Assembly: GCA_964390545.1 (NCBI GenBank)
Contig: CAYMJV010000002.1
Span: forward strand, 15,555 to 79,554
Source of the DNA: an uncultured Syntrophaceae bacterium
GTDB lineage: Bacteria > Desulfobacterota > BSN033 > UBA1163
Direction: 5' to 3'
Length of the DNA: 64,000 bases
The position numbers were made by a program, and so were the translations under genes. Numbering within the stretch: the first letter of the stretch is position 1; each line of letters opens with the position of its first letter. Below the pieces are notes generated by a model. That model worked only from the letters and a program-made list of their open reading frames with translations. It searched no databases and had not been told where the DNA came from. Below, piece by piece: positions 1 to 64,000 of the stretch.

Positions 1-50
1 CATCGTCTCCGGAGATTAATCGGCCTCTTCAGCCCCTGAGGTCAGCAAAC

Positions 51-84
51 AAAAGGCCTCCCGGCTGATGCCGGGAGGCCTTTT
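51..84 (-). terminator. Intrinsic terminator downstream of pilQ
   Basis: Perfect 14-bp inverted repeat AAAAGGCCTCCCGG / CCGGGAGGCCTTTT with a 6-nt loop, about 27 nt past the pilQ stop. On the minus strand the hairpin runs into UUUUGUUUG. Confidence 0.75.
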
Positions 85-111
85 GCCCTGTTTCACCTCC
101 AGGAGCCTAAA

Positions 112-2832
112 TTAGATTTGATCTTTGCTGATCTTGGGGGATATGAAAATTAAGAGGTCTTCCCTCTTGTCTTCCTTTACCTCTCTTTTGAATAACCATC
201 CCAAGAGTGGAATCTTGTTGATAAGCGGAACGCCTTCTCCTGCATCCGTTCTATTAATCTTGTAAATCCCTGCAATCGCAACAACCCCACCGTCTCTCAC
301 CAGCACTTCTGTAATCGCCTCTTTCTTATCAATGCTCGGTACTCCCAATACAGTCTGTGTAAAATCAGCAGCATCCTTCTTTGCCTTAATAACCAACTTG
401 ATATTTCCGTCGTTGGTTACGTGGGGGGTCACAGTCAATTTCAGGTTGGCATCAATAAAATCGGTCGTAACCGTTCCTTCCGTCGTCAACTTCGGATAGG
501 GAATTCGAAGCCCTTGTTCGATGGAAGCCTCCTTATTATCCAAGGTGGCAATCTTCGGGCTGGAAATAAGCTTGACATCCCCTTTGTTCTCATGGGCGGA
601 GATGGCGACATCTAACGATTGTAACCACCCCCTGCTAAAAATGGCTTCAAGGACTCCCGCAGTGGCAACGGCGCCTGGAACGCCTGATCGGGCAACGGCG
701 GGGAGATTCAAAACTTCCCTTGATGTAGTTCCAACGGCAGTCGCAGTCCCCAAAATTCCACCCCCATACCCATACTTGTTCTTTCGAGTTTCTCTATAAT
801 AATCAAATCCCCATTTGATCCCTAATTCCCTCTGGAAAGACAAAGTGGCTTCGATAATCCTTGCCTCAATCACAATTTGTGGGGTCTTAGTATCCAAGGC
901 TTTAACGAGATTCCTCACCTTAGCTATTTTACTGGCAATGTCTTTCACAATTAATGTATTTGTCCGGTCGTCTACTTTGATATCCCCCCGCTCACTCAAA
1001 ATGCCTTTGACTTGGGGCATAATATCCTTTGCTGTTGCATAGTTGATTGGGATCAAATCGTCTACTAAATCCTCAAGTTTCTCCTTGGCCCTTTTTTGCT
1101 CAAGGAGGTCCTGTTCTTGCCTCTTAAGAGCGTCACGGGGAGCCACCCAGATGACATTTCCGACTTGGATCTTGCCAAGGCCTTTGGCCTGTAAAACGAT
1201 ATCCAAGGCCTGATCCCAGGGCACATCGACTAATCGCATGGTAATCTTCCCAGTGACATCATCGGCTGTGATCACATTAAAATTGCTCACTTCCGCAATC
1301 AACCGAAGGATGTTCTTAATGTCCGCATCTTTAAAATCAAGGGAAAGTTTTCTTCCCGTATAAATCTTTTCTGGAAGCCCTCCCTCCTCCCTCTTGATCA
1401 CAATGGGTTGGAGAACGGCCTTTTCTTCAGCAGGAGGAGTCTTCTTTTCTACCACCTTTGGTTCCGTTATCTTAGGTTCCGCGACAGGCATTTCGGGTGC
1501 AGGCTTCTCTTCTTCTTTTTTCACCTCTGCTAGAACTTCTTCTTTTTTCGGTGGGACCACTGGTTCTATTTTCCCTTCAACTCTTTTGGGTTTCTCTATA
1601 TCGATGAAAAGAACTTTCCCTTCTTTCGTCGTCTCAAAGGGCACCTCTTCTCTCAATTTAATCAAAATCCTCACATCGTTAAGTTTCCCTGCCTTCACAT
1701 TCTGCATCTGAACATATTCCACTGCGCTCTCGAACTCTTTGGTATCAAGACCTCTTTGGAGGTACTTTGGGACGAAGGCATTTTTGATGTCGACAGCAAT
1801 CGTATTTTTTGAAAGCATATAAGATTCATATTTGGGTTCCCCTGTCAGGGTGATAACGATCCGAGACTTATGATCCATCTGTTTAAAGTCGGCAGGAGAT
1901 TTCACCTGAACTTTTCCAACCCCCTCTTTAGCCTTCGCATTTTCTGCGACCTTCTCAGGCAACAGGATCTGAGGCTCGGAAGGCTGGGGAACATTTCCAA
2001 TCGAGACGATGAGTTTATTCTCGATCGGGTTGATTTGATAGGGGGCGAGTTGAGGTTTAACAGAATCGAAAACGAGCCGCAATTTATCCGGATGTTGTCC
2101 AATACGGACGAGTCTAATAAATGGACTTTTGGGCTTGATCGATTTTTGTGGATAACGGGTCTCGACACCCCAAATATCGAGAACGAGCCGAGCAGGAGCA
2201 TCCAGCTTGAAAGCATTATAGTTCTCAATTTTTCCATCGCCGATGATTTCGAAGGCAATGAAATCCTTTTTCGATTCGGTTGAAAAATTGACAATCTCTT
2301 TGGCTTTACTCAATTCCTTTCCAGCGGGAGGTTTCTCTTCTTTCTCTTTCACAACCTCCTCTCCTCTTTTAGCCTCTTTGACCTCTGCAGCTTTTTTTAC
2401 CTTTTCGATATCGATGATCAGATTCTTATCTTCCTTGGAGATATTGTAGTTGGCCACTTGAGTCAGCCCGATCTCAATTCTCCCCTTGTCATCATATTGG
2501 GTCGTTAAAATTTCGCCAATGGTACCATTCTCCACCTTAATGGGCCCTTTGATCTGTTTTAAGTCGATGTTGGGAACATCGATGGCGATTCTTAAAGGGT
2601 CCGTCAGCAGTTTGTAAAAGGGTGGCGCCATGGTTTCAGATCCCTCAATGTGGATTCGGGTATAATTCTCCTCTTCGGCGAAGGTGATCTTCTGGATCAC
2701 CGATGCTTTCGCCATCTTCGCCTGAGTCTCAGGGGGCGGGGTCTGCACCGTGGTTTTCTTCGTTGCGCAACTCACTGCAAAAAGAAGCAACCCACCCCAT
2801 ACAAACATTCTAAATAATCGAGAAGATTTCAT
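112..2832 (-). CDS. pilQ: Type IV pilus secretin PilQ with three N-terminal AMIN-like repeats
   Basis: 906 aa. Lipoprotein-type signal (LLFAVSC). Three roughly 100-aa AMIN-like repeats (each ending ...IDI/DIEK). C-terminal secretin motifs (GVPLINKIPLLGWLFK...LLIFISPKI). Last gene of a pilMNOPQ run, with a 4-nt overlap to pilP. Confidence 0.92.
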   Translation of the reverse strand: MKSSRLFRMFVWGGLLLFAVSCATKKTTVQTPPPETQAKMAKASVIQKITFAEEENYTRIHIEGSETMAPPFYKLLTDPLRIAIDVPNIDLKQIKGPIKVENGTIGEILTTQYDDKGRIEIGLTQVANYNISKEDKNLIIDIEKVKKAAEVKEAKRGEEVVKEKEEKPPAGKELSKAKEIVNFSTESKKDFIAFEIIGDGKIENYNAFKLDAPARLVLDIWGVETRYPQKSIKPKSPFIRLVRIGQHPDKLRLVFDSVKPQLAPYQINPIENKLIVSIGNVPQPSEPQILLPEKVAENAKAKEGVGKVQVKSPADFKQMDHKSRIVITLTGEPKYESYMLSKNTIAVDIKNAFVPKYLQRGLDTKEFESAVEYVQMQNVKAGKLNDVRILIKLREEVPFETTKEGKVLFIDIEKPKRVEGKIEPVVPPKKEEVLAEVKKEEEKPAPEMPVAEPKITEPKVVEKKTPPAEEKAVLQPIVIKREEGGLPEKIYTGRKLSLDFKDADIKNILRLIAEVSNFNVITADDVTGKITMRLVDVPWDQALDIVLQAKGLGKIQVGNVIWVAPRDALKRQEQDLLEQKRAKEKLEDLVDDLIPINYATAKDIMPQVKGILSERGDIKVDDRTNTLIVKDIASKIAKVRNLVKALDTKTPQIVIEARIIEATLSFQRELGIKWGFDYYRETRKNKYGYGGGILGTATAVGTTSREVLNLPAVARSGVPGAVATAGVLEAIFSRGWLQSLDVAISAHENKGDVKLISSPKIATLDNKEASIEQGLRIPYPKLTTEGTVTTDFIDANLKLTVTPHVTNDGNIKLVIKAKKDAADFTQTVLGVPSIDKKEAITEVLVRDGGVVAIAGIYKINRTDAGEGVPLINKIPLLGWLFKREVKEDKREDLLIFISPKISKDQI

Positions 2833-3449
2833 GATTCTCCTCCCTCTTCAGCTGGTTGATGAAGAAATAACGAAATCTCATTCACTTTGGCTTGGCCAAG
2901 GACGTCCGAATAGGCCTCTTCCACGATCACTCTGTCTTTGTGGATTGCCTTCACTTTTCCATCATGTCTTCCAATCGCTGTTCCTCTCTTTAAGAAATAG
3001 CCTCTCCCTTGTTGGTCTTCAACGAGGGCCACACTCCCCTCCGGGAGGGTGATAATGGCTACTAATCTCAGCTGACTGACGTCATATTTCTGCAGAGGCG
3101 TCAGAAAGGCGCTTTTGGGCATTTTTTCAGGCGTGAGCTGAATGAAGGGTCTAAAGGGATCCGCCTTTCCTACAGGACTATAAGAAAATACGGGCTCCTC
3201 TTTCTTGGCCACCTCCTTTTTCTCAACCTTCTCGGCCACTTGAACCGGCTCGGCCTTCTTTGTCTCAGCAACAGGTGTCTTTGCCTTCGGAGCAGCAGGG
3301 GGTGGAGCCGTCCCTCCCCCACAGCTAGACACAAGAAAGAGAAACACCACGGAGGCGGCTAAGAGAATGATCTTACTTCTTCGGAGCTTTCGGAATGTCT
3401 TCACCTTCTTCCCCAAAACCCGTTCTCTTTCCAATTTTTTTCTCCTCAC
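2829..3449 (-). CDS. pilP: Pilus assembly lipoprotein PilP
   Basis: Lipobox LVSSC and a Pro/Lys-rich linker. C-terminal PilP-like beta domain (LRLVAIITLPEGSVALVEDQQGRGYFLKRGTAIG). Sits between pilO and pilQ. The start is uncertain: the track start is GTG at 3449, and an internal GTG near 3404 follows GGGGAAG. Confidence 0.8.
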   Translation of the reverse strand: MRRKKLERERVLGKKVKTFRKLRRSKIILLAASVVFLFLVSSCGGGTAPPPAAPKAKTPVAETKKAEPVQVAEKVEKKEVAKKEEPVFSYSPVGKADPFRPFIQLTPEKMPKSAFLTPLQKYDVSQLRLVAIITLPEGSVALVEDQQGRGYFLKRGTAIGRHDGKVKAIHKDRVIVEEAYSDVLGQAKVNEISLFLHQPAEEGGES

Positions 3450-4065
3450 CTTTCTTTTCCTCGCTCTTTGTTTCTTCGGCTCTCTTCTCGAGAAACCGAT
3501 AGGTATTGACCAGGCACGAGGTCCTCACCAAAAGCTCTGCTTCTCCCTTGCCCTTGTCTTTATCCTTTGCTTGGATCATATTGAAATTGACCACATTGAT
3601 AATCCTTGGAAGTTTGCTCACCTTATCAAAGAAAATCCCCGTATTATGGTAGCTACCCAAAAACACCAATTCGATAGGGACTCTGGCATAAAATTGTTGA
3701 GCCTCTTCAGGCTTGGGCCTGAAGAGAGTGAAATCGAGTTTTGATTCTTTACCAAGAGCAGATATGTTTCTCAGAATCTCAGGAATTTCTTTCTCGTTGG
3801 GGAGTTGGGTGAGAGCATTCATCAGCTCAACATTCAATTGTTCCACTTGTTTCTTATATTTTTCAAATTCCTTCTCAATCGCCTTGCTCTCATTCAACTC
3901 CCTCACCAAGTTATTCAATTCACCCTTTAACGTTTTGAGTTCGTTCTGTTGGGGCATGAAAAAGGCATAAGCATAGAGGCCGATCACCACACAAATGAGC
4001 ACGACGAGGATCACCACCTTCTTGGATGTCGGAAGTTTATAGATCGCGTCCATCTTAATGGCCAT
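3373..4065 (-). CDS. pilO: Pilus assembly protein PilO
   Basis: Single N-terminal TM helix followed by a coiled coil (NELKTLKGELNNLVRELNES), then a PilO-like ferredoxin-type core. Sits between pilN and pilP. Has a K/E-rich C-terminal tail. Confidence 0.75.
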   Translation of the reverse strand: MAIKMDAIYKLPTSKKVVILVVLICVVIGLYAYAFFMPQQNELKTLKGELNNLVRELNESKAIEKEFEKYKKQVEQLNVELMNALTQLPNEKEIPEILRNISALGKESKLDFTLFRPKPEEAQQFYARVPIELVFLGSYHNTGIFFDKVSKLPRIINVVNFNMIQAKDKDKGKGEAELLVRTSCLVNTYRFLEKRAEETKSEEKKGEEKKIGKRTGFGEEGEDIPKAPKK

Positions 4066-4082
4066 GGGAGTTCTCCTTTAAA

Positions 4083-4625
4083 TCACATGAAAATAATTTC
4101 GCATGAGAGGATGAACTTCTTCAACGGAATTTTACTTACTTCGATTTGCTCGCTGACGATTAAGTCGACATTCTTAAAAAGCTTTGATTTTCTGAGGTTC
4201 GTCATAAAATTCGCCACGGTTTCATCATCCAGGGCGACCCCCTCAATCCCCAGCTTCGATCCATCTTTCTTTACCGATTCGAAGTAGACTTTCTCTGGTT
4301 TATCAATACTTAATTCATCCAATACCTTTGCCGGACTCGCCTTCTCTTTCCTTAATAGATTGATGACATTCAATTTTTCTTGTAGAATCCTCTGCTGTTC
4401 TTTGGCTTTATTAAACTCCGTTGTCAAGGACTTATAACGTTCAATTTCTTTTCTCGTATTTGAGATCTGTGCGAGCGTCTTTTCTTTCTCGCCACCGATG
4501 AACCACTGAACACCAAAGAGCAACGCCAATACAACCGCCATGGAAAGAATGAACACGATCATTTCTTTCCTCACTCCAATTTTCTTCGTTCCTTTCCTTG
4601 CCTTGAGTAAGTTGATCTTTATCAT
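4083..4625 (-). CDS. pilN: Pilus assembly protein PilN
   Basis: N-terminal MIKINLL motif, one TM helix, coiled coil. 4-nt overlap with pilM. Confidence 0.8.
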   Translation of the reverse strand: MIKINLLKARKGTKKIGVRKEMIVFILSMAVVLALLFGVQWFIGGEKEKTLAQISNTRKEIERYKSLTTEFNKAKEQQRILQEKLNVINLLRKEKASPAKVLDELSIDKPEKVYFESVKKDGSKLGIEGVALDDETVANFMTNLRKSKLFKNVDLIVSEQIEVSKIPLKKFILSCEIIFM

Positions 4626-5680
4626 TTGTCCCCCACCCTTCTTGAGGCCAATCCTACGGCTACGGCCATGATGGGCCCGATGTCCCTCAGATAATCCAAG
4701 TCAAAATTCTTGCCGCTGTATTCAACTCTTTTGAAAGGATTTGCGACTTCAACCGGAAGCCCAATCTGTTGTTGCAAGACGATGTCAAAATCTTTAATTT
4801 TCGATCCCCCTCCGCTCAGGTATAACTTGCTCACCTTCTCATAGGTGCTTGTGGATTGAAAAAAATCGAGTGAATTCCCGATCTCGATGGCCAATGCCTC
4901 TGAGGCTGTTTTGAGCACATTTTGGATGGCGGGTTGAGAGGCGCCTTCCCCCTTGTTCCCCACTTTGATCCTTTCCGCCTCTTCATAATCGATATGGAGT
5001 TGACGTTGAATCTCTTCAGTAATTTGATTGCCCCCTTTGAAAATGTCTCTTGTGAAACTGGAGGTGTTGTTCCTGAGGATGTTAATATTCGTAATGCTGG
5101 CACCTACATTGGCGACCGCTACGGTCTCATCCTTGTCAATATCGTAATTGATTTCGAGCATATTCTCCAAGGCAAAGGAATCCGTGTCAATAATAACGGG
5201 ATTCAGTCCTGCTTCGACAATGACCGACTGATAATCATTGATAATATCCTTTTTAGCTGCCACTAAGACCACATCCATAAGATCGGCGTTTTCTGAGCTC
5301 GAACCCAGCATATGAAAATCAATATTCACATCATTAATATCGAAGGGGATATACCGCTCGGCTTCCCATTGAATCGATTCTTCCAATTCGGATTCCGTCA
5401 TGAAGGGTAATGAAATCTTCTTGACAATCACGGAATGACCTGAAACAGATGTCACAACATCCTTTCTCTTTGTTTTTGTCGTTGAAACGAGATCCTTGAT
5501 GGCATCAATGATGGTGACGGAGTCCATCAAGGCTCCGTCCACAATGGCCTCCGGAGGCAGAGGAGATAGGCCCAAATTCTGCAATTTGAACCCGCCTTTC
5601 ACCCGATTCAGTTCGACCAGTTTGATCGAACTTGACCCAATATCAAGCCCAACGAAATCCTTCTTTTTTCCTAAGAACAT
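4622..5680 (-). CDS. pilM: Actin-like pilus assembly ATPase PilM
   Basis: 352 aa. N-terminal FVGLDIGSSSIKLVEL phosphate-1 motif and LYLSGGGSKI near the C-terminus. First gene of pilMNOPQ. Confidence 0.9.
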   Translation of the reverse strand: MFLGKKKDFVGLDIGSSSIKLVELNRVKGGFKLQNLGLSPLPPEAIVDGALMDSVTIIDAIKDLVSTTKTKRKDVVTSVSGHSVIVKKISLPFMTESELEESIQWEAERYIPFDINDVNIDFHMLGSSSENADLMDVVLVAAKKDIINDYQSVIVEAGLNPVIIDTDSFALENMLEINYDIDKDETVAVANVGASITNINILRNNTSSFTRDIFKGGNQITEEIQRQLHIDYEEAERIKVGNKGEGASQPAIQNVLKTASEALAIEIGNSLDFFQSTSTYEKVSKLYLSGGGSKIKDFDIVLQQQIGLPVEVANPFKRVEYSGKNFDLDYLRDIGPIMAVAVGLASRRVGDK

Positions 5681-5837
5681 TTTAACACCCCTTTTAATGT
5701 GGTAAATTCGTAATCAATTATTCCCATATTTTCCCAAAAGTCAAGAAAAAAATTTTATTAACCCCTAGAATTCTAATGAGTATCCACAGAAACCTGATAA
5801 TTCATTTTAGACTTTTCTAATAACTTACTAAATTTTT

Positions 5838-7214
5838 TCATAAATTATCTGACAAACTATATTTTCTTATCTTGGCCCTCAAAGTGGCCCTGGAAATACC
5901 TAAAACCTTTGAAGCTTTTGATTTATTCCATTCCAGGCTCTTAAGGACTTTGGAAAGATGTATCTTTTCCACATGGTCCAAGGACATTCCGTCAGTAATT
6001 TCAGACACTTCAGGCGCAGACATTGCCCGATCAAATCCTCCGGTCTGCTTTAATTCAAAGGGAAGCTGCTTATGGGTGATCAAATCTTGATCAGTAAGAA
6101 TCATAGCTCTCTCGATCACATTCTTTAACTCTCGCACATTTCCTGGCCAGTGATATTGGATCAATAACTTCTTAGCTTCATCGCTGAAACCTCGAATTTT
6201 TTTGTTATGTTCCCTATTGTTTTCCTCGATAAACAAATTTGAGAGGAGTAAAATATCCTCAACCCTGTCTCGCAGGGGTGGCATTTCAATGACCATAACC
6301 TTTAATCGATAATATAAATCTTTTCGGAATAACCCCTCCCTGACCAGGGCCTCTAAGTTCTTATTGGTAGCAGCAATAATACGAATATCAACCTTGATTT
6401 CCCTCTCCCCTCCCACTCTCATAAAGGTCTGATTTTCAAGGACCCTCAGAATCTTCGATTGCAAAAAAGGTTTCATATCACCGATTTCGTCTAAGAAGAC
6501 CGTTCCCCCATCGGCTAACTCAAAAAGCCCTTTCTTTGTATTCTTAGCGTCTGTGAAAGCTCCCTTCTCATATCCAAAAAGTTCTGATTCCAATAACGAA
6601 TCGGGAATGGCGCTACAATTAATCTTCATCAAGGGTTTATTGCCCCTTTTGCTATTATAATGAATGGCATTCGCGGCTAATTCCTTCCCTGTTCCGCTTT
6701 CTCCCTGAATCAATACGGAGGTTTTGTGAGTTTTACTGATCATTCCAATCAATTCTTTTACATAGTGAATCTGGGGGCTGACCCCATGGATATGGCTGTT
6801 TTGATCCTCCTTTTGTTGCCGATGCAACCTCCGGACCTCATTGATTAAACTTTTTGTCTCTAACCCTTTCTCGATCAACAGCTTCAACTCTTCCAATTCA
6901 AAAGGCTTATTGATATAGTGATAAGCGCCTGATTTCATGGCTGACACTGCGGTTTGAACATCGGAATACGCCGTCATCATAATGACTAAGATTTCCGTGT
7001 CTAATTCCTTGACCTTTTTCAAAACTTCAATGCCATCCACATCGGGCAGCCTCATATCCAGCAAAACGAGATCAATGATATTCTTTTTGATAATCGACAG
7101 GGCTCCATTCCCTGCCCCCACTGAAAAGATCTCATACCCCTTCTTCTTCAATACATCGGAAAGGGTCTGTTGCATCACTTCATCATCATCAACAATCAGA
7201 ATCGATGGCTTCAT
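5838..7214 (-). CDS. Sigma-54-dependent response regulator (NtrC/PilR family), copy 1
   Basis: REC domain (ILIVDDD...LLDMRLPDVDG). AAA+ Walker A GESGTGKE. GAFTGA-type loop (EKGAFTDA). C-terminal Fis-type HTH (KSKASKVLGISRATLRAKIRKY). 4-nt overlap with the upstream kinase. Confidence 0.88.
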   Translation of the reverse strand: MKPSILIVDDDEVMQQTLSDVLKKKGYEIFSVGAGNGALSIIKKNIIDLVLLDMRLPDVDGIEVLKKVKELDTEILVIMMTAYSDVQTAVSAMKSGAYHYINKPFELEELKLLIEKGLETKSLINEVRRLHRQQKEDQNSHIHGVSPQIHYVKELIGMISKTHKTSVLIQGESGTGKELAANAIHYNSKRGNKPLMKINCSAIPDSLLESELFGYEKGAFTDAKNTKKGLFELADGGTVFLDEIGDMKPFLQSKILRVLENQTFMRVGGEREIKVDIRIIAATNKNLEALVREGLFRKDLYYRLKVMVIEMPPLRDRVEDILLLSNLFIEENNREHNKKIRGFSDEAKKLLIQYHWPGNVRELKNVIERAMILTDQDLITHKQLPFELKQTGGFDRAMSAPEVSEITDGMSLDHVEKIHLSKVLKSLEWNKSKASKVLGISRATLRAKIRKYSLSDNL

Positions 7215-8386
7215 GTCGTCTCCGAAATCACGGGCAAATTGATTATGAAGGAAGTCCCTTTCTCTAATTTGCTTTCGACCTTGATCGTTCCCCCGTGTTT
7301 CTTAATGATTTGATAGGTGATCGACAGCCCCAATCCAATGCCCTTTGGTTTTGTGGTAAAGAAGGGGTCAAAAATCCTGTGGATGATATTGGGTGGGATC
7401 CCTTTCCCAGTATCGGATATAACAATCTTGATAAAATTCTGACTGGGCCCATCTTGAGAATAGGAAACCGTAGGGTTGACCTCAATCTTCAGCTCCCCCC
7501 CGTTCGGCATCGCCTGAATGGCATTTAAAAATAAGTTAAGGAACACCTGATACATTTGGTTCTTGTCGACCTTGATCTTTGGAAGTTGTGGATGATAGGC
7601 TTCGACAAATCGTACTCCCTGGTCTGCAATCTCCTTAAAAAGAAAAGGGATGATTTCATTGATAACGTCTTTCACAGAACAGTCAATCAAATTCAACTTT
7701 TGAGGCTTCGCAAAAGAAAAAAATGTTTTCAGAAGTTCATTGAGTCGATCGATCTCTTTCGTGATGCGGTTTAAGTACTCTCGCCGAGAATCGTCTTTCG
7801 ACATCTCCTCGCTGAGCGCCTGGGCAGTTGTCTTGATCCCGGCAAGGGGGTTGCGAAGTTCATGAGCGATACCCGACGAAAGTTTCCCCAAAGAAACCAG
7901 TCGATCCATTCTTAGAATTTCTTCCTGAATCTTAAAAACATTGGTCATATCCCGGAAAATCACGATCTTCCCTAGGGTCTCCCCTCGAATGCTCAGATGG
8001 TTATTAATGGTAAATCCAACGGGAAACTCCACTTTATCTTTCCGTCTCATCCAACCTTCTTTTCTCGTTTCGAGGTCATCGGGGTTATTCAGAAGGGAAT
8101 GAACAATGCTTTGTTTTTCCCTGAGGCCGAAGATCCCGAAAGATTTCCCAATCAGTTCATCCTTCGAATAGCCTAAGATTCTCTCTCCAGCTTTATTGAT
8201 ATAAGTCACGGTATCATGGATCCCTGCAATAATGATTCCGCTCCCAATGCTCTGAATAATGCTTTCCATAAAATTCTTAACATCCTCTAATTCCTGAGTC
8301 AGTCGATAAATCGACTCTTCTTTCTTGACCAGCTCATCAAGCATTTCCTTTTTTGAAATATTCTGATTCAAGATGTTTTGATCCAT
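7211..8386 (-). CDS. Cytoplasmic PAS-domain histidine kinase
   Basis: No TM helix. PAS-like region (ITYINKAGERILGYSKDELIGK). H-box GIAHELRNPLAGI. HATPase N/G boxes (NAIQAMPNGG, DTGKGI, GIGLGLSI). Confidence 0.85.
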   Translation of the reverse strand: MDQNILNQNISKKEMLDELVKKEESIYRLTQELEDVKNFMESIIQSIGSGIIIAGIHDTVTYINKAGERILGYSKDELIGKSFGIFGLREKQSIVHSLLNNPDDLETRKEGWMRRKDKVEFPVGFTINNHLSIRGETLGKIVIFRDMTNVFKIQEEILRMDRLVSLGKLSSGIAHELRNPLAGIKTTAQALSEEMSKDDSRREYLNRITKEIDRLNELLKTFFSFAKPQKLNLIDCSVKDVINEIIPFLFKEIADQGVRFVEAYHPQLPKIKVDKNQMYQVFLNLFLNAIQAMPNGGELKIEVNPTVSYSQDGPSQNFIKIVISDTGKGIPPNIIHRIFDPFFTTKPKGIGLGLSITYQIIKKHGGTIKVESKLEKGTSFIINLPVISETT

Positions 8387-8401
8387 GGGAAAATCAGCTC
8401 A

Positions 8402-9592
8402 TCAAAATTTTTTCAAATTCAAAATTGAAATCTCTGTGGGGCGTTCCTGATACGTCCAATGAGCGATTCCGGTGAAATATTCGCCATATTTTCCACCGGT
8501 CTCCATTTGAGTGGAAAGCCTTTCCAGTACCTGGTCAACCATCAACCCTTTATACTCTCCATCTTCATTCACTGCCAGAATTTTGATCTCTGCTTTGCGG
8601 CTCCCCTTAGGGATTGAAAAAACCTTTCTTAGATCAATGAGTCTGACTTCGAAATCTTTTACCCGAATCTTCTGTTGATCAACATACCTATCCTGATGAT
8701 CCACTGGAACTTTGAACAATTTGTATATCTTGTCACTTTCCACACCCAACAATCTTTCCTCGACTTTGAAAACCGTAATATTAATGGGTACCGAACGAAT
8801 CGCGACTGGCGGCTCTGCAGGCTGCGTTGAACCTCGATCCACCTTTAACAGGAAGAGGTCCATCTTCTGATAAAGTTCTCCCATTTTTTCCAAGAATAAA
8901 TTCATCTTCTTCGATAGTTCTCCGATCTGGTTCTCCATCTTGATGAAAATTCCGGACCTTTCGATCTCCTCCCTTAAACCCGGGGCAGGCCGTTCAAGTT
9001 TGGCCTCTTTCAATTCCTCCAAACAGGAATATCTCGCCTGGATTCCCATATAAGCGAGCTGTTTGTAGATGTTTAATTCACTATCCGCTTCTTTTCTCAT
9101 CAGGAGTTTTAGGGTCTCCTTGGAATCCATTAAGAACTTGACCAAGGGTGCCCGAATCTTGTCTTCATTTCTAACCATATAGTCTAGGACTTTATCCATG
9201 AGGTTCAGAACCGACCCGACTTCAGGTTTTTCTTTTAAGGTCTGCCGTAGGGCGAGGACTTCTTCTTTTGTCTTCGCCAGATTCTCTTTATTGATCTCCC
9301 ACTCCAAGGACAAGAGTTGGCCCTCCATCTTCTCAAGGGGTTTGAAAACCTGAGCAGCTGGAGGCGGAGAAGTGGGGGGCGGTGCCGAAGTACTCTCAAA
9401 ATCAAAATCCTTCTCCACTCGAAACGGTTGTTCTTTGACTGGAGGTTGCGGTGGCTTGGAGATAGTCTCGGCTGGCCCTCCTGTTTTCTCGACGAATAAA
9501 CGATCCACAGCGGAGTCGATCTCTTCCTCCAACCCTTTGATATCATTCTCTCCCAAGACTTTATCCATTTTCAGCGCCCTCTCGGTGTTCAC
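8402..9592 (-). CDS. Orphan CheW-like-domain protein with Pro-rich and coiled-coil N-terminal region
   Basis: The C-terminal ~140 aa fit the CheW fold pattern (ITVFKVEERLLGVESDKIYKLFKVP ... VRLIDLRKVFSIP ... KILAVNEDGEYKGLMVDQVLE). The N-terminal 250 aa are unrecognised. 4-nt overlap with mglA. Confidence 0.6.
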   Translation of the reverse strand: MNTERALKMDKVLGENDIKGLEEEIDSAVDRLFVEKTGGPAETISKPPQPPVKEQPFRVEKDFDFESTSAPPPTSPPPAAQVFKPLEKMEGQLLSLEWEINKENLAKTKEEVLALRQTLKEKPEVGSVLNLMDKVLDYMVRNEDKIRAPLVKFLMDSKETLKLLMRKEADSELNIYKQLAYMGIQARYSCLEELKEAKLERPAPGLREEIERSGIFIKMENQIGELSKKMNLFLEKMGELYQKMDLFLLKVDRGSTQPAEPPVAIRSVPINITVFKVEERLLGVESDKIYKLFKVPVDHQDRYVDQQKIRVKDFEVRLIDLRKVFSIPKGSRKAEIKILAVNEDGEYKGLMVDQVLERLSTQMETGGKYGEYFTGIAHWTYQERPTEISILNLKKF

Positions 9593-10215
9593 TTGGCTTG
9601 TTTATCAAGCAACATAATTTTTCGACTCACGTCCTTGACCACCAGCTTACTTATTTCTCTCAGCGTCTCAAAGACTCCCGTCCCTTTCACCGCACTCGCA
9701 GGAAAGGAAGGCACCTTCAACATCGAGTTGAGATCCTTTTCCAATACCTCGACCGGAAGGATCTCCGAATCTGTTCTATCGAGGTCTCGTTTGTTGTATT
9801 GAAGGACGAGAGGAACGGTGCGGATGCTGACCCCCTTCTCCGCTAAATTCTTTGCTAAGTTGATCAAGCTTTCTATATTCTTTTTCCTCTGAACCTTCAA
9901 CGAATCTCCGACGAAGACGACCCCATCCACTCCCTTCAAAACCAATTTCCGTGTGGCATCATAATGGACTTGCCCCGGAACCGTATAAAGCTGAACCCGG
10001 ATATCAAACCCCCTGATCTTTCCCAAATTCAATGACAAAAAATCAAAAAAGAGGGTCCGATCTCCCTTGGTATCGATGGAGACCATCTTGCCTTTAGTAT
10101 CTTCCTTGGTGGTACCAAAAATATACTGGAGATTCGTCGTTTTTCCGCAAAAGCCGCAACCATAATAAACGATCTTACATTGAATCTCGTCTTTGCTGAA
10201 ATTGATAAAAGGCAT
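9589..10215 (-). CDS. mglA: Ras-like polarity GTPase MglA
   Basis: Near-colinear with my recollection of Myxococcus MglA: MPFINFSKDEIQCKIVYYGCGFCGKTTNLQYIF, TLFFDFL, LYTVPGQVHYDATRKLVLKGVDGVVFV, QYNKRDL. Confidence 0.9.
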   Translation of the reverse strand: MPFINFSKDEIQCKIVYYGCGFCGKTTNLQYIFGTTKEDTKGKMVSIDTKGDRTLFFDFLSLNLGKIRGFDIRVQLYTVPGQVHYDATRKLVLKGVDGVVFVGDSLKVQRKKNIESLINLAKNLAEKGVSIRTVPLVLQYNKRDLDRTDSEILPVEVLEKDLNSMLKVPSFPASAVKGTGVFETLREISKLVVKDVSRKIMLLDKQAK

Positions 10216-10249
10216 TAACTTTCTTCCACCTGCCTATTGAAGGTTGACG

Positions 10250-10672
10250 TTATAATTCTATGGCTACCCTTTTTTTCTCAAAAATCGTTGAGAGGATTCG
10301 AGCAAGCTCCTCCGTAATTTTACCGATTTGTAATCGAATCACTCCCAAGGAGGTCCGGTCATCAAAAAGGGTTACCAAGATGACATGGTCACCGATCGCC
10401 GAAAAATAGACATTTTCACTCTTTCCCTTATGAAACAATAGGGTGAATTCTTCTTCCCCTAATATCTTGGCAATTTCAGCGGTGGCTCCAAAGTTGGCCG
10501 CCGTCAGGGCTGAAAGGGAAGACATATCAATCGCAGGTGCATTTCCATGATGGGCAATGAGTTGCCCCGAACGGTCAATTAAGAGCACGGATTGGGCGAG
10601 TGAGGAAGCCACTACTTTATTTAAGCAAAAGTTTATTTTTTCCAAATCTTTTTGTGTGATAATAATGTTCAT
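10250..10672 (-). CDS. mglB: Roadblock/LC7 GAP protein MglB
   Basis: 140 aa. LLIDRSGQLIAHHG, SSLSALTAANFGA, LFDDRTSLGVIRLQI match the MglB/Roadblock pattern. Sits directly upstream of mglA, as in Myxococcus. Confidence 0.85.
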   Translation of the reverse strand: MNIIITQKDLEKINFCLNKVVASSLAQSVLLIDRSGQLIAHHGNAPAIDMSSLSALTAANFGATAEIAKILGEEEFTLLFHKGKSENVYFSAIGDHVILVTLFDDRTSLGVIRLQIGKITEELARILSTIFEKKRVAIEL

Positions 10673-10716
10673 CTTCGATGAATTAGGATCTCTCGCGGAT
10701 ATCTTTTCTAAGAATA

Positions 10717-11493
10717 TTACACTCTGTCATCACTTTTTCGCATCGCCTCAACCAGCAGGTGTTCCCAGCTCTGATGGATCGTTTGAAGGGGTGACACGAT
10801 ACCGATATTTGAAACAAATTCCCCTTCCTGCCAGCTCATGATCTTATAGAAAGCATCCGTTCCCTTCTCTTCTCCACATTCCGCATGTACAATTTCCCCC
10901 TCATTCAAGTAAATGACGCCCTTTTCACTATCTTTGGTAAAAGTCAGGGCTGTGGTCACACGACTGAGGCAGTTCATCTGAATGATATCCGTCAGTTGCA
11001 AGCCGAAGACCTTCCCTTGAAACCCTTTTTTCTTTCCAATCAAATCAATAATGATCTTTCGGATATCGGATATCTCAAAAGGCTTCTCCACATAATAGAG
11101 GGAACCTCGACGATTGGCTTCCTTCTGGACATCGGAAGACCCATAGGCAGTCATGATGATGACTTTCGTGTCGGGATAATCTTTCTTAATCTTTACAAGC
11201 AGGTCTAAGCCATTAATATCTGGCATGCGAATATCTGAAATAACCAGATCAATTTTATTATTCCTGAGTAGGGTTAGAGCCTCCTTCCCGTTATTTGCAA
11301 TGATCACTTCATACTTATCCTTGTCTTTCGAAAGGCTTTTGGACATGCTCCACGTTAAAGTCTCCTCATCATCCACAATCAAGACCTTCTTTAAGTCCTT
11401 TAACATATTAATATTCTCTGAGTATGGTAAAATTCCACTCATTGTATTCAATATTAACGATGTAATTAGCAAAATAAGTGCCAATTTTTTCAA
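10717..11493 (-). CDS. PatA-type response regulator (REC + DUF4388/PATAN domain)
   Basis: REC domain (VLIVDDEE...VISDIRMPDINGLDLL...KVIIMTAYG). C-terminal DUF4388 pattern (FQGKVFGLQLTDIIQMNCLSRVTTALTF...GVIYLNEGEIVHAECGEEKGTDAFYKIMSWQEGEF). The hydrophobic first 29 aa are probably not translated, and the likely start is the ATG at 11406 (MLKDLKK). Confidence 0.8.
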   Translation of the reverse strand: MKKLALILLITSLILNTMSGILPYSENINMLKDLKKVLIVDDEETLTWSMSKSLSKDKDKYEVIIANNGKEALTLLRNNKIDLVISDIRMPDINGLDLLVKIKKDYPDTKVIIMTAYGSSDVQKEANRRGSLYYVEKPFEISDIRKIIIDLIGKKKGFQGKVFGLQLTDIIQMNCLSRVTTALTFTKDSEKGVIYLNEGEIVHAECGEEKGTDAFYKIMSWQEGEFVSNIGIVSPLQTIHQSWEHLLVEAMRKSDDRV

Positions 11494-12035
11494 AAGATTT
11501 AAGTACTTAATTCACTTAAGGGTTCGCATAGTTCTATCACTTCATGGTTTCATAGAATTATACTTAAGGCCTAAGAAATGGTCAATATTTATCCATTGGT
11601 AAAAAAATGTCCCCCTCCCCCCCTCTTTTTTTTGTGAATCATCCAGCCTATTTCATGCCTCGAAATCCTTTGATCAAAAGAGGGTTCTTTTTTGAATAGG
11701 CCCGGGTCATTTGAAGAAAAACCTTTCTCATTGGAATCTCCGTATTGATATGAACCTTCTGCGGGTCAGAATGTCTATTTAAGAAAATATCGTTTAGAAA
11801 CCCTATCTAAAGCGTGGAGGAATGTTTGAATCCATCCTAGGCACATTTGGGTTTTTTGAAATCCCTTCTCCTGCCGTTCTCATACGGTATTTAAATCATC
11901 AGAATCCAATGAGCATGAACCTTTCACCGCATTCTTTTTCGATTTGAACAAGGTCTGAATGATTCTTCACCCCAGCCTAACCCACTGAATGGAACGGATG
12001 CTTCAGGAAAGTTTTTAAAGAAAGTTTTTAAAAAC

Positions 12036-12064
12036 TTGACTTTTCAGGGGTCTTTAGGTAAGTT
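12036..12064 (+). promoter_or_regulatory. Candidate sigma-70 promoter for the TPR gene
   Basis: TTGACT (12036-12041), a 17-nt spacer, then TAAGTT (12059-12064). It coincides with the ORF-track TTG start, which argues that the real start is the ATG at 12105. Confidence 0.4.
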
Positions 12065-12104
12065 TTTATTAATTAAATTTTTGCAATCGAGAAACTTTTT
12101 CCCA

Positions 12105-13103
12105 ATGGATAAAGAAAAAATATTGAAGACAGCTCAGCAATATGTGCTGAAAGGTCAAACTGAAAAGGCCATCAAAGAATATCAAAAAATTGTGAAGGCC
12201 ACCCCAAAGGATATTCGAGCCCGTCTTAAATTAGGGGATCTCTATTTAAAAGATGGCGAAAACGAAAAAGCCATAGAGGAATATTTGAGAGTGGCTGAAC
12301 TCTACGAAGAAGAAGATCTCAACTCCCGGGCCATCTCAAGCTATAAGAAAGTCCTATCCTTAAACCCAAAACTGATTGAAGCCTATCACAAGATTGCTGA
12401 ATTATATTTAAAGGAAGGATTAAAAGGAGATGCTAAGAATTGTTATCATAGCATATTAAAAATGAGGCCCCATGACCAAAAGGCGCTAGAGGCCTTTAAG
12501 AGTCTTGCAGAAGATCAACCGCCTAAGGAAGTCCCCAAGAGGGCCCCTTACCAAGAAGAAATTCCCAAGAGGGTCCCTCAACAAGAAATCGTTACTCCGA
12601 GGTATTCAGCCCCTATTCCACAGACCAGAGAAGTTGAAGAAGAGATCCCACTCACCTCCCCTCTCCCTCCCGATAGTCCTGACGTATCTTTTCAAAGCGA
12701 ACCTGCTTTTGAAACAGAACCCCCGTCTGCCCCCGACAAGGATTCGGAAATGCATTACCATTTAGGGATTGCATACAAAGAGATGGAGCTCTTTGACTAT
12801 GCCATTTCAGAGTTTGAGCAGGCTGCTTTGAACCCTTCTATACAATTTGATTCATATATCATGCTAGGAAATTGTTTTATGGAGAAAGGGGCCTATGATA
12901 AATCAATTGAACATTATAGGATGGCAACAGAAATAAAAGGTTTATCAAAGGAAAAGCTGGCTCAAATCAATCTCAATTTGGGCTTAGCCTATGAAGCCAA
13001 TGGGATGATTTCGGACGCCCTGGATGCCTATCAGCTTGCCCTGAAATTAAATCCTTCCTCCTCCGAAGCCAAAGAAAAAATTAGGCGCCTCCAGCAAGGG
13101 TAG
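12105..13103 (+). CDS. TPR-repeat protein with a central Pro/Glu-rich linker
   Basis: N- and C-terminal TPR repeats (AIKEYQKIVKATPKDIRARLKLGDLYL; ALDAYQLALKLNPSSSEA). The linker carries a short tandem repeat (EVPKRAPYQEEIPKRVPQQE). The track ORF begins at 12036, and I prefer the ATG at 12105. Confidence 0.7.
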   Translation: MDKEKILKTAQQYVLKGQTEKAIKEYQKIVKATPKDIRARLKLGDLYLKDGENEKAIEEYLRVAELYEEEDLNSRAISSYKKVLSLNPKLIEAYHKIAELYLKEGLKGDAKNCYHSILKMRPHDQKALEAFKSLAEDQPPKEVPKRAPYQEEIPKRVPQQEIVTPRYSAPIPQTREVEEEIPLTSPLPPDSPDVSFQSEPAFETEPPSAPDKDSEMHYHLGIAYKEMELFDYAISEFEQAALNPSIQFDSYIMLGNCFMEKGAYDKSIEHYRMATEIKGLSKEKLAQINLNLGLAYEANGMISDALDAYQLALKLNPSSSEAKEKIRRLQQG

Positions 13104-13307
13104 GGTTCATTGAGTCACCCCTCCCCTTGCCTTTCAGAATGGATCAATCGGACTCTTTATGGAATCAACCCATTCGACTCCCCGGTATGATCCTTCGACT
13201 GCGCTCAGGACAAGCGCCCGGGGTATGCTCAGGGTTGATACTGAGCGGCGCTTCTTCCCCCGATTTAAAAATCGGGATTTGGCACCGTCGAACGTATTAA
13301 AAGATCC

Positions 13308-16163
13308 TTATGGAGTGACTTCCCTCCAGTAGAGAATTTCTTTAGTGGTGGAAGGTGAATATCCTTTTCTCGTCAAGATTTCGCCGCTCGTTGTTCCGAT
13401 CGTCACGGATGCCTTGCCTTCTAAATTGACTGAGATGACAGGAGCTGAAGGGATTCCCTCTCCGATCGTCTCGGATCGGGCGGAAGGCCTCCCCACTGAG
13501 TAATCATCCAGGACGAGAGCCCCTCCTCCTGAGAGATACTCAACAACATAAAGAGAAGCCTCACCCGTTCGATTACATTCATCCGTCGTAGCATAGGTAT
13601 AAGTTGTAAAATAGAGTAAATTGCTGAACACGGCCGGCTTCGATAACACTTTTTCAGATCTCGCCAACTGAATGTACCACCCTTTCAATGGCCATTGGGG
13701 AGTAGTGAACGTCTGATCGGTGAAATCGGTAACATTCCTCAGATTGCCCTCGTCTCTTGGGTAGGAACCTATCCCATCGTCCTTTACAGCATAAAATTTG
13801 TCCCTGCTATTAGTATCCGTTGGATTTTCTCTGTCCCCTGTCCCAAAAAAAACCCAGGGAGTTCGATGACTGTCCAAGGAGACTGCGGGTTGATAATAGA
13901 GCGGTCCCTTGTCAGCAGGTGCCCCTCTCGGTCTAAACAAGACTGTCCCTGTCCAGTTTCCCACGTCAGTGGATGAGATGTCGAAAACCCACATCTGCCC
14001 TGATAAATCTCCAATATAGACTTTGTCGATATACCCATTGAAATCCGTGTCCACAGCAGTGGGAGGCGCTGTCATCGAGTAGTCCATACGGGGCAATCCA
14101 GAGAACTCAGCCAAGATATCCCCTGTTTTTATATCAATTACAAAGAAGCCCTTCCCGGTGACATTTGTATTATCAAACCCGCCTCCAATAAAGGCGACCC
14201 ATCTTTCGCGCAGCTCGTCCCCTACTCTGATTCTAATTCTTCCTATCGCAGGTTCTGACCAACTCTGTCCAAGTTTCGCAAGGGTCGCTGCATCTGTTGC
14301 TTTCGGGAACTCCCAGAGATATTTCGGGTTCAACGTATCGGTGACATCCAGAGCGAAATAATGTTTTCCACCCTTTCTCAAGCCCGAGATTAAAACCGTC
14401 TTCCACTCATCCCTGGCCTTTGTGATACCAGATGGGTTGCTGTCACTGTAAAACCACACATCCGTCACCTTAGGCGATGAATCCACGTAATAGGTGTGGA
14501 GTGTAGCACTATTTTTCAAACTCCCAAGCAGGCTATGGGGGATGAACGCCCATTCTTCCGCTCCGGTTTCGGCATTGAAGGCATGGAGCATCCCATCATT
14601 GGCTCCAACAATGATCACCTTTGTTCGATTCTTGTTTCTTTGATAAAACCCTTCACTCCCATCCGGGCATTGATTGAAACACCGGTCGATAAAAAAACGA
14701 GAGGGTTCTCCAATGATGACGGCATTGGAATGGAAGATATCCCCTAATTTCCATAACCTATCATGTGTATCATATCCTGCGCTTGGGGCGAAAGGTGCAT
14801 CTATGTCGTAAGTATCTTGTCCTCTAATGTGCAAAATGAGTTTGTCACGTTCAGCATCAGTGGCTACATTCAAATCTTCTTTGGTTAGGTTGGCAGAGGT
14901 GAAGGATTGCAGTGCCCCCCTTACATAGGTATAAATTTTTCTCCCAGAACTGGCTTTGTTATTCAATTGCTCGCCTGCATCCCATTTGGGATTAATGGGA
15001 TTATTATCATTATCGACTTCAAGGGTTCCATCTTCCCGTAATTGGAAGGCCTTTAAGTTCCCTCGCCAGAAGGGGGTTTGTTGGGGCATAAAGGATGAAA
15101 TGTAGACCACATCCCCCTCTACCATTCGGACTGTAGGGACAGAAGGAGCCGTATAGGAATAGGACCTCTCCCTAATGTATCTGATAATTGTCTTCAGTGC
15201 ATTCCTGAGTTGGGAGGCATCCTCTGCTAAAAATGCATAGCCGGAAAGATCATAGTTGGCAGGATCCGCATTGGTATCTGTGATGCTACACAAATCTTCT
15301 CCTGCCGAAGGGAGATACTGGGTGATATTATAGGCATCAGCATTTCCAGAATTCGGTTCTAGAGGATTGTCCGTCCCGCCATATTTCGCAACCCAATTTA
15401 AGGTCTTTTTCAAATGGACCGGCATGTTTGCACCGAACCCAATCGCAAAGACCTGGAGCGGGACGACATTAGGAGCAGACGAAGGGGTGTAAAGCTCTTT
15501 GGCCCGCAGGACGGTCATAAACCTCCTCTTAAACATGTCCGAGGCATTCTCGGAGCAATCCCCGCTGCAGGCGACCGTGTCACTACCATCCGTAATAAAA
15601 ACCACAAACTTCTGGCGGCATGCGATGGCTTGATCATTCGGATTCACATGGTCCCGAAAATAAATTCCCCCCTCTACCAGGGATGCACCCAGAGGAGTAC
15701 ATCCTGTCGCTGTCTCTGCTGCATCAGACACTTTGTCCCAAATTGTTTTATACGCACTCCCTACCTCCGTCTCATTTTGAAACACTTTAATCTTACCCGT
15801 CATGGGATTACTATCATCCTCATCGGCCTCCCCTACCCCTCTGAATCTCATATATCCTATTTTGACATTCAAACTGCTCTGATCATTCGAATCAATGTAG
15901 TTCCCATCGTGATTCGAATCTTTACCGCTGTCATCATCATCAAGAAGGTCGTAGATCACATCCCTCGCAATATCAATTCTTCGATCTGGAGAGGAAGCGG
16001 CATTCCCTGCAACATCCCAATTCATGCTTCCGGACATATCCAAAAGGATGAGGGCTTCCGGCTTTACCCCCAACGTAAAGAGGTCTGTATCATCCGCCAT
16101 AGAGGGGCAGACGCAAATGAAAAAGGTACCCGTCACGAGTAGGAATAAAGCCCATTTTCTCAT
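13308..16163 (-). CDS. pilY1: PilY1-like tip adhesin (vWA + beta-propeller), module A
   Basis: 951 aa with a signal peptide. vWA MIDAS motif (LILLDMSGSM). PilY1 C-terminal motifs (YFALDVTDTLNPKYLWEF; Ca-site-like DTDFNGYIDKVYIGDLSGQMWVFD). Confidence 0.85.
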   Translation of the reverse strand: MRKWALFLLVTGTFFICVCPSMADDTDLFTLGVKPEALILLDMSGSMNWDVAGNAASSPDRRIDIARDVIYDLLDDDDSGKDSNHDGNYIDSNDQSSLNVKIGYMRFRGVGEADEDDSNPMTGKIKVFQNETEVGSAYKTIWDKVSDAAETATGCTPLGASLVEGGIYFRDHVNPNDQAIACRQKFVVFITDGSDTVACSGDCSENASDMFKRRFMTVLRAKELYTPSSAPNVVPLQVFAIGFGANMPVHLKKTLNWVAKYGGTDNPLEPNSGNADAYNITQYLPSAGEDLCSITDTNADPANYDLSGYAFLAEDASQLRNALKTIIRYIRERSYSYTAPSVPTVRMVEGDVVYISSFMPQQTPFWRGNLKAFQLREDGTLEVDNDNNPINPKWDAGEQLNNKASSGRKIYTYVRGALQSFTSANLTKEDLNVATDAERDKLILHIRGQDTYDIDAPFAPSAGYDTHDRLWKLGDIFHSNAVIIGEPSRFFIDRCFNQCPDGSEGFYQRNKNRTKVIIVGANDGMLHAFNAETGAEEWAFIPHSLLGSLKNSATLHTYYVDSSPKVTDVWFYSDSNPSGITKARDEWKTVLISGLRKGGKHYFALDVTDTLNPKYLWEFPKATDAATLAKLGQSWSEPAIGRIRIRVGDELRERWVAFIGGGFDNTNVTGKGFFVIDIKTGDILAEFSGLPRMDYSMTAPPTAVDTDFNGYIDKVYIGDLSGQMWVFDISSTDVGNWTGTVLFRPRGAPADKGPLYYQPAVSLDSHRTPWVFFGTGDRENPTDTNSRDKFYAVKDDGIGSYPRDEGNLRNVTDFTDQTFTTPQWPLKGWYIQLARSEKVLSKPAVFSNLLYFTTYTYATTDECNRTGEASLYVVEYLSGGGALVLDDYSVGRPSARSETIGEGIPSAPVISVNLEGKASVTIGTTSGEILTRKGYSPSTTKEILYWREVTP

Positions 16164-16329
16164 TATTTTCTTACCTCTCTTCAGGGGTTGAAAATCCTAA
16201 AATAAAGGAGAGTTCCTTGAAGATCAAATCCGGCCCTATGCGGTTGTCGTCTCCCCTCCATGTCGCCGGTTGTCATTCGTATTCCGGATGATGGCTTTGG
16301 CTTTGTAGAGCGAAGGGCAGCGTGTGAGA

Positions 16330-16677
16330 TCAAGGGTTTCTTTTAGGGGTCCTTATGGTCCTTATAACAGTGATCTTTTCCGGATAGATCCCCTCTGTCT
16401 TCCGAACCCCTTCCACTCTCACGGAGAGTCCCCGTTTCAGTTGATTCATTTTCAATTGGTTATTATTCTCGTCAACAATCTTCGTATTCGAAGTGATATA
16501 AACCCTTTGTTCATTGACAACGATAAATCTGCGGCTCTCAGGAATGCTGTCAATCGATCCAAAGAAAGAAAAGACTCCTTCTTTCTTCCCCTGAGAGAAC
16601 CCCGAGCTCGCGAGGAACAGTGTCACCACCAAAAAAACAAACTGAAGCAGGAAAACCTTTTTGACTTGCATCATCAA
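16330..16677 (-). CDS. Small exported protein, paralog of 20450..20809 (PilY1-associated)
   Basis: 115 aa, signal peptide, GAGGAG RBS. Shares a pattern with the 119-aa ORF at 20450 (IVVNEQ/IVNER ... NT ... VEG/LEG ... EKI). Confidence 0.6.
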   Translation of the reverse strand: MMMQVKKVFLLQFVFLVVTLFLASSGFSQGKKEGVFSFFGSIDSIPESRRFIVVNEQRVYITSNTKIVDENNNQLKMNQLKRGLSVRVEGVRKTEGIYPEKITVIRTIRTPKRNP

Positions 16678-16736
16678 CTCCTCAATCGATTCTTAAGGAT
16701 TTTAAATTTGATTTTAAGGATTTTAAACTTATTAAA

Positions 16737-17213
16737 TTAAAAAGGACCGAATCTCACTTGCGCTTCAATTTCCTTTGTGGCCCCAAAGGATTCACCTGTC
16801 GCATTGATCTGAAATTGTAAGAAATTACCTGGGGTGCGTTGGGAATAGCCCGTGGGAGAATCGCCCAGTTCAAACCCCCCCTTTCCTCTCTCAATCGGTG
16901 GAGGGCAAGGCCCAAGATATTGAACCGGCTTTGGGGCTCCTTTGTCCAAGGCGGCTCCGCTCCAGCCATAGGAGTCTTCCCCAATCTTCATTCGAGGAAT
17001 GGGTTGATAATAATTTTCTGGAACTCGCTTTAGACCTACCTGGAAGATGGCCTCAGAAGCATAAAAGGCGCCCGTTCCCACCCTTTCGTTCCCCGATATG
17101 TTTGTCTCAAAGGTGGTCGTGCTGATCGCACTGATTCCAATGAAGGTTAAAATAAGAAGCATGATCAGAGCAATAACTAACGCCACACCCTTTTCATTGC
17201 TTAATCCTTGCAC
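16737..17213 (-). CDS. pilX: PilX-like minor pilin, module A
   Basis: PilX_N-type start (EKGVALVIALIMLLILTFIGISAISTTTFETNISGNER...AFYASEA). Sits after pilW. Confidence 0.75.
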   Translation of the reverse strand: MQGLSNEKGVALVIALIMLLILTFIGISAISTTTFETNISGNERVGTGAFYASEAIFQVGLKRVPENYYQPIPRMKIGEDSYGWSGAALDKGAPKPVQYLGPCPPPIERGKGGFELGDSPTGYSQRTPGNFLQFQINATGESFGATKEIEAQVRFGPF

Positions 17214-17243
17214 AAGAGCCTCCCCCTTCTCCCGTTACGGACT

Positions 17244-18125
17244 TCATCTCATATTTCTTACCAAAATATTGGAGGCAATGGTTCTCCTCCTAAATCCTCC
17301 TGTCCCCCCTTTGAATTCTGGATCAGAAATGCTTGTTCTCGCATGGACAGTAACCCTCACCATCCGAATTCTCGAAGGATCAGCAGGTGAGTCGGACTCC
17401 GATCCATCTTCCAAAACATACCTGAACTGGAGGTTTTCAATATTTTCTGCGACCACCTGGGACCATCCTCCATCTGTGAGATCCTCCCTTGTTAGAACGG
17501 GCATATTGGGATCACGGTTGTCCGGTCTCAATTGATACCTGATGGCCTTGACCTTAAAGACCGGAGTCCCGGCCCCATGATTGAAAAGTAACTTGCCATC
17601 CAGGGTAATGGTGTTTCCGTCAATCCACCTTACGATATGGGTTTCCAAGCCTCCGATGCACAGGTATCTTCTCGTGAGAAGATTGAATTGATTTGCTCCC
17701 CCTACCAATTGGATGGTGTCGCTCCCATCAGTTGACTGGCTGAGCGTCGATACTTGTTCAAAGGCACCGATAATCGTTATTTGATCATCATTCTGACCGA
17801 CATTATTCTCATTGTCCCTCGGATTAATGACATCTAAAAAAGGGCCGCCAATCGTCAAAAAAGGCAGATACTCAGGGGGGAAGACATTCCATACACTTCC
17901 AAAGCCGGCCATCCTGATCTCCCTCATCATCCGGTTGATCGCCACCCTCACATTCTGCTGCATATCCACCACCTGCTCCTGTACCATATAGGTCCTGTGT
18001 TGACCTATAAATGTCCGATAGAGGGCGGCAGTCAGAATCGCACTGATGGCCATTGCCACCAGCAATTCAATCAGGGTTAATCCCTTAGACCTTTTCAATC
18101 GATAAGCGATCAAATGGATCCTCAC
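17244..18125 (-). CDS. pilW: PilW-like minor pilin, module A
   Basis: Prepilin leader RSKG/LTLIELLVAMAIS and PilW-type helix (VRVAINRMMREIRMAGF). 4-nt overlap with pilV. Confidence 0.8.
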   Translation of the reverse strand: MRIHLIAYRLKRSKGLTLIELLVAMAISAILTAALYRTFIGQHRTYMVQEQVVDMQQNVRVAINRMMREIRMAGFGSVWNVFPPEYLPFLTIGGPFLDVINPRDNENNVGQNDDQITIIGAFEQVSTLSQSTDGSDTIQLVGGANQFNLLTRRYLCIGGLETHIVRWIDGNTITLDGKLLFNHGAGTPVFKVKAIRYQLRPDNRDPNMPVLTREDLTDGGWSQVVAENIENLQFRYVLEDGSESDSPADPSRIRMVRVTVHARTSISDPEFKGGTGGFRRRTIASNILVRNMR

Positions 18126-18514
18126 TGCGACCTGATCGTCGAAAAGGAAATATTGTGATCCGCACCATCATTCCAACGGACCGTGTAATTGACCTTTAAA
18201 TAACTTCCGTTGGGATCAGAAATGGATTCCACCGAATAAGAACGATTGAAGGTGAGATCTGAAATGACTACGGTCCCGTCATTATGACTTCCTATGCCTA
18301 AGGGTGGATCATTCAAGGGTAAGTTCTTTAAGAATTCGAGTCGATCTTGGGCCGCATACGTGGCCTGCATGAGGTTATTGCTGAAAAAATTTCCTCGGAC
18401 GGATGTGACTTGGAGGCTGGCGATGGCGAGAAGACCGATGGCAAGAAAAACCACGCAGATCAAAACTTCGATTAGTGAAAACCCTTCTTTTCTAAAAACC
18501 ATCGATCGGTTCAT
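18122..18514 (-). CDS. pilV: PilV-like minor pilin, module A
   Basis: Leader RKEG/FSLIEVLICVVFLAIGLLAIASLQ is typical PilV. 4-nt overlaps on both sides. Confidence 0.8.
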   Translation of the reverse strand: MNRSMVFRKEGFSLIEVLICVVFLAIGLLAIASLQVTSVRGNFFSNNLMQATYAAQDRLEFLKNLPLNDPPLGIGSHNDGTVVISDLTFNRSYSVESISDPNGSYLKVNYTVRWNDGADHNISFSTIRSQ

Positions 18515-18972
18515 TGAATGCTGATTCTGCCTGTTGATGGCAAGACCGTAATGGTCCTCTTCGTCCCCTTCGTATTCCCTAAAACGAGACTCCCGCCATT
18601 GGAAGATGAATTCGGTCTGAACAAGGAACTACCAGCCGGAGTCGTACCCACAGCTGGAAACGTATTGTTGCTAATGGTTATTCCAGTGGGAAGGGTCTTC
18701 GCTGCCCCTTCATTGACCCATAATAGCCCCAATGAATCGCGCTGGAGAGTATAGCTCCCTCCTGCAATTAAAACCTGATAGTTTGTATTAATCGAAACTG
18801 CTCTCATTTGGGCTACCCTCATCGTTGAAACGATATCCCTCGCACCACTTCTCAACCGGTAGTTAGGCAACCAGGCACCCATATTAGGAACCATTAGCAC
18901 GGCTCCTATAGCAATGATCACGAAAACAACAATCAATTCAATCAAGGTAACCCCTCTTTTGTTCATCTTCAT
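18511..18972 (-). CDS. FimT/FimU/GspH-type minor pilin, module A
   Basis: MKMNKRG/VTLIELIVVFVIIAIGA followed by a GspH-like segment (YRLRSGARDIVSTMRVAQMRAV). The ATG at 18972 is preceded by GGGAGG. The track ORF extends to 19017. Confidence 0.75.
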   Translation of the reverse strand: MKMNKRGVTLIELIVVFVIIAIGAVLMVPNMGAWLPNYRLRSGARDIVSTMRVAQMRAVSINTNYQVLIAGGSYTLQRDSLGLLWVNEGAAKTLPTGITISNNTFPAVGTTPAGSSLFRPNSSSNGGSLVLGNTKGTKRTITVLPSTGRISIQ

Positions 18973-19138
18973 GCTACACCCTCCCTTTATTCTGATAAAA
19001 TCAGAAATTTTTGTCAATATATTTTTCTTGCAAAAACAGTCTGATTTACACCAGTTGACAGTATTTTACAGATTGCAAAGCAAAAAACTTGATCAAATAA
19101 CTTCCGATTCTTAACTTTCTATAAAAAGAATTTAAAAA

Positions 19139-19154
19139 AGCAAATGTTATGCCA
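19139..19154 (-). promoter_or_regulatory. Sigma-54 promoter of minor-pilin module A
   Basis: The minus strand reads TGGCATAACATTTGCT, that is TGGCAT-N5-TTGCT with exact GG/GC spacing. About 170 nt upstream of the module A first gene. Confidence 0.7.
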
Positions 19155-19360
19155 CCCATGATGAAGTTTCATAATCTGTCGAAATCTGTGACGATTTTCT
19201 GTTCTGCCAAAAAAAATAACTGCGACTTTATCACAAATTTGTTGCTTTAATTATGAAATTATTAAAAAGCTTAAGACGGTATCTGGTTAGAGTCTCTGAA
19301 GTACAGAATCGGAGAGAGGATTTTAGGGTCTACCTGCACGAATTCAGATCTAGAAAAAAT

Positions 19361-19496
19361 GGGGGATCAATTTACCCCGTTAGAAAGCCCCGCTGCCTGC
19401 AGCGGGGATGAAGATAATTCCCTTATGGGAGCGAACACGGGGTTTAATGCCCCGTGTGAGCCTTCCCGTTAGAGGGCCGAAGGTCTTCTAACGGGG
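19361..19496 (-). terminator. Compound multi-hairpin element / probable terminator-insulator between module B and module A
   Basis: Four consecutive GC-rich hairpins begin 2 nt after the stop at 19498. They are 19465-19495 (14 bp, GAA/TTC loop), 19436-19456 (CACGGGG/CCCCGTG), 19388-19407 (CCCCGCTG/CAGCGGGG) and 19361-19378. The last is followed on the minus strand by AUUUUUUC. Confidence 0.5.
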
Positions 19497-19497
19497 T

Positions 19498-28949: not shown

Positions 28950-29714
28950 TCACTTGTTTAAATTCAAATACAAAGTGATGATCGCCTCTCCATAGAAGAG
29001 GGAAACAGCGGCCCCAAGGGAAAGAAAGGGTCCAAAGGGGATCGCATATTTCAAATCTTTCCCTTTGAGCATCATGACGATCACGCCGATGATGGATCCG
29101 ATGAGTGAACCTAAGAGAATGGTGAGGATTACGGCTTTCCAACCCAAGAAGGCCCCGATCATCGCCAGTAATTTGACATCCCCTCCACCCATCCCCTCCC
29201 TTTTGAACAACCACTGATAAAAAGTGGCAACCAGAAAAAGACTCCCTCCTCCCAAGAGAACCCCTATCAGAGAATTTAAAAATGTGAGTTGGGGAAGAAT
29301 GAACGAAGCGATGAGTCCAACACCTATCCCGGGCAGGCTGATCACATCAGGAATGATCTGGTGAAACAAGTCGATGACCGTAATGACAATTAAACTCGCT
29401 AGGAATGAGAAATAGAAAAGATAGCTCCAAGAAACCCCGAACCGGCTGAACAGAAGGAAGGAACTGAGGGCGGTCACCCCTTCCACAAGGGGATACTGCG
29501 AAGAGATAGGGCCTTGACAATAGCGACATTTTGCCCTGAGGAGGAGGTAGCTGACCAGAGGGATATTGTCATAAAAAGGAATTGAACGTTGACAATGAGG
29601 ACAATGAGAGCCCGGAAAGATGATCGATTCCCCCTTGGGGATTCGACAGATACAGACATTCAGGAAACTACCGACGATGGCCCCAAAAACAATTGAACCC
29701 ACGATCCACATCAA
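28950..29714 (-). CDS. pilD: Prepilin peptidase / N-methyltransferase PilD (A24 family)
   Basis: CPHCQ...CRYCQ zinc motif, multiple TM helices, and the active-site region GMGGGDVKLLAMIGAFLGW. Confidence 0.9.
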   Translation of the reverse strand: MMWIVGSIVFGAIVGSFLNVCICRIPKGESIIFPGSHCPHCQRSIPFYDNIPLVSYLLLRAKCRYCQGPISSQYPLVEGVTALSSFLLFSRFGVSWSYLFYFSFLASLIVITVIDLFHQIIPDVISLPGIGVGLIASFILPQLTFLNSLIGVLLGGGSLFLVATFYQWLFKREGMGGGDVKLLAMIGAFLGWKAVILTILLGSLIGSIIGVIVMMLKGKDLKYAIPFGPFLSLGAAVSLFYGEAIITLYLNLNK

Positions 29715-29780
29715 AGTTCCTCCGAGACTGAAAGGTTATATCATTGAACCCTGTGCGTTATGCTCTTTCCCCTCGGCATC

Positions 29781-31697
29781 TTATCGATGACATTCCAAAT
29801 CCTGAATCATCCACCTCAAATCTTCCACCCTTGGCTTCGCCTTGGGAACCATTTCAATCCCTTTTTGATAATAATACTTACCCTTTTCGATATCCTTCAT
29901 TCTGCTGACATAAATGTTACCCAGTTCCTCATAAAGGGTGATGATGCCTGGGGCCAATTTCATTGCCTTCGTCAACTCTCTAATGGCACCTTCATAGTCA
30001 CCCATTTCCTTATAGAGGATCCCTAATCCAAATAATAGCCTCACATCCTTTGGATTTTTCGATAGTAAATTTCTTAGGATCGCCTCTGATTTCCCATACT
30101 CCTTTTGGTTCTGGTAGTAAAGAGAAAGGTTGATTTTCAAGACCTCATCTTCGGGTTTCAACGACAGGGCAGCCATCAACTCCTGAAGGGCCCGTTCAGG
30201 CCGATTAAGTTTTTGATAAACGATACCAAGATTGTTTCGAGACTCATAATCTATCGGAAGAATCTGGACCGCTTTTTCGAGATATTCTGCCGCTTTTTCG
30301 TCCATCCCTAAATCCATATAGACGACCCCCATGAGGGCATTGGCCACATTGCTCTCAGGATACTTTTCCACTGCATCTGACCACAGGGTGTAACTGTTTT
30401 CCCATATTCTGTTTTGCTGAATGGTCAGGAAGGAATAACACCCTAGCAAAAACAAAAAAAGGGTTAGGGAGAGTAGTTTGAAAAATCCTTCAGAAAATCT
30501 TGGATGAATGATGGAGGACAACCTATCAAAACCAATTCCCAAAAGAAAACAAGTCGAGAGGGAAGGGATAAAAACATACCGATCTGCCAGAAGGGTGCTG
30601 ATCGGGATAATATTGAGATAAGGGAGCAAGGTCACAAAGAAGAACCATACAGAAAAGAAAATGACCTTTGTCCTCTTGAGAGACCAGATGCTTAACCCAA
30701 GCAGCGAACAAACGGACACGACGGCGATTAGAGTTCGAAGGTTAAGGAGTTCAACGGGAAGAGTAATCGTGTAAGCGGCTGAGTAGTTGAACGCAAAGGC
30801 CAGAAGTTTGATATTGTAGAGAAAGACATAAAAGCTGATCAGGAAGTTATTAAAGAAATTGCCTCCCCTGTAGGGCTTCACTCCTCCGGCATCAAGCATG
30901 ACTCTGATTAATATGAAGGCAAAGATGAGGGAAACAATAATAGAAAGGACGAAAAACAACCAGTGTCCCTTCACAAAATCAATCCATCTGTCTTGTCGGA
31001 GGGCTATCTCATAAACGAGGATGATTGCTGGAAAGACAATGGCTGCGGGTTTTGAAAGCGTGGCCAGAAGAATAGAAAGAAGAACCAGACCAAGGAAGGT
31101 TATTTTAGCCCCCCCCTTCTTCCCCCTTCCTTTGAGGTAGAGATAAAAAGCAAGAAAAAAGAAAAATCCTTGAAGGACTTCTTTCCTAGCTGCAAGCCAT
31201 GTCACTGCCTCCACATGGACGGGATGCGCAGCAAATAAAAGCGCACCGAATAACCCGACACGGAAATGGGAATCTGGCTGCTTCCCTCCTCTCAAATTGG
31301 CAGATAAAAACCTAAGAACAAGAAAGACCATCAGACAGGTAAGTATGTAAAAAAGAATATTTGTTATACGATAACCCGTGGGGTTCAATTTCCAGAATTT
31401 GTAGTCAACTGCGTAACTTAACATCCGAACAGGCTGATACGTTTGCCCTTTCTCAGGCTTAAATATTTTCTTAATTCCTTCCCAACCTAAGTTCCGGATG
31501 CTTGCATTTTGGTAAATCATCCCATCATCCCAATTGGTGAACTGGTGTCCCAGGGTATTAAGATAAAGAACAGCTACAAGAACAGCAATCAGAAGAGAGG
31601 CGATCCATTCTCTTCGAGGACTTACCAACCCCCTCGGCTCATGGGCGTGGGACATACCGGCCTTTCCACTTTTAAATAACATGCGGTTTAAAATCAC
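29781..31697 (-). CDS. GT-C fold membrane glycosyltransferase with C-terminal TPR array (TMTC/PMT-like)
   Basis: 638 aa. First-loop acidic motif (FTNWDDGMIYQN...YQPVRMLSYAVDY) and about 10 TM helices, followed by at least 5 TPRs (NALMGVVYMDLG...LGILYKEMGDYEGAI). The start may be the ATG at 31655, because the track start overlaps the upstream gene by 26 nt. Confidence 0.7.
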   Translation of the reverse strand: MILNRMLFKSGKAGMSHAHEPRGLVSPRREWIASLLIAVLVAVLYLNTLGHQFTNWDDGMIYQNASIRNLGWEGIKKIFKPEKGQTYQPVRMLSYAVDYKFWKLNPTGYRITNILFYILTCLMVFLVLRFLSANLRGGKQPDSHFRVGLFGALLFAAHPVHVEAVTWLAARKEVLQGFFFFLAFYLYLKGRGKKGGAKITFLGLVLLSILLATLSKPAAIVFPAIILVYEIALRQDRWIDFVKGHWLFFVLSIIVSLIFAFILIRVMLDAGGVKPYRGGNFFNNFLISFYVFLYNIKLLAFAFNYSAAYTITLPVELLNLRTLIAVVSVCSLLGLSIWSLKRTKVIFFSVWFFFVTLLPYLNIIPISTLLADRYVFIPSLSTCFLLGIGFDRLSSIIHPRFSEGFFKLLSLTLFLFLLGCYSFLTIQQNRIWENSYTLWSDAVEKYPESNVANALMGVVYMDLGMDEKAAEYLEKAVQILPIDYESRNNLGIVYQKLNRPERALQELMAALSLKPEDEVLKINLSLYYQNQKEYGKSEAILRNLLSKNPKDVRLLFGLGILYKEMGDYEGAIRELTKAMKLAPGIITLYEELGNIYVSRMKDIEKGKYYYQKGIEMVPKAKPRVEDLRWMIQDLECHR

Positions 31698-33654
31698 CCT
31701 GCTGATCCATGAAGATTCGAAACCAATTCTCTAAAAAGAGAAGAGACCAAATCTTTGCCGAATGGTCATAGCGTAAGGAGAGGTGCTCTTCCAGGAGTTG
31801 TTCGATGCCTTCTTTCCTGAAATATCCTCTCTGCAGCGCCTTCCGGTCCAAGAGGACATCGTAAACATAATTTTTTAGATCTTTTCTAATCCATCTTGAA
31901 ATGGGAACGCCGAATCCCATCTTTTTTCGCTTTGAAATAGCCGGTGGAAGAAAATCGGAAAAAGCTTTCTTGAGGATAAATTTGGCCCTGGATCCGTTTA
32001 GTTTGAATTGGGATGGAATTTGTGCGACCAATTCCATGAATTGATGATCCAGAAACGGAACGCGGGCCTCGAGAGAATTAGCCATGGTGGCAATATCCAT
32101 TTTGACGAGTAGATCCTCAGGAAGGTAGGAATGGATATCCAGATAAAGCAATTTATTTAAAGGATCTTCGGTTTCGCTTTCCTCGTATTTTTCTACTAAA
32201 TAACCAACGGGGTCGATGTGCATTAAGGTATGATCCATTTCTGGGGAATAAATTCCACTTCTCTCTTTGGCGTTGAAGATTTTGATCTGTTCTGCGTAAT
32301 TTCTAGCCTGGTTAGAAGATAACAATTCCAGAAAATCTGCCAGCCGATTGAATGTCTTCTCCCTCCAATGCAGGGAAGCCCCCATTCTGAGAATGGGCGG
32401 CATCCAGTCCTTTCTTACCTTTTCTGGAATTTTAGTAAACCAGGCAACCCACTTACTTCGAAGATATCTCGGATAACCTGCAAAATTCTCATCCCCGGCA
32501 TCTCCGGTGAGCACCACTTTCACGAAATCCTTTGTCATCTTCGCCACATAATAGGTGGGAATGGCTGACGAATCAGCGAACGGTTCGCTGTAGTACCATA
32601 CCAATTCAGGCAAAATCTCAATGGCATTCGGCCGCACCACAAATTCGTGATGTTCAGTCGAAAAATGTCTTGAAACAATTCTTGCGAACCCCAGCTCATC
32701 AAACTCTTTCTCTTCAAACCCTATGGAGAATGTTTTTACAGGTTGATGACTCAACTTCGACATGATCCCTACGACGAGACTGGAGTCCATCCCTCCGCTC
32801 AGAAAGGCCCCTACAGGGACATCGCTGATGAGTCTGAGTTTCACCGATTCTTCGAGCCCTGACCTGATTTGATCACCCCATTCATTCAAATCCGCTTTAT
32901 TCTTTTGAATCGGGGAAAAATCGAGGTCCCAGTATTTTTCTATCTTCACCTTTCCTGACAGATCATAGAGCAGGTAGTGGGCGGGAGGTAATTTCTTTAT
33001 CCCTTCGAAGATCGTAAGAGGAGACGGAACATATTGATAAGTCAAATAATGATGAAGCCCAACGAGGTTCACCTTTCGCTCGACCCCTGCTGCTTGAAGA
33101 ATTGCCCTTATCTCTGAGGCAAATAGAAAGCGACCTTTCCCCATCCAGTAAACCAAGGGTTTCTTGCCCAGCCTGTCTCGAGCCAGAAAAAGCCTTTTCC
33201 GCTTCAGATCCCAGATAGCAAAGGCGAACATCCCTCGAAAATATTTCAGGCACTCAACATCCCATTCTTCATAGGCATGAAGGATCACCTCTGTGTCAGA
33301 TCTTGATCTAAAAACATGTCCTTTTTCTTCTAACCCTTTCCTGACTTCTTGGAAATTATAAATCTCTCCGTTATAAACGATCCAAATCGTTCCATCCTCA
33401 TTACGCATGGGCTGATGCCCAGCTTCCGAGAGATCGATGATGGAGAGACGGCGGTGTCCCAACGCCACTTCAAAACCACCTTCATCTCGAGGGGGTCCTG
33501 ATGATTTGTTCACTTCAATGGTTCGACTCCCTCTTAGGAAGAGCATTCCTTCATCATCCGGCCCCCGATGTGCCAAGGCATCACACATCCTCTTGGTCAC
33601 TTCCACGGAGATGCGCTTATTGTCGAAATCGATCTCCCCACAGATCCCGCACAT
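31672..33654 (-). CDS. Asparagine-synthase-family glutamine amidotransferase, copy 1
   Basis: N-terminal MCGICG (Ntn Cys nucleophile), HRGPDD, and the PP-loop SGGMDSS. Confidence 0.85.
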   Translation of the reverse strand: MCGICGEIDFDNKRISVEVTKRMCDALAHRGPDDEGMLFLRGSRTIEVNKSSGPPRDEGGFEVALGHRRLSIIDLSEAGHQPMRNEDGTIWIVYNGEIYNFQEVRKGLEEKGHVFRSRSDTEVILHAYEEWDVECLKYFRGMFAFAIWDLKRKRLFLARDRLGKKPLVYWMGKGRFLFASEIRAILQAAGVERKVNLVGLHHYLTYQYVPSPLTIFEGIKKLPPAHYLLYDLSGKVKIEKYWDLDFSPIQKNKADLNEWGDQIRSGLEESVKLRLISDVPVGAFLSGGMDSSLVVGIMSKLSHQPVKTFSIGFEEKEFDELGFARIVSRHFSTEHHEFVVRPNAIEILPELVWYYSEPFADSSAIPTYYVAKMTKDFVKVVLTGDAGDENFAGYPRYLRSKWVAWFTKIPEKVRKDWMPPILRMGASLHWREKTFNRLADFLELLSSNQARNYAEQIKIFNAKERSGIYSPEMDHTLMHIDPVGYLVEKYEESETEDPLNKLLYLDIHSYLPEDLLVKMDIATMANSLEARVPFLDHQFMELVAQIPSQFKLNGSRAKFILKKAFSDFLPPAISKRKKMGFGVPISRWIRKDLKNYVYDVLLDRKALQRGYFRKEGIEQLLEEHLSLRYDHSAKIWSLLFLENWFRIFMDQQGDFKPHVI

Positions 33655-33655
33655 C

Positions 33656-34834
33656 TTAGGCTCTCCCGCTCAGCATATGTTGATAGAGTTCGATGTATCG
33701 ATTAGCGATCAAATCAATGGAGTAATTTTCTCGTATATATTGTCTGCTCCTTCTACCCACTTCTTCTCTTACTCCTCCCTCTCGAATAAGATAACGGATG
33801 GCATTGGAAAGCCCTTGGACATCTCCGGGATGGACAAGGACTCCATTCTTGGCCAAAATGTATTGCCCTACCGAAACTTCTTTGGATTCTCCCTTCCCAA
33901 GGGCCTCTGGATTTCCTCCGACATCTGTCGCAATGCATGGAATTCCTTGGCTCATGGCTTCCAACAAGGCATTGGACACCCCTTCAGTTCTTGAAGGCAG
34001 GACAAAAAGATCAGCCTCTCTCAAGTAAGAAGAGACATCCTGAACCATCCCACGAAAATCGATTGAATCTGTCAGGTTTAATGATTTGGATAAATTTCTG
34101 AGTTCCGATGCAAGAGGACCATCTCCCAGAATCAGAAGTTTAAGGGATTTTTCATGTTGCATCACCTGGGCCCATGCTTTAATTAGGATATCCATCCCTT
34201 TTTCCCTGCTCAGCCTTGCTGATGTCAGGACAGTTCTAACGGGGGCGTAAGCACCCTTCCCTTCGGACGAAATCTCAACACCATTGGGAATATAGACAAT
34301 GCGCGATTCAGGATATCCGATCTCGATAAATTCCCTTCCACTGATCTTGTTTGTCGCAACCAAATAATCCATTTTCTTGACCAAATATTTCAATTGAAAA
34401 TCCCCTGAAGGATATCGTCTTAACTCCCTGATATCACTTGTCATTCCAGAACTTCCGCTTTTAACAAGAACCGGTTTATGAAGAAGTTCTCTTCCAAAGA
34501 ATACAGAAACAAAAGCGGGGTAAAGGACTTGATGGACATGAATCAAATCGTAATGCTTCCCCTGTGCAAGAAGATAAGCGCCAAGGCTCGCCATATAGGC
34601 CAAGACTCCAAAGGAACGAATCCCTCTTATTCCGAACATTCCCCAGCATGAAAAATTCCGAATGACTCTAATCCCATCTATCCTTTCCGTCGGAAGGGTA
34701 TTGATCCGCCACCACCCTGTTATAAGAGTAACATCAACACTCTTCTCTATTAATTTCTTAGCGAGCAATTGGGCCTGTTTTTCTGCTCCCCCAATGAGAG
34801 GATAAAACTGTGAAATGACCATTAGGACTTTCAT
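33656..34834 (-). CDS. GT4 (GT-B) glycosyltransferase
   Basis: C-terminal EX7E-type motif (LPSRTEGVSNALLEAMSQGIPCIATDVGG). Confidence 0.8.
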   Translation of the reverse strand: MKVLMVISQFYPLIGGAEKQAQLLAKKLIEKSVDVTLITGWWRINTLPTERIDGIRVIRNFSCWGMFGIRGIRSFGVLAYMASLGAYLLAQGKHYDLIHVHQVLYPAFVSVFFGRELLHKPVLVKSGSSGMTSDIRELRRYPSGDFQLKYLVKKMDYLVATNKISGREFIEIGYPESRIVYIPNGVEISSEGKGAYAPVRTVLTSARLSREKGMDILIKAWAQVMQHEKSLKLLILGDGPLASELRNLSKSLNLTDSIDFRGMVQDVSSYLREADLFVLPSRTEGVSNALLEAMSQGIPCIATDVGGNPEALGKGESKEVSVGQYILAKNGVLVHPGDVQGLSNAIRYLIREGGVREEVGRRSRQYIRENYSIDLIANRYIELYQHMLSGRA

Positions 34835-35703
34835 CCGTTACCTTTGCGGGAATCTCTTCGCCTCATGAGATAATTGGGTTTTAAAACCCGTTCCATTCGG
34901 TATCCCTCGCTTTCAAGAAGCTCGATTACGTTTCCTCCTGCCCTTTCCACGAGTTCCGAATGCTGTTCAATAATCATAAAGTCAGGGCGCAGGGAGTCGT
35001 CAATATCCCTGAAGAATTGATGTAGGACCCTAAACTCAAAACCTTCGATATCGAACTTGGCCCCTTGGACTCGATTAATTCCATGTTTCCTTAAGAGCGC
35101 CGCAAGGGGAGAACACGGGACATCAACGTGATCTTCATTCATTGATAAAAATGAATTTCCTGCTCGATTCCCAGTGACATTCAACCCGAGGCGAAGAACC
35201 TCCTTTTTGTTCGAGACTCCCTCATTCACCGCGATAACATTTTGGATATGATTCAATTTAAGGTGAAGTGTAAGTTTTCTAAAATTGTAAGGGTCCGCTT
35301 CCACCGCAACGACAGACCCCTTTTCTCCGACGATCCGTGATGCGATCAGTGAATAAAACCCGATGTGGGCGCCGATGTCCAGGAAGATATCTCCTGGCCG
35401 TAAATGTTTCCTCATAAACTCAATTTCACGGTGCTCGTAAAGATGTGGATAGAATAACAATGCACCATCGACGCACTCATAAGGATCTAACTGCATTCTA
35501 AAACCGAGGGCCTCCACTTCCAAGGATATCCTTCTTTTCCTCAGATAGAACTGTCTCAGGAGACTTGCAGCAAAGGCCGCTCCTCTCATCCGTGGAAATC
35601 TCCTAGTCAGGCGGGATAAGAATTTCAATTCAGAATCCAACGTTGCCTCCGGCAAAGGGTGGTTCAAGCCTGTCTTCATCACCTTCAGCATTGAGTTTCT
35701 CAA
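34831..35703 (-). CDS. FkbM-family SAM methyltransferase
   Basis: FLDIGAHIGFYSL...VVAVEADPYNFRKL pattern. Confidence 0.7.
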   Translation of the reverse strand: MRNSMLKVMKTGLNHPLPEATLDSELKFLSRLTRRFPRMRGAAFAASLLRQFYLRKRRISLEVEALGFRMQLDPYECVDGALLFYPHLYEHREIEFMRKHLRPGDIFLDIGAHIGFYSLIASRIVGEKGSVVAVEADPYNFRKLTLHLKLNHIQNVIAVNEGVSNKKEVLRLGLNVTGNRAGNSFLSMNEDHVDVPCSPLAALLRKHGINRVQGAKFDIEGFEFRVLHQFFRDIDDSLRPDFMIIEQHSELVERAGGNVIELLESEGYRMERVLKPNYLMRRRDSRKGNG

Positions 35704-35814
35704 GCCCCCCTCCTCTGGTCAACTTACTTAAAACATGTTGAGATCTTTCTGTGGATCGGCAAAATCCCTCACCTAACGGACCCCTCAGGTGATCAATCAC
35801 ACCAGGCCCACTTT

Positions 35815-36804
35815 TCAAAATAGGTTTGCCATCCAACCCTTTACAGCTCGGGTGACACGTGCATACTTAGGGAGCACGCTCACATTTCTCTTTTCGAGAG
35901 CGTATAGTGCTCCCCCTAGTGGTAGAGCGAAAAGGACCAAGCTTTTTGCTAACGCAGGCTGAATCTTCCGTAACGATCTCGATATTCCCATCCCCGAGTG
36001 CAGTGAAAATCGAACGTAATTTACTGCCGATCTAAAGAAATCCCATGGGGCGAAGCGAAACCACATGATTTCCTCATTTAGACGAAGTTCGTAATAGAAT
36101 ACCCCCCCCGCAGCATTTCTGGATGGGTCGCTTAACGAATGAGTAATTTGATCTGAAGAAAACGCATTTTGAATAAAATATATCCTTAGCACTTCGTTCA
36201 CGAAACGGGTCTTGTACGACTTTGCAATTGCATTCCAGACCACACCCTCTGGAACATACCTTGCTCCTTCAACGTCTGGGAAAGGATATCGGCGTAACAC
36301 TTCGCTACACTGAAATCCCCACTTTTCGCCTTTCACCCCGTACCGATAATAAATTTCAAGAGAATCAGAATCCGTAATGTCCCAGGGAAATCTATGCCCG
36401 ACCAACCTCCCATACTGGTCCTTACATAGGCCGCAAACCCCGGAGAATCGGGGTTTTTGCTTCGTTGGAATAGAATCCCAGTGGAATTTAAAACGCTCTA
36501 AGGCTTCCGGAACACATGCATCGTCGGAATCAAAAGGGAGGAAGAATTTCCCCTGGGCCTGTTCCAAGCCTCGTCTGAAAGCCACATGTTTTCCCTTGTT
36601 CGGCTGCCACACGTAACGAACGAGAAAATCTGCCTCTTGCTTCCACTTTTCAACGACCTCATATGTATCATCAGTGGAACCATCGTCCACAATGATCCAC
36701 TCGAAACTCCGATATGTCTGCGCTCGAAGGCTTTCATAGACGCGCGGCAACGTATGGGCACGGTTAAGAGTTGGGGTGAATACTGTAAACAATGGCTTGT
36801 CCAA
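35815..36804 (-). CDS. GT2 glycosyltransferase
   Basis: FTVFTPTLNRAHTL...WIIVDDGSTDDT and DxD motif (FDSDD). Confidence 0.8.
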   Translation of the reverse strand: MDKPLFTVFTPTLNRAHTLPRVYESLRAQTYRSFEWIIVDDGSTDDTYEVVEKWKQEADFLVRYVWQPNKGKHVAFRRGLEQAQGKFFLPFDSDDACVPEALERFKFHWDSIPTKQKPRFSGVCGLCKDQYGRLVGHRFPWDITDSDSLEIYYRYGVKGEKWGFQCSEVLRRYPFPDVEGARYVPEGVVWNAIAKSYKTRFVNEVLRIYFIQNAFSSDQITHSLSDPSRNAAGGVFYYELRLNEEIMWFRFAPWDFFRSAVNYVRFSLHSGMGISRSLRKIQPALAKSLVLFALPLGGALYALEKRNVSVLPKYARVTRAVKGWMANLF

Positions 36805-36886
36805 TTTGTCACCTCACAGATCATTCCTCACTGTTTTATAGAAACGATTATGTCTTATTGTCATTTGCCTCCCGAACAAACACAAA

Positions 36887-37684
36887 CTAATTAAACCCGT
36901 GCCCACTCTTACAAATGTTTGATTCAAGGAGTTCAAATCCCTTCTTCCAAAAGAAATCCATTATCTCCTCAGGCTTGGATACCTCGAAGGGATAACCGTC
37001 AACCCAATCGATAAGATCATGCCAAACAGACATCCCTCTGCTTTTCTTCTTCTCAGCCCATTCTTTGAAGGCAAGAGGATTCTGGAGTCGCATCAGCCGA
37101 GCCAAAGCGGAATGAATGAGCCAAAGAGCCCCTACCATGAATACCATGAATATCTGAACCGGCTTTGGAGATTGATTATAGAACTTCTTCAAGGCGGCCC
37201 AGCGGCGGCTTGCATCTCCCTGATCATTATAGATTGAAATGTATAATTTCCCCCCTTCACCGACCAACGGAATAACATTTTCCAATGCTTTCCACATTGC
37301 CCCTGTATGGTGAAGAACTCCCCAAGAATAAACAACATCAAATTGTCCAAGCAGTTTCAGATAATCCCCGTTCAATACATCTCCTTGCTCAATCGTCCAA
37401 TTTGAATCATTGGGGAAATAACGCCGTTTGAGTTCCATCGTACATGCCACTGAGAGTGGATCAAAATCAAACGAGTGAACCCTTGCCCCTAATCGTCTTG
37501 CAGAAAGCGAAAATAAGCCGCTTCCTGAGCCAATATCGAGAAAAGACTTCCCAGTTAAGTAATCCGCCTCCAGCATTTGTCTAAGGGATTTTTGTGCCTC
37601 CAATATTCGTTCTTCATCCAATGTCAAAAGAAATCGCTGCCAGTTTTTACCAAATTCAAATCGGTTTGCTTTTTCAACTTCCAT
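36887..37684 (-). CDS. Class I SAM methyltransferase
   Basis: Motif I FLDIGSGSGLFSL, and FDVVYSWGVLHHT. Confidence 0.7.
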   Translation of the reverse strand: MEVEKANRFEFGKNWQRFLLTLDEERILEAQKSLRQMLEADYLTGKSFLDIGSGSGLFSLSARRLGARVHSFDFDPLSVACTMELKRRYFPNDSNWTIEQGDVLNGDYLKLLGQFDVVYSWGVLHHTGAMWKALENVIPLVGEGGKLYISIYNDQGDASRRWAALKKFYNQSPKPVQIFMVFMVGALWLIHSALARLMRLQNPLAFKEWAEKKKSRGMSVWHDLIDWVDGYPFEVSKPEEIMDFFWKKGFELLESNICKSGHGFN

Positions 37685-37721
37685 TTAGTGCTCACTCATT
37701 GGTTTATTCTCTTAATGTGTT

Positions 37722-38921
37722 TCATCCGGTTGAGTCTTCTTCAAATAATCTAACAAAGGATTTGACAAAATGTTCCTCAGAACAATTATTCTGAATCCAA
37801 AGCCATGATTTGTATGATAGATCAGCATGGTCCCCGTTTCTCAATAATATCTTGACCATGAATTCAGCGATTTCTTTTGAGTCTTTGCTATTAAAAATAG
37901 GAGGCCTCGTTTTGTAATAAGGCACTATGGAATCATTCTCATTTGAAATAGAAATACTAATCGTACCATTCGCTAAAGGTTCTAATGCAGCATAAGTAAT
38001 TGCCGAGGTTCCAAACTGCCCAAAACACATGGCGGCTCCTTGATAATATCGATCAAGTTCCTCTCTCCTCATCTCATCAATCCATATAATAGAATCATCG
38101 ATACCCAAGGCTCTCGATAATGATTTCGATGCTTCCACATCAGGCCCCTTCCTTACAAGAACAAGTTTGGATTGGTGGTCCCCGGTCCGTTTTTTAAATA
38201 TTGCATAGGATTTCAATAGGACGTCATTTCCTTTATTATCCGCCATATCTCTTAGAGTTCCTGACCAGACATGGCGCGTGGAGGAAAAGAAATATCGTTC
38301 CGCCCGAATTTGTTCATATACTATCCTCTTGCTTTGAGCCTTTTGTTCTAGGAGAGTTTGGTAATCAGTAGTCTTGAAATAATGGGGCAGGAAAAACATT
38401 CGCTTACCAGGACATATTCGGCCCAGACTTTCAAGTTGATAGGGAGATATCATGATGGAGGTTGCTTCGCAAATGGATCTTCTTGCCTTAGAACGCTCTG
38501 AGATGACTCTATAAGGATGTTTGATGAACCTCTTACAGAGAGGGGTGTTTGAAAGCGCCATGCGAATAAAGCATTCCTCGTCGATATCTGAGCCATAACT
38601 CCAGTACTTATACTTCATCCCAGCTTTTTTAAGAAGGTAAGCATTTCTCCCTGTGGCAAGACAATGAAGGATATGTTCTTCTGCTTTGATCCGACTTAAT
38701 AAGGTGACGATCTTCTTCGGACTTCGAAGGTGATCTTGAAACACATGAGATTGGTCCCACTCCTCGGATCGGGCGCCATAATGGAAATGTGTCGAATCGT
38801 GGTTCGTTGCCTTTGATCCCAGATAAATATAGTACGTCTCAACGCCATGTCGATTTAGCGTATCCGCCATACGAAAAGGCAGCCCTCCTACTTCGAAGGA
38901 ACAAAAAATGAGATAACTCAC
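37722..38921 (-). CDS. Hypothetical protein, possibly a divergent GT-B-fold glycosyltransferase
   Basis: 399 aa. Only the C-terminal half loosely follows a GT4 layout (KLVLVRKGPD...GIDDSIIWIDEM...AALEPLANG). No firm motif. Confidence 0.35.
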   Translation of the reverse strand: MSYLIFCSFEVGGLPFRMADTLNRHGVETYYIYLGSKATNHDSTHFHYGARSEEWDQSHVFQDHLRSPKKIVTLLSRIKAEEHILHCLATGRNAYLLKKAGMKYKYWSYGSDIDEECFIRMALSNTPLCKRFIKHPYRVISERSKARRSICEATSIMISPYQLESLGRICPGKRMFFLPHYFKTTDYQTLLEQKAQSKRIVYEQIRAERYFFSSTRHVWSGTLRDMADNKGNDVLLKSYAIFKKRTGDHQSKLVLVRKGPDVEASKSLSRALGIDDSIIWIDEMRREELDRYYQGAAMCFGQFGTSAITYAALEPLANGTISISISNENDSIVPYYKTRPPIFNSKDSKEIAEFMVKILLRNGDHADLSYKSWLWIQNNCSEEHFVKSFVRLFEEDSTG

Positions 38922-39610
38922 CGTCTTCTCCCGACAAATGAAAAAGAGTTAGCAGTCATTCGAAGCTTTTTTGAATTATCAATCAGGTAATCGAGATACT
39001 TCAAAAGACAAAACACATATCGTATCGAAATACGCCATAAGGCTTTCAGGTACTTTGTTGGAACAAATTGCTCAAAATATTCTAAAAGGAATACGGATAA
39101 AAATGATCCACCCCCTGATCCGACCTGTTCGAGAATGACATCAAATCTTCTTTCATCAAATAGGGAACGGATCCCTTTATCAGTGAATCTGAAATAATCG
39201 TGCTCGTCATGAATAACGTTCAAGAATGGTAGTTCCAAAACAACATATCCCCCAGAGTGGAGGACTCTAAATATCTCATCCGCAACGATCCATGGTTTTT
39301 TTACATGTTCAAGAACGGCAATGCTATAGACCACATCAAGGCATTCACTCTTGAAGGGTAGAAAATGGGCATCGGCAACGACATGGAGGTTCTTCTTGGA
39401 GAAAGAGATATCCAGATTAATCGTTTTGATGTTCTTTGAAAGATAGTGGTCGAACTGGCCAACACCCGAACCGAGATTTAAAACCCTTTTCCCTGGCCCA
39501 TTCTGGTTCATCCAGTCAAATAATTTCTGATTCCTCACCCTGGTATATGTGGGCTCAGGAAGCCATGCGTATATTCTATTGAACATCTTCTTGAGTCTCT
39601 CTTGAATCAT
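38918..39610 (-). CDS. Class I (type 11) SAM methyltransferase
   Basis: VLNLGSGVGQF...LPFKSECLDVVYSIAVLEHV. The start is taken at ATG 39610, which forms an ATGA overlap with the DegT stop. The track ORF starts at 39643. Confidence 0.7.
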   Translation of the reverse strand: MIQERLKKMFNRIYAWLPEPTYTRVRNQKLFDWMNQNGPGKRVLNLGSGVGQFDHYLSKNIKTINLDISFSKKNLHVVADAHFLPFKSECLDVVYSIAVLEHVKKPWIVADEIFRVLHSGGYVVLELPFLNVIHDEHDYFRFTDKGIRSLFDERRFDVILEQVGSGGGSFLSVFLLEYFEQFVPTKYLKALWRISIRYVFCLLKYLDYLIDNSKKLRMTANSFSFVGRRR

Positions 39611-40743
39611 AATTGGGAAATCACTTTTTTTAACACATCGCAAACGATCTTAACTTCTTCTTCGGATAGTTTAGGATACAAAGGAAGAGAGATCGTTCTG
39701 TTCCCTATCTCGTTCGCAATGGGAAAGTCTTCAGGCCTATATCCAAACTTCTCTTTGAAATATTTTAAAGTATGAACGGCCCTAAAGTTAACGGCACATC
39801 CGATGCCATTTTCCTCCATCTTTTCGATCACTTCATCTCTTGAAACTTCTCTTGGTAAGAGAACCGTAAAGAGGTGATGTCCGCTCCTTTCGTTTCCTTG
39901 AGGTCCTTCTATGAAATCGAGCCCCTCTACATCATTCAAAAGCTCACGATAAAGCACTTCAAGATCCTGACGCCGCTGCCTGTAATGATTCAACTTGTCA
40001 ATTTGATGGATAAGCAAAGCGGCCTGAATGTCGTCCATATTATATTTCCACCCCATGGTCTCCATATCCCAGTGCTCATATTTTTTCGTATAGCGATAGG
40101 AAGCATCTTTCGTGATGCCATGATGCCTGGCAGACCGATACCAGGAGGCATCTTCCGCAGATTTGCACACCAGAGCCCCCCCTTCTCCACAGGTCATGCT
40201 TTTCGTTGCATAGAAAGAGAAACAGGCAGCGTGGCTGAGCTGACCGGGTCTTACGCCATCCCTAAGTCCCTCGATGCAATGAGCAGCGTCTTCAATGAGG
40301 ATCAGATTATATTGTTGGGCTAACTCTGAAAAACCCAGTATGTCTGCCATGCGGCCAAATAAATGGACAGGCAAGATAGCCCTGGTTTTCTCCGTGAGGG
40401 CTGCTTTAACGGTCTCGGGCAAAATCATTCCACTTTTTGGACATACATCCACAAATACAGGGCTGGCCCCCGCTTGGAGGATGGCTGTGGCCGTGGCCAC
40501 AAAAGTCATAGGCGTCGTAATCACTTCATCCCCAGGACCAACTCCATGCCGGAGAAGGGCGAGATGGAGAGCCCCTGTGCAACTTGTCAAACCCACTGCT
40601 TCCGGGATGCTCAGATATTCAGCAAATATTTTTTCAAACTCCGCCACCTTAGGGCCGGTCGTGATGAAGATGGATTTCATCACCTCACCGGCGGCGGTGA
40701 TATCGCCTTCTGTGATATTATGTTTAAAAAATTCGATTTTCAT
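39607..40743 (-). CDS. DegT/DnrJ/EryC1-family PLP sugar aminotransferase
   Basis: 378 aa. FSFYATKSMTCGEGG (PLP lysine region) and the N-terminal DegT layout. Confidence 0.85.
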   Translation of the reverse strand: MKIEFFKHNITEGDITAAGEVMKSIFITTGPKVAEFEKIFAEYLSIPEAVGLTSCTGALHLALLRHGVGPGDEVITTPMTFVATATAILQAGASPVFVDVCPKSGMILPETVKAALTEKTRAILPVHLFGRMADILGFSELAQQYNLILIEDAAHCIEGLRDGVRPGQLSHAACFSFYATKSMTCGEGGALVCKSAEDASWYRSARHHGITKDASYRYTKKYEHWDMETMGWKYNMDDIQAALLIHQIDKLNHYRQRRQDLEVLYRELLNDVEGLDFIEGPQGNERSGHHLFTVLLPREVSRDEVIEKMEENGIGCAVNFRAVHTLKYFKEKFGYRPEDFPIANEIGNRTISLPLYPKLSEEEVKIVCDVLKKVISQL

Positions 40744-40761
40744 AAAAGAAATGATTCCTCC

Positions 40762-42021
40762 TTATAAATGTTCCCCGCCCAAAAAGTCCCCATTCTCTGG
40801 GTTAAAGGAAATCTCTTTAGCAAGTTCCTTTGGGAGAAGAAACAACATCCCTCCCTTCTCTTCAAACGATCTTTGACACCGAGTGCACTGATTCCCTTGA
40901 ACCCGCGCGCGGCAATCTGGACAAACCAATCCAATCTGACCTCTAATAAAATTTTCTTTGACTTGCTTCGATTCCAAGGACCAGGATATAAAAACATCTC
41001 GATCCCTTGGTAGGATGGAATCGTATTCAATTAACGCCTTGGCCATGTGATAGGTGATTCTCTTTGTAATGGAAGCGAATATTCCGTTCATTATCCTCTT
41101 CTGCAACTTCGGTGTCGGAGGCCCATAACAGAACAGCAAGGCCGAACAGATGGAACATAGAAAAAATACCTTCTCATGAAAAAAGGTTTCTTCTCTTTGA
41201 ATCTCATAAAATCTTCTGACCAAGGACCCCAGTTCTGCTTTCCTCCATAAGGTCTGAAGACTTTGCTTCGCAATCTGGTCTGCTGCCTTTCTGGCTGCCC
41301 TTCTGAATCCTATGGATTTCAAAAGGTAGGGTTTCGACCATCCCTCCGCCCAATAATTTGTATTCTCGTTGAAGAGGGCATAGCGTGCCATCGCCGACCA
41401 ATTTTCTAATGTCTCTTTTTTATTCGTTATATGATGAAGAAAATTATTGCTCACAATAAAATTGGCTCCTCCTGATTCAATCGGCGGATTCAAACAATCG
41501 GCAACTATGCGTTGCCCGATATGAGGATACCTCTTCGATTGAATTAGACTGTAAGGATTGAGATCGATACCTACGACTTTATTTTTATCTGAAAATATTC
41601 TTTTTGAGAAAGTCCCATCCCCGATAGCCAATTCAACAATACCGCCCTGGATATCCCGGGTGATGCTTTCGATATTCTCTTTGATAAAGGCCATCTCTAA
41701 GGACTTTGCAATGATGGGATATAAATGCATGGGATACTGGGAGATGAATTCAGGGATGTAATGGAGAGCATTCTGATGCAATTGAGAAGGTTGACATTTT
41801 TTCATTAAGGTGAATTTAAACCGAGTCCAAAAGATCAAAAAGATTCCATAAAGATAAAGGAGGGGGATAAAGCCTAATTTCACAACATTTCCAATGAAAT
41901 GGATAGAAAAAAGAAAAAGGGACAAAAGATTTCTTCTCTTCTTAAATTTTGAAGATGAGGAAATAGACCGAATAAATCGGACATAACCCCGGTTGACATC
42001 TTTTTCTATAACATCTGTCAT
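40762..42021 (-). CDS. Membrane-anchored methyltransferase-domain protein with C-terminal Cys4 zinc ribbon
   Basis: N-terminal TM helices, an MTase-like core (VELAIGDGTFSKRIF...VVGIDLNP), and a C-terminal CPDC...CTRC ribbon (Trm112-like). Confidence 0.5.
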   Translation of the reverse strand: MTDVIEKDVNRGYVRFIRSISSSSKFKKRRNLLSLFLFSIHFIGNVVKLGFIPLLYLYGIFLIFWTRFKFTLMKKCQPSQLHQNALHYIPEFISQYPMHLYPIIAKSLEMAFIKENIESITRDIQGGIVELAIGDGTFSKRIFSDKNKVVGIDLNPYSLIQSKRYPHIGQRIVADCLNPPIESGGANFIVSNNFLHHITNKKETLENWSAMARYALFNENTNYWAEGWSKPYLLKSIGFRRAARKAADQIAKQSLQTLWRKAELGSLVRRFYEIQREETFFHEKVFFLCSICSALLFCYGPPTPKLQKRIMNGIFASITKRITYHMAKALIEYDSILPRDRDVFISWSLESKQVKENFIRGQIGLVCPDCRARVQGNQCTRCQRSFEEKGGMLFLLPKELAKEISFNPENGDFLGGEHL

Positions 42022-42024
42022 CTT

Positions 42025-43290
42025 CTATATATTCCTATATAAAGAGATATTTAACTTTATAAATTCAAATGGATTTCGTTTGCTCAAATACCCCAACAAG
42101 AAAAGGCTTATCAAGAAACCGATCATACAGGTCGATGCCGTTGCCAGAGCGGCTCCTGTTCCGGAAAAGTTGGGAATGAGGTATAAATTCAGTACAACGC
42201 CGATCAGGCCAAGAATAACCGCTGTGATAACCATCGCATAGAAGGCACCTATTTTTACGCAATAAGGTGCAACCAGGGAGGATAAAGGTAAAAACCATGC
42301 GGCGATCATGAGGATTCGGAAAGTTGCCACTGCAGGGAGATAATTCCTGCCCCCATAGATGAATAGAATGGGTTTTGCAAGTAAAATCATCAACAGAACA
42401 ATTCCTCCCCAACAATAAAAACCCCATCTTAACGATCTTATCGTAATCTCATAATCGTCGGTTGCATGAATCACTCTTGGATAGAGGGCCGTCTGGAAAG
42501 TCATCGGGATAAACATGAGATAGAAAGCGGCACTCAAAGATACAGCAAACATTCCCGCGTTGGATTCCCCGCAATATCGAAAGACGATCAGCAGGTTAAT
42601 TTTTGTATACACGAAGGTTGCGATGGTGGCAATGTGCTGTTTAAGCCCTGCTGCGATGATCCCTTTTGCCAGGTCTTTGGAAAACCTTCCACTCAATAAA
42701 TCATTTCTTCTGAATTTAGCCAAAAGCAGGAGAAAAGTGATCCCTTGGATGATGAGAACACTTATGAGGACGATGCTGATATCCAGTGAATCAACCCAGT
42801 AGGCGTATCCGACAACAAGAATGTTGGTCACCCCTTGAACCACCCCGATCACCCCGGAATATCTGATGTCCCCCATCGCCTGTAAAAAAATGATCAAATT
42901 CCCGGTAAGAATCGTCGCAATCAATAAGATATCAAGAACTATTAAATACTTGAATGTTTCTGAAGACACCTGTTCTGGCCATCCCAAGACAAAGCCGGTC
43001 AATGCCGCCGCAGCGAAAAGGCCATAAGTGAGACTCAGTGAGAAAGTGGTCATCCATCTTGACCTGTCATCCGGCCCATATAGAGATTTATTGGCAAAAT
43101 GATAGATCGCTGTATCCATGCTCATTCCAAACAGGACAGCAAATAGTCCCACCCAGGTTTGCATTTCCGCATATATCCCACGGCCAGAAGGGCCCAAGGC
43201 GCGATTGATCATTGCCGCCGTGATAAACCCAGCAGACATGGCGACCGTTTTGCTCCCCAACATCCAAATGAAATTTCTTTTCAATTCCAA
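42025..43290 (-). CDS. wzx: Wzx-type (MOP superfamily) oligosaccharide flippase
   Basis: 421 aa with about 12 predicted TM helices, in the position and with the composition typical of polysaccharide flippases. Confidence 0.65.
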   Translation of the reverse strand: MELKRNFIWMLGSKTVAMSAGFITAAMINRALGPSGRGIYAEMQTWVGLFAVLFGMSMDTAIYHFANKSLYGPDDRSRWMTTFSLSLTYGLFAAAALTGFVLGWPEQVSSETFKYLIVLDILLIATILTGNLIIFLQAMGDIRYSGVIGVVQGVTNILVVGYAYWVDSLDISIVLISVLIIQGITFLLLLAKFRRNDLLSGRFSKDLAKGIIAAGLKQHIATIATFVYTKINLLIVFRYCGESNAGMFAVSLSAAFYLMFIPMTFQTALYPRVIHATDDYEITIRSLRWGFYCWGGIVLLMILLAKPILFIYGGRNYLPAVATFRILMIAAWFLPLSSLVAPYCVKIGAFYAMVITAVILGLIGVVLNLYLIPNFSGTGAALATASTCMIGFLISLFLLGYLSKRNPFEFIKLNISLYRNI

Positions 43291-43318
43291 GAGAAGAGGA
43301 CCTCTCCTTCAAACTTTC

Positions 43319-44377
43319 TTAATGTAATTCTTTTTTACCGCTCTTTGTGATAATCGGAATGCTCCTCATCCAGAGCTGCTTTTCCCACCATTTTCTATTT
43401 TCTCTGTACCATTTGATCGTTCTTGAAATTCCTTCCTCCCAGGAGACTTTGGGCTTCCAATTAAGGGATTGTTGGATCTTTCGAATATCACCCGTATGCC
43501 TGAAAACCTGTCCGGGACGGTCACCGACGAATTCAATGATTGAATCATCCTTGCCCATGAGCTTTATGATGTTCTGGGCGATCGAAAGAATAGACCGATG
43601 GACACCAGATGCCACATTGAAAACTTCCCCCTTCACTTTTTTGAGGTCAGCATGAAGAATGGCATCAATCGCGAGACAGAGATCTTCCACGAATATAAAA
43701 TCTCTGGATGGACTTCCGTCTCCATGGACACGAATGGGTTCGTTTAGAATGCAACTGGTGATAAATCTCGGAATGGCCTTCTCCAGGTGCTGATATGGGC
43801 CATAGTTGTTAAAAGGTCTGATAATCGTCACTGGGGCGTCATAGGTAGCCCAGTAAGAGTAAACAAGCCTGTCTGCCCCTGCTTTAGCAGAGGCATAAGG
43901 ACTCATAGGCAGTAAAGGGTGATTTTCGTCCATTTTATCTTTCATTGCTGTTCCGTAGACTTCAGAGGTGGAGATGTGAATAAATCTCTCCACCCGGTCC
44001 TTGTATTTCAAGACAGCATTCGCGACAGTCTGAGTCCCCAGGACATCCGTCTCGAAAAAAATGTAGTTATCATAAATAGAACGTGTCACATGGGTCTCTG
44101 CTGCAAAATGGACCACCACATCTGATTGGGAAACAAGGGTATCGACTAGTTCACCGTTTCTGACATTGCCATACCAGAAAACGAGGCGTTCCCCCTTATG
44201 TTCATTGATATTTACAGGCAAATTCTCCACATTTCCGGCATAGGTGAGCGTATCGAGTACAATGATCTTATACTGGGGGTACTTATGATAGACATATCTG
44301 ACAAAGTTACTCCCCATAAATCCGGCACCTCCAGTGACCAGCATTGTCCTTTCCATCTCCTCCATTCCCTCCTTCAC
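43319..44377 (-). CDS. rfbB: dTDP-glucose 4,6-dehydratase (extended SDR)
   Basis: VTGGAGFMGSNF, the catalytic YASAKAGADRL (YxxxK), and an RmlB-like C-terminus. Confidence 0.85.
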   Translation of the reverse strand: MKEGMEEMERTMLVTGGAGFMGSNFVRYVYHKYPQYKIIVLDTLTYAGNVENLPVNINEHKGERLVFWYGNVRNGELVDTLVSQSDVVVHFAAETHVTRSIYDNYIFFETDVLGTQTVANAVLKYKDRVERFIHISTSEVYGTAMKDKMDENHPLLPMSPYASAKAGADRLVYSYWATYDAPVTIIRPFNNYGPYQHLEKAIPRFITSCILNEPIRVHGDGSPSRDFIFVEDLCLAIDAILHADLKKVKGEVFNVASGVHRSILSIAQNIIKLMGKDDSIIEFVGDRPGQVFRHTGDIRKIQQSLNWKPKVSWEEGISRTIKWYRENRKWWEKQLWMRSIPIITKSGKKELH

Positions 44378-45063
44378 GTTTGTTGCATTAATATTAAAAG
44401 ACTTTTTTCCCCTTGGTTAAAAAGGAGATCAACCATAGAAAGGTTAGGGATAAAGTCTCCATAAAGCTGATCATAGATGGGATGGCGATAGTCCTGAAAG
44501 CTCACTCGAATCCCCTCTTTCGAAAATGCCTCCTCCCCGATATAGTTCTTGCCGGATGCCCCCTCATAGAATATATCGGCATTGAATTTCTTGCAGATCT
44601 TGATGAGCCTTTCGATTCTGTCACCGTTTACTCCAAGGGTCGAAGACTTTATGATCTTCTCTGTATCGATTCCTATCGCCTCAGCAATCTTGACGATGAA
44701 ATGCATATCGAGATCGATAAGATAATCCCAGTCCCTTCCATAAGCTTCTTCAAAAATGGATGAATAATGATGATAAAAAGGTGCCTTTGAGTAATTTTGC
44801 CTGATAGATAGAAGATGCTTTTTCCTCCAATTCACTTCATTATTGATCTTTACCTCGTTAATTAAAGTGTGTTCGTTAAACTTGATCAGCACAGGTACTG
44901 TCAGCCATTGAGCCCCATTGGGTGCTTTAATTTTGTTTCGATTCCGCCAACCGTGTTTGTCATATTGAACATCATCATAAATTACGAAAATATCACTACG
45001 GTGCATCTGCTCAAAGAAACCAAGCCAGGGAAGATAACCGGGTTGAAGAATCCCAACGATCAT
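44374..45063 (-). CDS. WbqC-family protein
   Basis: ILQPGYLPWLGFFEQMHRSDIFVIYDDVQYDKHGWRNRNKIK is the WbqC signature region. The start is taken at ATG 45063 (ATGA overlap). The track ORF starts at 45129. Confidence 0.75.
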   Translation of the reverse strand: MIVGILQPGYLPWLGFFEQMHRSDIFVIYDDVQYDKHGWRNRNKIKAPNGAQWLTVPVLIKFNEHTLINEVKINNEVNWRKKHLLSIRQNYSKAPFYHHYSSIFEEAYGRDWDYLIDLDMHFIVKIAEAIGIDTEKIIKSSTLGVNGDRIERLIKICKKFNADIFYEGASGKNYIGEEAFSKEGIRVSFQDYRHPIYDQLYGDFIPNLSMVDLLFNQGEKSLLILMQQT

Positions 45064-45881
45064 GCAATCTTCTCCTTCGAACAGAGATGCTGAAGGATGA
45101 TCTTTTGATAATAATAATATCCTTCCCAAGTCCCAATATCACAAGGCCTACCCTCCAGAAGAAATCCGTATAGTGGAAATTGATTCTTCAAGGTCTGGTA
45201 GGTCTTGAGGAAATCTACTTCTCCCGTCTCATGATTTATGAATTCTTCTGTCATATATTCGAGAGCATCCGGTAAAAAAACAGTTCTCCCAAAACCCCTT
45301 ATCTTTGAGGTTTGATCGGTTGAAATATCTTGAATTAAATAGTACTTTCCATCTCCCTTCCTATATTTGAAGGGTTTTGAACCCTTAAAAAAATCCATCT
45401 CCTTTTTTGGAATTTGTACCATGGAATTCCAAATTCCAAAGCCACTCTTGCAAACATCCAGCATCTGGCGAGTAGCCGATCGTTTAGACAGAAGAATTTG
45501 ATCGGGTATAGCCATAACAAAAGAGGTTCCTCTTATAAAATCCTTCGCTGTCCGAAGGGCATCTCCCAACCCAAGAGGGGCTTTTTGGTAAACGAATTCG
45601 AATTTTACGTCTTCATAAAGAACTCGTCTTGAATGAAGGTATTCTCGAATCACCTCTTTTTCTTTCCTAATGACAACGCATATCCTTTTTATACCCGAGG
45701 AAACAAGTTCTGCGATTGTATGTTCGATGACTGGAAGAGATCCTAAAGGAAACATCTCTTTGGGGATGAATGTCGTTAAAGGCCTCATTCTTGAACCGTA
45801 TCCTGCTGCCGGAACCACAGCTGTCTCAATCTCCTCCATCCTGGCATCTTTAATTGACATACCAATCGTTTTCCCTATCAT
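45060..45881 (-). CDS. Sugar-1-phosphate nucleotidyltransferase (GalU/RmlA-like)
   Basis: VVPAAGYGSRMRPLTTFIPKEMFPL (GxGtRxxPxT...K motif). Confidence 0.8.
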   Translation of the reverse strand: MIGKTIGMSIKDARMEEIETAVVPAAGYGSRMRPLTTFIPKEMFPLGSLPVIEHTIAELVSSGIKRICVVIRKEKEVIREYLHSRRVLYEDVKFEFVYQKAPLGLGDALRTAKDFIRGTSFVMAIPDQILLSKRSATRQMLDVCKSGFGIWNSMVQIPKKEMDFFKGSKPFKYRKGDGKYYLIQDISTDQTSKIRGFGRTVFLPDALEYMTEEFINHETGEVDFLKTYQTLKNQFPLYGFLLEGRPCDIGTWEGYYYYQKIILQHLCSKEKIA

Positions 45882-45902
45882 TGGAGCCGAAAAAATTCTC
45901 TC

Positions 45903-46934
45903 TTAGGTGTCGGTGATGCTTCCCTCTATTTCTTCTAAATCCAATGCCTTAATTTTTTTGGTTCTTTTCTCTTCCGCTTTTGTAACGATCTTCCAATAAT
46001 TGTGTTTCCAAGAGCGATATTGCCAATCCGGGCAATTTCTGCAGGGTTCTATCTCTTGCCCTTTCCGGGACAGATGCATTTGGCGATAGTATTCGAATTC
46101 CTCCCCGTGCCAGATTTCTTTAATACTCTTTTCATGAATGTTCCCCATATCTGTTTTTGCTGCGATATCAAAACCGCAAACCATCACCTTACCTCTTGAA
46201 TCAATGTTTAATCTTTCAAAGATAAAGGGGCATGGGATCATCTCTGCGGGGGACAGATAGGGTGTTGGATCTGCTGATTTGGAAGGATCATTGATACCCC
46301 AAGTGAGATATTTTCTTTTCTGAAAGTTATCCACAATGGGTTCCCAGAATTTTGCGACGGCATCGATATCAACATCCACCTGGTTGATACCACTAGCGAT
46401 GATTTTCGACGAGCTTTTTAGACGATTCCTCAGCTCAACCATTCTTTTGACATTCTTTAGTAATTCATTCCATTTTAGACCTCTCCTCACTTTCGCATAT
46501 GTTTTGGGGCCCCCGGCATCCACGCTGAACTCTATCATATCAATTTGCGCTTCAAGCAATCTGGTACTGCTCTCTTCTGTGAATAATGAACCATTAGTGA
46601 TCAAACCTACTTTGGCTCCGACTTTCTTTGCATACTCCATCAATTCCACTGCCTTAGGGTGCAACATCGGTTCGCCTCCCCCTGATATTCTCACCCAGGC
46701 ACCATATTTCCCACATTGGTCTGCAATGATTCGAAAAGTATTCTCCTCCATAAACGGTCGATCTTTATAATCCGTCCTGATTTGAGAATTGGTGTAAGGG
46801 CAATTAGGGCATTTGGCATTACAAACATACACAAATGAAAGAACGGACATCATCGGAAATTCTTGAGCCTGCGACTTGATACCGTATCTTTTCAGTTTGT
46901 GAATTATTTTCTTATCCTTTTTCATAGCGTGCAT
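45903..46934 (-). CDS. Radical SAM enzyme with Cys-rich C-terminal (SPASM/twitch-like) extension, copy 1
   Basis: CNAKCPNC (Cx3Cx2C). C-terminal CPFIFERLNIDSRGKVMVC ... CRNC. Confidence 0.75.
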   Translation of the reverse strand: MHAMKKDKKIIHKLKRYGIKSQAQEFPMMSVLSFVYVCNAKCPNCPYTNSQIRTDYKDRPFMEENTFRIIADQCGKYGAWVRISGGGEPMLHPKAVELMEYAKKVGAKVGLITNGSLFTEESSTRLLEAQIDMIEFSVDAGGPKTYAKVRRGLKWNELLKNVKRMVELRNRLKSSSKIIASGINQVDVDIDAVAKFWEPIVDNFQKRKYLTWGINDPSKSADPTPYLSPAEMIPCPFIFERLNIDSRGKVMVCGFDIAAKTDMGNIHEKSIKEIWHGEEFEYYRQMHLSRKGQEIEPCRNCPDWQYRSWKHNYWKIVTKAEEKRTKKIKALDLEEIEGSITDT

Positions 46935-47392
46935 CTCGGAGGAATTTCTTTTCTGAAAATGACACCCTTTTTACTTTCCTCCTCAAAGACTCTTAAAGAT
47001 TCGCCCTCCATCATATATCCATTTTTCTGAAATGTACTTTTGGCCAACTGATTATCAAACAATACCCATGCCCAAACACTCTTTAAGCTTTTTTCTTTTG
47101 CTACCCGTTCGATGATCCCTAAAAGTTTATTCCCTATCCCTTGATTCGGATATTTTACGAAAAAGGCTATCTCACCGTTTCGGTTGAGATAGAGGATGAC
47201 GACGCCCAGCAAGTCAGAGTCTACTACAATACCCCTCGCTTCTATGTTACTACACTTGAGCCATTCTTTTGTTTCTGCTGCATTGACCGGCTTTGTCAAA
47301 AGGAGCTCGCTGTAGCGATTCCTTAAAGATAGATATTGTTCAATAAATCCTTCCTCCTCTTTCAAATCGATAATTCTCTCCATCTTACCCAA
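46922..47392 (-). CDS. GNAT-family N-acetyltransferase
   Basis: 156 aa. Acetyl-CoA motif A region (PNQGIGNKLLGIIERVAKE). Confidence 0.7.
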   Translation of the reverse strand: MGKMERIIDLKEEEGFIEQYLSLRNRYSELLLTKPVNAAETKEWLKCSNIEARGIVVDSDLLGVVILYLNRNGEIAFFVKYPNQGIGNKLLGIIERVAKEKSLKSVWAWVLFDNQLAKSTFQKNGYMMEGESLRVFEEESKKGVIFRKEIPPRCTL

Positions 47393-49247
47393 AATACCTC
47401 TCCCACCACACCTGAAACATCATCAGGTTCCAAACCTTGGCAGCGTTACTTTTCTTGCCAGCGTAATAATCATCCAAAATATATTTTACGTAATGCACAT
47501 CAAAAAAGTGATGAGTTTTGAGTCGGTTTTCTGATAGGGTATCGAAACTATAAGGTTTGAGCTTATCAACCATCCAGTCGAAGATGGGTAAAACAAATCC
47601 CTCCTTTGGCCTTTCTGCAATTCCATGTGGGAGTAAGTGCCAGACGGTTCTTTTTAATATATCTTTCACAATTCCGTTTCTTATTTTCATATAACCGGGA
47701 ATTGTTGAAACAAATTCGACAAGCCTATAATCGAGGAAAGGAGAGCGAATTTCTACAGAATGAGCCATCGATAAAAAGTCTATAAAAGCGAGCACTTGAT
47801 CGGGGAGTTGGGTGTTCCATTCCATTTCGAGCATTCGATTGAGAGGATCCTTTGAGGTGGTCTGATTAAAATTTTCAGCGAAAAGGGAGAAAGAGCTAGG
47901 GTGGTCTATATTTGATCTAAAATCGGGGGTTAAAAGTAAATCCTTTTCCTCATCACTGAATACCCCCAGTTGATATCGCCACTTAACGTCATCGCCTCCT
48001 GATTTCTTATCGAGATCCGTTAAGAAATCGATATCACATGGTTTCAGGAGATCCCTCTCCTCTTCCGTTAAAGTCCCCCTCTGTATCTTTCTCGATAGCC
48101 TTTTGAAATGATGCATCGGTTGAGCAAGCCTATGAGAGAGATAACTGCCGAAAAGTTCATCAGCAGCATCTCCAGAAAGTGCGACCTTCACATGTTTCGT
48201 GATCAATTTCGTAAGAAAATATGTGGAGATGGTCCCTGAAAAAGGTTGGTCAAAGGCGACGATGACCTTTCCTATTTCATCCAATAATTCTTTGTAAGGC
48301 ATGATATATTCATGATGATCTGTCTTATATGCCTTTGCCACCCTACGCGCGTAATATAAATCTGCTTCCTTATTCCTTAATTCGTCTTCATACCCGAGGG
48401 AGAACGTTTTGATAGGCTTATTTGTAAACTTTGTCATTAATGCAACAATCGAACTTGAGTCCACACCACCGCTCAAATAGGCGCCAAATGGTACATCGCT
48501 AATCATCCGGACCCGAATGGCATCTTCCAGCAATTCCAATATTTTCTCTTTGAGAACAGCTTCGTCCTGATCTTCTTTTTTAACGAATCGGATTTTCCAC
48601 CATCTCTTTTTAGAAATCTCTGTCTTCGAAAAGGTTAATATCTCCCCGGGGACAAGGGAATAAATATTTTTGAAAGCAGTGAGAGGTGATGGAACATTCT
48701 TAAAGGTAAAGTAATGGTAGATGGCTTCGCAATTAATGTCCCGTTGATACTCGGGATGTTCCAAAATGGCCTTAATCTCAGAACCAAATATGAGATGGTT
48801 ATTGGCAACGGTATAGAAAAGGGGTTTTACCCCCATCCGATCTCTGATCAGCAAAAGTTTATTCTTTCCTGAATCCCACAAAGCAATGACAAACATACCG
48901 TTCATTTTATGGACAAAGTCATCGCCATATTCTTCGTAGAGATGAACAATCACCTCTGTGTCAGAATGGTCCGTATAAAATGTGTGCCCTTGTCCTAGCA
49001 GCTCTTTTCTTAATTTCTGGAAATTATAAATCTCTCCGTTAAAGACTACCCAAAGAGTTCGGTCCTCGTTATGCACGGGCTGATGGCCTGTCTCGAGATC
49101 TATAATACTTAGTCTTCTGATGCCGAGATTCATGTTTCCATCCGAATAAAATCCTTCTTCATCCGGACCACGGTGAAAGATCGCGTCCGTCATCCTCTTC
49201 AATACGATTTCGTTCGGGGGTCCCGAAAAACCACAAATGCCGCACAT
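47385..49247 (-). CDS. Asparagine-synthase-family glutamine amidotransferase, copy 2
   Basis: MCGICG, HRGPDE, and the PP-loop SGGVDSS. Confidence 0.85.
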   Translation of the reverse strand: MCGICGFSGPPNEIVLKRMTDAIFHRGPDEEGFYSDGNMNLGIRRLSIIDLETGHQPVHNEDRTLWVVFNGEIYNFQKLRKELLGQGHTFYTDHSDTEVIVHLYEEYGDDFVHKMNGMFVIALWDSGKNKLLLIRDRMGVKPLFYTVANNHLIFGSEIKAILEHPEYQRDINCEAIYHYFTFKNVPSPLTAFKNIYSLVPGEILTFSKTEISKKRWWKIRFVKKEDQDEAVLKEKILELLEDAIRVRMISDVPFGAYLSGGVDSSSIVALMTKFTNKPIKTFSLGYEDELRNKEADLYYARRVAKAYKTDHHEYIMPYKELLDEIGKVIVAFDQPFSGTISTYFLTKLITKHVKVALSGDAADELFGSYLSHRLAQPMHHFKRLSRKIQRGTLTEEERDLLKPCDIDFLTDLDKKSGGDDVKWRYQLGVFSDEEKDLLLTPDFRSNIDHPSSFSLFAENFNQTTSKDPLNRMLEMEWNTQLPDQVLAFIDFLSMAHSVEIRSPFLDYRLVEFVSTIPGYMKIRNGIVKDILKRTVWHLLPHGIAERPKEGFVLPIFDWMVDKLKPYSFDTLSENRLKTHHFFDVHYVKYILDDYYAGKKSNAAKVWNLMMFQVWWERYFG

Positions 49248-49248
49248 G

Positions 49249-50187
49249 TCAGGTATTTAATAAATAATAATCTGCTCTTGCCGCCTGCCAGTCCCTGCAA
49301 TCCCTGCAATTCTCTGGGAGGGCATGAAATTGTTTAAGAAGATGGAACTGCCTTAGCTCTTTTAACTTTCCGTTCCACACTTCCTTAAGAGATTGATGGT
49401 TGATATCCCCGGCAATAAATTTTGCATCCAAATCGACTGCACAGGTGACCACCTTCCCTGTATCAGTAATCGACATGGTTCGCATGGCCCAGTAGCAGGG
49501 CCAACGCTCTACACCGCCAATAACTAAGTTGGGAGCATCGACGAGTCCTGCCCAGCTGACCATAGGCCGAATTTTTACGACAGCTCCTTGCTGATTCCAG
49601 AATTGAATAAAGTCTTCTTTTTCATTTTGGTTGATGTCCATTTCAACAAACTGCACAAACACCTCGGGTTTCTCCGAGTTCATCAATTTTTTGAGCTTCA
49701 TTAATTGCGCGGTATTCTGAACCACTTTTTCATAATTTCCACCCACTCGAATCTTTGCATACGTGTCAGGTTTAAAGGCGTCGATGCCGATATAGATGGC
49801 ATCCAGACCTGAACAAATCAGTCTCTCTGCTGCAGATTTGCCTAACAAATTTGCATTCGAATTCAGAACCACATCTCTTAAACCCTCACGTTTTGCATAA
49901 GCGATCATGTCAAAGATGGTTGGTTTTTTTCTTTTTAATAATAGGGCCTCTCCGAAGAAGACCATCCAAACTCTTACGCTCTTGTCCACTTTAGCGATTT
50001 CGTTTATGATTTTTATAAAAAGGTCCCACGAAATAATGCCTTTTTGCCTTTTCATTTCTTTGTGCACACACATGGAACATTTGAGGTTGCAGTAGCTAAT
50101 CGTATCGATGAGAACGACTTTAGGAAAATCGCCTGCATCTTCAAGCCTGCCTTGTTTCTTTTGAACTTCTAAAACTTTGTTCTCCAT
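49249..50187 (-). CDS. Radical SAM enzyme with Cys-rich C-terminal extension, copy 2 (paralog of 45903..46934)
   Basis: CNLKCSMC (Cx3Cx2C). C-terminal CYWAMRTMSITDTGKVVTC ... CRDC. Colinear with copy 1. Confidence 0.75.
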   Translation of the reverse strand: MENKVLEVQKKQGRLEDAGDFPKVVLIDTISYCNLKCSMCVHKEMKRQKGIISWDLFIKIINEIAKVDKSVRVWMVFFGEALLLKRKKPTIFDMIAYAKREGLRDVVLNSNANLLGKSAAERLICSGLDAIYIGIDAFKPDTYAKIRVGGNYEKVVQNTAQLMKLKKLMNSEKPEVFVQFVEMDINQNEKEDFIQFWNQQGAVVKIRPMVSWAGLVDAPNLVIGGVERWPCYWAMRTMSITDTGKVVTCAVDLDAKFIAGDINHQSLKEVWNGKLKELRQFHLLKQFHALPENCRDCRDWQAARADYYLLNT

Positions 50188-50212
50188 ACGTTTGTTTCTT
50201 ATGATTTATTAT

Positions 50213-51241
50213 TCAAAGCGCTTTATTAAAAACATCTGGTCGAACCTCTCGAAGTTCCAGCTTTTTAAGAATATTCACAATTCTCTTTGCGGACTTTCCA
50301 TCCCAAAACTCTGGCGTTCCGCCTTTTTTCCAATTTCCTGATAAAATCAAATCCATCCTATCGTCAATATTCCCCATGGATACTAATTCATTCGTTCCCT
50401 GAGTAATGGTAATTGGCCGTTCTATAGTAGTCCTTAGTATGAGGCAGGGGACATTTAAATAGGTTGTTTCTTCTTGTATCCCACCAGAATCTGTGAGGAC
50501 AAACTTCGAGTATTTTCCACGGGTAATGAATTCTTTATAACGGAGTGGTTCCAAAACTTTGAAATCTCTATTAGAAGCGAAGCCTGCGTCAAATCCATTT
50601 ATATTTTTCTTTGTTCTCGGGTGAGCGGGGAAAAAAACTGGTATTCTGAGAGAAAGGGTATTCAAAAAATTCATAATCCTCCAAAGATCATTCTTATCAT
50701 CGACATTCGAAGGCCTGTGAAGGGTGACCAAAATAAAATGGTTTCTTTGTAAACCGAATTTCTGAAAAACCTTATCTTCATAGGATGGATCAATCCTTTT
50801 TAAAATTGAGATTAAAGAATCGATCATGATATTCCCAACAAAATGGATTCTATTTCTTTCGACTCCCTCCCGAATAGGATTTTCATCTCCATCTTTCGAT
50901 GGAGTAAAAAGGATATCCGAAATGGAATCGGTCACTTTCCGGTTGATTTCTTCGGGCATGGTCATATCAAAACTCCGAAGCCCGGCTTCCACATGGGCCA
51001 CTGGAATGGAGAGTTTCTTAGCTGTCACACTGCAAGCGAGGGTTGAATTCACATCACCAAAGACCACTACCAGGTCAGGATTTTCATTTTGAATCACTCG
51101 CTCAAAATCGATCATTATCTTCCCTGTTTGTTCTGCGTGGGTTCCAGACCCGACCCCCCAAAAGTAATGCGCCTCAGGTAAGTCCAGGTCTTCAAACAAT
51201 TCTTTGGACATTTCATAATCATAATGTTGACCGGTGTGCAA
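50213..51241 (-). CDS. wecB: UDP-N-acetylglucosamine 2-epimerase homolog lacking the N-terminal ~35 aa (possible pseudogene)
   Basis: Begins (TTG) at ...HTGQHYDYEMS. VAHVEAGLRS and MPEEINR motifs are present. The GTRPE-type first beta-alpha unit is absent, and an in-frame TAG lies 8 codons upstream, only 17 nt after the preceding gene. Confidence 0.7.
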   Translation of the reverse strand: MHTGQHYDYEMSKELFEDLDLPEAHYFWGVGSGTHAEQTGKIMIDFERVIQNENPDLVVVFGDVNSTLACSVTAKKLSIPVAHVEAGLRSFDMTMPEEINRKVTDSISDILFTPSKDGDENPIREGVERNRIHFVGNIMIDSLISILKRIDPSYEDKVFQKFGLQRNHFILVTLHRPSNVDDKNDLWRIMNFLNTLSLRIPVFFPAHPRTKKNINGFDAGFASNRDFKVLEPLRYKEFITRGKYSKFVLTDSGGIQEETTYLNVPCLILRTTIERPITITQGTNELVSMGNIDDRMDLILSGNWKKGGTPEFWDGKSAKRIVNILKKLELREVRPDVFNKAL

Positions 51242-51282
51242 GATAATGGGGGTGAAATGTTTATTCTAGCCCCTCAAAATTC

Positions 51283-52437
51283 CTACCATAGGATTCCTTT
51301 GGTGGCCAACAGAAACATCTTCTCTTTCCAATCAAAAACAAAGGCCTCTTTTCTCTCTCGGCATAGGCCAATGATATAATTTGAATATTGGGCATCAGAG
51401 AACACTCGATGTACTCTATCCGCAATTGCTTCCTCATCCGAAGGATTAAACATCAACTCTTCATACTGAAGAATGTCTATGATGCCAGGTATCCTACTGC
51501 CTATGCAAGGTACCCCTAATCCCAGCACCTCTAAGAGGGCGTTGGGCATCCCTTCACTCTTTGAAGGTAATACAAAAAGATCAGCCACAAGGTAGGTCAT
51601 CCACAGTTCTTCCTTCTCCAGCCATCCTGTGAAGATTACCCTATGATCAAGACTTAATCTCCTTGTTAATTCTTTTAGGTGGTTGATGTAAGAAAAATCT
51701 TCTTTCGAAGAACCATCCCCGATGATAAATAGAAACAAATTGTCCATCCCAATTCTGGGCAGGCATTTGATGAGCATCTCCATATTCTTACCGCGGTTTA
51801 GGATTCCAGCCGTCATGAGAACTTTCGCTCCGATTGGGATCCGCAATCGACATCTTATCTGATTGGCATCTTCTAGCTCCATTTTTGGCATTGGAGGAAT
51901 ATTGTTATAGAGCAGTCTAACGTCAACGTGTTTCTTCTTCCCGACTGTCCTAAGAATCTCGTTTTGAGTTTCTCCGTTGTTGGTGAGGATTCGATCGGAA
52001 AATAGGAACCCCAAATATTCCATCATCCTGTTGATCGACAGAAAGAAACCGGAGGAGCGGCGGACCATCAAGCCAAACGTTGAGTTTCCGCGTATAAAGG
52101 TTACCATCCTTCTTCTCAGGACCCATTTAGGGATTGCAAGCAAAAATGCATAGATCGAACCAAAGGCGACAAAAAGATCGATCTTTTCCCTCCAGCCGAT
52201 GAGAAGGGAATAGAAAGGAAAGAGAAATACAGTCACGAATTTGGCCACCCATCCTCCCTTCGCTCCAAGGGAAAGGCCAAGCCGGTGATTATAATAGCAG
52301 GGATGCTTCATCTTGATCGGCGTCAGGGATAAGCAGTGAACCTCACATTTTCTATCCAAAAAAGCTTCGACCATCATGAGAAATCGGTCGTAGGCTCCTC
52401 CTTTTCTTAGAGTGTACATTGCTGTTAGTATCTTCAT
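51283..52437 (-). CDS. GT4 glycosyltransferase
   Basis: LPSKSEGMPNALLEVLGLGVPCIGSRIPG. The start is taken at ATG 52437 (MKILTAMY). The track ORF starts at 52473. Confidence 0.75.
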   Translation of the reverse strand: MKILTAMYTLRKGGAYDRFLMMVEAFLDRKCEVHCLSLTPIKMKHPCYYNHRLGLSLGAKGGWVAKFVTVFLFPFYSLLIGWREKIDLFVAFGSIYAFLLAIPKWVLRRRMVTFIRGNSTFGLMVRRSSGFFLSINRMMEYLGFLFSDRILTNNGETQNEILRTVGKKKHVDVRLLYNNIPPMPKMELEDANQIRCRLRIPIGAKVLMTAGILNRGKNMEMLIKCLPRIGMDNLFLFIIGDGSSKEDFSYINHLKELTRRLSLDHRVIFTGWLEKEELWMTYLVADLFVLPSKSEGMPNALLEVLGLGVPCIGSRIPGIIDILQYEELMFNPSDEEAIADRVHRVFSDAQYSNYIIGLCRERKEAFVFDWKEKMFLLATKGILW

Positions 52438-52439
52438 CT

Positions 52440-53069
52440 TCAAAATCTGGAAAAACAGATGTCTTTTACGCAAATTTGCCTTGTGTCTAATAGGTTTTTA
52501 AGCTTCTCTTTTCTGAGATCATTTTCTTCCAAGGAGGTGATCAATATGCAATCGGGTTTTAGTTCTTTGATTCGACTGACGGGTTCTAATTCGTAACCCA
52601 AGAGTATTTGAGATCTAAATTTTTCATCATCCTCGACAATTCCAACTAATTTGAGATTGACGCCCTGAAGAGTGATATAAGCGACTTCCATTTCATCACT
52701 GATCCCATAAAAAACGATTCGATGGAACCCTTCCCGCTCCATTTCCAAGAGTCTCTGACTGATCATTTTCTTCAACTCAGAATAATGCTGAATGGTATAA
52801 GCAATCATGTGAAGGGATAGTTTGGTCTTTTCTGCAAACCCTATGGGTGTAAGGTAATAACCAATCTTTCGATGGCTTAAGCCTCGAATCCGAATCCACC
52901 CTTTTCGTACCATCCTCCTCAGGCAGGCGTTTGTAACTCCTAAGGCGATATTGAACTTGTGGCTCAATTGGCGTTGCGAGATGATGGGGTTGCGCTCGAG
53001 CTCCTCAAGGAGTCGGAGTTCCCTGATCTCCTCCGAAGGTTTAAAAATACCTAAATTTTGATTTCCCAT
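52440..53069 (-). CDS. Winged-helix (MarR-like) transcriptional regulator with C-terminal Rossmann-like domain
   Basis: ISQRQLSHKFNIALGVTNACLRRMVRKGWI...YYLTPIGFAEK. First gene downstream of a sigma-54 promoter. Confidence 0.6.
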   Translation of the reverse strand: MGNQNLGIFKPSEEIRELRLLEELERNPIISQRQLSHKFNIALGVTNACLRRMVRKGWIRIRGLSHRKIGYYLTPIGFAEKTKLSLHMIAYTIQHYSELKKMISQRLLEMEREGFHRIVFYGISDEMEVAYITLQGVNLKLVGIVEDDEKFRSQILLGYELEPVSRIKELKPDCILITSLEENDLRKEKLKNLLDTRQICVKDICFSRF

Positions 53070-53238
53070 TGACGCTTCTTATAACCTCTTAGAAATTAAA
53101 GGACATTTTTGTAATCCGTTCAAACATTGAACACTGGAAAGAAAAAAAATAAAATGGCTTAAGTTATTGAATCTAATCCCTTTTCAAAACAGACCCGTAA
53201 TGGCATGGAATAAAGACAACTACTAAGATTCATTAACG

Positions 53239-53254
53239 AGCAACTTCTATGCCA
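53239..53254 (-). promoter_or_regulatory. Sigma-54 promoter heading the regulator + glycan operon
   Basis: The minus strand reads TGGCATAGAAGTTGCT, that is TGGCAT-N5-TTGCT. It lies 5 nt after the GT4 stop (53259) and about 170 nt upstream of the start at 53069. Confidence 0.65.
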
Positions 53255-53258
53255 CATT

Positions 53259-54428
53259 TCAATTTTCTGAAGATAGCACCTTCTCGTAAATTCTCTTTGT
53301 TTTTTCTATAGTTGCTGGCCACAGAACCTTCTCGGTGACAAGGCGAAGGTTCTTCTGCCTAGCTTTTTCAACCAGTGGTCTATTCCGGATACTTTCGAGA
53401 ATTCTCATCGCTAAAACTCTTTCCTCATCTGTCGGAACCAAGAAACCATTTTCCCCGTCAGAGATCCACTCTCTATTGGATGGGATATCTGTCACCACAG
53501 GAAATGCACCCGAGCCTAAGGCTTCGAGCAACGATACCGACGTCCCATCATGCAAGGAGGTTGAAACGTAAATATCTGTCTCACCCAGAAGATTCAGCAT
53601 AGTGTCATGAGGCACTCGCCCCAGAAATTGAACGAAATCTCCTAGATTCAGATTTTTCACTTCCCTTTCCAATCCTTCTCTTTCAGGACCATCACCGGCA
53701 ATAAAACATTTTACCTTTGACTCTTCTCTAAGGACGAGAGGGATTGCCCGAATGAGCAGAGAAACATTATAGATAGGCAACAGATTTCGATTACTCAAAA
53801 TGGTGGTCGGCCGCTTACCGAAACCTACTCTCTGAGCCCCCTCCTTATCGAGAAAACCGGATTCGATACCCATGGGAAAAGCTGATATCCTCCCCCGGTT
53901 GATTCCCAGGGCCTCTAACTCCCTTTTCATTCCCTCCGAGACACAATGAAGATGATTTGCCTTTTTGCACACATAGAGAAAGATCCTCTTAAGGAAAGAA
54001 GATTCGTCCATGGCCAGCCTGAAGTCAGACCCATGGATAGTGACCATTAAGGGTTTTCTTGATAAAAAGGCAACTCCCACGCCGATCAATCCCGTTGGAA
54101 TAGCCCAGTGGACGTGGATCATCTGACATCGATGCCTGATGAGGGCATAGAGAGTCAAGAAAAATCCAGAGATGTAATAAAAGCACATGCGTAAATAAGG
54201 AATTTTATCATATTCGATCAAAAGCCGATTTCCCCCAAAGAATGGAAACCGATAGATCTTCATTCCGTTTTGTTCTTCCACGTAACAACTCTTCTTATAA
54301 ATTTTGGGAGTCACGATAGCGATATCATATCCATCCGTCTTTAGAAGGGAAGCCATCTTCTTTATAAAGATGCCCCGGTAGGAAGAATCAAAATCAGGAT
54401 AGGCATTCGTAAGGAATAAAATCCTCAT
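53259..54428 (-). CDS. GT4 glycosyltransferase
   Basis: MRILFLTNAYP... and VSTSLHDGTSVSLLEALGSGAFPVVTDIPSN. Confidence 0.8.
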   Translation of the reverse strand: MRILFLTNAYPDFDSSYRGIFIKKMASLLKTDGYDIAIVTPKIYKKSCYVEEQNGMKIYRFPFFGGNRLLIEYDKIPYLRMCFYYISGFFLTLYALIRHRCQMIHVHWAIPTGLIGVGVAFLSRKPLMVTIHGSDFRLAMDESSFLKRIFLYVCKKANHLHCVSEGMKRELEALGINRGRISAFPMGIESGFLDKEGAQRVGFGKRPTTILSNRNLLPIYNVSLLIRAIPLVLREESKVKCFIAGDGPEREGLEREVKNLNLGDFVQFLGRVPHDTMLNLLGETDIYVSTSLHDGTSVSLLEALGSGAFPVVTDIPSNREWISDGENGFLVPTDEERVLAMRILESIRNRPLVEKARQKNLRLVTEKVLWPATIEKTKRIYEKVLSSEN

Positions 54429-54451
54429 AAGGAAGCCAGGAAGCCAAGAAA

Positions 54452-54835
54452 TTACTTGTGGATAACTCTTTTAACCTCAAGGATTTTTCTAGAGAAATTT
54501 ATGATCAAACCATGTTGCTTATCCAGTGCTTTAAGGTAAGACTTTACAATTGCGAAATGGATATCTTCTACATTCTTAACCGCTTTCAGCTCAACAATGA
54601 TAGTATCATCTATAATGAGATCGAGCCTATGCCTTCCAACTTCAATACTATCATATTTGATCACGACCTCTCGTTGCCTCTCAACTTGAAGATGTTGTTT
54701 CTGCAACTCAATGATAAAAGCATTTTCGTAGATTGACTCCAAGAATCCAGGACCTAATTTTTTGTGAACCTCAATAGCACACCCGATAATCTTCTCAGTC
54801 AGATCTTCATATTCCAATCCTTTTCCTGGTTTCAT
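54452..54835 (-). CDS. GxxExxY-family protein (PD-(D/E)XK-like fold)
   Basis: LTEKIIGCAIEVHKKLGPGFLESIYENAF contains the G-FL-E-SI-Y motif. DLIIDDTIIVELKAV...LINF. Confidence 0.75.
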   Translation of the reverse strand: MKPGKGLEYEDLTEKIIGCAIEVHKKLGPGFLESIYENAFIIELQKQHLQVERQREVVIKYDSIEVGRHRLDLIIDDTIIVELKAVKNVEDIHFAIVKSYLKALDKQHGLIINFSRKILEVKRVIHK

Positions 54836-55797
54836 GGCTTCCTTATTTCTTTTCTTAATTCCAGGTTCTCTTTCTGGATGCGGAGAATCTCTCTGCGAAG
54901 GGAAACGATTTGAATGGCTATAAATCCAAAAGAGAGAATCTGAATGCCTCCTAGGATCAACAAGATCGCAAAGGTGATGAGGGGCCTTCCTGGAGCCAAT
55001 CCCCCTGAAAATCTTAAGTAGGTGATATAAAGGCCGATCAAAAGCCCTATTCCGAGGGTGATGAGACCAAGAAAGCCAAATATCATCATTGGCTTTTCAA
55101 AGATAGAGAAAACCAAATGTGAAATAGCTGTTTTTTTGAATTTGAATTTCGACCGCCCCCTCTTTCTTCCTTTAAGAGTCACGGGGATTTCTTTAATCCG
55201 GAAACCCAGAGCCATCGCTTTGGAAAGGATTTCGAGATGAATCTCCTTCCCGTTCGACTCAAGCTCGAGAGAATCGAGGACATGTTTCCGGTAGGCACGG
55301 AAGATTCCAGTAGAAGTGTAAATCCTGTTGGGGAGAGCCAATCGGAGGATTTTGTTTCCCAATTTACTGATCCATAAACGAAGGACCGGGACTTCCTGAA
55401 CCTTTCCTCCTGGCATATAGGGAGAAGCAAGCACCAAATCTATGTCTTCTCCCCTCTTCAGGACATGAACCAAATCGAGGATAAAACGAGGATCGTAACT
55501 CAGGTCCGCATCGATGGAGACAACCATCTCCCCTTTCGATTCCTGAAACCCCTTTCTCAAGGCCATCCCGCGCCCCATATTTTTTGAATAAGAAACCACT
55601 CTTACCTTTTCATTTTGGGATTCTATCTTTCTTAGTATATCTAAGGTATGGTCGATGCTCCCATCATTGACGGCAATGATTTCATAAGTCCCATCGAAGG
55701 AAGCCAGTGCCTCTTCAACCCGGTTCAGGCTCGTTTCCGCATTCTCGGCTTCATTGAACATGGGGATGACTATTGAAAGGTCCATTTTCCCTTCCAT
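54832..55797 (-). CDS. GT2 polyprenyl-phosphate sugar synthase (GtrB/ArnC/DPM1-like) with two C-terminal TM helices
   Basis: LSIVIPMFNEAEN...EIIAVNDGSIDHT, DADLSYDP, and two C-terminal TM helices (MMIFGFLGLITLGIGLLIGL; ITFAILLILGGIQILSFGFIAI). Confidence 0.8.
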   Translation of the reverse strand: MEGKMDLSIVIPMFNEAENAETSLNRVEEALASFDGTYEIIAVNDGSIDHTLDILRKIESQNEKVRVVSYSKNMGRGMALRKGFQESKGEMVVSIDADLSYDPRFILDLVHVLKRGEDIDLVLASPYMPGGKVQEVPVLRLWISKLGNKILRLALPNRIYTSTGIFRAYRKHVLDSLELESNGKEIHLEILSKAMALGFRIKEIPVTLKGRKRGRSKFKFKKTAISHLVFSIFEKPMMIFGFLGLITLGIGLLIGLYITYLRFSGGLAPGRPLITFAILLILGGIQILSFGFIAIQIVSLRREILRIQKENLELRKEIRKP

Positions 55798-55820
55798 CCA
55801 CGTATTATTTTATCCAGGAA

Positions 55821-55857
55821 CAAAAAAAGCAAGACAAATATAATTATCTTGCTTTCT
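55821..55857 (-). terminator. Intrinsic terminator after the third pilin gene
   Basis: The minus strand reads AAAGCAAGA-(12 nt)-TCTTGCTTT followed by TTTTGTT, 28 nt after the stop at 55885. Confidence 0.6.
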
Positions 55858-55884
55858 GTCCAATTGTTTTTTTTGACTAAAAAC

Positions 55885-56322
55885 CTATTTAAGCCATCTA
55901 TTGGCATATTGGCTCGTCTTCGTTCCATCCTGGTTGATCGCGAGCCATCCGTCCGTTGCCTGACTCCCTATAGCTGTTGCCTGTGCGGTAAATGCAGTAC
56001 CGCTCAGAGCCGTAAAACTCCAGGTATAGTAATTGCTTACTGTTGTTGCTGGGGCTCCCATCGTAACTCGAAGTTTCGTTACCGCCGTTCCAAGCCCATC
56101 ATCGACGGCATAATTTCCCTTTTCTGCTCTCCACATCTCTTGGGCTGCCCTGACTTGTTCCAATGCAGTCTTGGCATCGGCCCTCCTTGCCCTTATCATA
56201 TAATTTGAGTACGTGGGGACTGCAATGGCTGCAAGAATTCCAACAATAAGAATCACCATAAGGAGCTCAATCAGAGTGAGCCCTCTAATTGATTTCTTCC
56301 TCCGGATTCTAAACATTTGCAT
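55885..56322 (-). CDS. PilE-like type IV pilin
   Basis: MQMFRIRRKKSIRG/LTLIELLMVILIVGILAAIAVPTYSNYMIRARRADAKTALEQ. The ATG at 56322 is preceded by GGAGAG. The longer track ORF (to 56484) overlaps the upstream pilin and is unlikely. Confidence 0.8.
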   Translation of the reverse strand: MQMFRIRRKKSIRGLTLIELLMVILIVGILAAIAVPTYSNYMIRARRADAKTALEQVRAAQEMWRAEKGNYAVDDGLGTAVTKLRVTMGAPATTVSNYYTWSFTALSGTAFTAQATAIGSQATDGWLAINQDGTKTSQYANRWLK

Positions 56323-56435
56323 GACAACTCTCCTTATTTTGGGGGAATCAATAATAGGTTCGGAAACCCTGAAAATGCGGCCATTGAACGAACTCTCTTT
56401 GCCACCTTCGGGGATTGTCCATTCCCACTTAGGTG

Positions 56436-56900
56436 TTAATACTTCTGCCCCGGGCGGTAGGCATAAGGAATTGTTCCACCCCATCTCCAGTTGATCGCAC
56501 CATCCGTAGTTATAATAGGACTCAATACGAAGGTTTGATTGTCCACCGTGCTCTCATTCGTATTGGTCGCTGTGAAAGTGATCACTCCACCACCGGCAGA
56601 AAGGTTGATTGCAGAGATATATTTTCCATCCGGAACCACAGGCACAGACACACCCAATGTCGACTTGACTGCTGCTGTCGTGGAAAGAGCCGTCCCGGGA
56701 AAAGTCCCTTCATCCTGGTAATAGGCCGCCACCCCACTCGCCATATGGCTCATGCTGTTTGTTACCTCTGTGAGTTTTGCTTTAACTGTCTGAGCCCTGT
56801 ACATTGGGACTGCAATGCTTGCCAGGATGCCGATGATCGCAATCACGATCAACAACTCAATCAATGTAAAGCCCAATTCCCGTCTTTTCCTTGGCATCAT
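56436..56900 (-). CDS. Type IVa pilin, paralog 2 (about 75% identical to the major pilin by eye)
   Basis: [53 protein letters not shown]. Cysteine-free. Confidence 0.85.
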   Translation of the reverse strand: MMPRKRRELGFTLIELLIVIAIIGILASIAVPMYRAQTVKAKLTEVTNSMSHMASGVAAYYQDEGTFPGTALSTTAAVKSTLGVSVPVVPDGKYISAINLSAGGGVITFTATNTNESTVDNQTFVLSPIITTDGAINWRWGGTIPYAYRPGQKY

Positions 56901-56909
56901 TTAAGACTC

Positions 56910-57016
56910 CTAGGCCTCTCGACGGCAAACCCTATAGACAGGGAGTGCTACAAAGGCAAAGAGCGACATAACAGTCATGAAAACTACAAGCTCAATCAAA
57001 GTGCGAAGCCTTTTCT
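56910..57016 (-). pseudogene. Frameshifted relic of a pilin 5' end
   Basis: The minus strand encodes ...KGF in one frame, and after a 2-nt insertion TLIELVVFMTVMSLFAFVALPVYR in another. T2-L-I-E5, P22 and Y24 have exactly the spacing seen in the neighbouring pilins. There is no start codon, and the stop comes after about 35 codons. Confidence 0.55.
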
Positions 57017-57082
57017 TTCCGAGGAGAATACCGTCTGGATCTCAATAAGACCTTGCTTGAACCATCGTAGTTTGAAATCAAG

Positions 57083-57134
57083 AAAACCTCGGGCAATCCT
57101 TGCTGGCTTCCAAGCAAGGATTGCCCGAGGTTTT
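57083..57134 (-). terminator. Strong intrinsic terminator after the major pilin gene
   Basis: Perfect 22-bp inverted repeat AAAACCTCGGGCAATCCTTGCT / AGCAAGGATTGCCCGAGGTTTT with an 8-nt loop, 19 nt after the stop. On the minus strand it is followed by UUUUCUUGAUUU. Confidence 0.85.
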
Positions 57135-57152
57135 TAGGTTAGCATCAAACGA

Positions 57153-57608
57153 TTACTTCTTCGGACGATAGGCCGCCGGGATTGTTCCAGCCCAGAACCA
57201 GTTGATTGCACCGTCCGTCGATACGACAGGACTCATTACGTAAGTTGAGCCGTCCACCGTACTCTCACCCGTATTGGTCGCTGTGAAAGTGATGACCCCA
57301 CCACCAGCAGATATGTTGACTGCAGAAATGTATTTCCCATCCGGAACCACAGGGATAGCCACACCTAAGGTTGTCTTAATTGTTCCGGTCGCAATAAGAG
57401 CGACCTGAGGAAAGGTACCCTCATCCTGGTAAAAGGCCGCTACCGCACTCGCCACATTACTCATGCTGTTCGATACTTCTGTGAGCTTTGCTTTGACCGT
57501 CTGAGCCCTGTACATCGGGATGGCGATCGCTGCAAGGATACCGATGATGGCGATAACGATCAACAACTCAATCAATGTAAAACCTTTCTGTCCTCTCATT
57601 CTTAACAT
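57153..57608 (-). CDS. pilA: Major type IVa pilin
   Basis: [47 protein letters not shown]. Monocistronic, lying between a sigma-54 promoter and a strong terminator. Cysteine-free. Confidence 0.85.
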
Positions 57609-57748
57609 GACTTAAACCTCCTTTAATGAGCTTTGTGCCCTTTAGATTGACGTTTAGTTTTCCAAAATCATTAGCCTCATTCGTTTCAAAACCTAAAAAC
57701 CTCTCGCCTTTCTTTTTTCTTGATCACCTCCTTTTATTGAATTCGTTA

Positions 57749-57764
57749 GCCTTGATAGAGCATA
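57749..57764 (-). promoter_or_regulatory. Sigma-54 promoter of the major pilin gene
   Basis: The minus strand reads TGGCATGGATTATGCT, that is TGGCAT-N5-ATGCT with exact GG/GC spacing. About 140 nt upstream of the pilin ATG. Confidence 0.7.
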
Positions 57765-57911
57765 ATCCATGCCAATTTGAAATTTCTTTCTAGCAATTAC
57801 CTTGGTTTATATAACTAATTGATATTACAAAGATTTATACTCTGACAGGCGTTGATGAAACCCTTGTAATATATACCAGTGAATCAAAAAAATCAATCTA
57901 AATTTACACTT

Positions 57912-57931
57912 TTTGTCTTTCAAATGACAAA
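57912..57931. promoter_or_regulatory. Candidate enhancer (UAS) palindrome upstream of the pilin sigma-54 promoter
   Basis: TTTGTC-N8-GACAAA dyad about 160 bp upstream of the -24/-12 element, a distance typical for bEBP binding sites. Confidence 0.3.
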
Positions 57932-58361
57932 TTTTGTTAACGAAGGTACTCACAACGAATAGAACTGTTGAAACCTTCTAACCTTCAATTTGAAAATATT
58001 CTATGAAGCTTGCAAGCTAGGAGAATAAGCGGCACAAATTCATATCGTCCCGGTTCACAATCACCTGCTTGTCATACTTATCATATATGTCGTTCCGGGG
58101 TTATGGAAATGGCTAATAATTGACCACTATCATCCCATATGATAAAAGGAATATCTATCGACAAAACAAATTTTTAAGTTGAGCGAAGAAAGTCGAATAG
58201 TTACCAGATAGTACCTTCTGGCAATCTTCAAACAAAAAGGCCTTAGTTCTTGGCTCAAATGTTGCAAATGTTGGTCCAGAGTATCTGGCAAGATCATACC
58301 GAATTTATTTGGAAGCTTTATTGAGACGATGATTTCCCTTATAGCAAGGTTCATTTAAAGG

Positions 58362-59072
58362 ATGCAAACATCCCCGACAAGAATTAAGCCTGATGAGTTC
58401 AAAGAGTGGAATGAAAGAATGGTCAAGAAATATGACCCGGATGCATTCCACCGTCATTCCAATCCCTTGATACGTTTTGTCGAACGGCGAAGGGTTAGAG
58501 CCATTGTTAAACTGATGGATATCCATAAAGAGACCCATGTTCTTGAAATTGGGTGCGGCGCTGGAAATGTGATTGAAAAGACTTCGCCCGAGAAATTTTT
58601 TGGAGTGGATATTTCACCCTCTCTTTTGAATAAGGCGCGGCGGAAATTAGGCAACCGGGCCCATCTATTCCAGGGAGACGCTCAGAACCTTCCTTGCAAG
58701 GACGAGGTCTTTAAGGAGGTGATTTGTTCTGAGGTTCTTGAACATCTCCTTTCCCCGTCCGAGGCACTCTATGAAATGGCCAGGATTCTGAAACCGAACG
58801 GTGTCGCTGTCATTTCCGTTCCTAATGAATTGTGGATTAATCGAATCAAAAGCATTTTGGTGGAATTAAGAATTTTCAGATGGTTTGTGAATCGGCGAGG
58901 AGAATATAAGGAGATGCCGGAACGGATGGAAGACGAATGGCACCTCCAGATCCTCTCTTTGGAGGAGTGGCACAACCTTTTCAGAAGATGTTTTAAGGTG
59001 ACCCGGCTCAAGAGAATTCCTTTTTTTTGGCTCCCGCTGAGATACGTTATCCGCCTTGAAAAGTTGAGATGA
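58362..59072 (+). CDS. Class I SAM methyltransferase
   Basis: VLEIGCGAGNVIE...NLPCKDEVFKEVICSEVLEHL. Confidence 0.75.
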   Translation: MQTSPTRIKPDEFKEWNERMVKKYDPDAFHRHSNPLIRFVERRRVRAIVKLMDIHKETHVLEIGCGAGNVIEKTSPEKFFGVDISPSLLNKARRKLGNRAHLFQGDAQNLPCKDEVFKEVICSEVLEHLLSPSEALYEMARILKPNGVAVISVPNELWINRIKSILVELRIFRWFVNRRGEYKEMPERMEDEWHLQILSLEEWHNLFRRCFKVTRLKRIPFFWLPLRYVIRLEKLR

Positions 59073-59800
59073 AAAAGATCACCTATGACGTTGAGTGGAA
59101 TCTCGAAAGATTCCATTGGTGGTTCGTCGGAAGGAGGAAGTTATTCAAAGTCCTTTTTTCCTTCCTGGGGCTCCAGAACGATTTACGGGTTATCGATATC
59201 GGTTGCGGGGTCGGCTCAAATCTCAGACTTCTGCAATCGATGCGGTCTAAATTAGTCGGTATGGATTCGGAAATGTACAGTCTCCTTCATACAAGAAAAA
59301 GCCTTTCGACAGTTCCTCTGGTGAACGGTGATGTCATGAGATTACCTATTAAAGCTGACTCTATTGACCTCATTCTTGCCTCTGACATTCTTGAACACCT
59401 GGATGAGGATACCGTTGGGATCAGAGAAATCTATAGGACCCTGAAAAGGGAGGGGAAAGTCTTATTTACCGTCCCCGCATTCAGATCCCTCTGGGGGGTG
59501 CAGGATATCGTTGGAATGCACAGGAGACGCTACTCTAAGAAAGAATTGGTAAGAAAAATAGAAGGAGAAGGGTTCAAAATACTCAGGTCCTCTTACTTCA
59601 ATTTTTTCCTCTTTTTCCCAATCTTAATTGGAAGGCGTATCATTTACCTTCTCGGGCTGAGAATCAAATCGGAAAACGAAATAAATTTTCCACTGATCAA
59701 CTTTTTTCTTAAGATGGTCTTTTCCATCGAACCCCATTACCTCAAGTTTTTTTCTTTTCCTTTTGGTGTCTCAATCTACTGCATTGCCAAGAAAGCATAA
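59069..59800 (+). CDS. Class I SAM methyltransferase with C-terminal membrane segment
   Basis: VIDIGCGVGSNL...DLILASDILEHLDED, then hydrophobic FNFFLFFPILIGRRIIYLLGL. 4-nt overlap with the upstream MTase. Confidence 0.7.
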   Translation: MKKITYDVEWNLERFHWWFVGRRKLFKVLFSFLGLQNDLRVIDIGCGVGSNLRLLQSMRSKLVGMDSEMYSLLHTRKSLSTVPLVNGDVMRLPIKADSIDLILASDILEHLDEDTVGIREIYRTLKREGKVLFTVPAFRSLWGVQDIVGMHRRRYSKKELVRKIEGEGFKILRSSYFNFFLFFPILIGRRIIYLLGLRIKSENEINFPLINFFLKMVFSIEPHYLKFFSFPFGVSIYCIAKKA

Positions 59801-59809
59801 GGCAGATTC

Positions 59810-61387
59810 ATGAACATGGACCGCACTGCTGCAAACGTCATAAACGGAGCCAAAAGAAAGGAAATGCTTCTCCTATTTCTATGCCTTATCATCGGTTTTG
59901 CCTTGAGGTTCTATGCCTTTGATCACAAGTCTCTCTGGCTTGATGAAATCCACACGTTTAATGACTCAAGAGATGGTATCAAGGCCCAGATAGAGTTTTA
60001 CAAAAAAAATCCGACATACCTTCATCCTCCCCTCTTCTTTGTTCTTACCCATCTGTTCTATCCATTCACAGAACAAGAAAGGGACCTTCGAATCATCCCC
60101 TTAATCTTCGGAACCTTATCGCTTCCGATGATGTATCTTCTTGCAAGATCATTCTCCCCTCCTATTGCACTTCCCTGTACGCTCTCTTTGACTTTTATGG
60201 CCTATCACATTAGCCTCTCCCAGGATGGCCGTTCATATTCCTTGGTCATGTTCCTTGGAATGACGGCCCTTTACTTTTTTATGAAGCACCTGAAAACCTC
60301 AAGAAGAAAATATCTGTTTCCTTTAGCATTCTGTTATGCACTCTTGTTTCACACAAGTTATAGTTCTGTTCCATTTATCGCCTTCTCTCAGATCCTATGG
60401 TTTTATCAGTCTAATAAAGATCATCCATCTAATCGCCTTGCCTCTTTCTTCGTTCTAAACGGCTTGACTCTTCTATTCTGCCTCCCATGGATCCTATTTG
60501 TAACCATCCATTATAGTGGTCAACAAATCATGGATCCGCTTCACACAGAATCGGCTGGATCCTTCTGGTCTATCCTTTATGGAATATTCCATGATTGGGT
60601 TCCTCATGCACCCCTCACACTTATATCGGTGATTCTTTTAATTCTTCTCCCGATTTTCTCAGCACCCCGAAGGAATGCCATTGTTCTTTTGGCTATTTTT
60701 TTGTTGCCCGTTGCAGGACTATTTCTCTTTTGTTATTTATCACAGGTTACGCATTTTGTAACGTCCAGGTATTTCATCAGTTTCATGCCCCTTTTCTTAA
60801 TCTCCCTCTACCAGTCCTTACACGCTCTTGAATTTAAGTTTGAAAAGATTAAAAGATGGATGCGTTTTAAAATACTTTTTGTCATCCTCTTTATTTTATC
60901 GAATTTAGTAATCTTGCCTCTCTATTACCGCTTCGAGAGGCAGGACTTCAGGGGTTTGGTGGCCTATCTTAAAACCCAGTTGGCAGAAGGAGACAACATT
61001 TTCGCCGGAGCGGAGGGGTATATTCCAGGGATTCTTCATTATTTCGGCGTATCTCCTGAAGACCGTCACTATAATATTCCCTTTTGGAAAGATTCTGAAA
61101 AGAGGATAGAATATTGGAAATCGTTTACCTATCGAAACAGGATGTTTACGATTTATCACTCCAAGACTTGCTGCACCCAATACGTTGCAGGCAGAAGCCG
61201 GTTATGGATTATTGTAGGAGCAGGAACCGCAAGAAAGCTTAACAAGGAATCCCCCGCTGTTTTTAAAGAATATTTCGATGGAAGCTTTCTTAATCTAACT
61301 AAATTTCCAACCGATATGTCCATGTATCTCTTTCTATGGGATCCCTTATTATCGGATGAGAAAGGGATGGAGATGCCAATTAAATGA
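59810..61387 (+). CDS. GT-C fold membrane glycosyltransferase (ArnT/PMT_2-like)
   Basis: 525 aa. First-loop SLWLDE acidic motif, about 11 TM helices, and a ~150-aa soluble C-terminal domain. Confidence 0.7.
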   Translation: MNMDRTAANVINGAKRKEMLLLFLCLIIGFALRFYAFDHKSLWLDEIHTFNDSRDGIKAQIEFYKKNPTYLHPPLFFVLTHLFYPFTEQERDLRIIPLIFGTLSLPMMYLLARSFSPPIALPCTLSLTFMAYHISLSQDGRSYSLVMFLGMTALYFFMKHLKTSRRKYLFPLAFCYALLFHTSYSSVPFIAFSQILWFYQSNKDHPSNRLASFFVLNGLTLLFCLPWILFVTIHYSGQQIMDPLHTESAGSFWSILYGIFHDWVPHAPLTLISVILLILLPIFSAPRRNAIVLLAIFLLPVAGLFLFCYLSQVTHFVTSRYFISFMPLFLISLYQSLHALEFKFEKIKRWMRFKILFVILFILSNLVILPLYYRFERQDFRGLVAYLKTQLAEGDNIFAGAEGYIPGILHYFGVSPEDRHYNIPFWKDSEKRIEYWKSFTYRNRMFTIYHSKTCCTQYVAGRSRLWIIVGAGTARKLNKESPAVFKEYFDGSFLNLTKFPTDMSMYLFLWDPLLSDEKGMEMPIK

Positions 61388-61442
61388 TATCGAAGGTTTA
61401 ATAATCGATCCTCGAGGGTTGGTGGAGAAGGAACCTTTCTAT

Positions 61443-63356
61443 TCAAAAAATGGGATGATAACGATTCGCCCAGAGCTCCCACACGAGAAGGGTCCAGAGT
61501 TGTTTTCGATTATCCTTCTTGTTGGCAAGATGATCCTGGAGAAGACAAGTGACATAATCAGGATTGAGAAACCCTTCCTGTTTGATTCGGTCGTAAGAAA
61601 GCAGATCCCCGAACAATTCTCTCAATGGTCCCTTCACCCATTTGGCTATGGGGACGCCAAATCCTTTCTTTTTCCTGTTGATAACCTCCCTCGGGAGGAA
61701 ATCTTTCATCACCTTTTTCAAAAGATACTTTGAAGTGAATCGTCTCAACTTTAATGAAGATGGAAGGTTCATGACGAATTCCACTAGTTCATAATCGAGG
61801 AAGGGCGCCCTCACTTCCAGCGAACACGCCATGCTGGCCCGGTCCACTTTGACAAGGATGTCGTCTTGGAGATAGAGCTTCAAGTCCAAGTATTGCAGCA
61901 GAGTGGTTTTATCCTCCAAGGGGAATCCCCTTTGGTAACCATCGACCTCTTCCGTGATTTGAACTGGATCGACTTGGGAGCTTAATTCAGAAGATAAAAC
62001 TCTCTTTATTTCCGGAAATGGAAAGGAACCGAGCCAGATAAAGTTCCGGATGCTTTCGGAGTAACCAATGCCAGAAAGAAATTTTTTTACCTTAAAATCA
62101 AAACTAATGTTATCGTCGGAAACAGGAAGCAAATTCCCCAAAAAGCTGAGAATTGGACGTGAATGGGTTAGAAAAAACTCATACTGCCTCGCCATTTGAT
62201 GTGCCAGGTAGGTGGGATATCCGGCGAAAAGTTCATCCCCTCCATCTCCGCCAAGGGCGACAGTCACATGTTGACGGGTAAATTTCGAGAGAAGATAGGT
62301 TGGTAAGATAGACGCATCTGCCATAGGTTCATCTAAAATGTCAGGTAACTGGGGCACCAGATGAAGGAGATCTGCTGGTTTCATGACCTGCTGGTGATGG
62401 TCTGTTTTCAGATATTTCGATGCGAAAGAGGCATGGGTCGATTCATCGAAAGAGGGATCTTCAAAACCAATGGAAAATGTTCTTACCTTCCCGGGAACCT
62501 CTTCCTGAGCAAAGGCGGTAATCGCACTCGAATCGATTCCTCCACTTAAGAAAACTCCCAATGGGACATCACTGATGAGCCTCCTTCTAACGGATTGCCT
62601 TAGAAGTTCCAATATCTTCGCTTCGATTTCGCCCTCTGACAATTGTTCTCCTACCTTTCCAGAATCGAAAGGGAACCAGTATTCACTCACTTTGATCCCA
62701 TCCTTTTCCAAAATGAGATAGGAAGCAGGAGGAAGTTTGTTAGCTTCCTTAAAGATCGTATGAGGACTCGGGATATATTCAAAGAAAAGATACTTCGCAA
62801 AAGAAAGAGGATTGATCTGTCTTGAGAAATTGGGATAAGCGATAAGGGCTTTCAGTTCTGACGCAAAAAGAAAATTCCCTTTGACGAAACTGTAATAGAG
62901 AGGTTTCTTCCCCAGCCGGTCTCTCGCAAGGAGGAGTCGCCTTCTTGTCTCATCCCAAATTCCGATGGCAAACATTCCATTGAAATGGCGGAAACATCTC
63001 TCCCCATACTCCTCATAGGCATGGACGATGACCTCGGTATCCGAGTTTGTCCTAAACTGATGCCCCAAGGCGTTCAAACGACTCCTCAATTCTAAGAAGT
63101 TATAAATTTCTCCATTGAAAATCACCCATACCGTTTTATTCTCATTTGAAAGCGGTTGATGTCCACTGGCCAGATCAATAATGCTTAATCGACGGTGCCC
63201 CATGTAGACAAAAGGGCCTCCCTCGTCTAAGGACCGAACGAATTCCCCCTGATCATCTGGCCCCCGATGCGTCAGGAGATCACGCATGGACCGGAGCTCC
63301 CCAAGATCAGGAATATCTGCAACCCTTCGGGTGAGGAATCCTAAAATGCCGCACAT
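61443..63356 (-). CDS. Asparagine-synthase-family glutamine amidotransferase, copy 3
   Basis: MCGILG, HRGPDD, and the PP-loop SGGIDSS. Confidence 0.85.
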   Translation of the reverse strand: MCGILGFLTRRVADIPDLGELRSMRDLLTHRGPDDQGEFVRSLDEGGPFVYMGHRRLSIIDLASGHQPLSNENKTVWVIFNGEIYNFLELRSRLNALGHQFRTNSDTEVIVHAYEEYGERCFRHFNGMFAIGIWDETRRRLLLARDRLGKKPLYYSFVKGNFLFASELKALIAYPNFSRQINPLSFAKYLFFEYIPSPHTIFKEANKLPPASYLILEKDGIKVSEYWFPFDSGKVGEQLSEGEIEAKILELLRQSVRRRLISDVPLGVFLSGGIDSSAITAFAQEEVPGKVRTFSIGFEDPSFDESTHASFASKYLKTDHHQQVMKPADLLHLVPQLPDILDEPMADASILPTYLLSKFTRQHVTVALGGDGGDELFAGYPTYLAHQMARQYEFFLTHSRPILSFLGNLLPVSDDNISFDFKVKKFLSGIGYSESIRNFIWLGSFPFPEIKRVLSSELSSQVDPVQITEEVDGYQRGFPLEDKTTLLQYLDLKLYLQDDILVKVDRASMACSLEVRAPFLDYELVEFVMNLPSSLKLRRFTSKYLLKKVMKDFLPREVINRKKKGFGVPIAKWVKGPLRELFGDLLSYDRIKQEGFLNPDYVTCLLQDHLANKKDNRKQLWTLLVWELWANRYHPIF

Positions 63357-63362
63357 AAGAGA

Positions 63363-64000
63363 TTAGGGAATGGTCTCCTTGATTTGATAAGTAGGTTTTT
63401 TCTGCGATTCGTAATAGGTCCTCGTCAGTATCTCAGCCAAGAACCCCATCAGGATCGACAAAAACCCTAACATCAAGAGAAGAACGCACAACAAAGGAAG
63501 GGGTGTAAGAATGAAGGAAACTCCTTTGAAGATTTTCAGATAGACAGCATACCCTCCGGACAGAAAGGCACCCAGGATCATAAGAAGACCCAACCCTCCA
63601 AAGACATAAATCGGTTTCTGGGAATAAGAGAGAAGAAACTTCACCACCATGAGGTCTAAAATGACTTTAAAGATCCTGCTCATGCCATATTTCGATGATC
63701 CGGATCTCCTCGGAAAATGGTTCACTGGTATCTCAGAAACCCGTGCTCCAATCCAGTGGGCATAAATGGGAATGAACCGGTGCATTTCACCATAGAGTCG
63801 GATGTTCTTTAAGATATCTCTTTTATAGGCTTTGAGGGTACATCCATAGTCGTGGAGGCGAACCCCTCCAATCAGTGAAATCATCTTGTTCGCAATCATC
63901 GAGGGGAATCGACGGGTGAAGAATGGATCTTTCCGGTCTTTCCTCCAGCCACTAACGACATCATATCCTTCCTCAATTTTTTGAAGAAGGGAAAGGATGT
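63363..64000 (-). CDS. GT2 polyprenyl-phosphate sugar synthase (GtrB/ArnC-like), 5' end beyond the window
   Basis: The reading frame stays open upstream of the track ATG up to the window edge (...EEGYDVVSGWRKDRKDPFFTRRFPSMIANK...DYGCTLKAYKR). Two C-terminal TM helices. Confidence 0.75.
   Translation of the reverse strand, partial: ILSLLQKIEEGYDVVSGWRKDRKDPFFTRRFPSMIANKMISLIGGVRLHDYGCTLKAYKRDILKNIRLYGEMHRFIPIYAHWIGARVSEIPVNHFPRRSGSSKYGMSRIFKVILDLMVVKFLLSYSQKPIYVFGGLGLLMILGAFLSGGYAVYLKIFKGVSFILTPLPLLCVLLLMLGFLSILMGFLAEILTRTYYESQKKPTYQIKETIP

Follow-up and report, generated by a model that had tools for sequence, protein, structure and literature searches.

Gene Content and Organization of the Locus

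A six-gene cluster lies on the minus strand at positions 5838–11493 of the window, the whole 64-kb stretch of DNA that was analyzed. The ORF list and searches of Pfam, NCBIfam, and PDB confirmed that the cluster is real and correctly annotated, and all domain calls of the first-pass annotation stood for its six genes. As shown in Table 1, the cluster is followed by pilMNOPQ, in which pilO, pilP, and pilQ were identified by their conserved position behind pilM and pilN together with the first-pass labels.

Table 1. Positions of genes, protein domains, and regulatory elements in the window.
Feature	Position	Strand	Evidence or remarks
SgmX-like TPR protein	12105..13103	+	divergent; NCBIfam SgmX 2e-38; many TPR Pfam matches
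Dyad (predicted operator/UAS), TGGTCAA-N3-TTGACCA; window copy ATGGATAAATATTGACCAT	11578..11596	.	conserved position
Sigma-70-type promoter of operon, TTGACC-17-TATAAT, 11/12 matches	11557..11585	-	promoter scan and alignment
Sigma-54 promoter, TGGCACTTATTTTGCT, perfect -24/-12 consensus	11468..11483	-	77 nt upstream of ATG 11406
REC-PATAN (DUF4388) response regulator	10717..11406	-	229 aa; Pfam Response_reg 7e-27, DUF4388/PATAN 5e-19
MglB (Roadblock/LC7 GAP)	10250..10672	-	140 aa; NCBIfam MglB 1.8e-20; PDB M. xanthus MglB 7e-29
MglA, Ras-like GTPase	9589..10215	-	PDB M. xanthus MglA 3e-67; P-loop, R53, Q82 kept
CheW-like protein (MglBA-linked scaffold)	8402..9568	-	388 aa
Scaffold, acidic N-terminal helix motif MDKxxGExDxKGLEEEIDSAVDRLFVEK	9485..9568	-	near-invariant in 135 family members
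Scaffold, 'LSLEWE' domain, five-helix bundle, CheA P1/Hpt-like	8996..9340	-	AF2 and Foldseek
Scaffold, CheW/P5-like domain	8405..8773	-	Pfam CheW 4.5e-6; PDB CheW 2qdl 1.3e-5
PAS-HisKA-HATPase_c histidine kinase (HK)	7211..8386	-	Pfam PAS/HisKA/HATPase_c
NtrC-family sigma-54 activator (bEBP), REC-Sigma54_activat-HTH_8	5838..7214	-	Pfam; GAFTDA loop
Sigma-70-type promoter of pilM, TTGACT-16-AATAAT	5717..5744	-	promoter scan; conserved in 18/20 aligned relatives
pilM	4622-5680	-	Pfam PilM_2 1e-81
pilN	4083-4625	-	Pfam PilN 6e-18
pilO	3373-4065	-	named from synteny
pilP	2829-3449	-	named from synteny
pilQ	112-2832	-	named from synteny

The start of the REC-PATAN gene was placed at ATG 11406, since the sigma-54 promoter lies inside the extension from TTG 11493 and the alignment of all homologues begins at the ATG; the TTG start was rejected as a longest-ORF artefact. 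The longest ORF of the CheW-like gene (8402–9592) was also rejected, and its start was set at ATG 9568 (MDKVLGEN, with GAGAGGG ahead of the ATG). A stop codon stands just ahead of the start Met of this protein in several homologues. The gap between mglA and the CheW-like gene is therefore 20 nt, in place of the 4-nt overlap reported before, and the rest of the reported spacing held, with gaps of 44, 34, and 15 nt, a 4-nt overlap of the kinase and regulator genes, and 157 nt before pilM. No minus-strand terminator was found inside the six-gene operon. The SgmX-like ORF was listed from TTG 12036, and ATG 12105 is its likely start.

The first-pass annotation had also stated that CheA and MCP are missing locally. 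We likewise found neither gene among the ORFs of at least 150 aa scanned across the window, leaving aside a few ORFs antisense to or nested in annotated genes. Genes for PilB, PilT, and PilC were absent from the window, and none for RomR, RomX, RomY, or MglC was seen locally.

Conservation of the Gene Order

Whether the gene order is conserved in relatives had been raised by the first-pass annotation. We found the order PilY1, divergent SgmX-like TPR, REC-PATAN, MglB, MglA, CheW-like, PAS-HK, bEBP, and pilMNOPQ in 37 of 37 related loci, each scored as far as its contig extends. Of these loci, 24 are from species-level genomes and 13 from metagenome contigs; all organisms compared are MAGs. Recurring across this set, the arrangement is far from chance. 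Wherever a locus included upstream flank, the SgmX-like gene was present there in divergent orientation. The same arrangement was not found at 67 more distant mglBA loci and is thus specific to the clade; two distant relatives, L036 and L115, kept the order CheW-like, HK, bEBP, pilM.

Proteins of the MglA/MglB Group

The MglA of the window is 58% identical to that of M. xanthus and shares R53 and Q82 with it. MglB is a clear homologue that lacks the C-terminal extension of about 20 residues of M. xanthus MglB. SgmX has been identified as the effector of MglA in the T4aP pathway (PMC11580455). The TPR protein of the window matches SgmX at its N-terminus, where residues 24–141 align with SgmX positions 1–117 of 1065, a match below the full-length cutoff. 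It has about 332 aa, whereas M. xanthus SgmX has 1060 aa and 14 TPRs. The genes mglBA, sgmX, and pil lie apart from one another in Myxococcus, whereas here they form one block in a pil supercluster.

The REC-PATAN protein has intact phospho-acceptor residues and about 83% identity across the clade, and in the REC domain it shares 38% identity with the operon's bEBP. PATAN is fused to a receiver in PatA, PixG, and PixE as well. However, PatA and PixG, to which the protein had been likened, are PATAN-REC, the reverse of the order found here (bioRxiv 10.1101/2021.06.11.447907), and in contrast to PatA-type regulators the REC-PATAN gene lies outside any che-type operon.

Promoters of the Operon and the Kinase/Activator Pair

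The sigma-54 promoter that precedes the six-gene operon is the only perfect consensus match in the window. Of 31 eligible relatives, 27 have an element with at most one mismatch at the equivalent position, and three further ones carry TGGTAT..TTGCT there. At this threshold, 44 matches occur in 525 kb, and 27 of them are this operon's promoter site. The sigma-70-type promoter of the operon was the top-scoring promoter-like site in 5500–12200 and was conserved in an alignment of 16 upstream regions. Its -35 element is overlapped by the dyad. In 30 in-clade loci, the window included, the dyad stands at a fixed distance of about 189 nt on the upstream side of the REC-PATAN ATG, and nowhere else in the flanks is it conserved. 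About 105 nt separate its centre from the -24 element of the sigma-54 promoter downstream. The conservation of the dyad could partly be just a reflection of the -35 hexamer, and it could be bound by some other transcription factor.

The glnALG operon is the classic autoregulated design, in which the HK and bEBP stand at the operon end behind tandem sigma-70 and sigma-54 promoters. The enteric operon (glnA-ntrB-ntrC, with glnAp1/glnAp2) shares the tandem promoters and the terminal HK and bEBP with the locus studied here, and it likewise has an activator site, putative in our case, that overlaps the sigma-70 promoter about 100–130 bp upstream of the sigma-54 start. The cargo differs, being a polarity module and not glutamine synthetase, and only one dyad is visible here. 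By analogy with glnAp1/p2, the tandem promoters and the dyad suggest autoregulation by the operon's own bEBP.

It is possible, though doubtful, that another activator runs this sigma-54 promoter, such as the PilR-like bEBP at 25798–27177, and that the dyad is an unrelated repressor's operator at the sigma-70 promoter. The bEBP of the operon would then act elsewhere, on minor pilins, pilA, or distant genes, or in some species on pilM. The two bEBPs of the window are 43% identical, sigma-54-like promoters also occur at 19139–19154 and 57759–57774, a sigma-54-like element precedes pilM in three relatives (L004, L020, and L021), and a single dyad was seen where many bEBPs use two or more sites. 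However, the dyad has the spacing that is canonical for a UAS and occurs strictly with the six-gene operon, pilA carries a different, PilR-like upstream dyad (TTGTC-N8-GACAA), and an operon ending in HK-bEBP behind tandem promoters fits the glnALG design.

The first-pass annotation had proposed a link from the Ras-like GTPase to sigma-54 transcription and the pilus. A conserved sigma-54 promoter does front the six-gene operon, but that of pilM is sigma-70-type in the window and most relatives, and no sign of GTPase input into transcription was seen.

No TM-like hydrophobic stretch was found on reading the sequence of the PAS histidine kinase, which is predicted to be cytoplasmic. Its H-box is SGIAHELRNPL and its best NCBIfam match is AtoS-like, below cutoff; the bEBP is AtoC/NtrC-like, below equivalog cutoffs. 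In Myxococcus, pilS2-pilR2 reportedly lies directly upstream of pilM (Wall and Kaiser, 1999). By analogy, the pair studied here resembles PilS2R2, a second HK/bEBP pair that the Myxococcus pil cluster holds beside a PilSR-like pair (PMC6060248, PMC6211767). Unlike PilS2/PilR2, the HK and bEBP here are co-operonic with mglBA, and the visible sigma-54 promoter is that of their own operon.

The CheW-like Protein

Described before as an orphan CheW, this protein is instead a multidomain one, and its central domain is tied to mglB/mglA elsewhere too. Its parts run from an acidic N-terminal helix and a Pro-rich linker through the His-less P1/Hpt-like 'LSLEWE' domain and a long helix to a CheW/P5-like domain. 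In sequence and structural models, it resembles a cut-down CheA, with a P1-like bundle without the phospho-His, the long helix, and the P5/CheW-like domain. Conservation is highest in the N-terminal helix and the LSLEWE domain and lower in the CheW domain. Distant members carry related N-terminal motifs, namely DLDAFEKQVDLEVDRLFG in P0190 and DLDEEIESAVDSLFVE in L036.

The AF2 model of the LSLEWE domain had a pLDDT of 78 and a pTM of 0.71. Its Foldseek PDB matches at a probability of at least 0.8 were only CheA P1 or CheA P1-derived designs (E about 0.02 for P1-like matches), and hhalign against E. coli CheA P1 gave a pairwise E of 8e-4 at a probability of 24%. The domain had no sequence match in Pfam, Hpt included, or in PDB. 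RomX was absent from its top 50 Foldseek matches (8ZNA) and from the sequence searches. No His-rich column was seen in the domain alignment, and the position aligned to CheA His48 was variable in the family, with Q in the window protein. The P1/Hpt homology is weak. The CheW-like domain of the window protein was barely above the Pfam cutoff and was folded poorly by AF2, and the L036 homologue gave a full-length Pfam CheW match (5.9e-13).

Among 1.8 billion proteins, 228 cluster representatives matched the LSLEWE domain, which was also found in long acidic Desulfobulbaceae proteins. All 8 distant contexts inspected had the LSLEWE gene immediately behind mglB or mglB-mglA, and the domain follows mglB/mglA also in lineages without a recognizable attached CheW domain. 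The protein probably represents a new family of MglBA-linked scaffold proteins.

It is unlikely that the modules are independent and co-located as all serve the pilus, with the CheW-like protein coupling a remote CheA/MCP array (Frz-, Chp-, or Dif-like) that would bring chemosensory input to the pole. In favor of this reading, both pairings have been described before (PMC4316618; PMC6060248), the CheW domain is recognizable by Pfam, PDB, and the L036 homologue, and with 64 kb of the genome visible a che cluster could lie elsewhere. In Myxococcus, the Frz system feeds into MglA/MglB (PMC3441718). Against this, the six genes share a promoter region, tight spacing, and an invariant order in 37 loci with no internal terminator, the CheW domain is not among the best-conserved parts of the scaffold, and LSLEWE domains follow mglB/mglA in lineages where a recognizable CheW domain is lacking.

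FimL of Pseudomonas, a polar scaffold for the receiver PilG in T4P signaling, has His-less Hpt-like domains with Gln for His (PMC3019171), and Rhodobacter sphaeroides CheA3 has P1 and P5 only, as the P1-like and P5/CheW-like domains here. In contrast to both, the scaffold family is tied to mglB/mglA and not to a Chp/Che operon, and it has the extra conserved acidic helix. It is highly improbable that the protein, like CheA3, is a CheA derivative with a catalytic role, in phosphotransfer or as a receiver phosphatase, and not a passive scaffold: the P1-like then P5-like order agrees, Foldseek matches include CheA3 P1 (3kyi, 3kyj), and JGI annotates several family members as CheA, but the P1-like domain has no conserved His and no P4 kinase partner is encoded nearby.

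Proposed Function of the Operon

We consider, at a probability of roughly 0.55, that the locus is a clade-specific T4aP-supercluster regulatory operon of uncultured Syntrophaceae-like Thermodesulfobacteriota, which are related to sulfate reducers, with two modules in one transcription unit. The polarity module would comprise the MglA GTPase, its GAP MglB, the dedicated scaffold, and the divergent short SgmX-like TPR effector, and the second module a PilS2/PilR2-like cytoplasmic PAS kinase and bEBP directly before pilMNOPQ. The kinase would phosphorylate the bEBP, which would bind the dyad, close the sigma-70 promoter, and fire the sigma-54 promoter. As the bEBP would act on its own operon's promoters, the polarity module would be raised by positive feedback under the PAS signal.

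MglA-GTP and the SgmX-like protein would steer the extension ATPase to a single pole. In Synechocystis, PilB1/PilC are bound by PATAN (bioRxiv 10.1101/2021.06.11.447907), and the PATAN domain here may contact PilB/PilC in the cyanobacterial manner. Within the scaffold, the pseudo-Hpt domain may dock the REC-PATAN receiver to MglA/MglB, with the CheW-like domain as a second docking surface. Such docking could be likened to FimL bridging PilG and FimV, or to RomX, which bridges RomR-REC and MglA-GTP in the M. xanthus GEF and recruitment complex (bioRxiv 10.1101/2024.02.20.581209). The likeness to RomR/RomX is an analogy of concept: the gene that stands behind mglA and ahead of the two-component genes encodes a helical-bundle domain, and the operon also has a REC protein. 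RomX, at 11 kDa, folds into a three-helix bundle, and the LSLEWE domain has five helices. In L036, the PATAN protein is devoid of REC, which means that docking of a REC domain cannot be universal.

Previous reports described PATAN adjoining mglB/mglA (Makarova 2006; Wuichet 2014, PMC4316618). The actinobacterial conservon likewise combines an HK (CvnA), a Roadblock protein (CvnB), an uncharacterized protein (CvnC), and an MglA-family GTPase (CvnD) in one operon (PMC4316618), but with a different MglA group and without a sigma-54 activator, PATAN protein, or pilus genes; CvnC is presumed to be unrelated to the scaffold. The possibly new circuit of the first-pass annotation is thus in large part made of known pairings, PATAN with mglBA and PilS2R2 in a pil cluster, and its novelty lies in the scaffold domain. 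The operon is a new combination of known modules that includes a probably new scaffold family, and its proposed mechanism is inferred. The truly new element of the locus is the scaffold's central domain, tied to mglB/mglA in several lineages, and its occurrence behind these genes in other lineages makes it a possible marker of a new family of partners of bacterial Ras-like GTPases.

Conservation of the operon

The minus strand carries six ORFs in one direction between 11.5 and 5.8 kb, encoding a REC-PATAN protein, MglB, MglA, a CheW-like protein (the scaffold), a PAS histidine kinase (HK) and a bEBP, with pilMNOPQ after them. The domains that the first-pass annotation had given to all six were borne out by Pfam, NCBIfam and PDB-sequence searches. 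To find relatives, GTDB was scanned with one genome per species, using an alignment of the scaffold as query. This yielded 24 loci, each from a MAG that carries the label Thermodesulfobacteriota, Syntrophaceae or Syntrophorhabdus; the scan of GTDB representatives turned up no cultured member of the CheW-tailed clade. The first-pass annotation had made its proposed signalling circuit depend on conserved gene order. In tblastn searches with the window proteins, the order PilY1, divergent SgmX-like TPR, REC-PATAN, MglB, MglA, CheW-like, PAS-HK, bEBP, PilM-N-O-P-Q held in every locus, up to the contig ends. In a reciprocal test, MglA served as the anchor in metagenome contigs. The identical arrangement was present in all loci with MglA of 85-95% identity (13/13), and 67 loci with MglA of 53-60% identity had mglB-mglA only. 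Because the 13 close loci keep the arrangement and the 67 distant ones do not, it is a stable trait of one clade and not general to mglBA.

Within the clade, identity to the window was ~90% for MglA, ~83% for REC-PATAN and bEBP, and ~77% for the HK. For the scaffold it was only 37-51%, indicating that this protein evolves fastest. The most distant member, L036, encodes a PATAN protein without REC, then MglB, MglA, CheW-like, HK, bEBP and PilM; its CheW-like protein is 23% identical and matched Pfam CheW over the full domain length (5.9e-13). Another distant relative, L115, keeps the CheW-like, HK, bEBP and pilM genes. Its bEBP (2860-3750) was called as only 296 aa without a receiver domain, and may be a REC-less activator or an artefact of gene calling or a frameshift.

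Two gene starts were revised, both of them effects of longest-ORF calling. The REC-PATAN ORF as first called ran up to TTG 11493. Every REC-PATAN homologue begins at an ATG equivalent to 11406, and a perfect sigma-54 promoter, TGGCACTTATTTTGCT (11468-11483), falls within the extension. The CheW-like ORF was called as 396 aa with its CheW-like domain at the C-terminus. From the alignment, this gene almost certainly starts at ATG 9568 (MDKVLGEN, with GAGAGGG ahead). Met at this position is conserved and several relatives have a stop codon just upstream; therefore, the 4-nt overlap with mglA that had been described is not real. The 4-nt overlap of the HK and bEBP genes and the 157-nt gap from bEBP to pilM agreed with the ORF coordinates. 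For the divergent TPR gene the probable start is 12105, the point from which it matches the SgmX model.

Features of the operon proteins

MglA matched M. xanthus MglA (PDB 6hjh, 5ymx) with E 3e-67. It contains GCGFCGKT (P-loop GxxxxGKT), DRTLFFDF and PGQV, and the arginine finger R53 and catalytic Gln Q82 were invariant in the alignment A4. The mglB gene lies 34 nt upstream of mglA, the Roadblock/LC7 neighbour of an MglA-type GTPase. MglB matched Pfam Robl_LC7 (1e-13), M. xanthus MglB in the PDB (7e-29) and NCBIfam MglB (1.8e-20, under the 200-bit equivalog cutoff). The alignment of the 140-aa protein (10250-10672) with M. xanthus MglB is confined to residues 6-136 of the latter, so that the window protein lacks the C-terminal extension, which in Myxococcus reportedly regulates MglA allosterically. 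That the conserved N-terminal helix of the scaffold stands in for this extension is pure speculation.

In the 258-aa REC-PATAN ORF, REC spans residues 37-148 and DUF4388 residues 159-256. The regulators of PatA type (PatA, PixG, PixE) have PATAN first and then REC (bioRxiv 10.1101/2021.06.11.447907), whereas the order is reversed here, placing REC-PATAN outside that type. The kinase is PAS-HisKA-HATPase_c, and reading its sequence by eye revealed no hydrophobic, TM-like stretch. REC, AAA+ Sigma54_activat and HTH_8 were all detected in the bEBP (Pfam scores 1e-67, 1.4e-29 and 1.2e-12). The best NCBIfam matches of the HK and bEBP were AtoS/AtoC-like, under cutoff. The bEBP loop reads GAFTDA, versus the canonical GAFTGA. 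Inactivity of the bEBP was considered on this ground and set aside, because both bEBPs of the window and the distant L036 homologue have GAFTDA. Downstream, pilM and pilN were confirmed by Pfam and the next ORFs were taken as pilO, pilP and pilQ.

Other features of the window

Taken as a whole, the window represents a large T4aP supercluster with two PilY1/minor-pilin sets, a second HK/bEBP pair, PilD, a glycosylation block and the major pilin, as listed in the table. Scans for tRNA and Rfam families gave no match in the window. The glycosylation block, which may serve pilin glycosylation, encodes three asparagine-synthase paralogues, two radical-SAM/SPASM enzymes, many glycosyl- and methyltransferases, and a WbqC-like protein.

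Table. Positions of pilus-related genes and regulatory elements in the window
Feature	Position	Strand	Remarks
Operon dyad	11578-11596		
Scaffold gene	8402-9568	-	388 aa
LSLEWE domain of scaffold	8996-9340	-	middle domain
Two paralogous PilY1 + minor-pilin sets	13308-19017 and 20823-25054		PilX, PilW, GspH-like
Sigma-54-like element TGGCATAACATTTGCT	19139-19154	-	one mismatch; ~120 nt upstream of first minor-pilin gene
Second two-component pair	25798-28926		HAMP histidine kinase + NtrC-type bEBP; adjoins prepilin peptidase PilD (28950-29714)
Glycosylation/polysaccharide block	29781-55797		~25 kb, between pilus assembly genes and pilA
Second pilin-like gene	55885-56484	-	ComP_DUS (DNA-uptake minor pilin) domain; between pilA and glycosylation genes
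Major pilin gene (pilA)	57153-57608	-	
pilA sigma-54-like promoter TGGCATGGATTATGCT	57759-57774	-	
pilA upstream dyad TTGTC-N8-GACAA	57913-57930		~150 nt upstream; PilR-like
Operon-dyad look-alike ATGGCTAATAATTGACCAC	58109-58127		~134 nt upstream of TGGCTCAAATGTTGCA
Sigma-54-like element TGGCTCAAATGTTGCA	58251-58266	+	before two methyltransferase genes (58362-59800)

Promoters of the operon and of pilM

A sigma-54 element with at most one mismatch occupied the same position in 27 of the 31 relatives with enough upstream sequence, and three more had TGGTAT-N5-TTGCT there. Across 525 kb there were 44 matches of this quality, most of them being the 27 sites at this position. Aligning the upstream regions brought out another conserved block, ~100 nt farther from the gene. 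This block is a sigma-70 promoter, TTGACC-17-TATAAT, with 11/12 consensus matches and the best score of the region, and its -35 element is the right half of the dyad TGGTCAA-N3-TTGACCA. In 30 loci, the window among them, this dyad lies ~189 nt ahead of the REC-PATAN start. It was not found conserved elsewhere in the flanks of the related loci, and the window holds only one further, weak look-alike (table), either a possible second site for this regulator or a coincidence.

Ahead of the operon, a sigma-70 and a sigma-54 promoter stand in tandem; the dyad overlies the sigma-70 promoter at enhancer distance, and the HK and bEBP genes come last in the operon. Tandem promoters, a site over the sigma-70 promoter and an HK-bEBP pair at the operon end make up the glnAp1/glnAp2-glnALG design, and all sequence elements of this type are present and conserved here. 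By analogy with that design, the operon's own bEBP would autoregulate the operon. Control of the sigma-54 promoter by a different bEBP is less likely, though far from negligible. The window does offer a candidate, the bEBP of the second pair, which is 43% identical to the operon bEBP and also has a GAFTDA loop; this pair is probably the PilS/PilR equivalent. The dyad upstream of pilA is unlike the operon dyad, which suggests a separate, PilR-like regulator, and no shared inverted repeats were found upstream of the other sigma-54-like promoters.

A conserved sigma-70-type promoter of its own, TTGACT-16-AATAAT, precedes pilM, and no sigma-54 element was found before this gene in the window or in most relatives. 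Activation of pilM by the bEBP through sigma-54 was therefore rejected for the window and most relatives. Three of the compared loci (L004, L020, L021) have an extra sigma-54-like TGGCATAAGTTTTGC between the sigma-70-type promoter and pilM, and pilM may be sigma-54-dependent in some species. A conserved inverted repeat, TTCTAA...(~29 nt)...TTAGAA (~5772-5811), was also observed upstream of the pilM sigma-70-type promoter.

Architecture of the scaffold protein

The family alignment of the scaffold comprises an acidic N-terminal helix (GLEEEIDSAVDRLFVEK), a variable Pro-rich linker, a helical middle domain with the invariant motifs LSLEWE and FLxDSKE, a long helix and the CheW-like domain. The last matched Pfam PF01584 over 94 of 138 profile positions (4.5e-6, 26.8 bits, cutoff 23.5) and PDB 2qdl (1.3e-5). 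CheW is a single domain of ~150-170 aa encoded with CheA and MCP, whereas the scaffold has 388 aa with three additional conserved regions. The reported lack of a local CheA or MCP was confirmed across the 64 kb by scanning the window ORFs of at least 150 aa, except for a few antisense or nested ones, and the 37 related loci likewise showed neither gene. Conceivably, the modules are merely co-located and the CheW domain works for a CheA/MCP array encoded elsewhere, a reading that the CheW match would allow. As the N-terminal helix and the LSLEWE domain are better conserved than the CheW domain and the gene order is kept in every locus, we consider it improbable.

The LSLEWE domain was compared with known structures. 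In an AF2 model of the full-length scaffold (pLDDT 47, CheW part <40) the middle domain was modelled well, and no conclusion was based on the C-terminal half. The LSLEWE domain alone reached pLDDT 78 and pTM 0.71. All Foldseek matches in the PDB with probability of at least 0.8 were CheA P1 (1i5n, 2lp4, 8c5v_C, 3kyi, 3kyj) or engineered proteins derived from CheA P1, and these P1 matches were statistically weak (E 0.02-0.25, TM 0.45-0.57). An hhalign comparison of the LSLEWE profile with E. coli CheA P1 was collinear over 81 columns, pairing MEQHLLVL with MEGQLLSL, LFLETKD with FLMDSKE, and LDAYKQ with LNIYKQ (pairwise E 8e-4, probability only 24%). Pfam searches of 25 isolated middle domains (E up to 10) found neither Hpt nor any other family, and PDB sequence searches with two middle-domain profiles gave no match, so that the assignment draws on structure and one weak hhalign result. 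P1 homology is on balance rather likely. RomX, a three-helix bundle (PDB 8ZNA; bioRxiv 10.1101/2024.02.20.581209), was not among the best 50 Foldseek PDB matches of the domain, and sequence searches with the middle domain gave no match either.

No His-rich column was found in the LSLEWE domain among 135 sequences; the residue aligned with CheA His48 is Q in the window protein and variable over the family. Pfam gave no HATPase_c or H-kinase_dim match that would indicate a P4 kinase domain in the scaffold. We read the scaffold as a CheA derivative in which a degenerate P1 and P5 were retained and the kinase was lost. Its loss of the His parallels FimL. The architecture resembles that of R. sphaeroides CheA3, but a CheA3-like catalytic role is very improbable, as there is no conserved His.

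The LSLEWE domain beyond the clade

Of 1.84 billion cluster representatives, 228 matched the middle-domain profile. Those without a CheW tail include proteins of 600-1400 aa with two or three copies of the domain and very acidic repeats. These long proteins belong to Desulfobulbaceae including Candidatus Electrothrix (cable bacteria), and some are annotated 'FimV'. No Pfam domain at all was found in them, and the idea that they are ChpA-like multi-Hpt kinases was rejected for this reason. In the eight that were examined, a Roadblock gene was immediately upstream (8/8), and in 6/8 contexts a 201-aa Ras-like GTPase gene, with a product 53-57% identical to the window MglA, lay between the Roadblock and LSLEWE genes. 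The domain was not found in the 67 other mglBA loci. Because it adjoins Roadblock/GTPase genes in 8/8 contexts besides the CheW-tailed clade, the LSLEWE domain marks, at the level of gene neighbourhood, partners of mglB/mglA in at least two lineages. Neither the CheW-like family nor an mglB-mglA-X cassette was described in the literature searched.

Individual loci varied around this theme. In L105 and L109-L113 (Desulfobulbaceae including Ca. Electrothrix) the order is mglB-mglA-X, X being a very acidic protein of 570-1280 aa in which the LSLEWE profile matches 2-4 times. A Zn_ribbon_4 gene follows X in L111 and L113, recalling the MglB-binding Zn-ribbon domain of GltJ. In L106/L107 and L108 the LSLEWE gene comes after the Roadblock gene with no GTPase gene in between. 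The opposite strand of L106 encodes REC-GGDEF, a PilB-like MshEN/T2SSE ATPase, a REC protein, an HK and a PilZ protein, and a PatA_N-REC-CheB gene is near in L108.

We propose, with a probability of roughly 0.4, that the LSLEWE family comprises unrecognised MglA/MglB partners, polar scaffolds that couple a receiver, and by way of it two-component or chemosensory input, to the GTPase switch and fill the role of RomR/RomX in Myxococcus. As part of the same tentative proposal, they would occur in two forms, a short CheW-tailed one in the Syntrophaceae-like clade and a long acidic, FimV-like, multi-copy one in Desulfobulbaceae including cable bacteria.

Discussion

Several of the pairings seen here are already known, namely PATAN near mglBA (PMC4316618), PilS2R2 in the pil cluster (PMC6060248, PMC6211767) and MglA/MglB with SgmX. 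The HK/bEBP pair directly upstream of pilM is alike in position to PilS2/PilR2 of M. xanthus, and a second pair lies elsewhere in the supercluster (25798-28926). The actinobacterial conservon is likewise an operon that unites an HK, a Roadblock protein and a GTPase (PMC4316618). The C-terminal TPRs of SgmX bind MglA-GTP (PMC11580455); SgmX has ~1060 aa and 14 TPRs, whereas the window TPR protein has ~332 aa, and its match to the SgmX model is limited to the first ~117 positions (132 bits vs cutoff 1800). What is new, as far as the sequences tell, is the fusion of the modules into one conserved operon with predicted sigma-70 and sigma-54 dependence, the reversed REC-PATAN order, the short SgmX-like protein and, above all, the LSLEWE/CheW scaffold family.

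The proposed role of the scaffold is modelled on known proteins. PATAN domains bind PilB1 and PilC in Synechocystis (bioRxiv 10.1101/2021.06.11.447907), and SgmX is an MglA-GTP effector that licenses PilB at the pole (PMC11580455). RomX is a small helical bundle between the RomR receiver and MglA-GTP (bioRxiv 10.1101/2024.02.20.581209), and FimL, a His-less Hpt scaffold (PMC3019171), is needed for polar localisation of the receiver protein PilG. By analogy, the P1-like domain of the scaffold would dock the REC-PATAN receiver to MglA/MglB, and PATAN together with the SgmX-like protein would act on the extension motor. The REC-PATAN receiver may share the PAS kinase with the bEBP, since their receivers are 38% identical. 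Acting on the sigma-54 promoter, the HK/bEBP pair would increase expression of the entire module.

The recruitment and regulation of MglA-type GTPases are understood mechanistically in Myxococcus, and in part also in Bdellovibrio and Thermus. To our knowledge, RomR, RomX and RomY are poorly conserved outside Myxococcus. Since the LSLEWE family is encoded directly after mglB/mglA in several Thermodesulfobacteriota lineages, cable bacteria among them, it is a concrete candidate for the missing MglA regulators or effectors. If the P1-like assignment holds, His-less Hpt domains would be known as pilus-control scaffolds from two cases, FimL being the first. The operon would also provide a compact, testable case in which a spatial polarity switch is coupled to transcriptional feedback by sigma-54 autoregulation. 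If confirmed, a new class of MglBA partners would be of genuine interest for research on bacterial polarity, and would imply repeated recruitment of CheA-derived pseudo-phosphotransfer domains as small-GTPase adaptors.

Follow-up and report, generated by a model that had tools for sequence, protein, structure and literature searches.

We found that a glycan island of ~26 kb (29781-55797) is set within a complete type IV pilus supercluster of an uncultured sediment bacterium, bracketed by a GT2 glycosyltransferase (54832-55797) at its pilin end and by a GT-C protein with C-terminal TPRs (GT-C/TPR, 29781-31682) at its pilD end. We see an about even chance that the island directs type IV pilus-associated O-glycosylation of the TfpW/three-component kind. 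ORFs of the window (the whole 64-kb stretch of DNA analyzed) were annotated with Pfam and NCBIfam profiles, and the Pfam scan covered every ORF of the island and of the right flank plus, in the left half, the larger ones. By Pfam, three pilin genes lie on one side of the island and pilD-pilS-pilR on the other. The initial annotation had placed about 26 co-directional genes between the pilins and pilD; location and strand hold, but the number is 24 ORFs (≥100 aa), all on the minus strand and tightly packed, with intergenic gaps of −70 to +111 nt and a single exception of 189 nt. The features from the pilins to pilR are listed below (Pfam/NCBIfam assignments unless another source is named).

57759-57774, minus: sigma-54-type promoter motif TGGCATGGATTATGCT, upstream of pilA1 (motif scan)
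57153-57608, minus: pilA1, probable major type IV pilin, 151 aa (Pfam N_methyl + Pilin)
57085-57132, minus: strong terminator-like hairpin after pilA1, 20-bp stem and T tail (terminator scan)
56436-56900, minus: pilA2, second Pilin-family gene, 154 aa (Pfam N_methyl + Pilin)
55885-56322, minus: ComP_DUS-type pilin, ORF extending to 56484 (Pfam ComP_DUS + N_methyl)
54832-55797, minus: GT2 with two C-terminal TM helices (Pfam GT2)
54452-54835, minus: small GxxExxY/PD-(D/E)XK_3 (PDDEXK_3) gene, GC 0.36, in some relatives only
53259-54428, minus: GT4 (GT4d; Pfam)
53239-53254, minus: sigma-54-type promoter motif TGGCATAGAAGTTGCT, perfect match, within the 189-nt gap that precedes the wHTH gene
52440-53069, minus: winged-HTH (wHTH), MarR/EPS-associated-regulator-like (Pfam HTH_24/MarR; TIGR04176 sub-threshold)
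51283-52473, minus: GT4 (GT4c; Pfam)
50213-51241, minus: UDP-GlcNAc 2-epimerase WecB (Pfam Epimerase_2, 2.8e-97; TIGR00236, 268 bits, over cut-off)
49249-50187, minus: radical-SAM/SPASM
47385-49247, minus: AsnB2 amidotransferase
46922-47392, minus: GNAT
45903-46934, minus: radical-SAM/SPASM
45060-45881, minus: NTP-transferase
44374-45129, minus: WbqC-like
43319-44377, minus: dTDP-glucose-type 4,6-dehydratase (TIGR01181, 351 bits, cut-off 365)
42025-43290, minus: Wzx-like flippase, 8-11 TM (Pfam Polysacc_synt, weak, E 1e-8)
40762-42021, minus: methyltransferase of 419 aa (MT-419aa)
39607-40743, minus: DegT aminotransferase
38918-39643, minus: methyltransferase
37722-38921, minus: weak GT4
36887-37684, minus: methyltransferase
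35815-36804, minus: GT2
34831-35703, minus: FkbM methyltransferase
33656-34834, minus: GT4
31672-33654, minus: AsnB1 amidotransferase, overlapping the GT-C/TPR start
29781-31682, minus: GT-C/TPR, 633 aa, TMTC/TfpW-like, ORF opening at 31697 (Pfam TPR, AF2, motifs)
28950-29714, minus: pilD (Pfam)
27253-28926, minus: pilS (Pfam)
25798-27177, minus: pilR (Pfam)

The exact pilA1 sequence carries the name PilA in JGI, and pilA2 is alignable with pilA1 and its homologues. The ComP_DUS-type pilin likely starts at M55, judging from the prepilin motif RGLTLIE downstream of it.

The profiles bore out most of the gene content first proposed for the island: the nucleotidyltransferase, 4,6-dehydratase, DegT, WbqC, and GNAT genes, two radical-SAM enzymes, two GT2 enzymes, and two AsnB genes (31672-33654 and 47385-49247) with a third at 61443-63356, together with a Wzx-like protein through its weak Polysacc_synt match. 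Two counts had to be revised, from three GT4 genes to four (starting at 33656, 37722 [weak], 51283, and 53259) and from at least five methyltransferases to four in the island (34831, 36887, 38918, and 40762) and two outside it (58362 and 59069). WecB (50213-51241), the wHTH gene (52440-53069), and the GxxExxY/PDDEXK_3 gene (54452-54835) had been missing from that list, which also overlooked the polyprenyl-phosphate type of the GT2 at 54832-55797.

This GT2 has TM segments at residues 228 to 246 and 267 to 285, and its PDB sequence matches are DPMS (5mlz, 6e-32), GtrB (5ekp, 7e-29, residues 4 to 297), and ArnC (4.5e-24), a resemblance that extends over the full length, including the TM helices; NCBIfam matches to PgfS, ArnC, and AglJ are sub-threshold. 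Because of its likeness to DPM synthase, GtrB, and ArnC, we read it from its sequence as a polyprenyl-phosphate-sugar synthase of the DPM1/GtrB/ArnC/AglJ type. Homologues at 76 to 100% identity are carried by 80 metagenome contigs, and pilins precede the GT2 in those that reach upstream.

The enzyme at the pilD end is, by its motifs and predicted fold, a TMTC/TfpW-like GT-C with a C-terminal TPR (residues ~430 to 633), in agreement with the TMTC-like GT-C first proposed. The best matches of its N-domain in AF2 models (pLDDT 79 to 82) are ArnT, Pmt4, STT3, Pmt1/2, and AftA. Across 48 homologues (down to 20% identity), D52, D53, H153, P154, H156, E158, and V160 are invariant and K211 is nearly so (≥90%), and its DD, HPxHxExV, YRP, R-x-E, (S)KE, and DRxxY motifs fall where TMTC proteins have their published motifs M1-M4 and M7. 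Distant homologues reach Pfam PMT_2. The window also encodes a separate soluble TPR protein (12036-13103).

A second set of glycosyltransferase genes flanks the pilin genes opposite the island, and its first three genes form a divergent unit (58362-61387).

58362-59072, plus: methyltransferase
59069-59800, plus: methyltransferase
59810-61387, plus: second GT-C, 525 aa, PMT_2/GT39-like
61443-63356, minus: AsnB3 (Pfam/NCBIfam)
63363 to beyond 64000 (leaving the window), minus: C-terminal part of a second ArnC/GtrB-like GT2 (NCBIfam)

Homologues of the second GT-C (62 to 70% identity) match PF13231, bear the NCBI name "GT family 39," and occur in 1 to 3 tandem copies in relatives. In one related locus (L168), a 324-aa GT2 adjoins an AsnB gene and a homologue of this GT-C.

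As initially annotated, the window lacks Wzy, a chain-length regulator, WaaL, and an initiating phosphoglycosyltransferase in the Pfam, TM, and motif checks run. There was no Pfam match to Wzy, Wzz, WaaL, or an initiating phosphoglycosyltransferase in the island, the right flank, or the larger left-half ORFs. The 64-kb window contains neither a Bac_transf "VGPRP" nor a WecA "DGxDGL" motif, and 1.9 Mb of related loci contain no phosphoglycosyltransferase motif. The lack of a phosphoglycosyltransferase, Wzy, and WaaL fits initiation by the GT2. By TM prediction, the island encodes just two multi-TM proteins, the GT-C and the Wzx-like protein. Neither is a small flippase of GtrA or ArnE/F type, and the Wzx-like protein is the sole flippase candidate in the window.

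Comparative genomics supports the tie of the island to pilus genes. The islands are kept next to pilins and pilD: the frame pilins-GT2 ... GT-C/TPR-pilD-pilS-pilR was found in every sampled orthologous locus, with an interior of ~4 to 24 kb in relatives. At the pilin end, the order pilA-ComP-like-GT2-GT4-wHTH recurs in ~40 contigs, in which the ComP_DUS-type pilin is kept after pilA, and GT4d stands beside the GT2 (59 to 93% identity) in most contigs running past the GT2. At the other end, GT-C/TPR orthologues (59 to 70% identity) always occur in the order sugar genes-(AsnB)-GT-C/TPR-pilD-pilS-pilR-minor pilins-PilY1; AsnB1 is the conserved GT-C partner in most orthologous loci and adjoins it at 58 to 71% identity in L001, L002, L005, L006, L008, L011, and L012.

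The interior changes. Nucleotide identity to L085 is 96.8% over 9 kb and then collapses inside GT4c (51283-52473); the interior is swapped even among near-identical strains. L150 keeps the minus-strand module 45060-50187 (radical-SAM/SPASM-AsnB2-GNAT-radical-SAM/SPASM-NTP-transferase) at 70 to 92%; L138 has the first two of these genes at 81 to 89%, and its contig ends there. The Wzx-like protein has a 60% identical counterpart in L008, and a Wzx-like (Polysacc_synt) protein adjoins the GT-C/TPR in L102, a complete 9-kb version (GT2-GT4-wHTH-3 GT4-2 methyltransferases-Wzx-GT-C/TPR), and in the 4-kb version of L013. In some relatives, Wzm/Wzt (Wzt_C) exporters of O-polysaccharide type occupy the same slot. 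Overall, the interiors between GT2 and GT-C/TPR are graded, holding no gene, a methyltransferase only, 2 GT4, or 4, 9, or 22 genes.

Beyond these loci, Gemmatimonadota have a contiguous GT2-GT-C/TPR-pilA, whose flanks gave no match to the window's glycan proteins besides the pair itself; in ORF-by-ORF annotation of one such locus (L064), only one further GT-C stands beside the trio. A Methylomirabilis MAG has pilins ... two GT-C/TPR genes-GT2::methyltransferase fusion-pilD, and in some Planctomycetia loci GT-C/TPR genes adjoin pilin genes. In the GT-C tree, pilus-linked members fall into at least four separate clades. Against the pilus reading, many members of the family in other phyla stand away from any pilus genes.

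Sigma-54 motifs in the window lie upstream of pilA1, both minor-pilin operons, and the island's wHTH gene. In 24 related loci, a motif of the pilA1 kind precedes the first pilA copy by 125 to 210 nt. The wHTH gene, the first past the island's internal promoter motif, is kept in relatives, and such a motif precedes it in 14 of 17 relatives versus 1 of 70 cases upstream of the GT2 gene (control position). No terminator-like site occurs in the gaps GT-C/TPR to pilD to pilS to pilR, and the gaps are tiny.

The likeness first drawn to Neisseria pgl and TfpO does not hold up. Neisseria pgl, P. aeruginosa TfpO(PilO), and Acinetobacter PglL share with the window a Wzx-type flippase without Wzy and glycan genes linked to pilin genes; in contrast to them, no Bac_transf or PglB-type phosphoglycosyltransferase and no Wzy_C (PglL/TfpO) oligosaccharyltransferase were found among the window ORFs scanned. 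Of the pilus-directed glycan originally suggested, the locus tie stands and the pgl/TfpO model does not. TfpW, TMTC/PMT O-mannosylation, and three-component (polyprenyl-P-sugar synthase + GT-C) periplasmic glycosylation are closer models. TfpW (Pseudomonas aeruginosa Pa5196/PA7, group IV pilins; 646 aa, 11 TM, DDX, periplasmic TPR) resembles the GT-C/TPR in architecture and predicted fold: both are polytopic GT-Cs of ~640 aa with a DD(x) in the first periplasmic loop and a C-terminal TPR, the best structural templates are ArnT for the membrane part and OGT-TPR for the TPR part, and both are encoded in a pilin locus and use a polyprenyl-phosphate-linked sugar, putatively so here. Unlike TfpW, the window protein is encoded beside pilD, 24 kb from pilA (its Gemmatimonadota homologues adjoin pilA), is paired with a DPM1/GtrB-type GT2, the two flanking a large and variable set of glycan genes that includes a Wzx-like flippase, and would not use D-Araf as donor, DprE1/E2 and PPPRS genes being absent.

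Eukaryotic TMTC1-4 (GT-C/PMT clan, CAZy GT105) likewise combine an N-terminal GT-C domain with C-terminal TPRs, have DD (52/53), YRP, HPxHxEAV...R-x-(D/E), KE, and (E/D)RxxY at equivalent positions, and work with Dol-P-Man synthase, to which the partner enzyme here is similar; they differ in that the window system is bacterial and its presumed acceptor is pilin instead of cadherin, and Pfam DUF1736 and the TMTC DW motif were not detected in the GT-C/TPR. Three-component systems (GtrA/GtrB/GtrC; CsbB/GtcA/YfhO; streptococcal GtrB + GT-C protein O-glycosylation) also pair a GT2 polyprenyl-P-sugar synthase with an extracytoplasmic GT-C, whereas the window has a Wzx-like protein in place of a GtrA or ArnE/F-type small flippase, its GT-C bears TPRs, and its pair encloses cytoplasmic glycosyltransferases and NDP-sugar genes. 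In Haloferax volcanii Agl N-glycosylation, a Dol-P-linked oligosaccharide is initiated by AglJ, with AglR Wzx-like and AglB a GT-C. Its logic is like that proposed here (GT2 initiation on a monophosphate carrier replacing a phosphoglycosyltransferase, soluble glycosyltransferases, a methyltransferase, a Wzx-like protein, and a terminal GT-C), although Agl is archaeal and N-linked with an STT3-type GT-C, and Und-P-linked oligosaccharides are our proposal.

We propose that the GT2 would load undecaprenyl phosphate with a sugar at the cytoplasmic face, where GT4/GT2 enzymes, methyltransferases, and amidotransferases may extend and modify it, drawing on dTDP-4-amino-4,6-dideoxyhexose (N-acylated) and sugars derived from UDP-ManNAc, both made by the island. 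The Wzx-like protein would flip the lipid-linked sugar, as Wzm/Wzt may do in some relatives, and the GT-C/TPR would pass it to Ser/Thr of pilin in the periplasm, with the putatively periplasmic TPR domain holding the protein substrate during transfer. The second GT2/PMT_2-type GT-C set may then add periplasmic sugars. From the gene neighborhood and by analogy with TfpW and TMTC we infer a pilin acceptor, with PilY1 or a different protein as alternative candidates; the mode of transfer is equally putative. We know of no precedent for en-bloc transfer of an oligosaccharide in the ArnT/PMT/TMTC branch of GT-C, because ArnT, PMT, and TMTC transfer single sugars.

A real rival, which we nevertheless consider unlikely, is a hypervariable O-antigen or EPS locus merely sited in the pilus cluster, with WecA and WaaL (or an exporter) elsewhere and the GT2 and GT-C/TPR decorating polysaccharide instead of pilin. 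The gene content is typical for O-antigen loci and swapped between strains, and in Geobacter the xap EPS cluster (xapD = GSU1501) lies beside pilA. WecA and WaaL are usually encoded apart from O-antigen loci, and their lack here is therefore weak evidence. Two further features, both typical of O-polysaccharide/EPS loci, count against the pilus reading: relatives carry Wzm/Wzt(Wzt_C) ABC exporters at this position, and the wHTH, AsnB, and GT4 proteins give sub-threshold matches to MarR_EPS and to XrtA/PEP-CTERM-type AsnB and GT4 families. Three-component GT2 + GT-C systems are, moreover, best known as O-antigen decorators, and examples embedded in OPS loci are documented (PMC11127046). However, the pair stands directly beside pilA in Gemmatimonadota without other window glycan matches, its TPR architecture fits protein-modifying TfpW/TMTC and not GtrC-type enzymes, Wzx is present without Wzy, the compact complete islands (L102 and L013) hold only glycosyltransferases, methyltransferases, and Wzx between the pair, and a sigma-54 promoter motif lies in the island, which pilD-pilS-pilR follow directly.

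The probability is similarly low that two systems are interleaved, the pair glycosylating pilin (or a different pilus protein) with one hexose in TMTC/PMT style and the 22 interior genes being an unrelated inserted surface glycan cluster. Monosaccharide transfer from polyprenyl-P-sugars by all characterized relatives (ArnT, PMT, and TMTC), the minimal Gemmatimonadota pair with zero genes in between, and the interior's own promoter motif favor such an insertion, but every interior of the graded series lies strictly between GT2 and GT-C/TPR, the GT2::methyltransferase fusion hints that the lipid-linked sugar is elaborated in the cytoplasm, no island showed a phosphoglycosyltransferase, and the Wzx-like gene is directly beside the GT-C/TPR in L102 and L013. 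Names such as "PilF" and "TadD" among JGI homologues and sub-threshold TPR matches to PilW and Tgl could make the 633-aa protein a non-catalytic pilus assembly factor (PilF/PilW/Tgl-like), hence its pilD neighborhood. We give this very little credence: across phyla it keeps (nearly) invariant DD, HPxHxE, and K motifs of catalytic type, the predicted fold is GT-C, the pairing with a polyprenyl-P-sugar synthase is steady, and the soluble TPR protein at 12036-13103 is separate.

Since the GT2 and GT-C/TPR pair accompanies pilin genes in several phyla, we suggest that the island probably equips the pilus with a glycan that differs between strains. Such variation would alter the surface that the pilus presents, for instance to pilus-specific phages.

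The whole 64-kb window is a minus-strand type IV pilus (T4P) supercluster, in which the pilus genes and one further TPR gene are placed as follows:

112-5680 (-), pilQ-P-O-N-M
12036-13103 (+), TPR protein, beside a regulatory block
25798-27177 (-), pilR
27253-28926 (-), pilS
28950-29714 (-), pilD
55885-56484 (-), ComP_DUS-type pilin gene
56436-56900 (-), pilin gene (pilA2)
57153-57608 (-), pilin gene (pilA1)

PilA1 and PilA2 have a C-terminal loop rich in Ser/Thr (SP..TT..DGAINW). The regulatory block (5838-11493, minus strand) encodes a sigma-54 response regulator, a PAS histidine kinase, a CheW-like protein, a small Ras/Arf-like GTPase (9589-10215), a 140-aa ORF, and a response regulator with DUF4388, and it is reminiscent of MglA/Frz-type polarity control. 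There are two separate sets of PilY1 and minor-pilin genes (13308-19017 and 20823-25465, minus strand). Between them lies a gene for a He_PIG/Big_9 Ig-domain protein (19498-20559), whose counterpart adjoins PilY1 or minor pilins in relatives.

The interval from pilD to the pilin genes holds 24 ORFs of at least 100 aa, every one on the minus strand, and the intergenic gaps of this glycan island range from -70 to +111 nt, with a single exception of 189 nt. The initial annotation had put the count at about 26 genes; nearly all items of its gene list were recovered by Pfam and NCBIfam. Four GT4 glycosyltransferases (one of them weak) are present rather than three, and of the methyltransferases, listed as at least five, four lie within the island and two elsewhere in the window. 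The list also lacked three of the island genes, which encode a WecB epimerase, a MarR/EPS-like wHTH protein and a GxxExxY protein. The GxxExxY / PD-(D/E)XK_3 gene (54452-54835, minus strand) has a GC content of 0.36 versus ~0.44 in its surroundings; it sits between the genes for the bracketing GT2 and GT4d (the GT4 at 53259-54428) in some relatives and is missing in others, a pattern as expected of a small mobile insertion.

The island is bracketed by two glycosyltransferase genes. The first gene past the pilins (54832-55797) encodes a GT2 with two C-terminal TM helices, whose closest solved relatives are Dol-P-Man synthase (6e-32), GtrB sll0501 (7e-29, residues 4-297) and ArnC (4.5e-24). Its NCBIfam matches to PgfS, ArnC and AglJ are full-length and sub-threshold, and its name in JGI is dolichol-phosphate mannosyltransferase. 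Given the TM helices, solved relatives, family matches and JGI name, this GT2 is a polyprenyl-phosphate-sugar synthase, the type of enzyme that makes the donor for GT-C transferases. A polyprenyl-phosphate GT2 with C-terminal TM helices is thus present here as in three-component periplasmic glycosylation systems; for the GtrA/ArnE-F-type small flippase of those systems, we found no small multi-TM ORF on a coding strand, only a Wzx-like gene (42025-43290).

A second ArnC/GtrB-like GT2 gene (63363-64000, minus strand) passes the right edge of the window, so that only its C-terminal 178 aa are in the ORF list. Together with AsnB3 (61443-63356) and a second, PMT_2/GT39-like GT-C (59810-61387, plus strand), which was assigned via PF13231 on homologues 62-70% identical, it forms a second polyprenyl-P-sugar synthase/GT-C set on the opposite side of the pilin genes. 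The PMT_2/GT39-like gene beside pilA occurs as one to three tandem diverged copies (53-66% identical) in the related loci L096, L102, L114, L116, L139 and L154, which suggests diversified periplasmic sugar additions.

At the other end of the island, the last gene before pilD (29781-31682) encodes a 633-aa protein (given a Met start matching its homologues), here called GT-C/TPR, in which a polytopic N-terminal half of ~430 aa is followed by a TPR array. Residues ~430-630 match 15 TPR Pfam families, and the N-terminal 450 aa have zero Pfam matches even at E<=5, DUF1736 included. After a fold search with the full-length protein was dominated by the TPR region and returned TPR matches only, the search was redone with a model of the N domain only. 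The AF2 models have pLDDT of 79-82 (N-domain model, pLDDT 79 and pTM 0.84). The best Foldseek matches of the N domain are ArnT (5f15/5ezm), STT3, Pmt4, Pmt1/2 and AftA (probability 0.87-1.0, TM 0.38-0.52, with weak E-values of 3e-3 or weaker); EmbB was also matched, with a probability of 0.28. As modeled, the membrane domain has the fold of the GT-C superfamily (ArnT/PMT/STT3-type). Residues D52, D53, P84, H153, P154, H156, E158 and V160 are invariant among 48 homologues, down to 20% identity, and K211 and P354 are nearly so; D52 D53 corresponds to the acidic D-D/E motif in the first extracytoplasmic loop of the superfamily. Distant homologues match Pfam PMT_2 or PMT. Profiles of this N domain (A2) and of the second GT-C (A4) had no matches among PDB sequences, and an hhalign comparison between the GT-C families fell short of significance (probability 2%), with their acidic motifs aligned.

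A C-terminal TPR array after the membrane domain is shared with TMTC proteins, whose motifs are M1 DD, M2 (S)YRP, M3 RxD, M4 KE and M7 ERxxY (Table 4, PMC7801869). By inspection against that table rather than by alignment to TMTC sequences, the corresponding residues are D52/D53, Y82-Q83-P84, R166-K167-E168 (after HPVHVEAV), K211 and D367-R368-Y369, and the GT-C/TPR family consensus has YRP at the M2 position and SKE at the M4 position. The TMTC DUF1736 segment has no Pfam match in GT-C/TPR, and there is no conserved DW motif (M5). Compared by architecture only, the protein also matches TfpW (AAM52060.1), the arabinosyltransferase of P. aeruginosa group IV pilin, which has 646 aa, 11 TM helices, a DDX motif and a periplasmic TPR domain, and whose best templates are ArnT and OGT-TPR. 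The TfpW gene is directly downstream of pilA, whereas the GT-C/TPR gene of the window is separated by 24 kb from the pilins and by 66 nt from pilD, which lies downstream; the TfpW-like adjacency holds in Gemmatimonadota, whose homologues have pilA 0.1-4 kb downstream. The D-arabinofuranose pathway of TfpW (DPPR synthase, DprE1/DprE2) has no Pfam or NCBIfam match among the window ORFs scanned.

GT-C/TPR pilin glycosylation (TfpW), O-mannosylation by TMTC and three-component systems are already known, as is protein O-glycosylation by GtrB plus a GT-C in streptococci (PMC11092751). Our literature searches gave no description of the pairing of a GT-C/TPR with a DPM1-like GT2, of its spread across Thermodesulfobacteriota, Gemmatimonadota and Methylomirabilota, of a strain-variable 4-24-kb glycan cluster enclosed by the two genes, or of the system in Geobacter, Syntrophus or other Thermodesulfobacteriota.

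The bracket is conserved in relatives, while the genes that it encloses vary. Orthologues of GT-C/TPR with 59-70% identity are found in Syntrophaceae, Syntrophorhabdus and other Thermodesulfobacteriota MAGs and, where the contig continues downstream, always in the order variable sugar genes-(AsnB1)-GT-C/TPR-pilD-pilS-pilR-minor pilins-PilY1 (AsnB1 being 31672-33654 in the window). A metagenome scan with the GT2 recovered 80 contigs (76-100% identity), ~40 of them long enough to show the other side. On these, one arm carries (second GT2)-AsnB3-PMT_2-type GT-C in one to three copies-methyltransferases, and the divergent arm carries pilA in one or two copies-ComP-like-GT2-(GxxExxY)-GT4d-wHTH-variable genes. 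A complete small version of the island spans ~9 kb in L102 (GT2-GT4-wHTH-three GT4-two methyltransferases-Wzx-GT-C/TPR). In L013, two pilins are followed directly by GT2-GT4-GT4-GT-C/TPR-Wzx, and L014 has GT2-GT4-GT4-WecB-AsnB-GT-C/TPR-pilD. In other relatives, Wzm/Wzt(Wzt_C), sulfatase, B12-rSAM and similar genes occupy the same slot. The contig L085 is 96.8% identical to window positions 61385-52316 over 9 kb, and then the identity collapses: past the break, WecB is 70% identical and the remainder is unrelated. Therefore, the island interior has been exchanged between near-identical strains.

Within the interior, a block rSAM/SPASM-AsnB-GNAT-rSAM/SPASM-NTP-transferase (45060-50187, minus strand) travels together: its conservation is 70-92% in L150, and in L138, a contig that ends after the first two genes of the block, these two are 81-89% conserved. 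Outside the block, both islands differ from that of the window. A JGI contig encoding an identical PilA1 protein (L168, 3300049995) has the upstream order GT2-AsnB-extra methyltransferase-GT-C(-)-methyltransferase(-)-pilA1, unlike window positions 57-64 kb; therefore, the pilin-distal flank is also rearranged between close relatives.

Linkage to pilus genes extends to other phyla. In Gemmatimonadota/Longimicrobiales, the order is HK-sigma-54 RR-(GT-C)-GT2-GT-C/TPR-pilA, and GT2-GT-C/TPR-pilA is contiguous in L064. A Methylomirabilis MAG has, in this order, three pilins, a pair of GT-C/TPR genes, a GT2::methyltransferase fusion and pilD; the fusion (L065:8270-9688) is a single 472-aa protein joining a GT2 of polyprenyl-P-sugar synthase type to a SAM methyltransferase. 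In a rough NJ tree, T4P-linked GT-C/TPR members fall in at least four separated clades, and the surroundings of many further members are free of pilus genes. This family extends beyond pilus function.

A scan of the window for sigma-54-type motifs (TGGCAY-N5-TTGCW, <=1 mismatch) found 8 versus 2.9 expected. Five of them, all minus-strand, precede a gene or operon:

57759-57774 (-), upstream of pilA1
53239-53254 (-), upstream of the island wHTH gene (52440-53069); perfect match
25499-25514 (-), upstream of the minor-pilin operon of the 20823-25465 set
19139-19154 (-), upstream of the minor-pilin operon of the 13308-19017 set
11468-11483 (-), response-regulator (DUF4388) gene 10717-11493

Of 17 relatives, 14 keep the island motif upstream of the wHTH gene, and the pilA motif precedes the first pilA copy in 24 loci, versus one occurrence in 70 for a control region, the one preceding the GT2. 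Immediately after pilA1 comes a perfect hairpin (57085-57132; 20-bp stem, T tails on both strands), which probably acts as an attenuating terminator and so sets the ratio of pilA1 to pilA2 expression; the terminator downstream of the ComP-like gene is weaker. Because the gap between GT-C/TPR and pilD has no terminator-like site, the genes from wHTH to pilR may form one transcription unit.

Our favored reading, which we hold at about even odds, is that the island glycan is carried by the type IV pilus. There is reasonable support for the GT2 making an Und-P-sugar and, because of the TfpW and TMTC/PMT precedents, for the GT-C/TPR using this sugar to modify a pilus protein in the periplasm, by analogy most simply the co-encoded major pilins. 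More weakly, the interior genes may elaborate the same glycan as the bracket pair. One predicted building block is a dTDP-4-amino-4,6-dideoxyhexose, for which the NTP-transferase, 4,6-dehydratase and DegT would provide the synthesis and WbqC or GNAT the N-acylation; another would be a ManNAc-derived sugar from WecB. Amidated carboxylates (two or three AsnB) and O- or N-methyl groups are predicted as further modifications.

The absence of Wzy, WaaL and an initiating phosphoglycosyltransferase from the window, reported in the initial annotation, held up. Wzy, Wzz, WaaL and phosphoglycosyltransferases were found neither in Pfam scans, which covered the ORFs of the island and the right flank and the larger ones of the left half, nor in TM and motif scans; a Wzy_C-domain OTase and a Bac_transf/WecA-type initiating phosphoglycosyltransferase had no Pfam matches in the scanned window ORFs, and VGPRP and DGxDGL motifs occur neither in the window nor in 168 loci. 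The analogy drawn with Neisseria pgl and TfpO fails, since the defining enzymes are missing from the ORFs scanned. We consider it unlikely that the island is an O-antigen or EPS locus whose product is decorated by a three-component system (PMC11127046): Wzt_C exporters in relatives and sub-threshold matches to EPS-type families would fit this alternative, whereas the direct adjacency of GT2-GT-C/TPR-pilA in other phyla and the TPR architecture of the GT-C weaken it. As for a Wzx/Wzy O-antigen locus, a Wzx-like protein and NDP-sugar genes are present and Wzy/Wzz are absent; WaaL/WecA could be encoded elsewhere. It is similarly improbable that the pair mono-glycosylates pilin and the inserted glycan cluster is unrelated. 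That the GT-C/TPR is a non-catalytic, PilF/Tgl-like TPR factor is highly improbable given its invariant catalytic motifs, and we rejected this candidate.

Within the pilus-directed reading, a possible, if doubtful, pathway is bacterial protein O-glycosylation independent of a phosphoglycosyltransferase. The DPM1/AglJ-like GT2 would start the glycan on undecaprenyl monophosphate, cytoplasmic GT4/GT2, methyltransferases and amidotransferases would build a strain-variable oligosaccharide on this carrier, Wzx (or Wzm/Wzt) would flip it, and the TMTC-like GT-C/TPR would transfer it en bloc to type IV pilins. We consider such AglJ-like, GT2-initiated assembly because no phosphoglycosyltransferase is found in the window or any related island, the graded interiors all lie strictly between the bracket pair, a GT2::methyltransferase fusion exists, and a Wzx-like gene adjoins the GT-C in L102 and L013. 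Against it counts that, to our knowledge, every characterized enzyme of this GT-C branch moves single sugars. If this pathway is real, GT-C/TPR would be a third class of bacterial O-oligosaccharyltransferase, in Thermodesulfobacteriota, Gemmatimonadota and other phyla. The 10 genes of L102 are a compact set with which transfer of more than one sugar by a TMTC-like enzyme is testable.

If the pilus-directed reading is true, GT-C/TPR (TfpW-type) pilin glycosylation would no longer be confined to a few Gamma- and Betaproteobacteria but would also include abundant uncultured anaerobes and several other phyla, and would be tied to eukaryotic TMTC / Dol-P-Man logic. The locus would then be a "pilus glycan island" that varies between strains, can be likened to O-antigen or flagellin glycosylation islands and is plausibly shaped by pilus-specific phages, with relevance to the interactions of syntrophic sediment bacteria, through their pili, with surfaces, partners and DNA.

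Follow-up and report, generated by a model that had tools for sequence, protein, structure and literature searches.

The gene at 29781..31697 (- strand) of the window, by which we mean the whole stretch of 64,000 nucleotides analysed here, encodes a homologue of the animal TMTC1-4 proteins with a modelled GT-C membrane domain and a C-terminal TPR domain, and is followed by pilD in a gene order that is conserved among orthologous loci. We propose, tentatively and at somewhat less than an even chance, that its product is a periplasmic polyprenyl-phosphate-sugar-dependent protein O-glycosyltransferase that acts on pilus proteins and is analogous to TfpW of P. aeruginosa. The features on which this account draws, all encoded on the - strand, are the following:

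29781..31697, - strand: target gene, TMTC-like GT-C glycosyltransferase with C-terminal TPR domain (ORF, homologues, AlphaFold, TMTC1-4 homology)
30399..31697, - strand: predicted membrane GT-C catalytic domain, aa 1-433 (model, Foldseek, hydropathy and loop charges)
31524..31529, - strand: D57-D58 codons, putative catalytic acid pair in the first periplasmic loop, motif M1 (translation TNWDD, conservation)
31047..31055, - strand: S215-K216-P217, motif M4 region, with K216 as the equivalent of the phosphate-binding Lys (alignment)
30570..30587, - strand: A371-D-R373-Y-V-F376 in the fifth periplasmic loop, counterpart of the donor-phosphate-binding motif M7 (ERxxY) of TMTC (alignment to AERVLY)
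29781..30398, - strand: predicted periplasmic TPR domain with about six repeats, aa 434-638 and the stop codon (Pfam, model)
29715..29780, - strand: spacer of 66 nt between the target and pilD (GGAGG ribosome-binding site before the pilD start)
28950..29714, - strand: pilD, prepilin peptidase/N-methylase, the next gene downstream (A24_N_bact 3e-34, Peptidase_A24 1e-23)
20823..28926, - strand: HAMP histidine kinase, sigma-54 response regulator, PilV-like protein, PilW, PilX and PilY1 (76-95% identical in a relative)
31672..33654, - strand: AsnB-like glutamine amidotransferase directly upstream of the target (Asn_synthase 1e-108; TIGR03108 631 bits, below cutoff)
33656..54428, - strand: glycan-synthesis island (Pfam scans, gene-by-gene comparison)
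54832..55797, - strand: polyprenyl-phosphate glycosyltransferase, DPMS/GtrB/ArnC-type GT2 with two C-terminal TM helices (PDB and NCBIfam matches)
55885..57608, - strand: three type IV pilin genes, 57153..57608, 56436..56900 and 55885..56322 (class III leaders G|F/LTLIE)

The target ORF is far beyond chance, since 917 close homologues were found by a word-indexed search and 68,449 cluster representatives (50% identity) matched its membrane domain at E<=1e-3 in an exhaustive search. The 638-aa ORF described in an earlier note on this DNA was confirmed; it has a GTG start and lies on the - strand. Alternative ATG starts are present at M6, giving 633 aa, the length of most orthologues, and at M15, giving 624 aa and preceded at 6 nt by the Shine-Dalgarno-like sequence GGAAAGG. 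The GTG-start ORF is overlapped by 26 nt by the AsnB-like gene, which lies directly upstream of the target in 12 of the 16 species-level loci as well as in a relative at 46% identity and is thus a frequent but not universal neighbor. The placement of the target downstream of pilD had to be reversed: on the - strand, which carries the two genes, the higher coordinates of the target mean that it is transcribed before pilD.

AlphaFold modelled the full-length target with a pLDDT of 94.6 and a pTM of 0.92, and the TM domain alone (model ma451907aed0a) with a pLDDT of 95.1. The best Foldseek matches to the TM-domain model were the ArnT structures 5ezm/5f15 (E 4e-5, TM-score 0.49), followed in order by STT3, Pmt4, PglB, ALG12, Pmt1/2, AftA and Emb, with a probability of 1.00 for all matches from ArnT through Pmt1/2. 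Because this model matches ArnT, STT3 and PMT, which came out at the top of the search, the membrane domain as modelled is a GT-C fold (class GT-C_A); a structure comparison had been called for by the earlier note. The polytopic domain anticipated there was present as well, although the count of about 10 TM helices was too low: model, hydropathy and loop charges together gave 11 TM helices, with an additional interfacial helix at aa 281-300 within periplasmic loop 4. With 11 TM helices and a positively charged N-terminus and cytoplasmic loops, the first periplasmic loop (57 aa) carrying the DD pair, R373 and the TPRs are all predicted to face the periplasm. At the sequence level the target protein matched no Pfam GT-C model (PMT_2 / PMT), even at E=10; among 24 N-domains of the family, six matched PMT_2 (best 4.6e-12) and one matched PMT, which connects the target to these models transitively. 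The family profile matched none of the solved structures by sequence, ArnT, PglB and STT3 included.

The label "TMTC-like" is proven at the level of sequence, because a family HMM matched all 12 animal TMTC1-4 N-domains tested with 150-173 bits and hhalign aligned the bacterial family to TMTC over 381 columns with a probability of 100% and an E value of 4e-50. These scores, together with the fold search, upheld the earlier description of a GT-C enzyme with a TPR tail and TMTC1-4 homology, and BLASTP of the window protein against human TMTC3 gave 23% identity over 438 columns. The motifs of the TMTC family have been defined previously together with their phosphate- and metal-binding roles (PMC7801869), and the target family retained them to different degrees. 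The first-loop acidic WDD motif reported by the earlier note was found within the sequence T-N-W-D-D, and D57/D58 were invariant in 90/90 family members and paired by hhalign with the TMTC DD motif (M1). Motif M7 was conserved to a similar extent: its acidic position is D or E in 90/90 members, R373 is kept in 89/90, and 86/90 have Y or F at +3. Motif M3 (RxD, loop 2) corresponds to R171-K-E173, which aligned to GRAD, with R in 88/90 members and E/D at 173 in 61/90; R171 is part of a nearly invariant HP.H.E.V.W...RK stretch. Motif M4 (KE(T/Q)xxT, loop 3) aligned to S-K216-P217-A-A-I-V and retained its Lys in 67/90 members, but in this alignment of 90 members its Glu was replaced by Pro (62/90) and the Thr at +5 was absent. 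Motif M2 (SHKSYRP) aligned to KGQTYQP, in which Y87 (72/90) and P89 (89/90) were kept and the H and K were lost, and motif M5 (DW, loop 4) was replaced by A308-Y309, with Tyr in 84/90 members and mostly R or A at the preceding position. As judged from these alignments, the target thus has other residues at both sites that have been proposed to bind metal in TMTC, namely the Glu of KE(T/Q)xxT and the DW motif. Pfam TMTC_DUF1736 did not match the target, and one of 24 relatives matched it at E=0.08.

The C-terminal TPR array predicted by the earlier note was confirmed by matches of Pfam TPR_1/2/8 and related models to aa ~450-625 and by 12 helices at aa 435-637 of the AlphaFold model, corresponding to about six TPR hairpins. 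The best structural matches to this domain were consensus TPR proteins, the OGT TPR domain and MamA. It is presumed to be the acceptor-binding module. TPR domains also occur in polysaccharide-export scaffolds, and for this reason the TPR tail is no proof of a protein acceptor.

The distance of 66 nt to pilD given in the earlier note was exact, and no promoter-like or terminator-like site was found within the spacer at 29715..29780. The order target, pilD, histidine kinase, sigma-54 regulator was present in 16/16 species-level orthologous loci (60-72% identity) and in further orthologous contigs. It was also kept in relatives at 49%, 46% (with a 4-nt overlap with pilD) and 41% identity, and the pairing persisted at these 41-49% levels even where the downstream minor-pilin operon had been lost. 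The earlier note had named a neighborhood not conserved with pil genes as grounds for refutation, and by this test the link to the pilus was not refuted. Among about 75 family loci below 40% identity, only one had an A24 peptidase nearby, and a relative at 38% was located in a plain glycan cluster; the pilD link belongs to this orthologue group and not to the family at large. Since the orthologous loci come from one lineage, Syntrophaceae and relatives, the gene order may reflect inheritance rather than function. Beyond PilY1 the window encodes a He_PIG/Big_9 lipoprotein (19498..20559) with Ig/cadherin-like domains and a lipobox-like LLLSC, which is also conserved after PilY1 in a relative. 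The earlier note had speculated on it as a substrate, but nothing ties it to the target enzyme more than other envelope proteins.

The target ends a block of glycan-synthesis genes, as had been claimed. This island encodes GT4s, a GT2, methyltransferases, DegT, a dehydratase, WbqC, a nucleotidyltransferase, radical-SAM/SPASM proteins, a second AsnB, an epimerase and Wzx. Comparison with the MAG GCA_052744715.1 revealed only the GT4 at 53259..54428 and the HTH gene at 52440..53069 as conserved island genes, and from 33656 to ~52473 no conserved counterpart was present, three genes having weak matches of 26-33% to other genes of this MAG. Island content also differed in three further loci (L001, L003 and L030). 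The brackets on either side were 62-95% identical to those of the MAG and the target itself ~70%, while the glycan genes between them were replaced wholesale, a pattern more in keeping with an acceptor that stays the same than with a glycan particular to the island. Pfam scans of the island revealed no Wzy, Wzy_C ligase, initiating phosphoglycosyltransferase or chain-length regulator. Wzx (42025..43290) was the sole flippase-like gene in the window, and no small hydrophobic ORF that could represent a dedicated flippase (GtrA, SMR, MATE) was found outside the known genes. The island of one relative contained a Wzt ABC transporter with a Wzt_C domain, a combination typical of O-polysaccharide export.

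At the far end of the island, the GT2 at 54832..55797 matched DPMS (5mlz, 115 bits), GtrB (5ekp, 103 bits over its full length) and ArnC (89 bits) in the PDB, and PgfS, ArnC and AglJ in NCBIfam. By these similarities it is a candidate for the maker of the lipid-linked sugar donor. Its homologues among relatives were 78-95% identical and always came after two pilin genes, with three pilin genes in this window, and this bracket of pilins followed by the GT2 was observed in four independent loci. The three pilins, whose mature forms contain 17-20% Ser+Thr, are candidate acceptors of the target; their genes lie on the same strand ~23-24 kb upstream of it, the island spanning 10-23 kb across loci. 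With two GT-C and two ArnC-like GT2 genes to choose from, the assignment of donors to transferases is ambiguous, and the pairing of this GT2 with the target is tentative. The role in the pilus that the earlier note had deduced from gene position is thus supported by the conserved pilD and by the pilins and lipid-sugar synthase at the island's far end, but it is not proven; synteny cannot name the acceptor.

In the mechanism we favor, the GT2 at 54832..55797 would use a nucleotide sugar to charge undecaprenyl phosphate with a monosaccharide at the cytoplasmic face, and the lipid-linked sugar would then be flipped to the periplasmic leaflet. There, the membrane domain of the target would bind the polyprenyl-phosphate sugar via K216 and R373 and use the D57/D58 pair of the first loop to move the sugar onto an acceptor hydroxyl. 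The TPR domain with its six repeats would hold the acceptor, a folded protein of the periplasm; the most probable candidates are type IV pilins or other pilus proteins that are matured by PilD, the product of the co-transcribed gene. Weighing against this mechanism are the 23 kb that separate the target from the pilins, the absence of a pilus link in the family at large, the replaced TMTC metal ligands, and the failure to find a GtrA-like flippase gene in the window or the TfpW-family motif YX6PFX7P in the target.

A somewhat unlikely alternative is periplasmic glycan modification, with a GT2 and a GT-C of the Gtr/Arn type adding a side-branch sugar from Und-P-sugar to a polysaccharide, either still lipid-linked or already completed, or to a conserved lipid A-core position. 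The substrate could be the O-antigen, capsule or EPS of the island, and the TPR domain would then bind the glycan or dock on the export machinery. Such a role would agree with the position of the target as the last gene of a glycan island, with the location of most family members among glycan genes without pil genes, with the action of ArnT, the closest solved structure, on lipid A, and with the Wzt of one relative's island. A polyprenyl-phosphate-sugar synthase and a GT-C enzyme also form the pair known from O-antigen modification (PMC11127046), but the known glycan-modifying GT-Cs are without TPRs. Moreover, the swapping of island contents around an enzyme that stays in place at ~70% identity is hard to reconcile with this role unless the acceptor is the conserved core, and the role leaves unexplained why the gene is so closely coupled to pilD, with a 4-nt overlap in the extreme case. 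We consider it distinctly unlikely that the target is a general protein O-glycosyltransferase for other periplasmic or surface proteins and that its position next to pilD is an inherited order without function. Homology to the TMTC protein O-mannosyltransferases, the huge size of the family (68,449 clusters, mostly not pilus-linked) and the Ig/cadherin-like envelope proteins of the locus are compatible with such a breadth of acceptors; the pilD pairing, which holds to 41-49% identity even without the minor-pilin operon downstream, and the tie of the island's matching bracket to pilin genes are not what it would predict.

Only a small probability is assigned to en-bloc transfer, in which an oligosaccharide on Und-PP, flipped by Wzx or an ABC transporter, would be moved whole to pilins, so that the target would fill the role of PglL/TfpO with another fold. 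The target would then be a TMTC-type GT-C/TPR O-oligosaccharyltransferase of a new class, attaching any glycan built by the island to PilD-matured pilins, and island swapping would generate pilus glycan diversity, for example for phage escape; this, too, is quite improbable. Relaxed donor specificity would suit a transferase that is itself conserved but borders, within a pilus locus, on a hypervariable island, and the island has Wzx without a Wzy polymerase, a Wzy_C ligase/O-OTase or a chain-length regulator. A dual role as glycosyltransferase and oligosaccharyltransferase has also been proposed for TfpW, and STT3 and PglB were among the Foldseek matches, but the family profile matched neither of them nor any other solved structure by sequence. 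The nearest relatives by sequence (TMTC) and structure (ArnT) are described as using polyprenyl-monophosphate monosaccharide donors, and the conserved partner is a dedicated polyprenyl-monophosphate sugar synthase. A non-catalytic role in pilus assembly, as a TPR scaffold anchored in the membrane and akin to PilF/PilW/TadD, is highly improbable. Homologue names in JGI do include "Tfp pilus assembly protein PilF" and "Flp pilus assembly protein TadD", and the TPR region scored 67 bits on TIGR02521 type_IV_pilW, although the cutoff of this model is 154 bits; with Tgl at 32 against a cutoff of 225 bits and a stronger match to MamA, these scores point to generic TPR similarity. Unlike the target with its 11 predicted TM helices, PilF, PilW and Tgl are lipoproteins that have no such membrane domain, and the invariant or nearly invariant DD pair and phosphate-binding residues are those expected of an active enzyme.

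The favored reading of a protein O-glycosyltransferase acting on pilus proteins would matter for several reasons. The only bacterial enzyme of GT-C/TPR architecture with an assigned substrate that we found in the literature is TfpW, whose likeness to the target is one of description. The target locus offers an unusually clear genomic hypothesis, with a fixed transferase and prepilin peptidase at one end, a fixed lipid-sugar synthase and pilins at the other and a swappable island between them. If true, pilin glycosylation by a GT-C/TPR enzyme would be known from a second, independent case, and a prokaryotic branch of the TMTC family would have a substrate class, with a bearing on the selection of folded protein acceptors by TPRs and on where the eukaryotic enzymes of cadherin O-mannosylation came from. 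The pili of syntrophic Thermodesulfobacteriota have been discussed as conductive filaments, and post-translational modification would join this picture. If the acceptor is instead a glycan, the target would be an ordinary periplasmic glycan-modification gene.

Among known systems, PglL and TfpO (PilO) are likewise periplasmic pilin glycosylation enzymes encoded in pilus loci, but they belong to the unrelated Wzy_C family and transfer Und-PP-linked oligosaccharides en bloc; Pfam scans detected no Wzy_C domain in the target or any island gene. ArnT, the undecaprenyl-phosphate-L-Ara4N:lipid A transferase (GT83), is the closest solved structure to the membrane domain and uses a polyprenyl-monophosphate monosaccharide from an ArnC-type GT2, a homologue of which is conserved near the target, but it is without a TPR domain, has lipid A as its acceptor and does not match the target at the sequence level. 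The combination of a polyprenyl-phosphate-sugar synthase with an extracytoplasmic GT-C, which is a hallmark of periplasmic O-antigen modification (PMC11127046), is shared with Gtr-type systems (GtrA-GtrB-GtrC; GT136 systems), both components being conserved here. In contrast to these systems, no flippase gene of the GtrA/SMR/MATE type was found in the window, although one may lie elsewhere in the genome, the synthase and transferase genes are separated by the entire island, and the target has a TPR array, while characterised glycan-modifying GT-Cs have carbohydrate-binding modules or no extra domain (PMC11127046).

TMTC1-4 (CAZy family GT105) are the protein O-mannosyltransferases of animal cadherins and protocadherins, and their membrane domain is homologous to that of the target over ~380 columns. 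They have 11 TM helices, an interfacial hydrophobic helix in the TM7-TM8 loop and a non-cytoplasmic C-terminal TPR array, all of which are predicted for the target, and share with it motif M1 (DD), M3 (RxD/E), the Lys of M4 and M7 ((D/E)RxxY/F). The stretches HP.H.E.V...R and P.SN...A(D/E)R.LY.PS.G recur almost verbatim in the target family. They differ in acting in the ER lumen rather than the bacterial periplasm and on a dolichyl donor lipid, which for the target would be undecaprenyl. In the target the proposed metal ligands are changed (E to P217, DW to A308-Y309), only xxxTYQP is left of SHKSYRP, PxxP has become TxxP, and there are ~6 TPRs and no TMTC_DUF1736 match.

The statement of the earlier note that bacterial homologs lack assigned substrates had overlooked TfpW of P. 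aeruginosa (AAM52060.1; bioRxiv 10.1101/2020.04.19.049825). This 646-aa, 11-TM GT-C protein with a periplasmic C-terminal TPR domain O-glycosylates pilin; it is the pilin D-arabinofuranosyltransferase of group IV pilin strains, uses a polyprenyl-phosphate sugar donor and has been proposed to be both a glycosyltransferase and an oligosaccharyltransferase (bioRxiv 10.1101/2020.04.19.049825). The two differ in that tfpW directly follows pilA, while the target directly precedes pilD with the pilins at the island's far end, and this adjacency to pilD instead of a pilin gene counts against the pilus reading. No DprE1, DprE2 or DPPR-synthase genes for D-Araf were seen here, the candidate donor synthase being DPMS/GtrB-like, and the proline-rich motif YX6PFX7P of periplasmic loop 4 of TfpW was absent from the target and 90 family members in a regex search. 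Compared by description, TfpW and the target are alike in length (646 and 638 aa), cytoplasmic N-terminus, 11 TM helices, loop-1 DD pair and periplasmic TPRs. Both enzymes have their best structural template in ArnT and are encoded within a type IV pilus locus, and in some species tfpW clusters with the genes for its lipid-linked sugar donor.

The window holds one long type IV pilus (T4P) supercluster in which nearly all genes lie on the minus strand, laid out as follows.

Layout of the T4P supercluster (window positions)
112..5680, pilMNOPQ
9589..10215, small Arf/Ras-like GTPase
10717..11493, response regulator with DUF4388
12036..13103, plus strand, TPR protein with an N-terminus matching SgmX (132 bits)
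13308..25465, two minor-pilin sets with PilY1
25798..28926, HAMP histidine kinase and sigma-54 response regulator
28950..29714, pilD
29781..31697, minus strand, TMTC-like gene (GTG start, 638 aa), upstream of pilD on the same strand
up to 54428, about 20 glycan-synthesis genes, next beyond the TMTC-like gene
54832..55797, GT2 with two C-terminal TM helices, directly after the pilins
55885..57608, three type IV pilin genes with class III leaders

The minor-pilin sets are arranged in tandem (13308..18125 and 20823..25465), each with a PilY1-like protein (951 and 1011 aa), and Myxococcus-like pilus polarity genes are found within the pil cluster (9589..13103). An Ig-like protein with He_PIG/Big_9 domains (19498..20559, minus strand) carries a lipobox-like LLLSC and internal repeats and also follows PilY1 in the related locus L001 (21395..21881); no observation ties it to the glycosyltransferase in particular. 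The TMTC-like ORF and its gap to pilD were present as an earlier note on this DNA had described them, but the order of transcription is the TMTC-like gene and then pilD, so that the enzyme is not encoded "downstream of pilD" as stated there. The spacer measures exactly 66 nt with GGAGG ahead of the pilD start, and a search of it for promoter-like or terminator-like sites found none. The TMTC-like protein may in truth begin at M6, giving the 633 aa found for most orthologues, or at M15, which is preceded by a good Shine-Dalgarno-like sequence.

Pfam matched only TPR repeats in this protein (aa ~450-625), while its first 447 residues remained without a match even at E=10; NCBIfam and PDB sequence searches returned generic TPR similarity and nothing for the membrane domain. 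Among 24 trimmed N-terminal domains of the bacterial family only six reached Pfam PMT_2, and the family profile matched no solved structure among PDB sequences. AlphaFold2, run on a 90-sequence alignment, produced models with a pLDDT of 94.6 (full length) and 95.1 (membrane domain alone). The full-length fold search was dominated by TPR proteins and was rerun with the membrane domain only, for which the PDB matches were exclusively GT-C glycosyltransferases, with ArnT as the best (5ezm/5f15, E 4e-5) followed by STT3 of OST, Pmt4, PglB, ALG12, Pmt1/2, AftA and EmbA/B. Model helices, hydropathy and loop charges predict 11 TM helices with a cytoplasmic, positively charged N-terminus, a periplasmic loop 1 of 57 aa, an interfacial helix in periplasmic loop 4 (aa 281-300) and about six TPR hairpins on the periplasmic side (aa 435-637). 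Automatic homologue names of the PilF/PilW/TadD assembly factor type reflected sub-threshold, generic TPR similarity and were rejected, the catalytic apparatus being intact. Membership in an XrtA/PEP-CTERM system was set aside, as the AsnB-like protein fell short of the TIGR03108 cutoff, the TPR region fell short of that for PrsT, and an exosortase was not seen.

An exhaustive search returned 68,449 cluster representatives at E<=1e-3. In the 90-member alignment of the family (24-88% identity) D57, D58 and P223 were invariant, and F53, W56, P89, S94, D98, H158, P159, E163, W167, R171, Y309, P359, P365, R373 and Y374 were at least 90% conserved. Using the animal TMTC1-4 N-terminal alignment published by Eisenhaber et al. 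2021 (PMC7801869), the profile of the 24 bacterial N-domains scored 150-173 bits against all 12 animal TMTCs compared over nearly the whole domain, and hhalign aligned the two families with a probability of 100% (E 4e-50, 381 columns); aligning the window protein alone with human TMTC3 gave 23% identity over 438 columns. With these profile and hhalign matches to TMTC, while solved structures stay unmatched by sequence, the label "TMTC-like", which the earlier note had based on shared architecture, now stands for demonstrated homology. TMTCs carry seven motifs, M1-M7, in which the M4 Glu and the M5 Asp are the proposed metal ligands (PMC7801869).

State of the TMTC motifs in the bacterial family
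M1 (DD): kept
M2 (SHKSYRP): Tyr and Pro alone left
M3 (RxD/E): kept
M4 (KE(T/Q)xxT): Lys kept, Glu (proposed metal ligand) replaced by Pro
M5 (DW): replaced by A-Y, the Asp being the second proposed metal ligand
M6 (PxxP): cut down to TxxP
M7 ((D/E)RxxY/F): kept

With its catalytic and phosphate-binding positions preserved, the protein is very probably an active enzyme, though perhaps one that does without the metal site of the TMTC models. We are confident in regarding it as an active GT-C transferase that draws on a polyprenyl-phosphate-linked sugar donor in the periplasm.

To follow the gene neighbourhood, orthologues were scanned in one genome per GTDB species, which yielded 16 orthologous loci at 60-72% identity from MAGs labelled Syntrophaceae, Syntrophorhabdus, Thermodesulfobacteriota or Deltaproteobacteria. 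All 16 had pilD downstream on the same strand, mostly after a gap of 8 nt to 0.8 kb (3.3 kb in one), and the same kinase next, with the sigma-54 regulator present in all 13 loci whose sequence reached that far. The pairing was also found in further contigs and was kept at 49% identity with an epimerase inserted, at 46% identity with a 4-nt overlap of the two genes and no minor-pilin operon downstream, and at 41% identity. The pil neighbourhood, whose absence around orthologues the earlier note had named as a ground for refutation, is therefore conserved in every species-level locus and down to 41% identity. The two genes are adjacent, yet not contiguous in every relative: a 23S_rRNA_IVP four-helix-bundle gene lies between them in L028 (11898..12290, MAG GCA_052744715.1), about 3 kb of extra DNA in L015, and a UDP-GlcNAc 2-epimerase in L031 (4440..5597). 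A family-wide linkage to pilD was rejected after testing 80 metagenome loci, in which the linkage was confined to the orthologue group; where the metagenome relative fell below 40% identity (about 75 loci), an A24 peptidase lay nearby only once, and one 38% relative sat in a plain glycan cluster. An AsnB-like gene directly upstream of the TMTC-like gene was frequent, not universal (12 of 16 loci and the 46% relative).

The far end of the glycan island is marked by the GT2 (54832..55797), whose matches to dolichol-phosphate-mannose synthase (5mlz, 115 bits), GtrB (103 bits, full length) and ArnC (89 bits) mark it as a polyprenyl-phosphate sugar synthase, a type of enzyme known to supply GT-C donors. 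It shares 78-95% identity with its best 120 homologues and is preceded by two pilin genes in three further contigs. The window was compared gene by gene with MAG GCA_052744715.1, which has both island ends on one contig.

Protein identity, window versus GCA_052744715.1
Pilins: 49-67%
GT2 (DPMS-like): 80%
GT4: 64%
HTH: 75%
19 island genes, including the AsnB gene beside the TMTC-like gene: 16 without match, 3 weak (26-33%, on other genes)
TMTC-like enzyme: 70%
pilD: 83%
Kinase: 86%
Regulator: 95%
PilV/W/X/Y1: 76-86%

The island (33656..52473) is swapped wholesale while both flanks are 49-95% identical. With its flanks conserved and these 19 genes lacking a conserved counterpart, it is a hypervariable cassette of 10-23 kb between two conserved brackets, namely the pilins and lipid-sugar synthase at one end and the TMTC-like transferase and pilD at the other. 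Its type differs as well, with Wzx in the window and a Wzt ABC transporter with Wzt_C in L001. Pfam scans of the window island found no Wzy polymerase, Wzy_C ligase/O-oligosaccharyltransferase or initiating phosphoglycosyltransferase. Two radical-SAM/SPASM enzymes and a GNAT acetyltransferase in the island (45903..46934, 46922..47392, 49249..50187) hint at unusual sugar modifications. A small PDDEXK_3 (GxxExxY-type) gene lies between the conserved GT2 and GT4 (54452..54835, minus strand); it occurs in some relatives (L030, 10978..11361) and is missing from others.

A second GT-C-like membrane protein (59810..61387, plus strand, 525 aa) has the first-loop motif LWLDEIHT, a weak TIGR03663/Agl23 match and no Pfam match. 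It forms, with two SAM methyltransferases, a group divergent from the pilin genes (58362..61387, plus strand), and at the equivalent place (940..6369) the relative L029 again carries both methyltransferases, together with three PMT_2 genes. A second ArnC-like polyprenyl-phosphate glycosyltransferase (63363..64000, minus strand), clipped by the window end, matches ArnC positions 141-312. Since both the lipid-sugar synthase and the GT-C enzyme come twice in the window, it is ambiguous which synthase is paired with which transferase. Three AsnB-like glutamine amidotransferase paralogues occur within 32 kb, all on the minus strand (31672..33654, 47385..49247, 61443..63356), one abutting the TMTC-like gene and another between the second GT-C gene and the second ArnC-like GT2, an arrangement that makes one ask whether they act as amidating enzymes on lipid-linked sugars.

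In TMTCs and in OGT the acceptor is recognised through the TPR module, the counterpart of the tail seen here. This tail, together with the operon-like coupling to the pilin-maturing peptidase that persists across relatives, the attachment of the partner synthase to pilin genes, and an enzyme that is invariant while the island glycan changes, points to a pilus-protein acceptor. From fold, motifs and gene order we infer, tentatively and at slightly under an even chance, that the TMTC-like enzyme is an O-glycosyltransferase of pilus proteins. In the model with the best support, the pathway would be of the DPMS/PMT, ArnC/ArnT or GtrB/GtrC periplasmic glycosylation type (PMC11127046): the GT2 would charge undecaprenyl phosphate with a monosaccharide, the lipid-linked sugar would be flipped to the periplasmic side, and the TMTC-like enzyme would move the sugar to the acceptor, with D57/D58 as catalytic residues and K216/R373 as contacts to the phosphate. 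A GtrA-like flippase ORF was sought across the window, where only spurious antisense ORFs were found.

Modification of a glycan, LPS or EPS is the default role of GT2 and GT-C pairs, and glycan clusters house most family members, but such a role, which we consider unlikely, would not explain why the enzyme stays constant as the island changes, why it has a TPR tail and why it is coupled to pilD. O-glycosylation of non-pilus proteins, to which the earlier suggestion of the He_PIG lipoprotein as acceptor belongs, agrees with the TMTC homology and with the non-pilus context of most family members; we hold it to be quite unlikely. Although an island without ligase or polymerase would suit an en-bloc oligosaccharyltransferase, this is improbable given that the sequence homology is to TMTC and the nearest solved structure is ArnT, both described with monophosphate-monosaccharide donors, and that the partner conserved with the enzyme synthesises monophosphate sugars. 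A non-catalytic TPR assembly factor is contradicted by the invariant catalytic residues and appears very improbable.

Pilus-protein O-glycosylation by the TMTC-like enzyme would have a direct precedent in P. aeruginosa TfpW, a 646-aa, 11-TM GT-C protein with a periplasmic C-terminal TPR, a loop-1 DDX and ArnT as best template, which transfers D-arabinofuranose from a polyprenyl-phosphate donor onto pilin in O-linkage (bioRxiv 10.1101/2020.04.19.049825), and we hypothesize that the two work alike. Membership in the TfpW family itself was not assigned: judged by the described features of TfpW, the TMTC-like enzyme is set apart in that the defining proline-rich motif YX6PFX7P is absent, its gene adjoins pilD whereas tfpW adjoins pilA, and D-Araf genes are absent. 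Literature searches returned nothing relevant on characterised bacterial TMTC homologues, on TPR-bearing O-oligosaccharyltransferases in Bacteroidetes or on pilin glycosylation in Geobacter or Syntrophus, and prokaryotic TMTC-like proteins have been mentioned in passing (PMC7801869). GT-C/TPR protein O-glycosyltransferases are already known from TMTC and TfpW; new here are the quantitative proof of TMTC homology for an abundant, unannotated bacterial family, the Syntrophaceae-type orthologue group coupled to pilD, and the bracket architecture, which yields a concrete, testable substrate hypothesis.

Follow-up and report, generated by a model that had tools for sequence, protein, structure and literature searches.

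A conserved gene cassette around two radical SAM genes

The analysed window, a 64,000-nucleotide stretch of a contig from an uncultured Syntrophaceae bacterium, carries the genes rSAM-A, GNAT, AsnB and rSAM-B on its minus strand (Table 1). All four ORFs (4/4) were present where a sequence-only reading had placed them, and the tight junctions it described were fully reproduced: rSAM-A and GNAT overlap by 13 nt, GNAT and AsnB by 8 nt, and a 1-nt gap separates AsnB from rSAM-B. Its domain calls for the radical SAM proteins (rSAMs), GNAT and AsnB likewise held, with Pfam matches above their cutoffs (27 bits versus 20.7 for Acetyltransf_1 in GNAT).

Table 1 Features of the cassette and its upstream flank in the window.
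Feature	Position	Strand	Description
DegT/ArnB/PseC-like PLP sugar aminotransferase (DegT)	39607..40743	-	378 aa; PF01041, 364 bits
RmlB-like SDR, TSE replacing catalytic TDE	43319..44377	-	273 bits to dTDP-glucose 4,6-dehydratase 6bi4
WbqC-family protein	44374..45063	-	229 aa from internal Met start; PF08889, 264 bits
Sugar-1-phosphate nucleotidyltransferase-like protein, optional member	45060..45881	-	273 aa; Pfam NTP_transferase
rSAM-A	45903..46934	-	343 aa; radical SAM + single-cluster twitch domain; Pfam Radical_SAM + SPASM
GNAT N-acyltransferase, variable 'slot X'	46922..47392	-	156 aa; Acetyltransf_1
AsnB-type glutamine amidotransferase/adenylating synthetase	47385..49247	-	620 aa; GATase_7 + Asn_synthase; cassette-specific ortholog group
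rSAM-B	49249..50187	-	312 aa; radical SAM + single-cluster twitch domain; Pfam Radical_SAM + SPASM
WecB-type UDP-GlcNAc 2-epimerase remnant, 5'-truncated	50213..51265	-	Epimerase_2/TIGR00236 match begins at profile position 34

Dozens of genomes across many phyla repeat this gene order, hence the four-gene arrangement is not a product of chance. The four belong to a larger conserved cassette, a fact that the sequence-only reading had missed. The cassette has the order (DegT), rSAM-B, AsnB, N-acyltransferase, rSAM-A, (NTP-transferase), WbqC, RmlB-like SDR, (DegT), in many cases with a GT2 next in line, and this order was kept in ~36 of the 42 loci open to analysis, representing more than 10 phyla (Thermodesulfobacteriota, Nitrospirota, Planctomycetota, Elusimicrobia, Bacillota, Patescibacteria and others). 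The cassette and its sugar-nucleotide enzymes are conserved together as one unit. The sugar-locus setting originally suggested was correct. The functional unit reaches beyond positions 45903–50187, taking in at least the SDR (43319) and probably the DegT (39607). Our literature search found no paper describing the cassette.

WbqC occurred in 36/42 loci and was conserved as strongly as the rSAMs; its homologs, of 229 aa, span 91% of the long ORF. Its AF2 model was of high confidence (pLDDT 92.8), and a PDB search gave no match with E < 0.001 (best Foldseek E = 0.08). The NTP-transferase, whose top NCBIfam match was the N-terminal part of GalU, held the same position in L004, L011, L059 and L081. 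DegT, found in 32/42 loci adjoining either rSAM-B or the SDR, lay directly upstream of rSAM-B in seven full loci as well as in L063 and L065, two minimal loci that lack the SDR. Its closest PDB match was ArnB (6.5e-69), and its NCBIfam matches to PseC and ArnB fell under their cutoffs. The aligned SDR motif reads STSEVYG versus STDEVYG in three RmlB structures. TSE or SSE was present in all 36 cassette SDR copies, whereas the extra RmlB paralogs of L015 and L024 retain TDE; lacking the RmlB catalytic Asp, the SDR leaves even the first pathway step uncertain. Upstream of rSAM-B in the window, the epimerase remnant is preceded by an in-frame stop (51266–51268) and was rejected as a conserved cassette member, being missing from the cassette in other loci.

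Both radical SAM proteins have a twitch domain

The two rSAMs are paralogous, as first proposed (26% identity over 311 residues, E = 1e−35). The cysteines of rSAM-A (C38-x3-C42-x2-C45, C235-x17-C253, C298-x2-C301) and rSAM-B (C33-x3-C37-x2-C40, C231-x17-C249, C294-x2-C297) were invariant in 32 and 37 orthologs, respectively, down to 44–49% identity. Of the C-x17/18-C spacing initially given, x17 applies to both proteins and x18 to neither. Orthologs of rSAM-B, from many phyla, shared 44–96% identity, and exactly seven Cys are invariant in this protein. In each rSAM exactly four auxiliary Cys are invariant, aligning with C169, C187, C232 and C235 of BtrN, so that both are one-cluster twitch proteins and not two-cluster SPASM maturases. 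They belong to the BtrN type of twitch enzyme, with a single auxiliary [4Fe-4S] site whose ligands are all Cys. The extension seen in the sequence-only reading is thus refined to a four-Cys twitch domain as opposed to a seven-Cys SPASM domain.

BtrN, whose substrate is a carbohydrate rather than a peptide, was the best or only PDB match for both rSAM profiles, and the best for rSAM-A, with a similarity that is remote (E = 1e−7 to 1e−9, ~25% identity, partial regions). Neither rSAM reached an NCBIfam cutoff, public databases name their homologs merely 'radical SAM protein' and no paper on them was found; accordingly, neither fell into a known sugar-modifying rSAM family, and both lie outside characterised families. 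The rSAM-B structure model was poor (pLDDT 60) and in Foldseek returned generic rSAM cores only, with DesII, BlsE and AbmM among these low-confidence fold matches, and BlsE was also a weak sequence match to rSAM-A. A clade of rSAM-B-like proteins exists without any cassette partner. Neither rSAM has a B12 domain and separate B12-rSAM genes adjoin the cassette in eight loci, which would make C-methylation the least likely of the chemistries suggested earlier.

Whether the substrate is a sugar or a protein had been left undecided. The evidence now leans towards a nucleotide sugar, which we favour over a peptide because of the synteny with RmlB-like SDR, DegT, NTP-transferase, formyltransferase and GT2 genes, the fusions among rSAM relatives (GT2-rSAM, hexapeptide acyltransferase-rSAM, rSAM-GNAT and tandem twitch rSAM-rSAM; rSAM-A itself is fused to GNAT in L004/P0170) and operon gaps of ≤41 nt, into which a precursor peptide gene would not fit.

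AsnB and the variable N-acyltransferase slot

AsnB begins with the MCGICG nucleophile motif, as already recognised, and carries the PP-loop SGGVDSS. It passes TIGR01536, and its best NCBIfam match, TIGR03108, was not passed (515 bits versus a cutoff of 817). Identity to cassette orthologs was 42–74%, whereas the other two AsnB paralogs of the window are just 35–38% identical to it. Elsewhere, slot X holds another GNAT type, an Fmt/ArnA-type formyltransferase (148 bits to the ArnA N-terminal domain) or both, including GNAT-formyltransferase fusions in L049 and L056; this alternation implies capping of an amine.

Comparison with known systems

BtrN (PDB 4M7S/4M7T), the 2-deoxy-scyllo-inosamine dehydrogenase of the butirosin pathway, performs a two-electron alcohol oxidation and has a four-Cys auxiliary cluster (PMC9012708). 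It shares the radical SAM core and C-terminal twitch with the window rSAMs and acts on a carbohydrate-like ring. BtrN works with the DegT-family aminotransferase BtrS, a pairing that parallels rSAM and DegT in the cassette. However, the window rSAMs are 60–90 residues longer, form a paralogous pair whereas the BtrN system has one rSAM, and lie in a surface glycan locus with SDR, AsnB and WbqC instead of an aminoglycoside cluster; unlike that of BtrN, their substrate is presumably nucleotide-activated. DesII, BlsE and AbmM use radical chemistry to abstract hydrogen from a carbon of the sugar in (nucleotide-)sugar pathways, as we propose here, and NeoN, HygY and SpeY are twitch epimerases or dehydrogenases acting on sugars. 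All six are antibiotic secondary-metabolite enzymes, and no pairing with AsnB and WbqC is known for any of them; the likeness of the first three to the window rSAMs, in sequence and in the fold of a low-confidence model, is confined to the generic rSAM core.

The Arn pathway (ArnA, ArnB, ArnC, ArnT), which modifies lipid A with L-Ara4N, offers a second parallel. The cassette DegT is nearest to ArnB, the slot-X formyltransferase resembles the ArnA N-terminal domain, 18 of the 42 loci have a GT2 after the SDR, L069 and L077 contain an ArnT-like PMT_2 GT-C, and some other loci carry flippase-like genes. The TSE motif of the SDR is one typically seen in UXS and ArnA decarboxylases, yet this protein scored 273 bits to RmlB versus 108 bits to UXS. 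The cassette also differs in having no co-localised Ugd, and in combining rSAM, AsnB and WbqC, all three of which the Arn pathway lacks.

Amidotransferases of the XrtA/PEP-CTERM (TIGR03108) and WbpS types share with the cassette AsnB the two-domain plan, Cys nucleophile and PP-loop. The window also carries a MarR_EPS regulator (TIGR04176) besides the two further AsnB paralogs. The cassette AsnB, however, scores below the TIGR03108 cutoff and, with its orthologs, forms a separate group linked to the rSAM pair. The WbpS-like conversion of a uronic acid to a uronamide, raised in the sequence-only reading, found no support from co-localisation: the window contains no Ugd, and among full-cassette loci weak partial Ugd-like matches were seen only in L015 and L046.

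Alternative functions

One alternative, which we regard as unlikely, is that the cassette builds and tailors an amino-acid- or dicarboxylate-derived N-acyl side chain and not the sugar ring. WbqC or AsnB would attach a carboxylate-bearing acyl group to a 4-amino sugar, GNAT or formyltransferase would cap the side-chain amine, AsnB would amidate the free carboxyl, and the two rSAMs would epimerise or oxidise side-chain carbons. AsnB retains its carboxylate-adenylation and glutamine-hydrolysis parts and the sugar itself bears no obvious carboxylate; the fusions of formyltransferase and GNAT imply that acylation takes place at two different sites, and an ATP-grasp ligase is inserted into the cassette in L008. 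The founding WbqC presumably comes from the O121 locus of E. coli, and we take the corresponding O-antigen to contain Qui4N(N-acetylglycyl). Nevertheless, the conserved core has no amino-acid-activating enzyme or carrier protein, the nearest rSAM relative works on a cyclitol ring, and the incomplete retention of Cys74 in rSAM-A (30/32 orthologs), together with the lack of any spare conserved Cys in rSAM-B, is evidence against Cys-dependent C-alpha epimerases.

It is more doubtful still that the product is an amidine (acetimidoyl or formimidoyl) sugar, in which slot X would N-acylate, WbqC and/or AsnB would turn the amide to an amidine through ATP-dependent activation and ammonia transfer, and the rSAMs would tailor the ring separately. 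N-acyl capping by slot X is always present, AsnB brings glutaminase and PP-loop ATP-pyrophosphatase domains, and PtmG (Cj1324), reported to be the CMP-Leg5Am7Ac acetamidino synthase, is a putative WbqC-family (PF08889) protein. The weak top fold matches of WbqC were all nucleotide-binding (HUP-class) but none was significant, and we know of no AsnB-family enzyme shown to make amidines.

Finally, it is highly improbable that the rSAMs mature a peptide, a protein or a metallocofactor (as classical SPASM enzymes or the tungsten-enzyme maturase TIGR04317 do) and lie only incidentally inside a sugar locus: both match Pfam SPASM and have W_rSAM_matur, spiroSPASM and rSAM_Geo_metal as top NCBIfam matches, but at 75–110 bits versus cutoffs of 250–400 and chiefly over the generic core, while the conserved auxiliary Cys number four and not seven, intergenic space for a precursor gene is lacking, relatives are fused to GT2 and sugar acyltransferases, and the shared neighbours of the loci compared included no conserved small ORF, peptidase, transporter or tungsten/molybdenum enzyme.

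Proposed function

Returning to the nucleotide-sugar reading, the SDR and DegT would place an amine on an NDP-hexose, to which the slot-X enzyme would add an acetyl or formyl cap. Each rSAM would take a hydrogen atom off a sugar ring carbon. Tentatively, and with low confidence, we take rSAM-B for a BtrN-like secondary-alcohol dehydrogenase supplying DegT, as it lacks any spare conserved Cys and is frequently found directly after DegT; in the manner of BtrN and BtrS, the resulting keto group would undergo a (second) transamination. rSAM-A may perform a second ring-carbon oxidation or an epimerisation, AsnB may adenylate a carboxylate on an intermediate and convert it to a carboxamide with ammonia from glutamine, and the GT2 would pass the sugar to a glycan or lipid carrier. 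Against this we counted the remote BtrN similarity, the poor rSAM-B model, the lack of a co-localised Ugd as carboxylate source, the SDR without its catalytic Asp, WbqC without a fold match and the rSAM-B-like clade without cassette partners. On balance, we consider a horizontally mobile 6–8-gene nucleotide-sugar tailoring cassette, with the four genes as its core, reasonably probable; its product would be a modified amino sugar, N-formylated or N-acetylated and destined for a surface glycan.

Gene organisation of the radical SAM sub-cluster

The four consecutive open reading frames encoding two radical SAM proteins (rSAM-A and rSAM-B) and, between them, a GNAT and an AsnB-type protein (AsnB) were recovered on the minus strand exactly where the sequence-only reading had placed them, with the same two overlaps (13 and 8 nt) and the same 1-nt gap. 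The paralogy of the two radical SAM proteins was borne out (26% identity, E = 1e-35), as was the retention of the AsnB nucleophile in its MCGICG start, which is accompanied by an SGGVDSS PP-loop. From a MarR_EPS regulator through a DegT-family aminotransferase gene, all genes share the minus strand and no gap exceeds 41 nt. The WecB-type gene next to rSAM-B is probably a 5'-truncated remnant or a pseudogene; its in-frame stop (51266-51268) lies just 41 nt past the end of the upstream GT4 gene. Flanking the glycan locus, the window also holds genes for type IV pilins (ComP_DUS and Pilin, both with an N_methyl motif) and for a prepilin peptidase.

Coordinates of the features discussed, in the window or in the compared genome loci (L-numbers)
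Locus	Feature	Coordinates	Strand	Remarks
Window	Flanks of the glycan locus	28950-29714; 55885-57608		
Window	AsnB-type paralogs	31672-33654; 61443-63356		
Window	DegT	39607-40743	minus	
Window	RmlB-like SDR	43319-44377	minus	STSEVYG motif
Window	rSAM-A	45903-46934	minus	343 aa; Pfam Radical_SAM + SPASM
Window	GNAT	46922-47392	minus	156 aa; Pfam Acetyltransf_1
Window	AsnB	47385-49247	minus	620 aa; Pfam GATase_6/7 + Asn_synthase
Window	rSAM-B	49249-50187	minus	312 aa; Pfam Radical_SAM + SPASM
Window	WecB-type UDP-GlcNAc 2-epimerase gene	50213-51268	minus	Adjoins rSAM-B; ~33 N-terminal profile residues missing
Window	MarR_EPS regulator	52440-53069	minus	TIGR04176; 34-nt overlap with downstream GT4 gene
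L004	GNAT-rSAM-A fusion	8385-9875		496 aa; P0170
L008	Expanded cassette	3049-9735		Desulfobacterales MAG
L015	RmlB paralog	6464-7624		Canonical TDE
L024	RmlB paralog	2566-3765		Canonical TDE
L049	Formyltransferase-GNAT fusion	12794-14137		447 aa
L056	Formyltransferase-GNAT fusion	8910-10001		363 aa
L063	Minimal variant	7778-13246		
L065	Minimal variant	7774-12651		
L039	Stand-alone rSAM-B-like gene	1651-2547		
L019, L020, L021, L025, L030, L032, L033, L038, L040, L045, L048	Stand-alone rSAM-B-like genes	match near 10001-10940		

The radical SAM pair is part of a larger conserved cassette

For each radical SAM protein, homolog searches retrieved hundreds of orthologs at 70-96% identity, all named solely as "radical SAM protein", and the two match lists had contigs in common. 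Neighbourhoods were compared by tblastn across metagenome contigs and 80 genome loci (321 species representatives matched), and the genes of 42 loci were clustered all against all. The rSAM-AsnB pairing, for which a co-occurrence check had been proposed, recurs with sugar genes in the order (DegT), rSAM-B, AsnB, slot X, rSAM-A, (NTP-transferase), WbqC, SDR, (DegT), (GT2), (B12-rSAM), (flippase-like), where slot X is a variable position held by the GNAT in the window. The radical SAM proteins were found in 40 of the 42 loci, AsnB in 38, WbqC and the SDR in 36 each, DegT in 32 and GT2 in 18. The functional unit is thus larger than the four genes first noticed.

The cassette occurs in Thermodesulfobacteriota, Nitrospirota, Omnitrophota, Planctomycetota, Elusimicrobia, Bacillota, Patescibacteria, Bacteroidota, Melainabacteria and several proteobacterial classes. 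Almost all hosts are MAGs, the sole isolate being Fundidesulfovibrio agrisoli SG106 (L069). It lies in Wzx-type loci (the window and L004) and also adjoins Wzm/Wzt ABC-2 exporters.

Slot X holds a GNAT of either of two types, an Fmt/ArnA-type N-formyltransferase or a formyltransferase-GNAT fusion, and in one locus a methyltransferase. The presence of an N-acyl capping enzyme at this position in nearly all loci implies a free amine intermediate, and the two formyltransferase-GNAT fusions suggest two acylation sites. In L004 the GNAT is fused to rSAM-A. An exhaustive rSAM-B profile search (1,205 representative clusters at 50% identity, E <= 1e-30) also returned fusions to GT2, hexapeptide acyltransferase and GNAT, as well as tandem two-module rSAM-twitch proteins. 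The distant relatives P0414 (784 aa) and P0492 (726 aa) each carry at least two complete tandem modules, every module with its own CX3CX2C, C-x12-G-x4-C and CxxC motifs. An apparent rSAM-A-WbqC fusion in L013 (a spurious 601-aa ORF) was discarded as an artefact of a masked N run between the two genes (~14300-14400), a caution for automated fusion detection in this locus collection.

Cassette content varied in both directions. L008 carries five genes inserted between AsnB and rSAM-A (a third twitch radical SAM protein, a methyltransferase, an SDR, an ATP-grasp ligase and a metallophosphoesterase), and a 472-aa radical SAM protein after rSAM-A. Minimal variants in Gastranaerophilales and Mailhella (L061, L063, L065, L072 and L075) consist of GT2 or a WecF-like GT56, DegT, an rSAM-B-like gene, hexapeptide acyltransferases or a second twitch radical SAM gene, and WbqC; neither AsnB nor the RmlB-like SDR was detected within 10 kb.

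About a dozen genes similar to rSAM-B, at 60-67% identity to the copy in the window, stand alone, with no AsnB, rSAM-A, WbqC, SDR or other cassette partner within 10 kb. Within the cassette family they make up one derived, monophyletic clade, hosted by UBP9, Burkholderiales, Selenomonadaceae, Dormibacterota, Eremiobacterota and Vulcanimicrobiota. COX1/COX2-like genes lie nearby in four of these loci. A selenocysteine link, raised by selA and selB directly upstream of the gene in L021, was rejected as unique to that locus.

Both radical SAM proteins resemble the twitch enzyme BtrN

Both proteins belong to the radical SAM superfamily (PF04055), with 63 bits for rSAM-A and 51 bits for rSAM-B against a cutoff of 29.5 and an invariant CX3CX2C motif (C38, C42 and C45; C33, C37 and C40, respectively), the motif to which the SAM-cleaving [4Fe-4S] cluster of this superfamily is bound. 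Across 37 rSAM-B orthologs, down to 44% identity, exactly seven Cys are conserved. The same seven are conserved in 32 rSAM-A orthologs together with C74, which is kept in 30 and replaced by Ser in the other two; this replacement led us to reject Cys74 as a strictly required epimerase hydrogen donor. The four invariant auxiliary Cys (rSAM-A C235, C253, C298 and C301; rSAM-B C231, C249, C294 and C297) follow the pattern C-x12-G-x4-C ... C-x2-C. The extension first read as C-x17/18-C ... CxxC is present in both proteins, with a spacing of x17 in each.

The best PDB match of both proteins, and the only real one for the rSAM-B profile, was the butirosin-pathway dehydrogenase BtrN, whose C169, C187, C232 and C235 align residue for residue with the auxiliary Cys of both. 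BtrN is a twitch enzyme with a single auxiliary cluster and four Cys ligands; its substrate is an aminocyclitol, which it oxidises at a secondary alcohol (PMC9012708). By the pattern of their residues, both rSAM-A and rSAM-B fall within this twitch subclass, in which a shortened SPASM domain holds one auxiliary cluster through four Cys ligands; in these two proteins the cluster itself is predicted. A full SPASM domain has seven Cys (CX2CX5CX3C plus a downstream Cys); both proteins have just four conserved Cys after the core and none at the x5 or x3 positions after CxxC. Of the SPASM/twitch-like extension proposed earlier, the twitch form with one four-Cys site holds and the full two-cluster SPASM form does not.

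Neither protein is a BtrN ortholog (DOIA dehydrogenase), as matches reached only E = 1e-7 to 1e-9 over partial regions, and no aminoglycoside genes were found among their conserved neighbours. The suspicion of unfamiliar chemistry also survived comparison with NCBIfam, where neither protein falls cleanly into a characterised sugar-modifying family: among the families compared (TIGR04317, W_rSAM_matur; TIGR04321, spiroSPASM; TIGR04311; NF033640, N_Twi_rSAM; TIGR04466, BlsE), the top scores were 110 and 91 bits where the cutoff is 380, and all other families stayed far below theirs. An AlphaFold2 model of rSAM-B from a 16-sequence alignment (pLDDT 60, auxiliary domain <50) was dropped as a basis for classification for its low confidence; Foldseek on this model returned generic radical SAM cores only, with BtrN at rank 28.

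Partner enzymes of the cassette

Conserved partners of the radical SAM pair are an RmlB-like SDR and an ArnB/PseC-like DegT protein, joined in some loci by an NTP-transferase. By a wide margin, RmlB is the closest match of the SDR, which keeps YxxxK but scores 351.5 bits against the RmlB cutoff of 365.1 (TIGR01181) and reads STSEVYG at the site of STDEVYG in three RmlB structures. TSE or SSE replaced TDE in all 36 cassette copies, and extra RmlB paralogs with canonical TDE coexist with the cassette SDR in L015 and L024. In RmlB, the Asp of the TDE motif serves as general acid when the C6 hydroxyl is lost, and the TSE motif occurs in GMD and UXS/ArnA decarboxylases. With TSE in place of TDE and its general-acid Asp, the cassette SDR may be another type of 4,6-dehydratase, or a 4-oxidase only.

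WbqC is a clear member of PF08889 (264.6 bits, cutoff 21.3), a family termed uncharacterised in the literature. Its true start is an internal Met, which gives a protein of 229 aa and a 4-nt overlap with the NTP-transferase gene. Sequence searches found no solved relatives, and assignment of a function from its fold was abandoned as the AlphaFold model (pLDDT 92.8) matched no PDB entry at E < 0.001.

On its sequence features, AsnB is a class II glutamine amidotransferase-synthetase, with the Cys nucleophile, an SGGxDS PP-loop, GATase_7 (156 bits), Asn_synthase (301 bits) and TIGR01536 (474 bits, cutoff 267). It scores 515.6 bits against the XrtA/PEP-CTERM amidotransferase cutoff of 816.9 (TIGR03108), and so lies outside that family; its nearest solved relative is the hydroxyamidotransferase 7ylz, followed by E. 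coli AsnB. The conversion of a uronic acid to a uronamide, to which AsnB homologs had been linked, gained no support, as no Ugd was co-localised: tblastn with an E. coli Ugd query gave no match in the window, and among full-cassette loci just L015 and L046 had matches, both weak and partial. AsnB is one of three AsnB-type paralogs within the 64-kb window (35-41% pairwise identity), all with the Cys nucleophile and SGGxDSS PP-loop, which points to a glycan with extensive amidation, or to more than one target of amidation.

A candidate nucleotide-sugar pathway and its alternatives

We consider it probable that the genes form a nucleotide-sugar tailoring cassette whose twitch radical SAM enzymes act on the sugar. 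The SDR and DegT would install an amine on an NDP-hexose, and the slot X enzyme would cap it with an acetyl or formyl group. rSAM-B may act as an alcohol dehydrogenase in the style of BtrN and its DegT-family aminotransferase partner BtrS, yielding a keto group for transamination. It is read in this way because it has no spare Cys and lies immediately after DegT, as seen in seven full loci and the SDR-less minimal variants L063 and L065; this specific assignment is nonetheless rather doubtful. rSAM-A would abstract a second hydrogen, again from a ring carbon, leading to oxidation or epimerisation. That the cassette instead tailors a side chain seems unlikely, and that it forms an amidine more improbable still.

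AsnB, which needs a carboxylate, would amidate a carboxyl group. The product of nucleotide-sugar tailoring would be handed on by GT2, in some loci with flippase-like and ArnT-like proteins. Tentatively, the two radical SAM enzymes may perform consecutive steps on the nucleotide sugar to give a sugar that no glycan described so far contains, such as a hexose that is diamino, C-branched or ring-rearranged and bears a carboxamide or amidine.

The option of a protein substrate, left standing by the sequence-only reading, fared worst. No precursor-sized gap, peptidase, exporter or tungsten/molybdenum enzyme was conserved near the radical SAM genes; operon gaps in the window are at most 41 nt, and the conserved neighbours included no RiPP precursor gene. 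Sugar-type partners, slot X, the fusions and the lack of peptide-maturase features therefore make it very improbable that these are peptide or cofactor maturases.

Relation to known systems and significance

The cassette resembles BtrN/BtrS and the sugar radical SAM enzymes of antibiotic pathways, and its periphery resembles the Arn pathway, but it is a member of none of these. Literature searches on WbqC, twitch/sugar radical SAM, BtrN/LPS and PtmG topics found no description of it, and neither a characterised family nor a publication covering it came to light. Its radical SAM proteins are probably of a known kind, sugar-acting twitch enzymes, placed in a new pathway context.

To our knowledge, almost all characterised sugar-acting radical SAM enzymes belong to antibiotic pathways; here the pair belongs to a cassette that at least 321 species representatives from many phyla, mostly anaerobic and uncultured, carry in their surface-glycan loci, and the wider rSAM-B family exceeds 1,200 clusters (50% identity, E <= 1e-30). 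The presence of the cassette in cultured F. agrisoli SG106 opens the question to experiment. Solving it would give functions to two radical SAM subfamilies, an AsnB subgroup, WbqC and the TSE-type RmlB-like SDR, and would probably bring to light a new monosaccharide together with a way of making it without oxygen. If the cassette does make an undescribed sugar, its two radical SAM enzymes would be the first with a demonstrated role in primary cell-envelope (LPS/EPS/S-layer) nucleotide-sugar biosynthesis, and the orphan WbqC family and an RmlB-like SDR subfamily without the catalytic Asp would gain a function.
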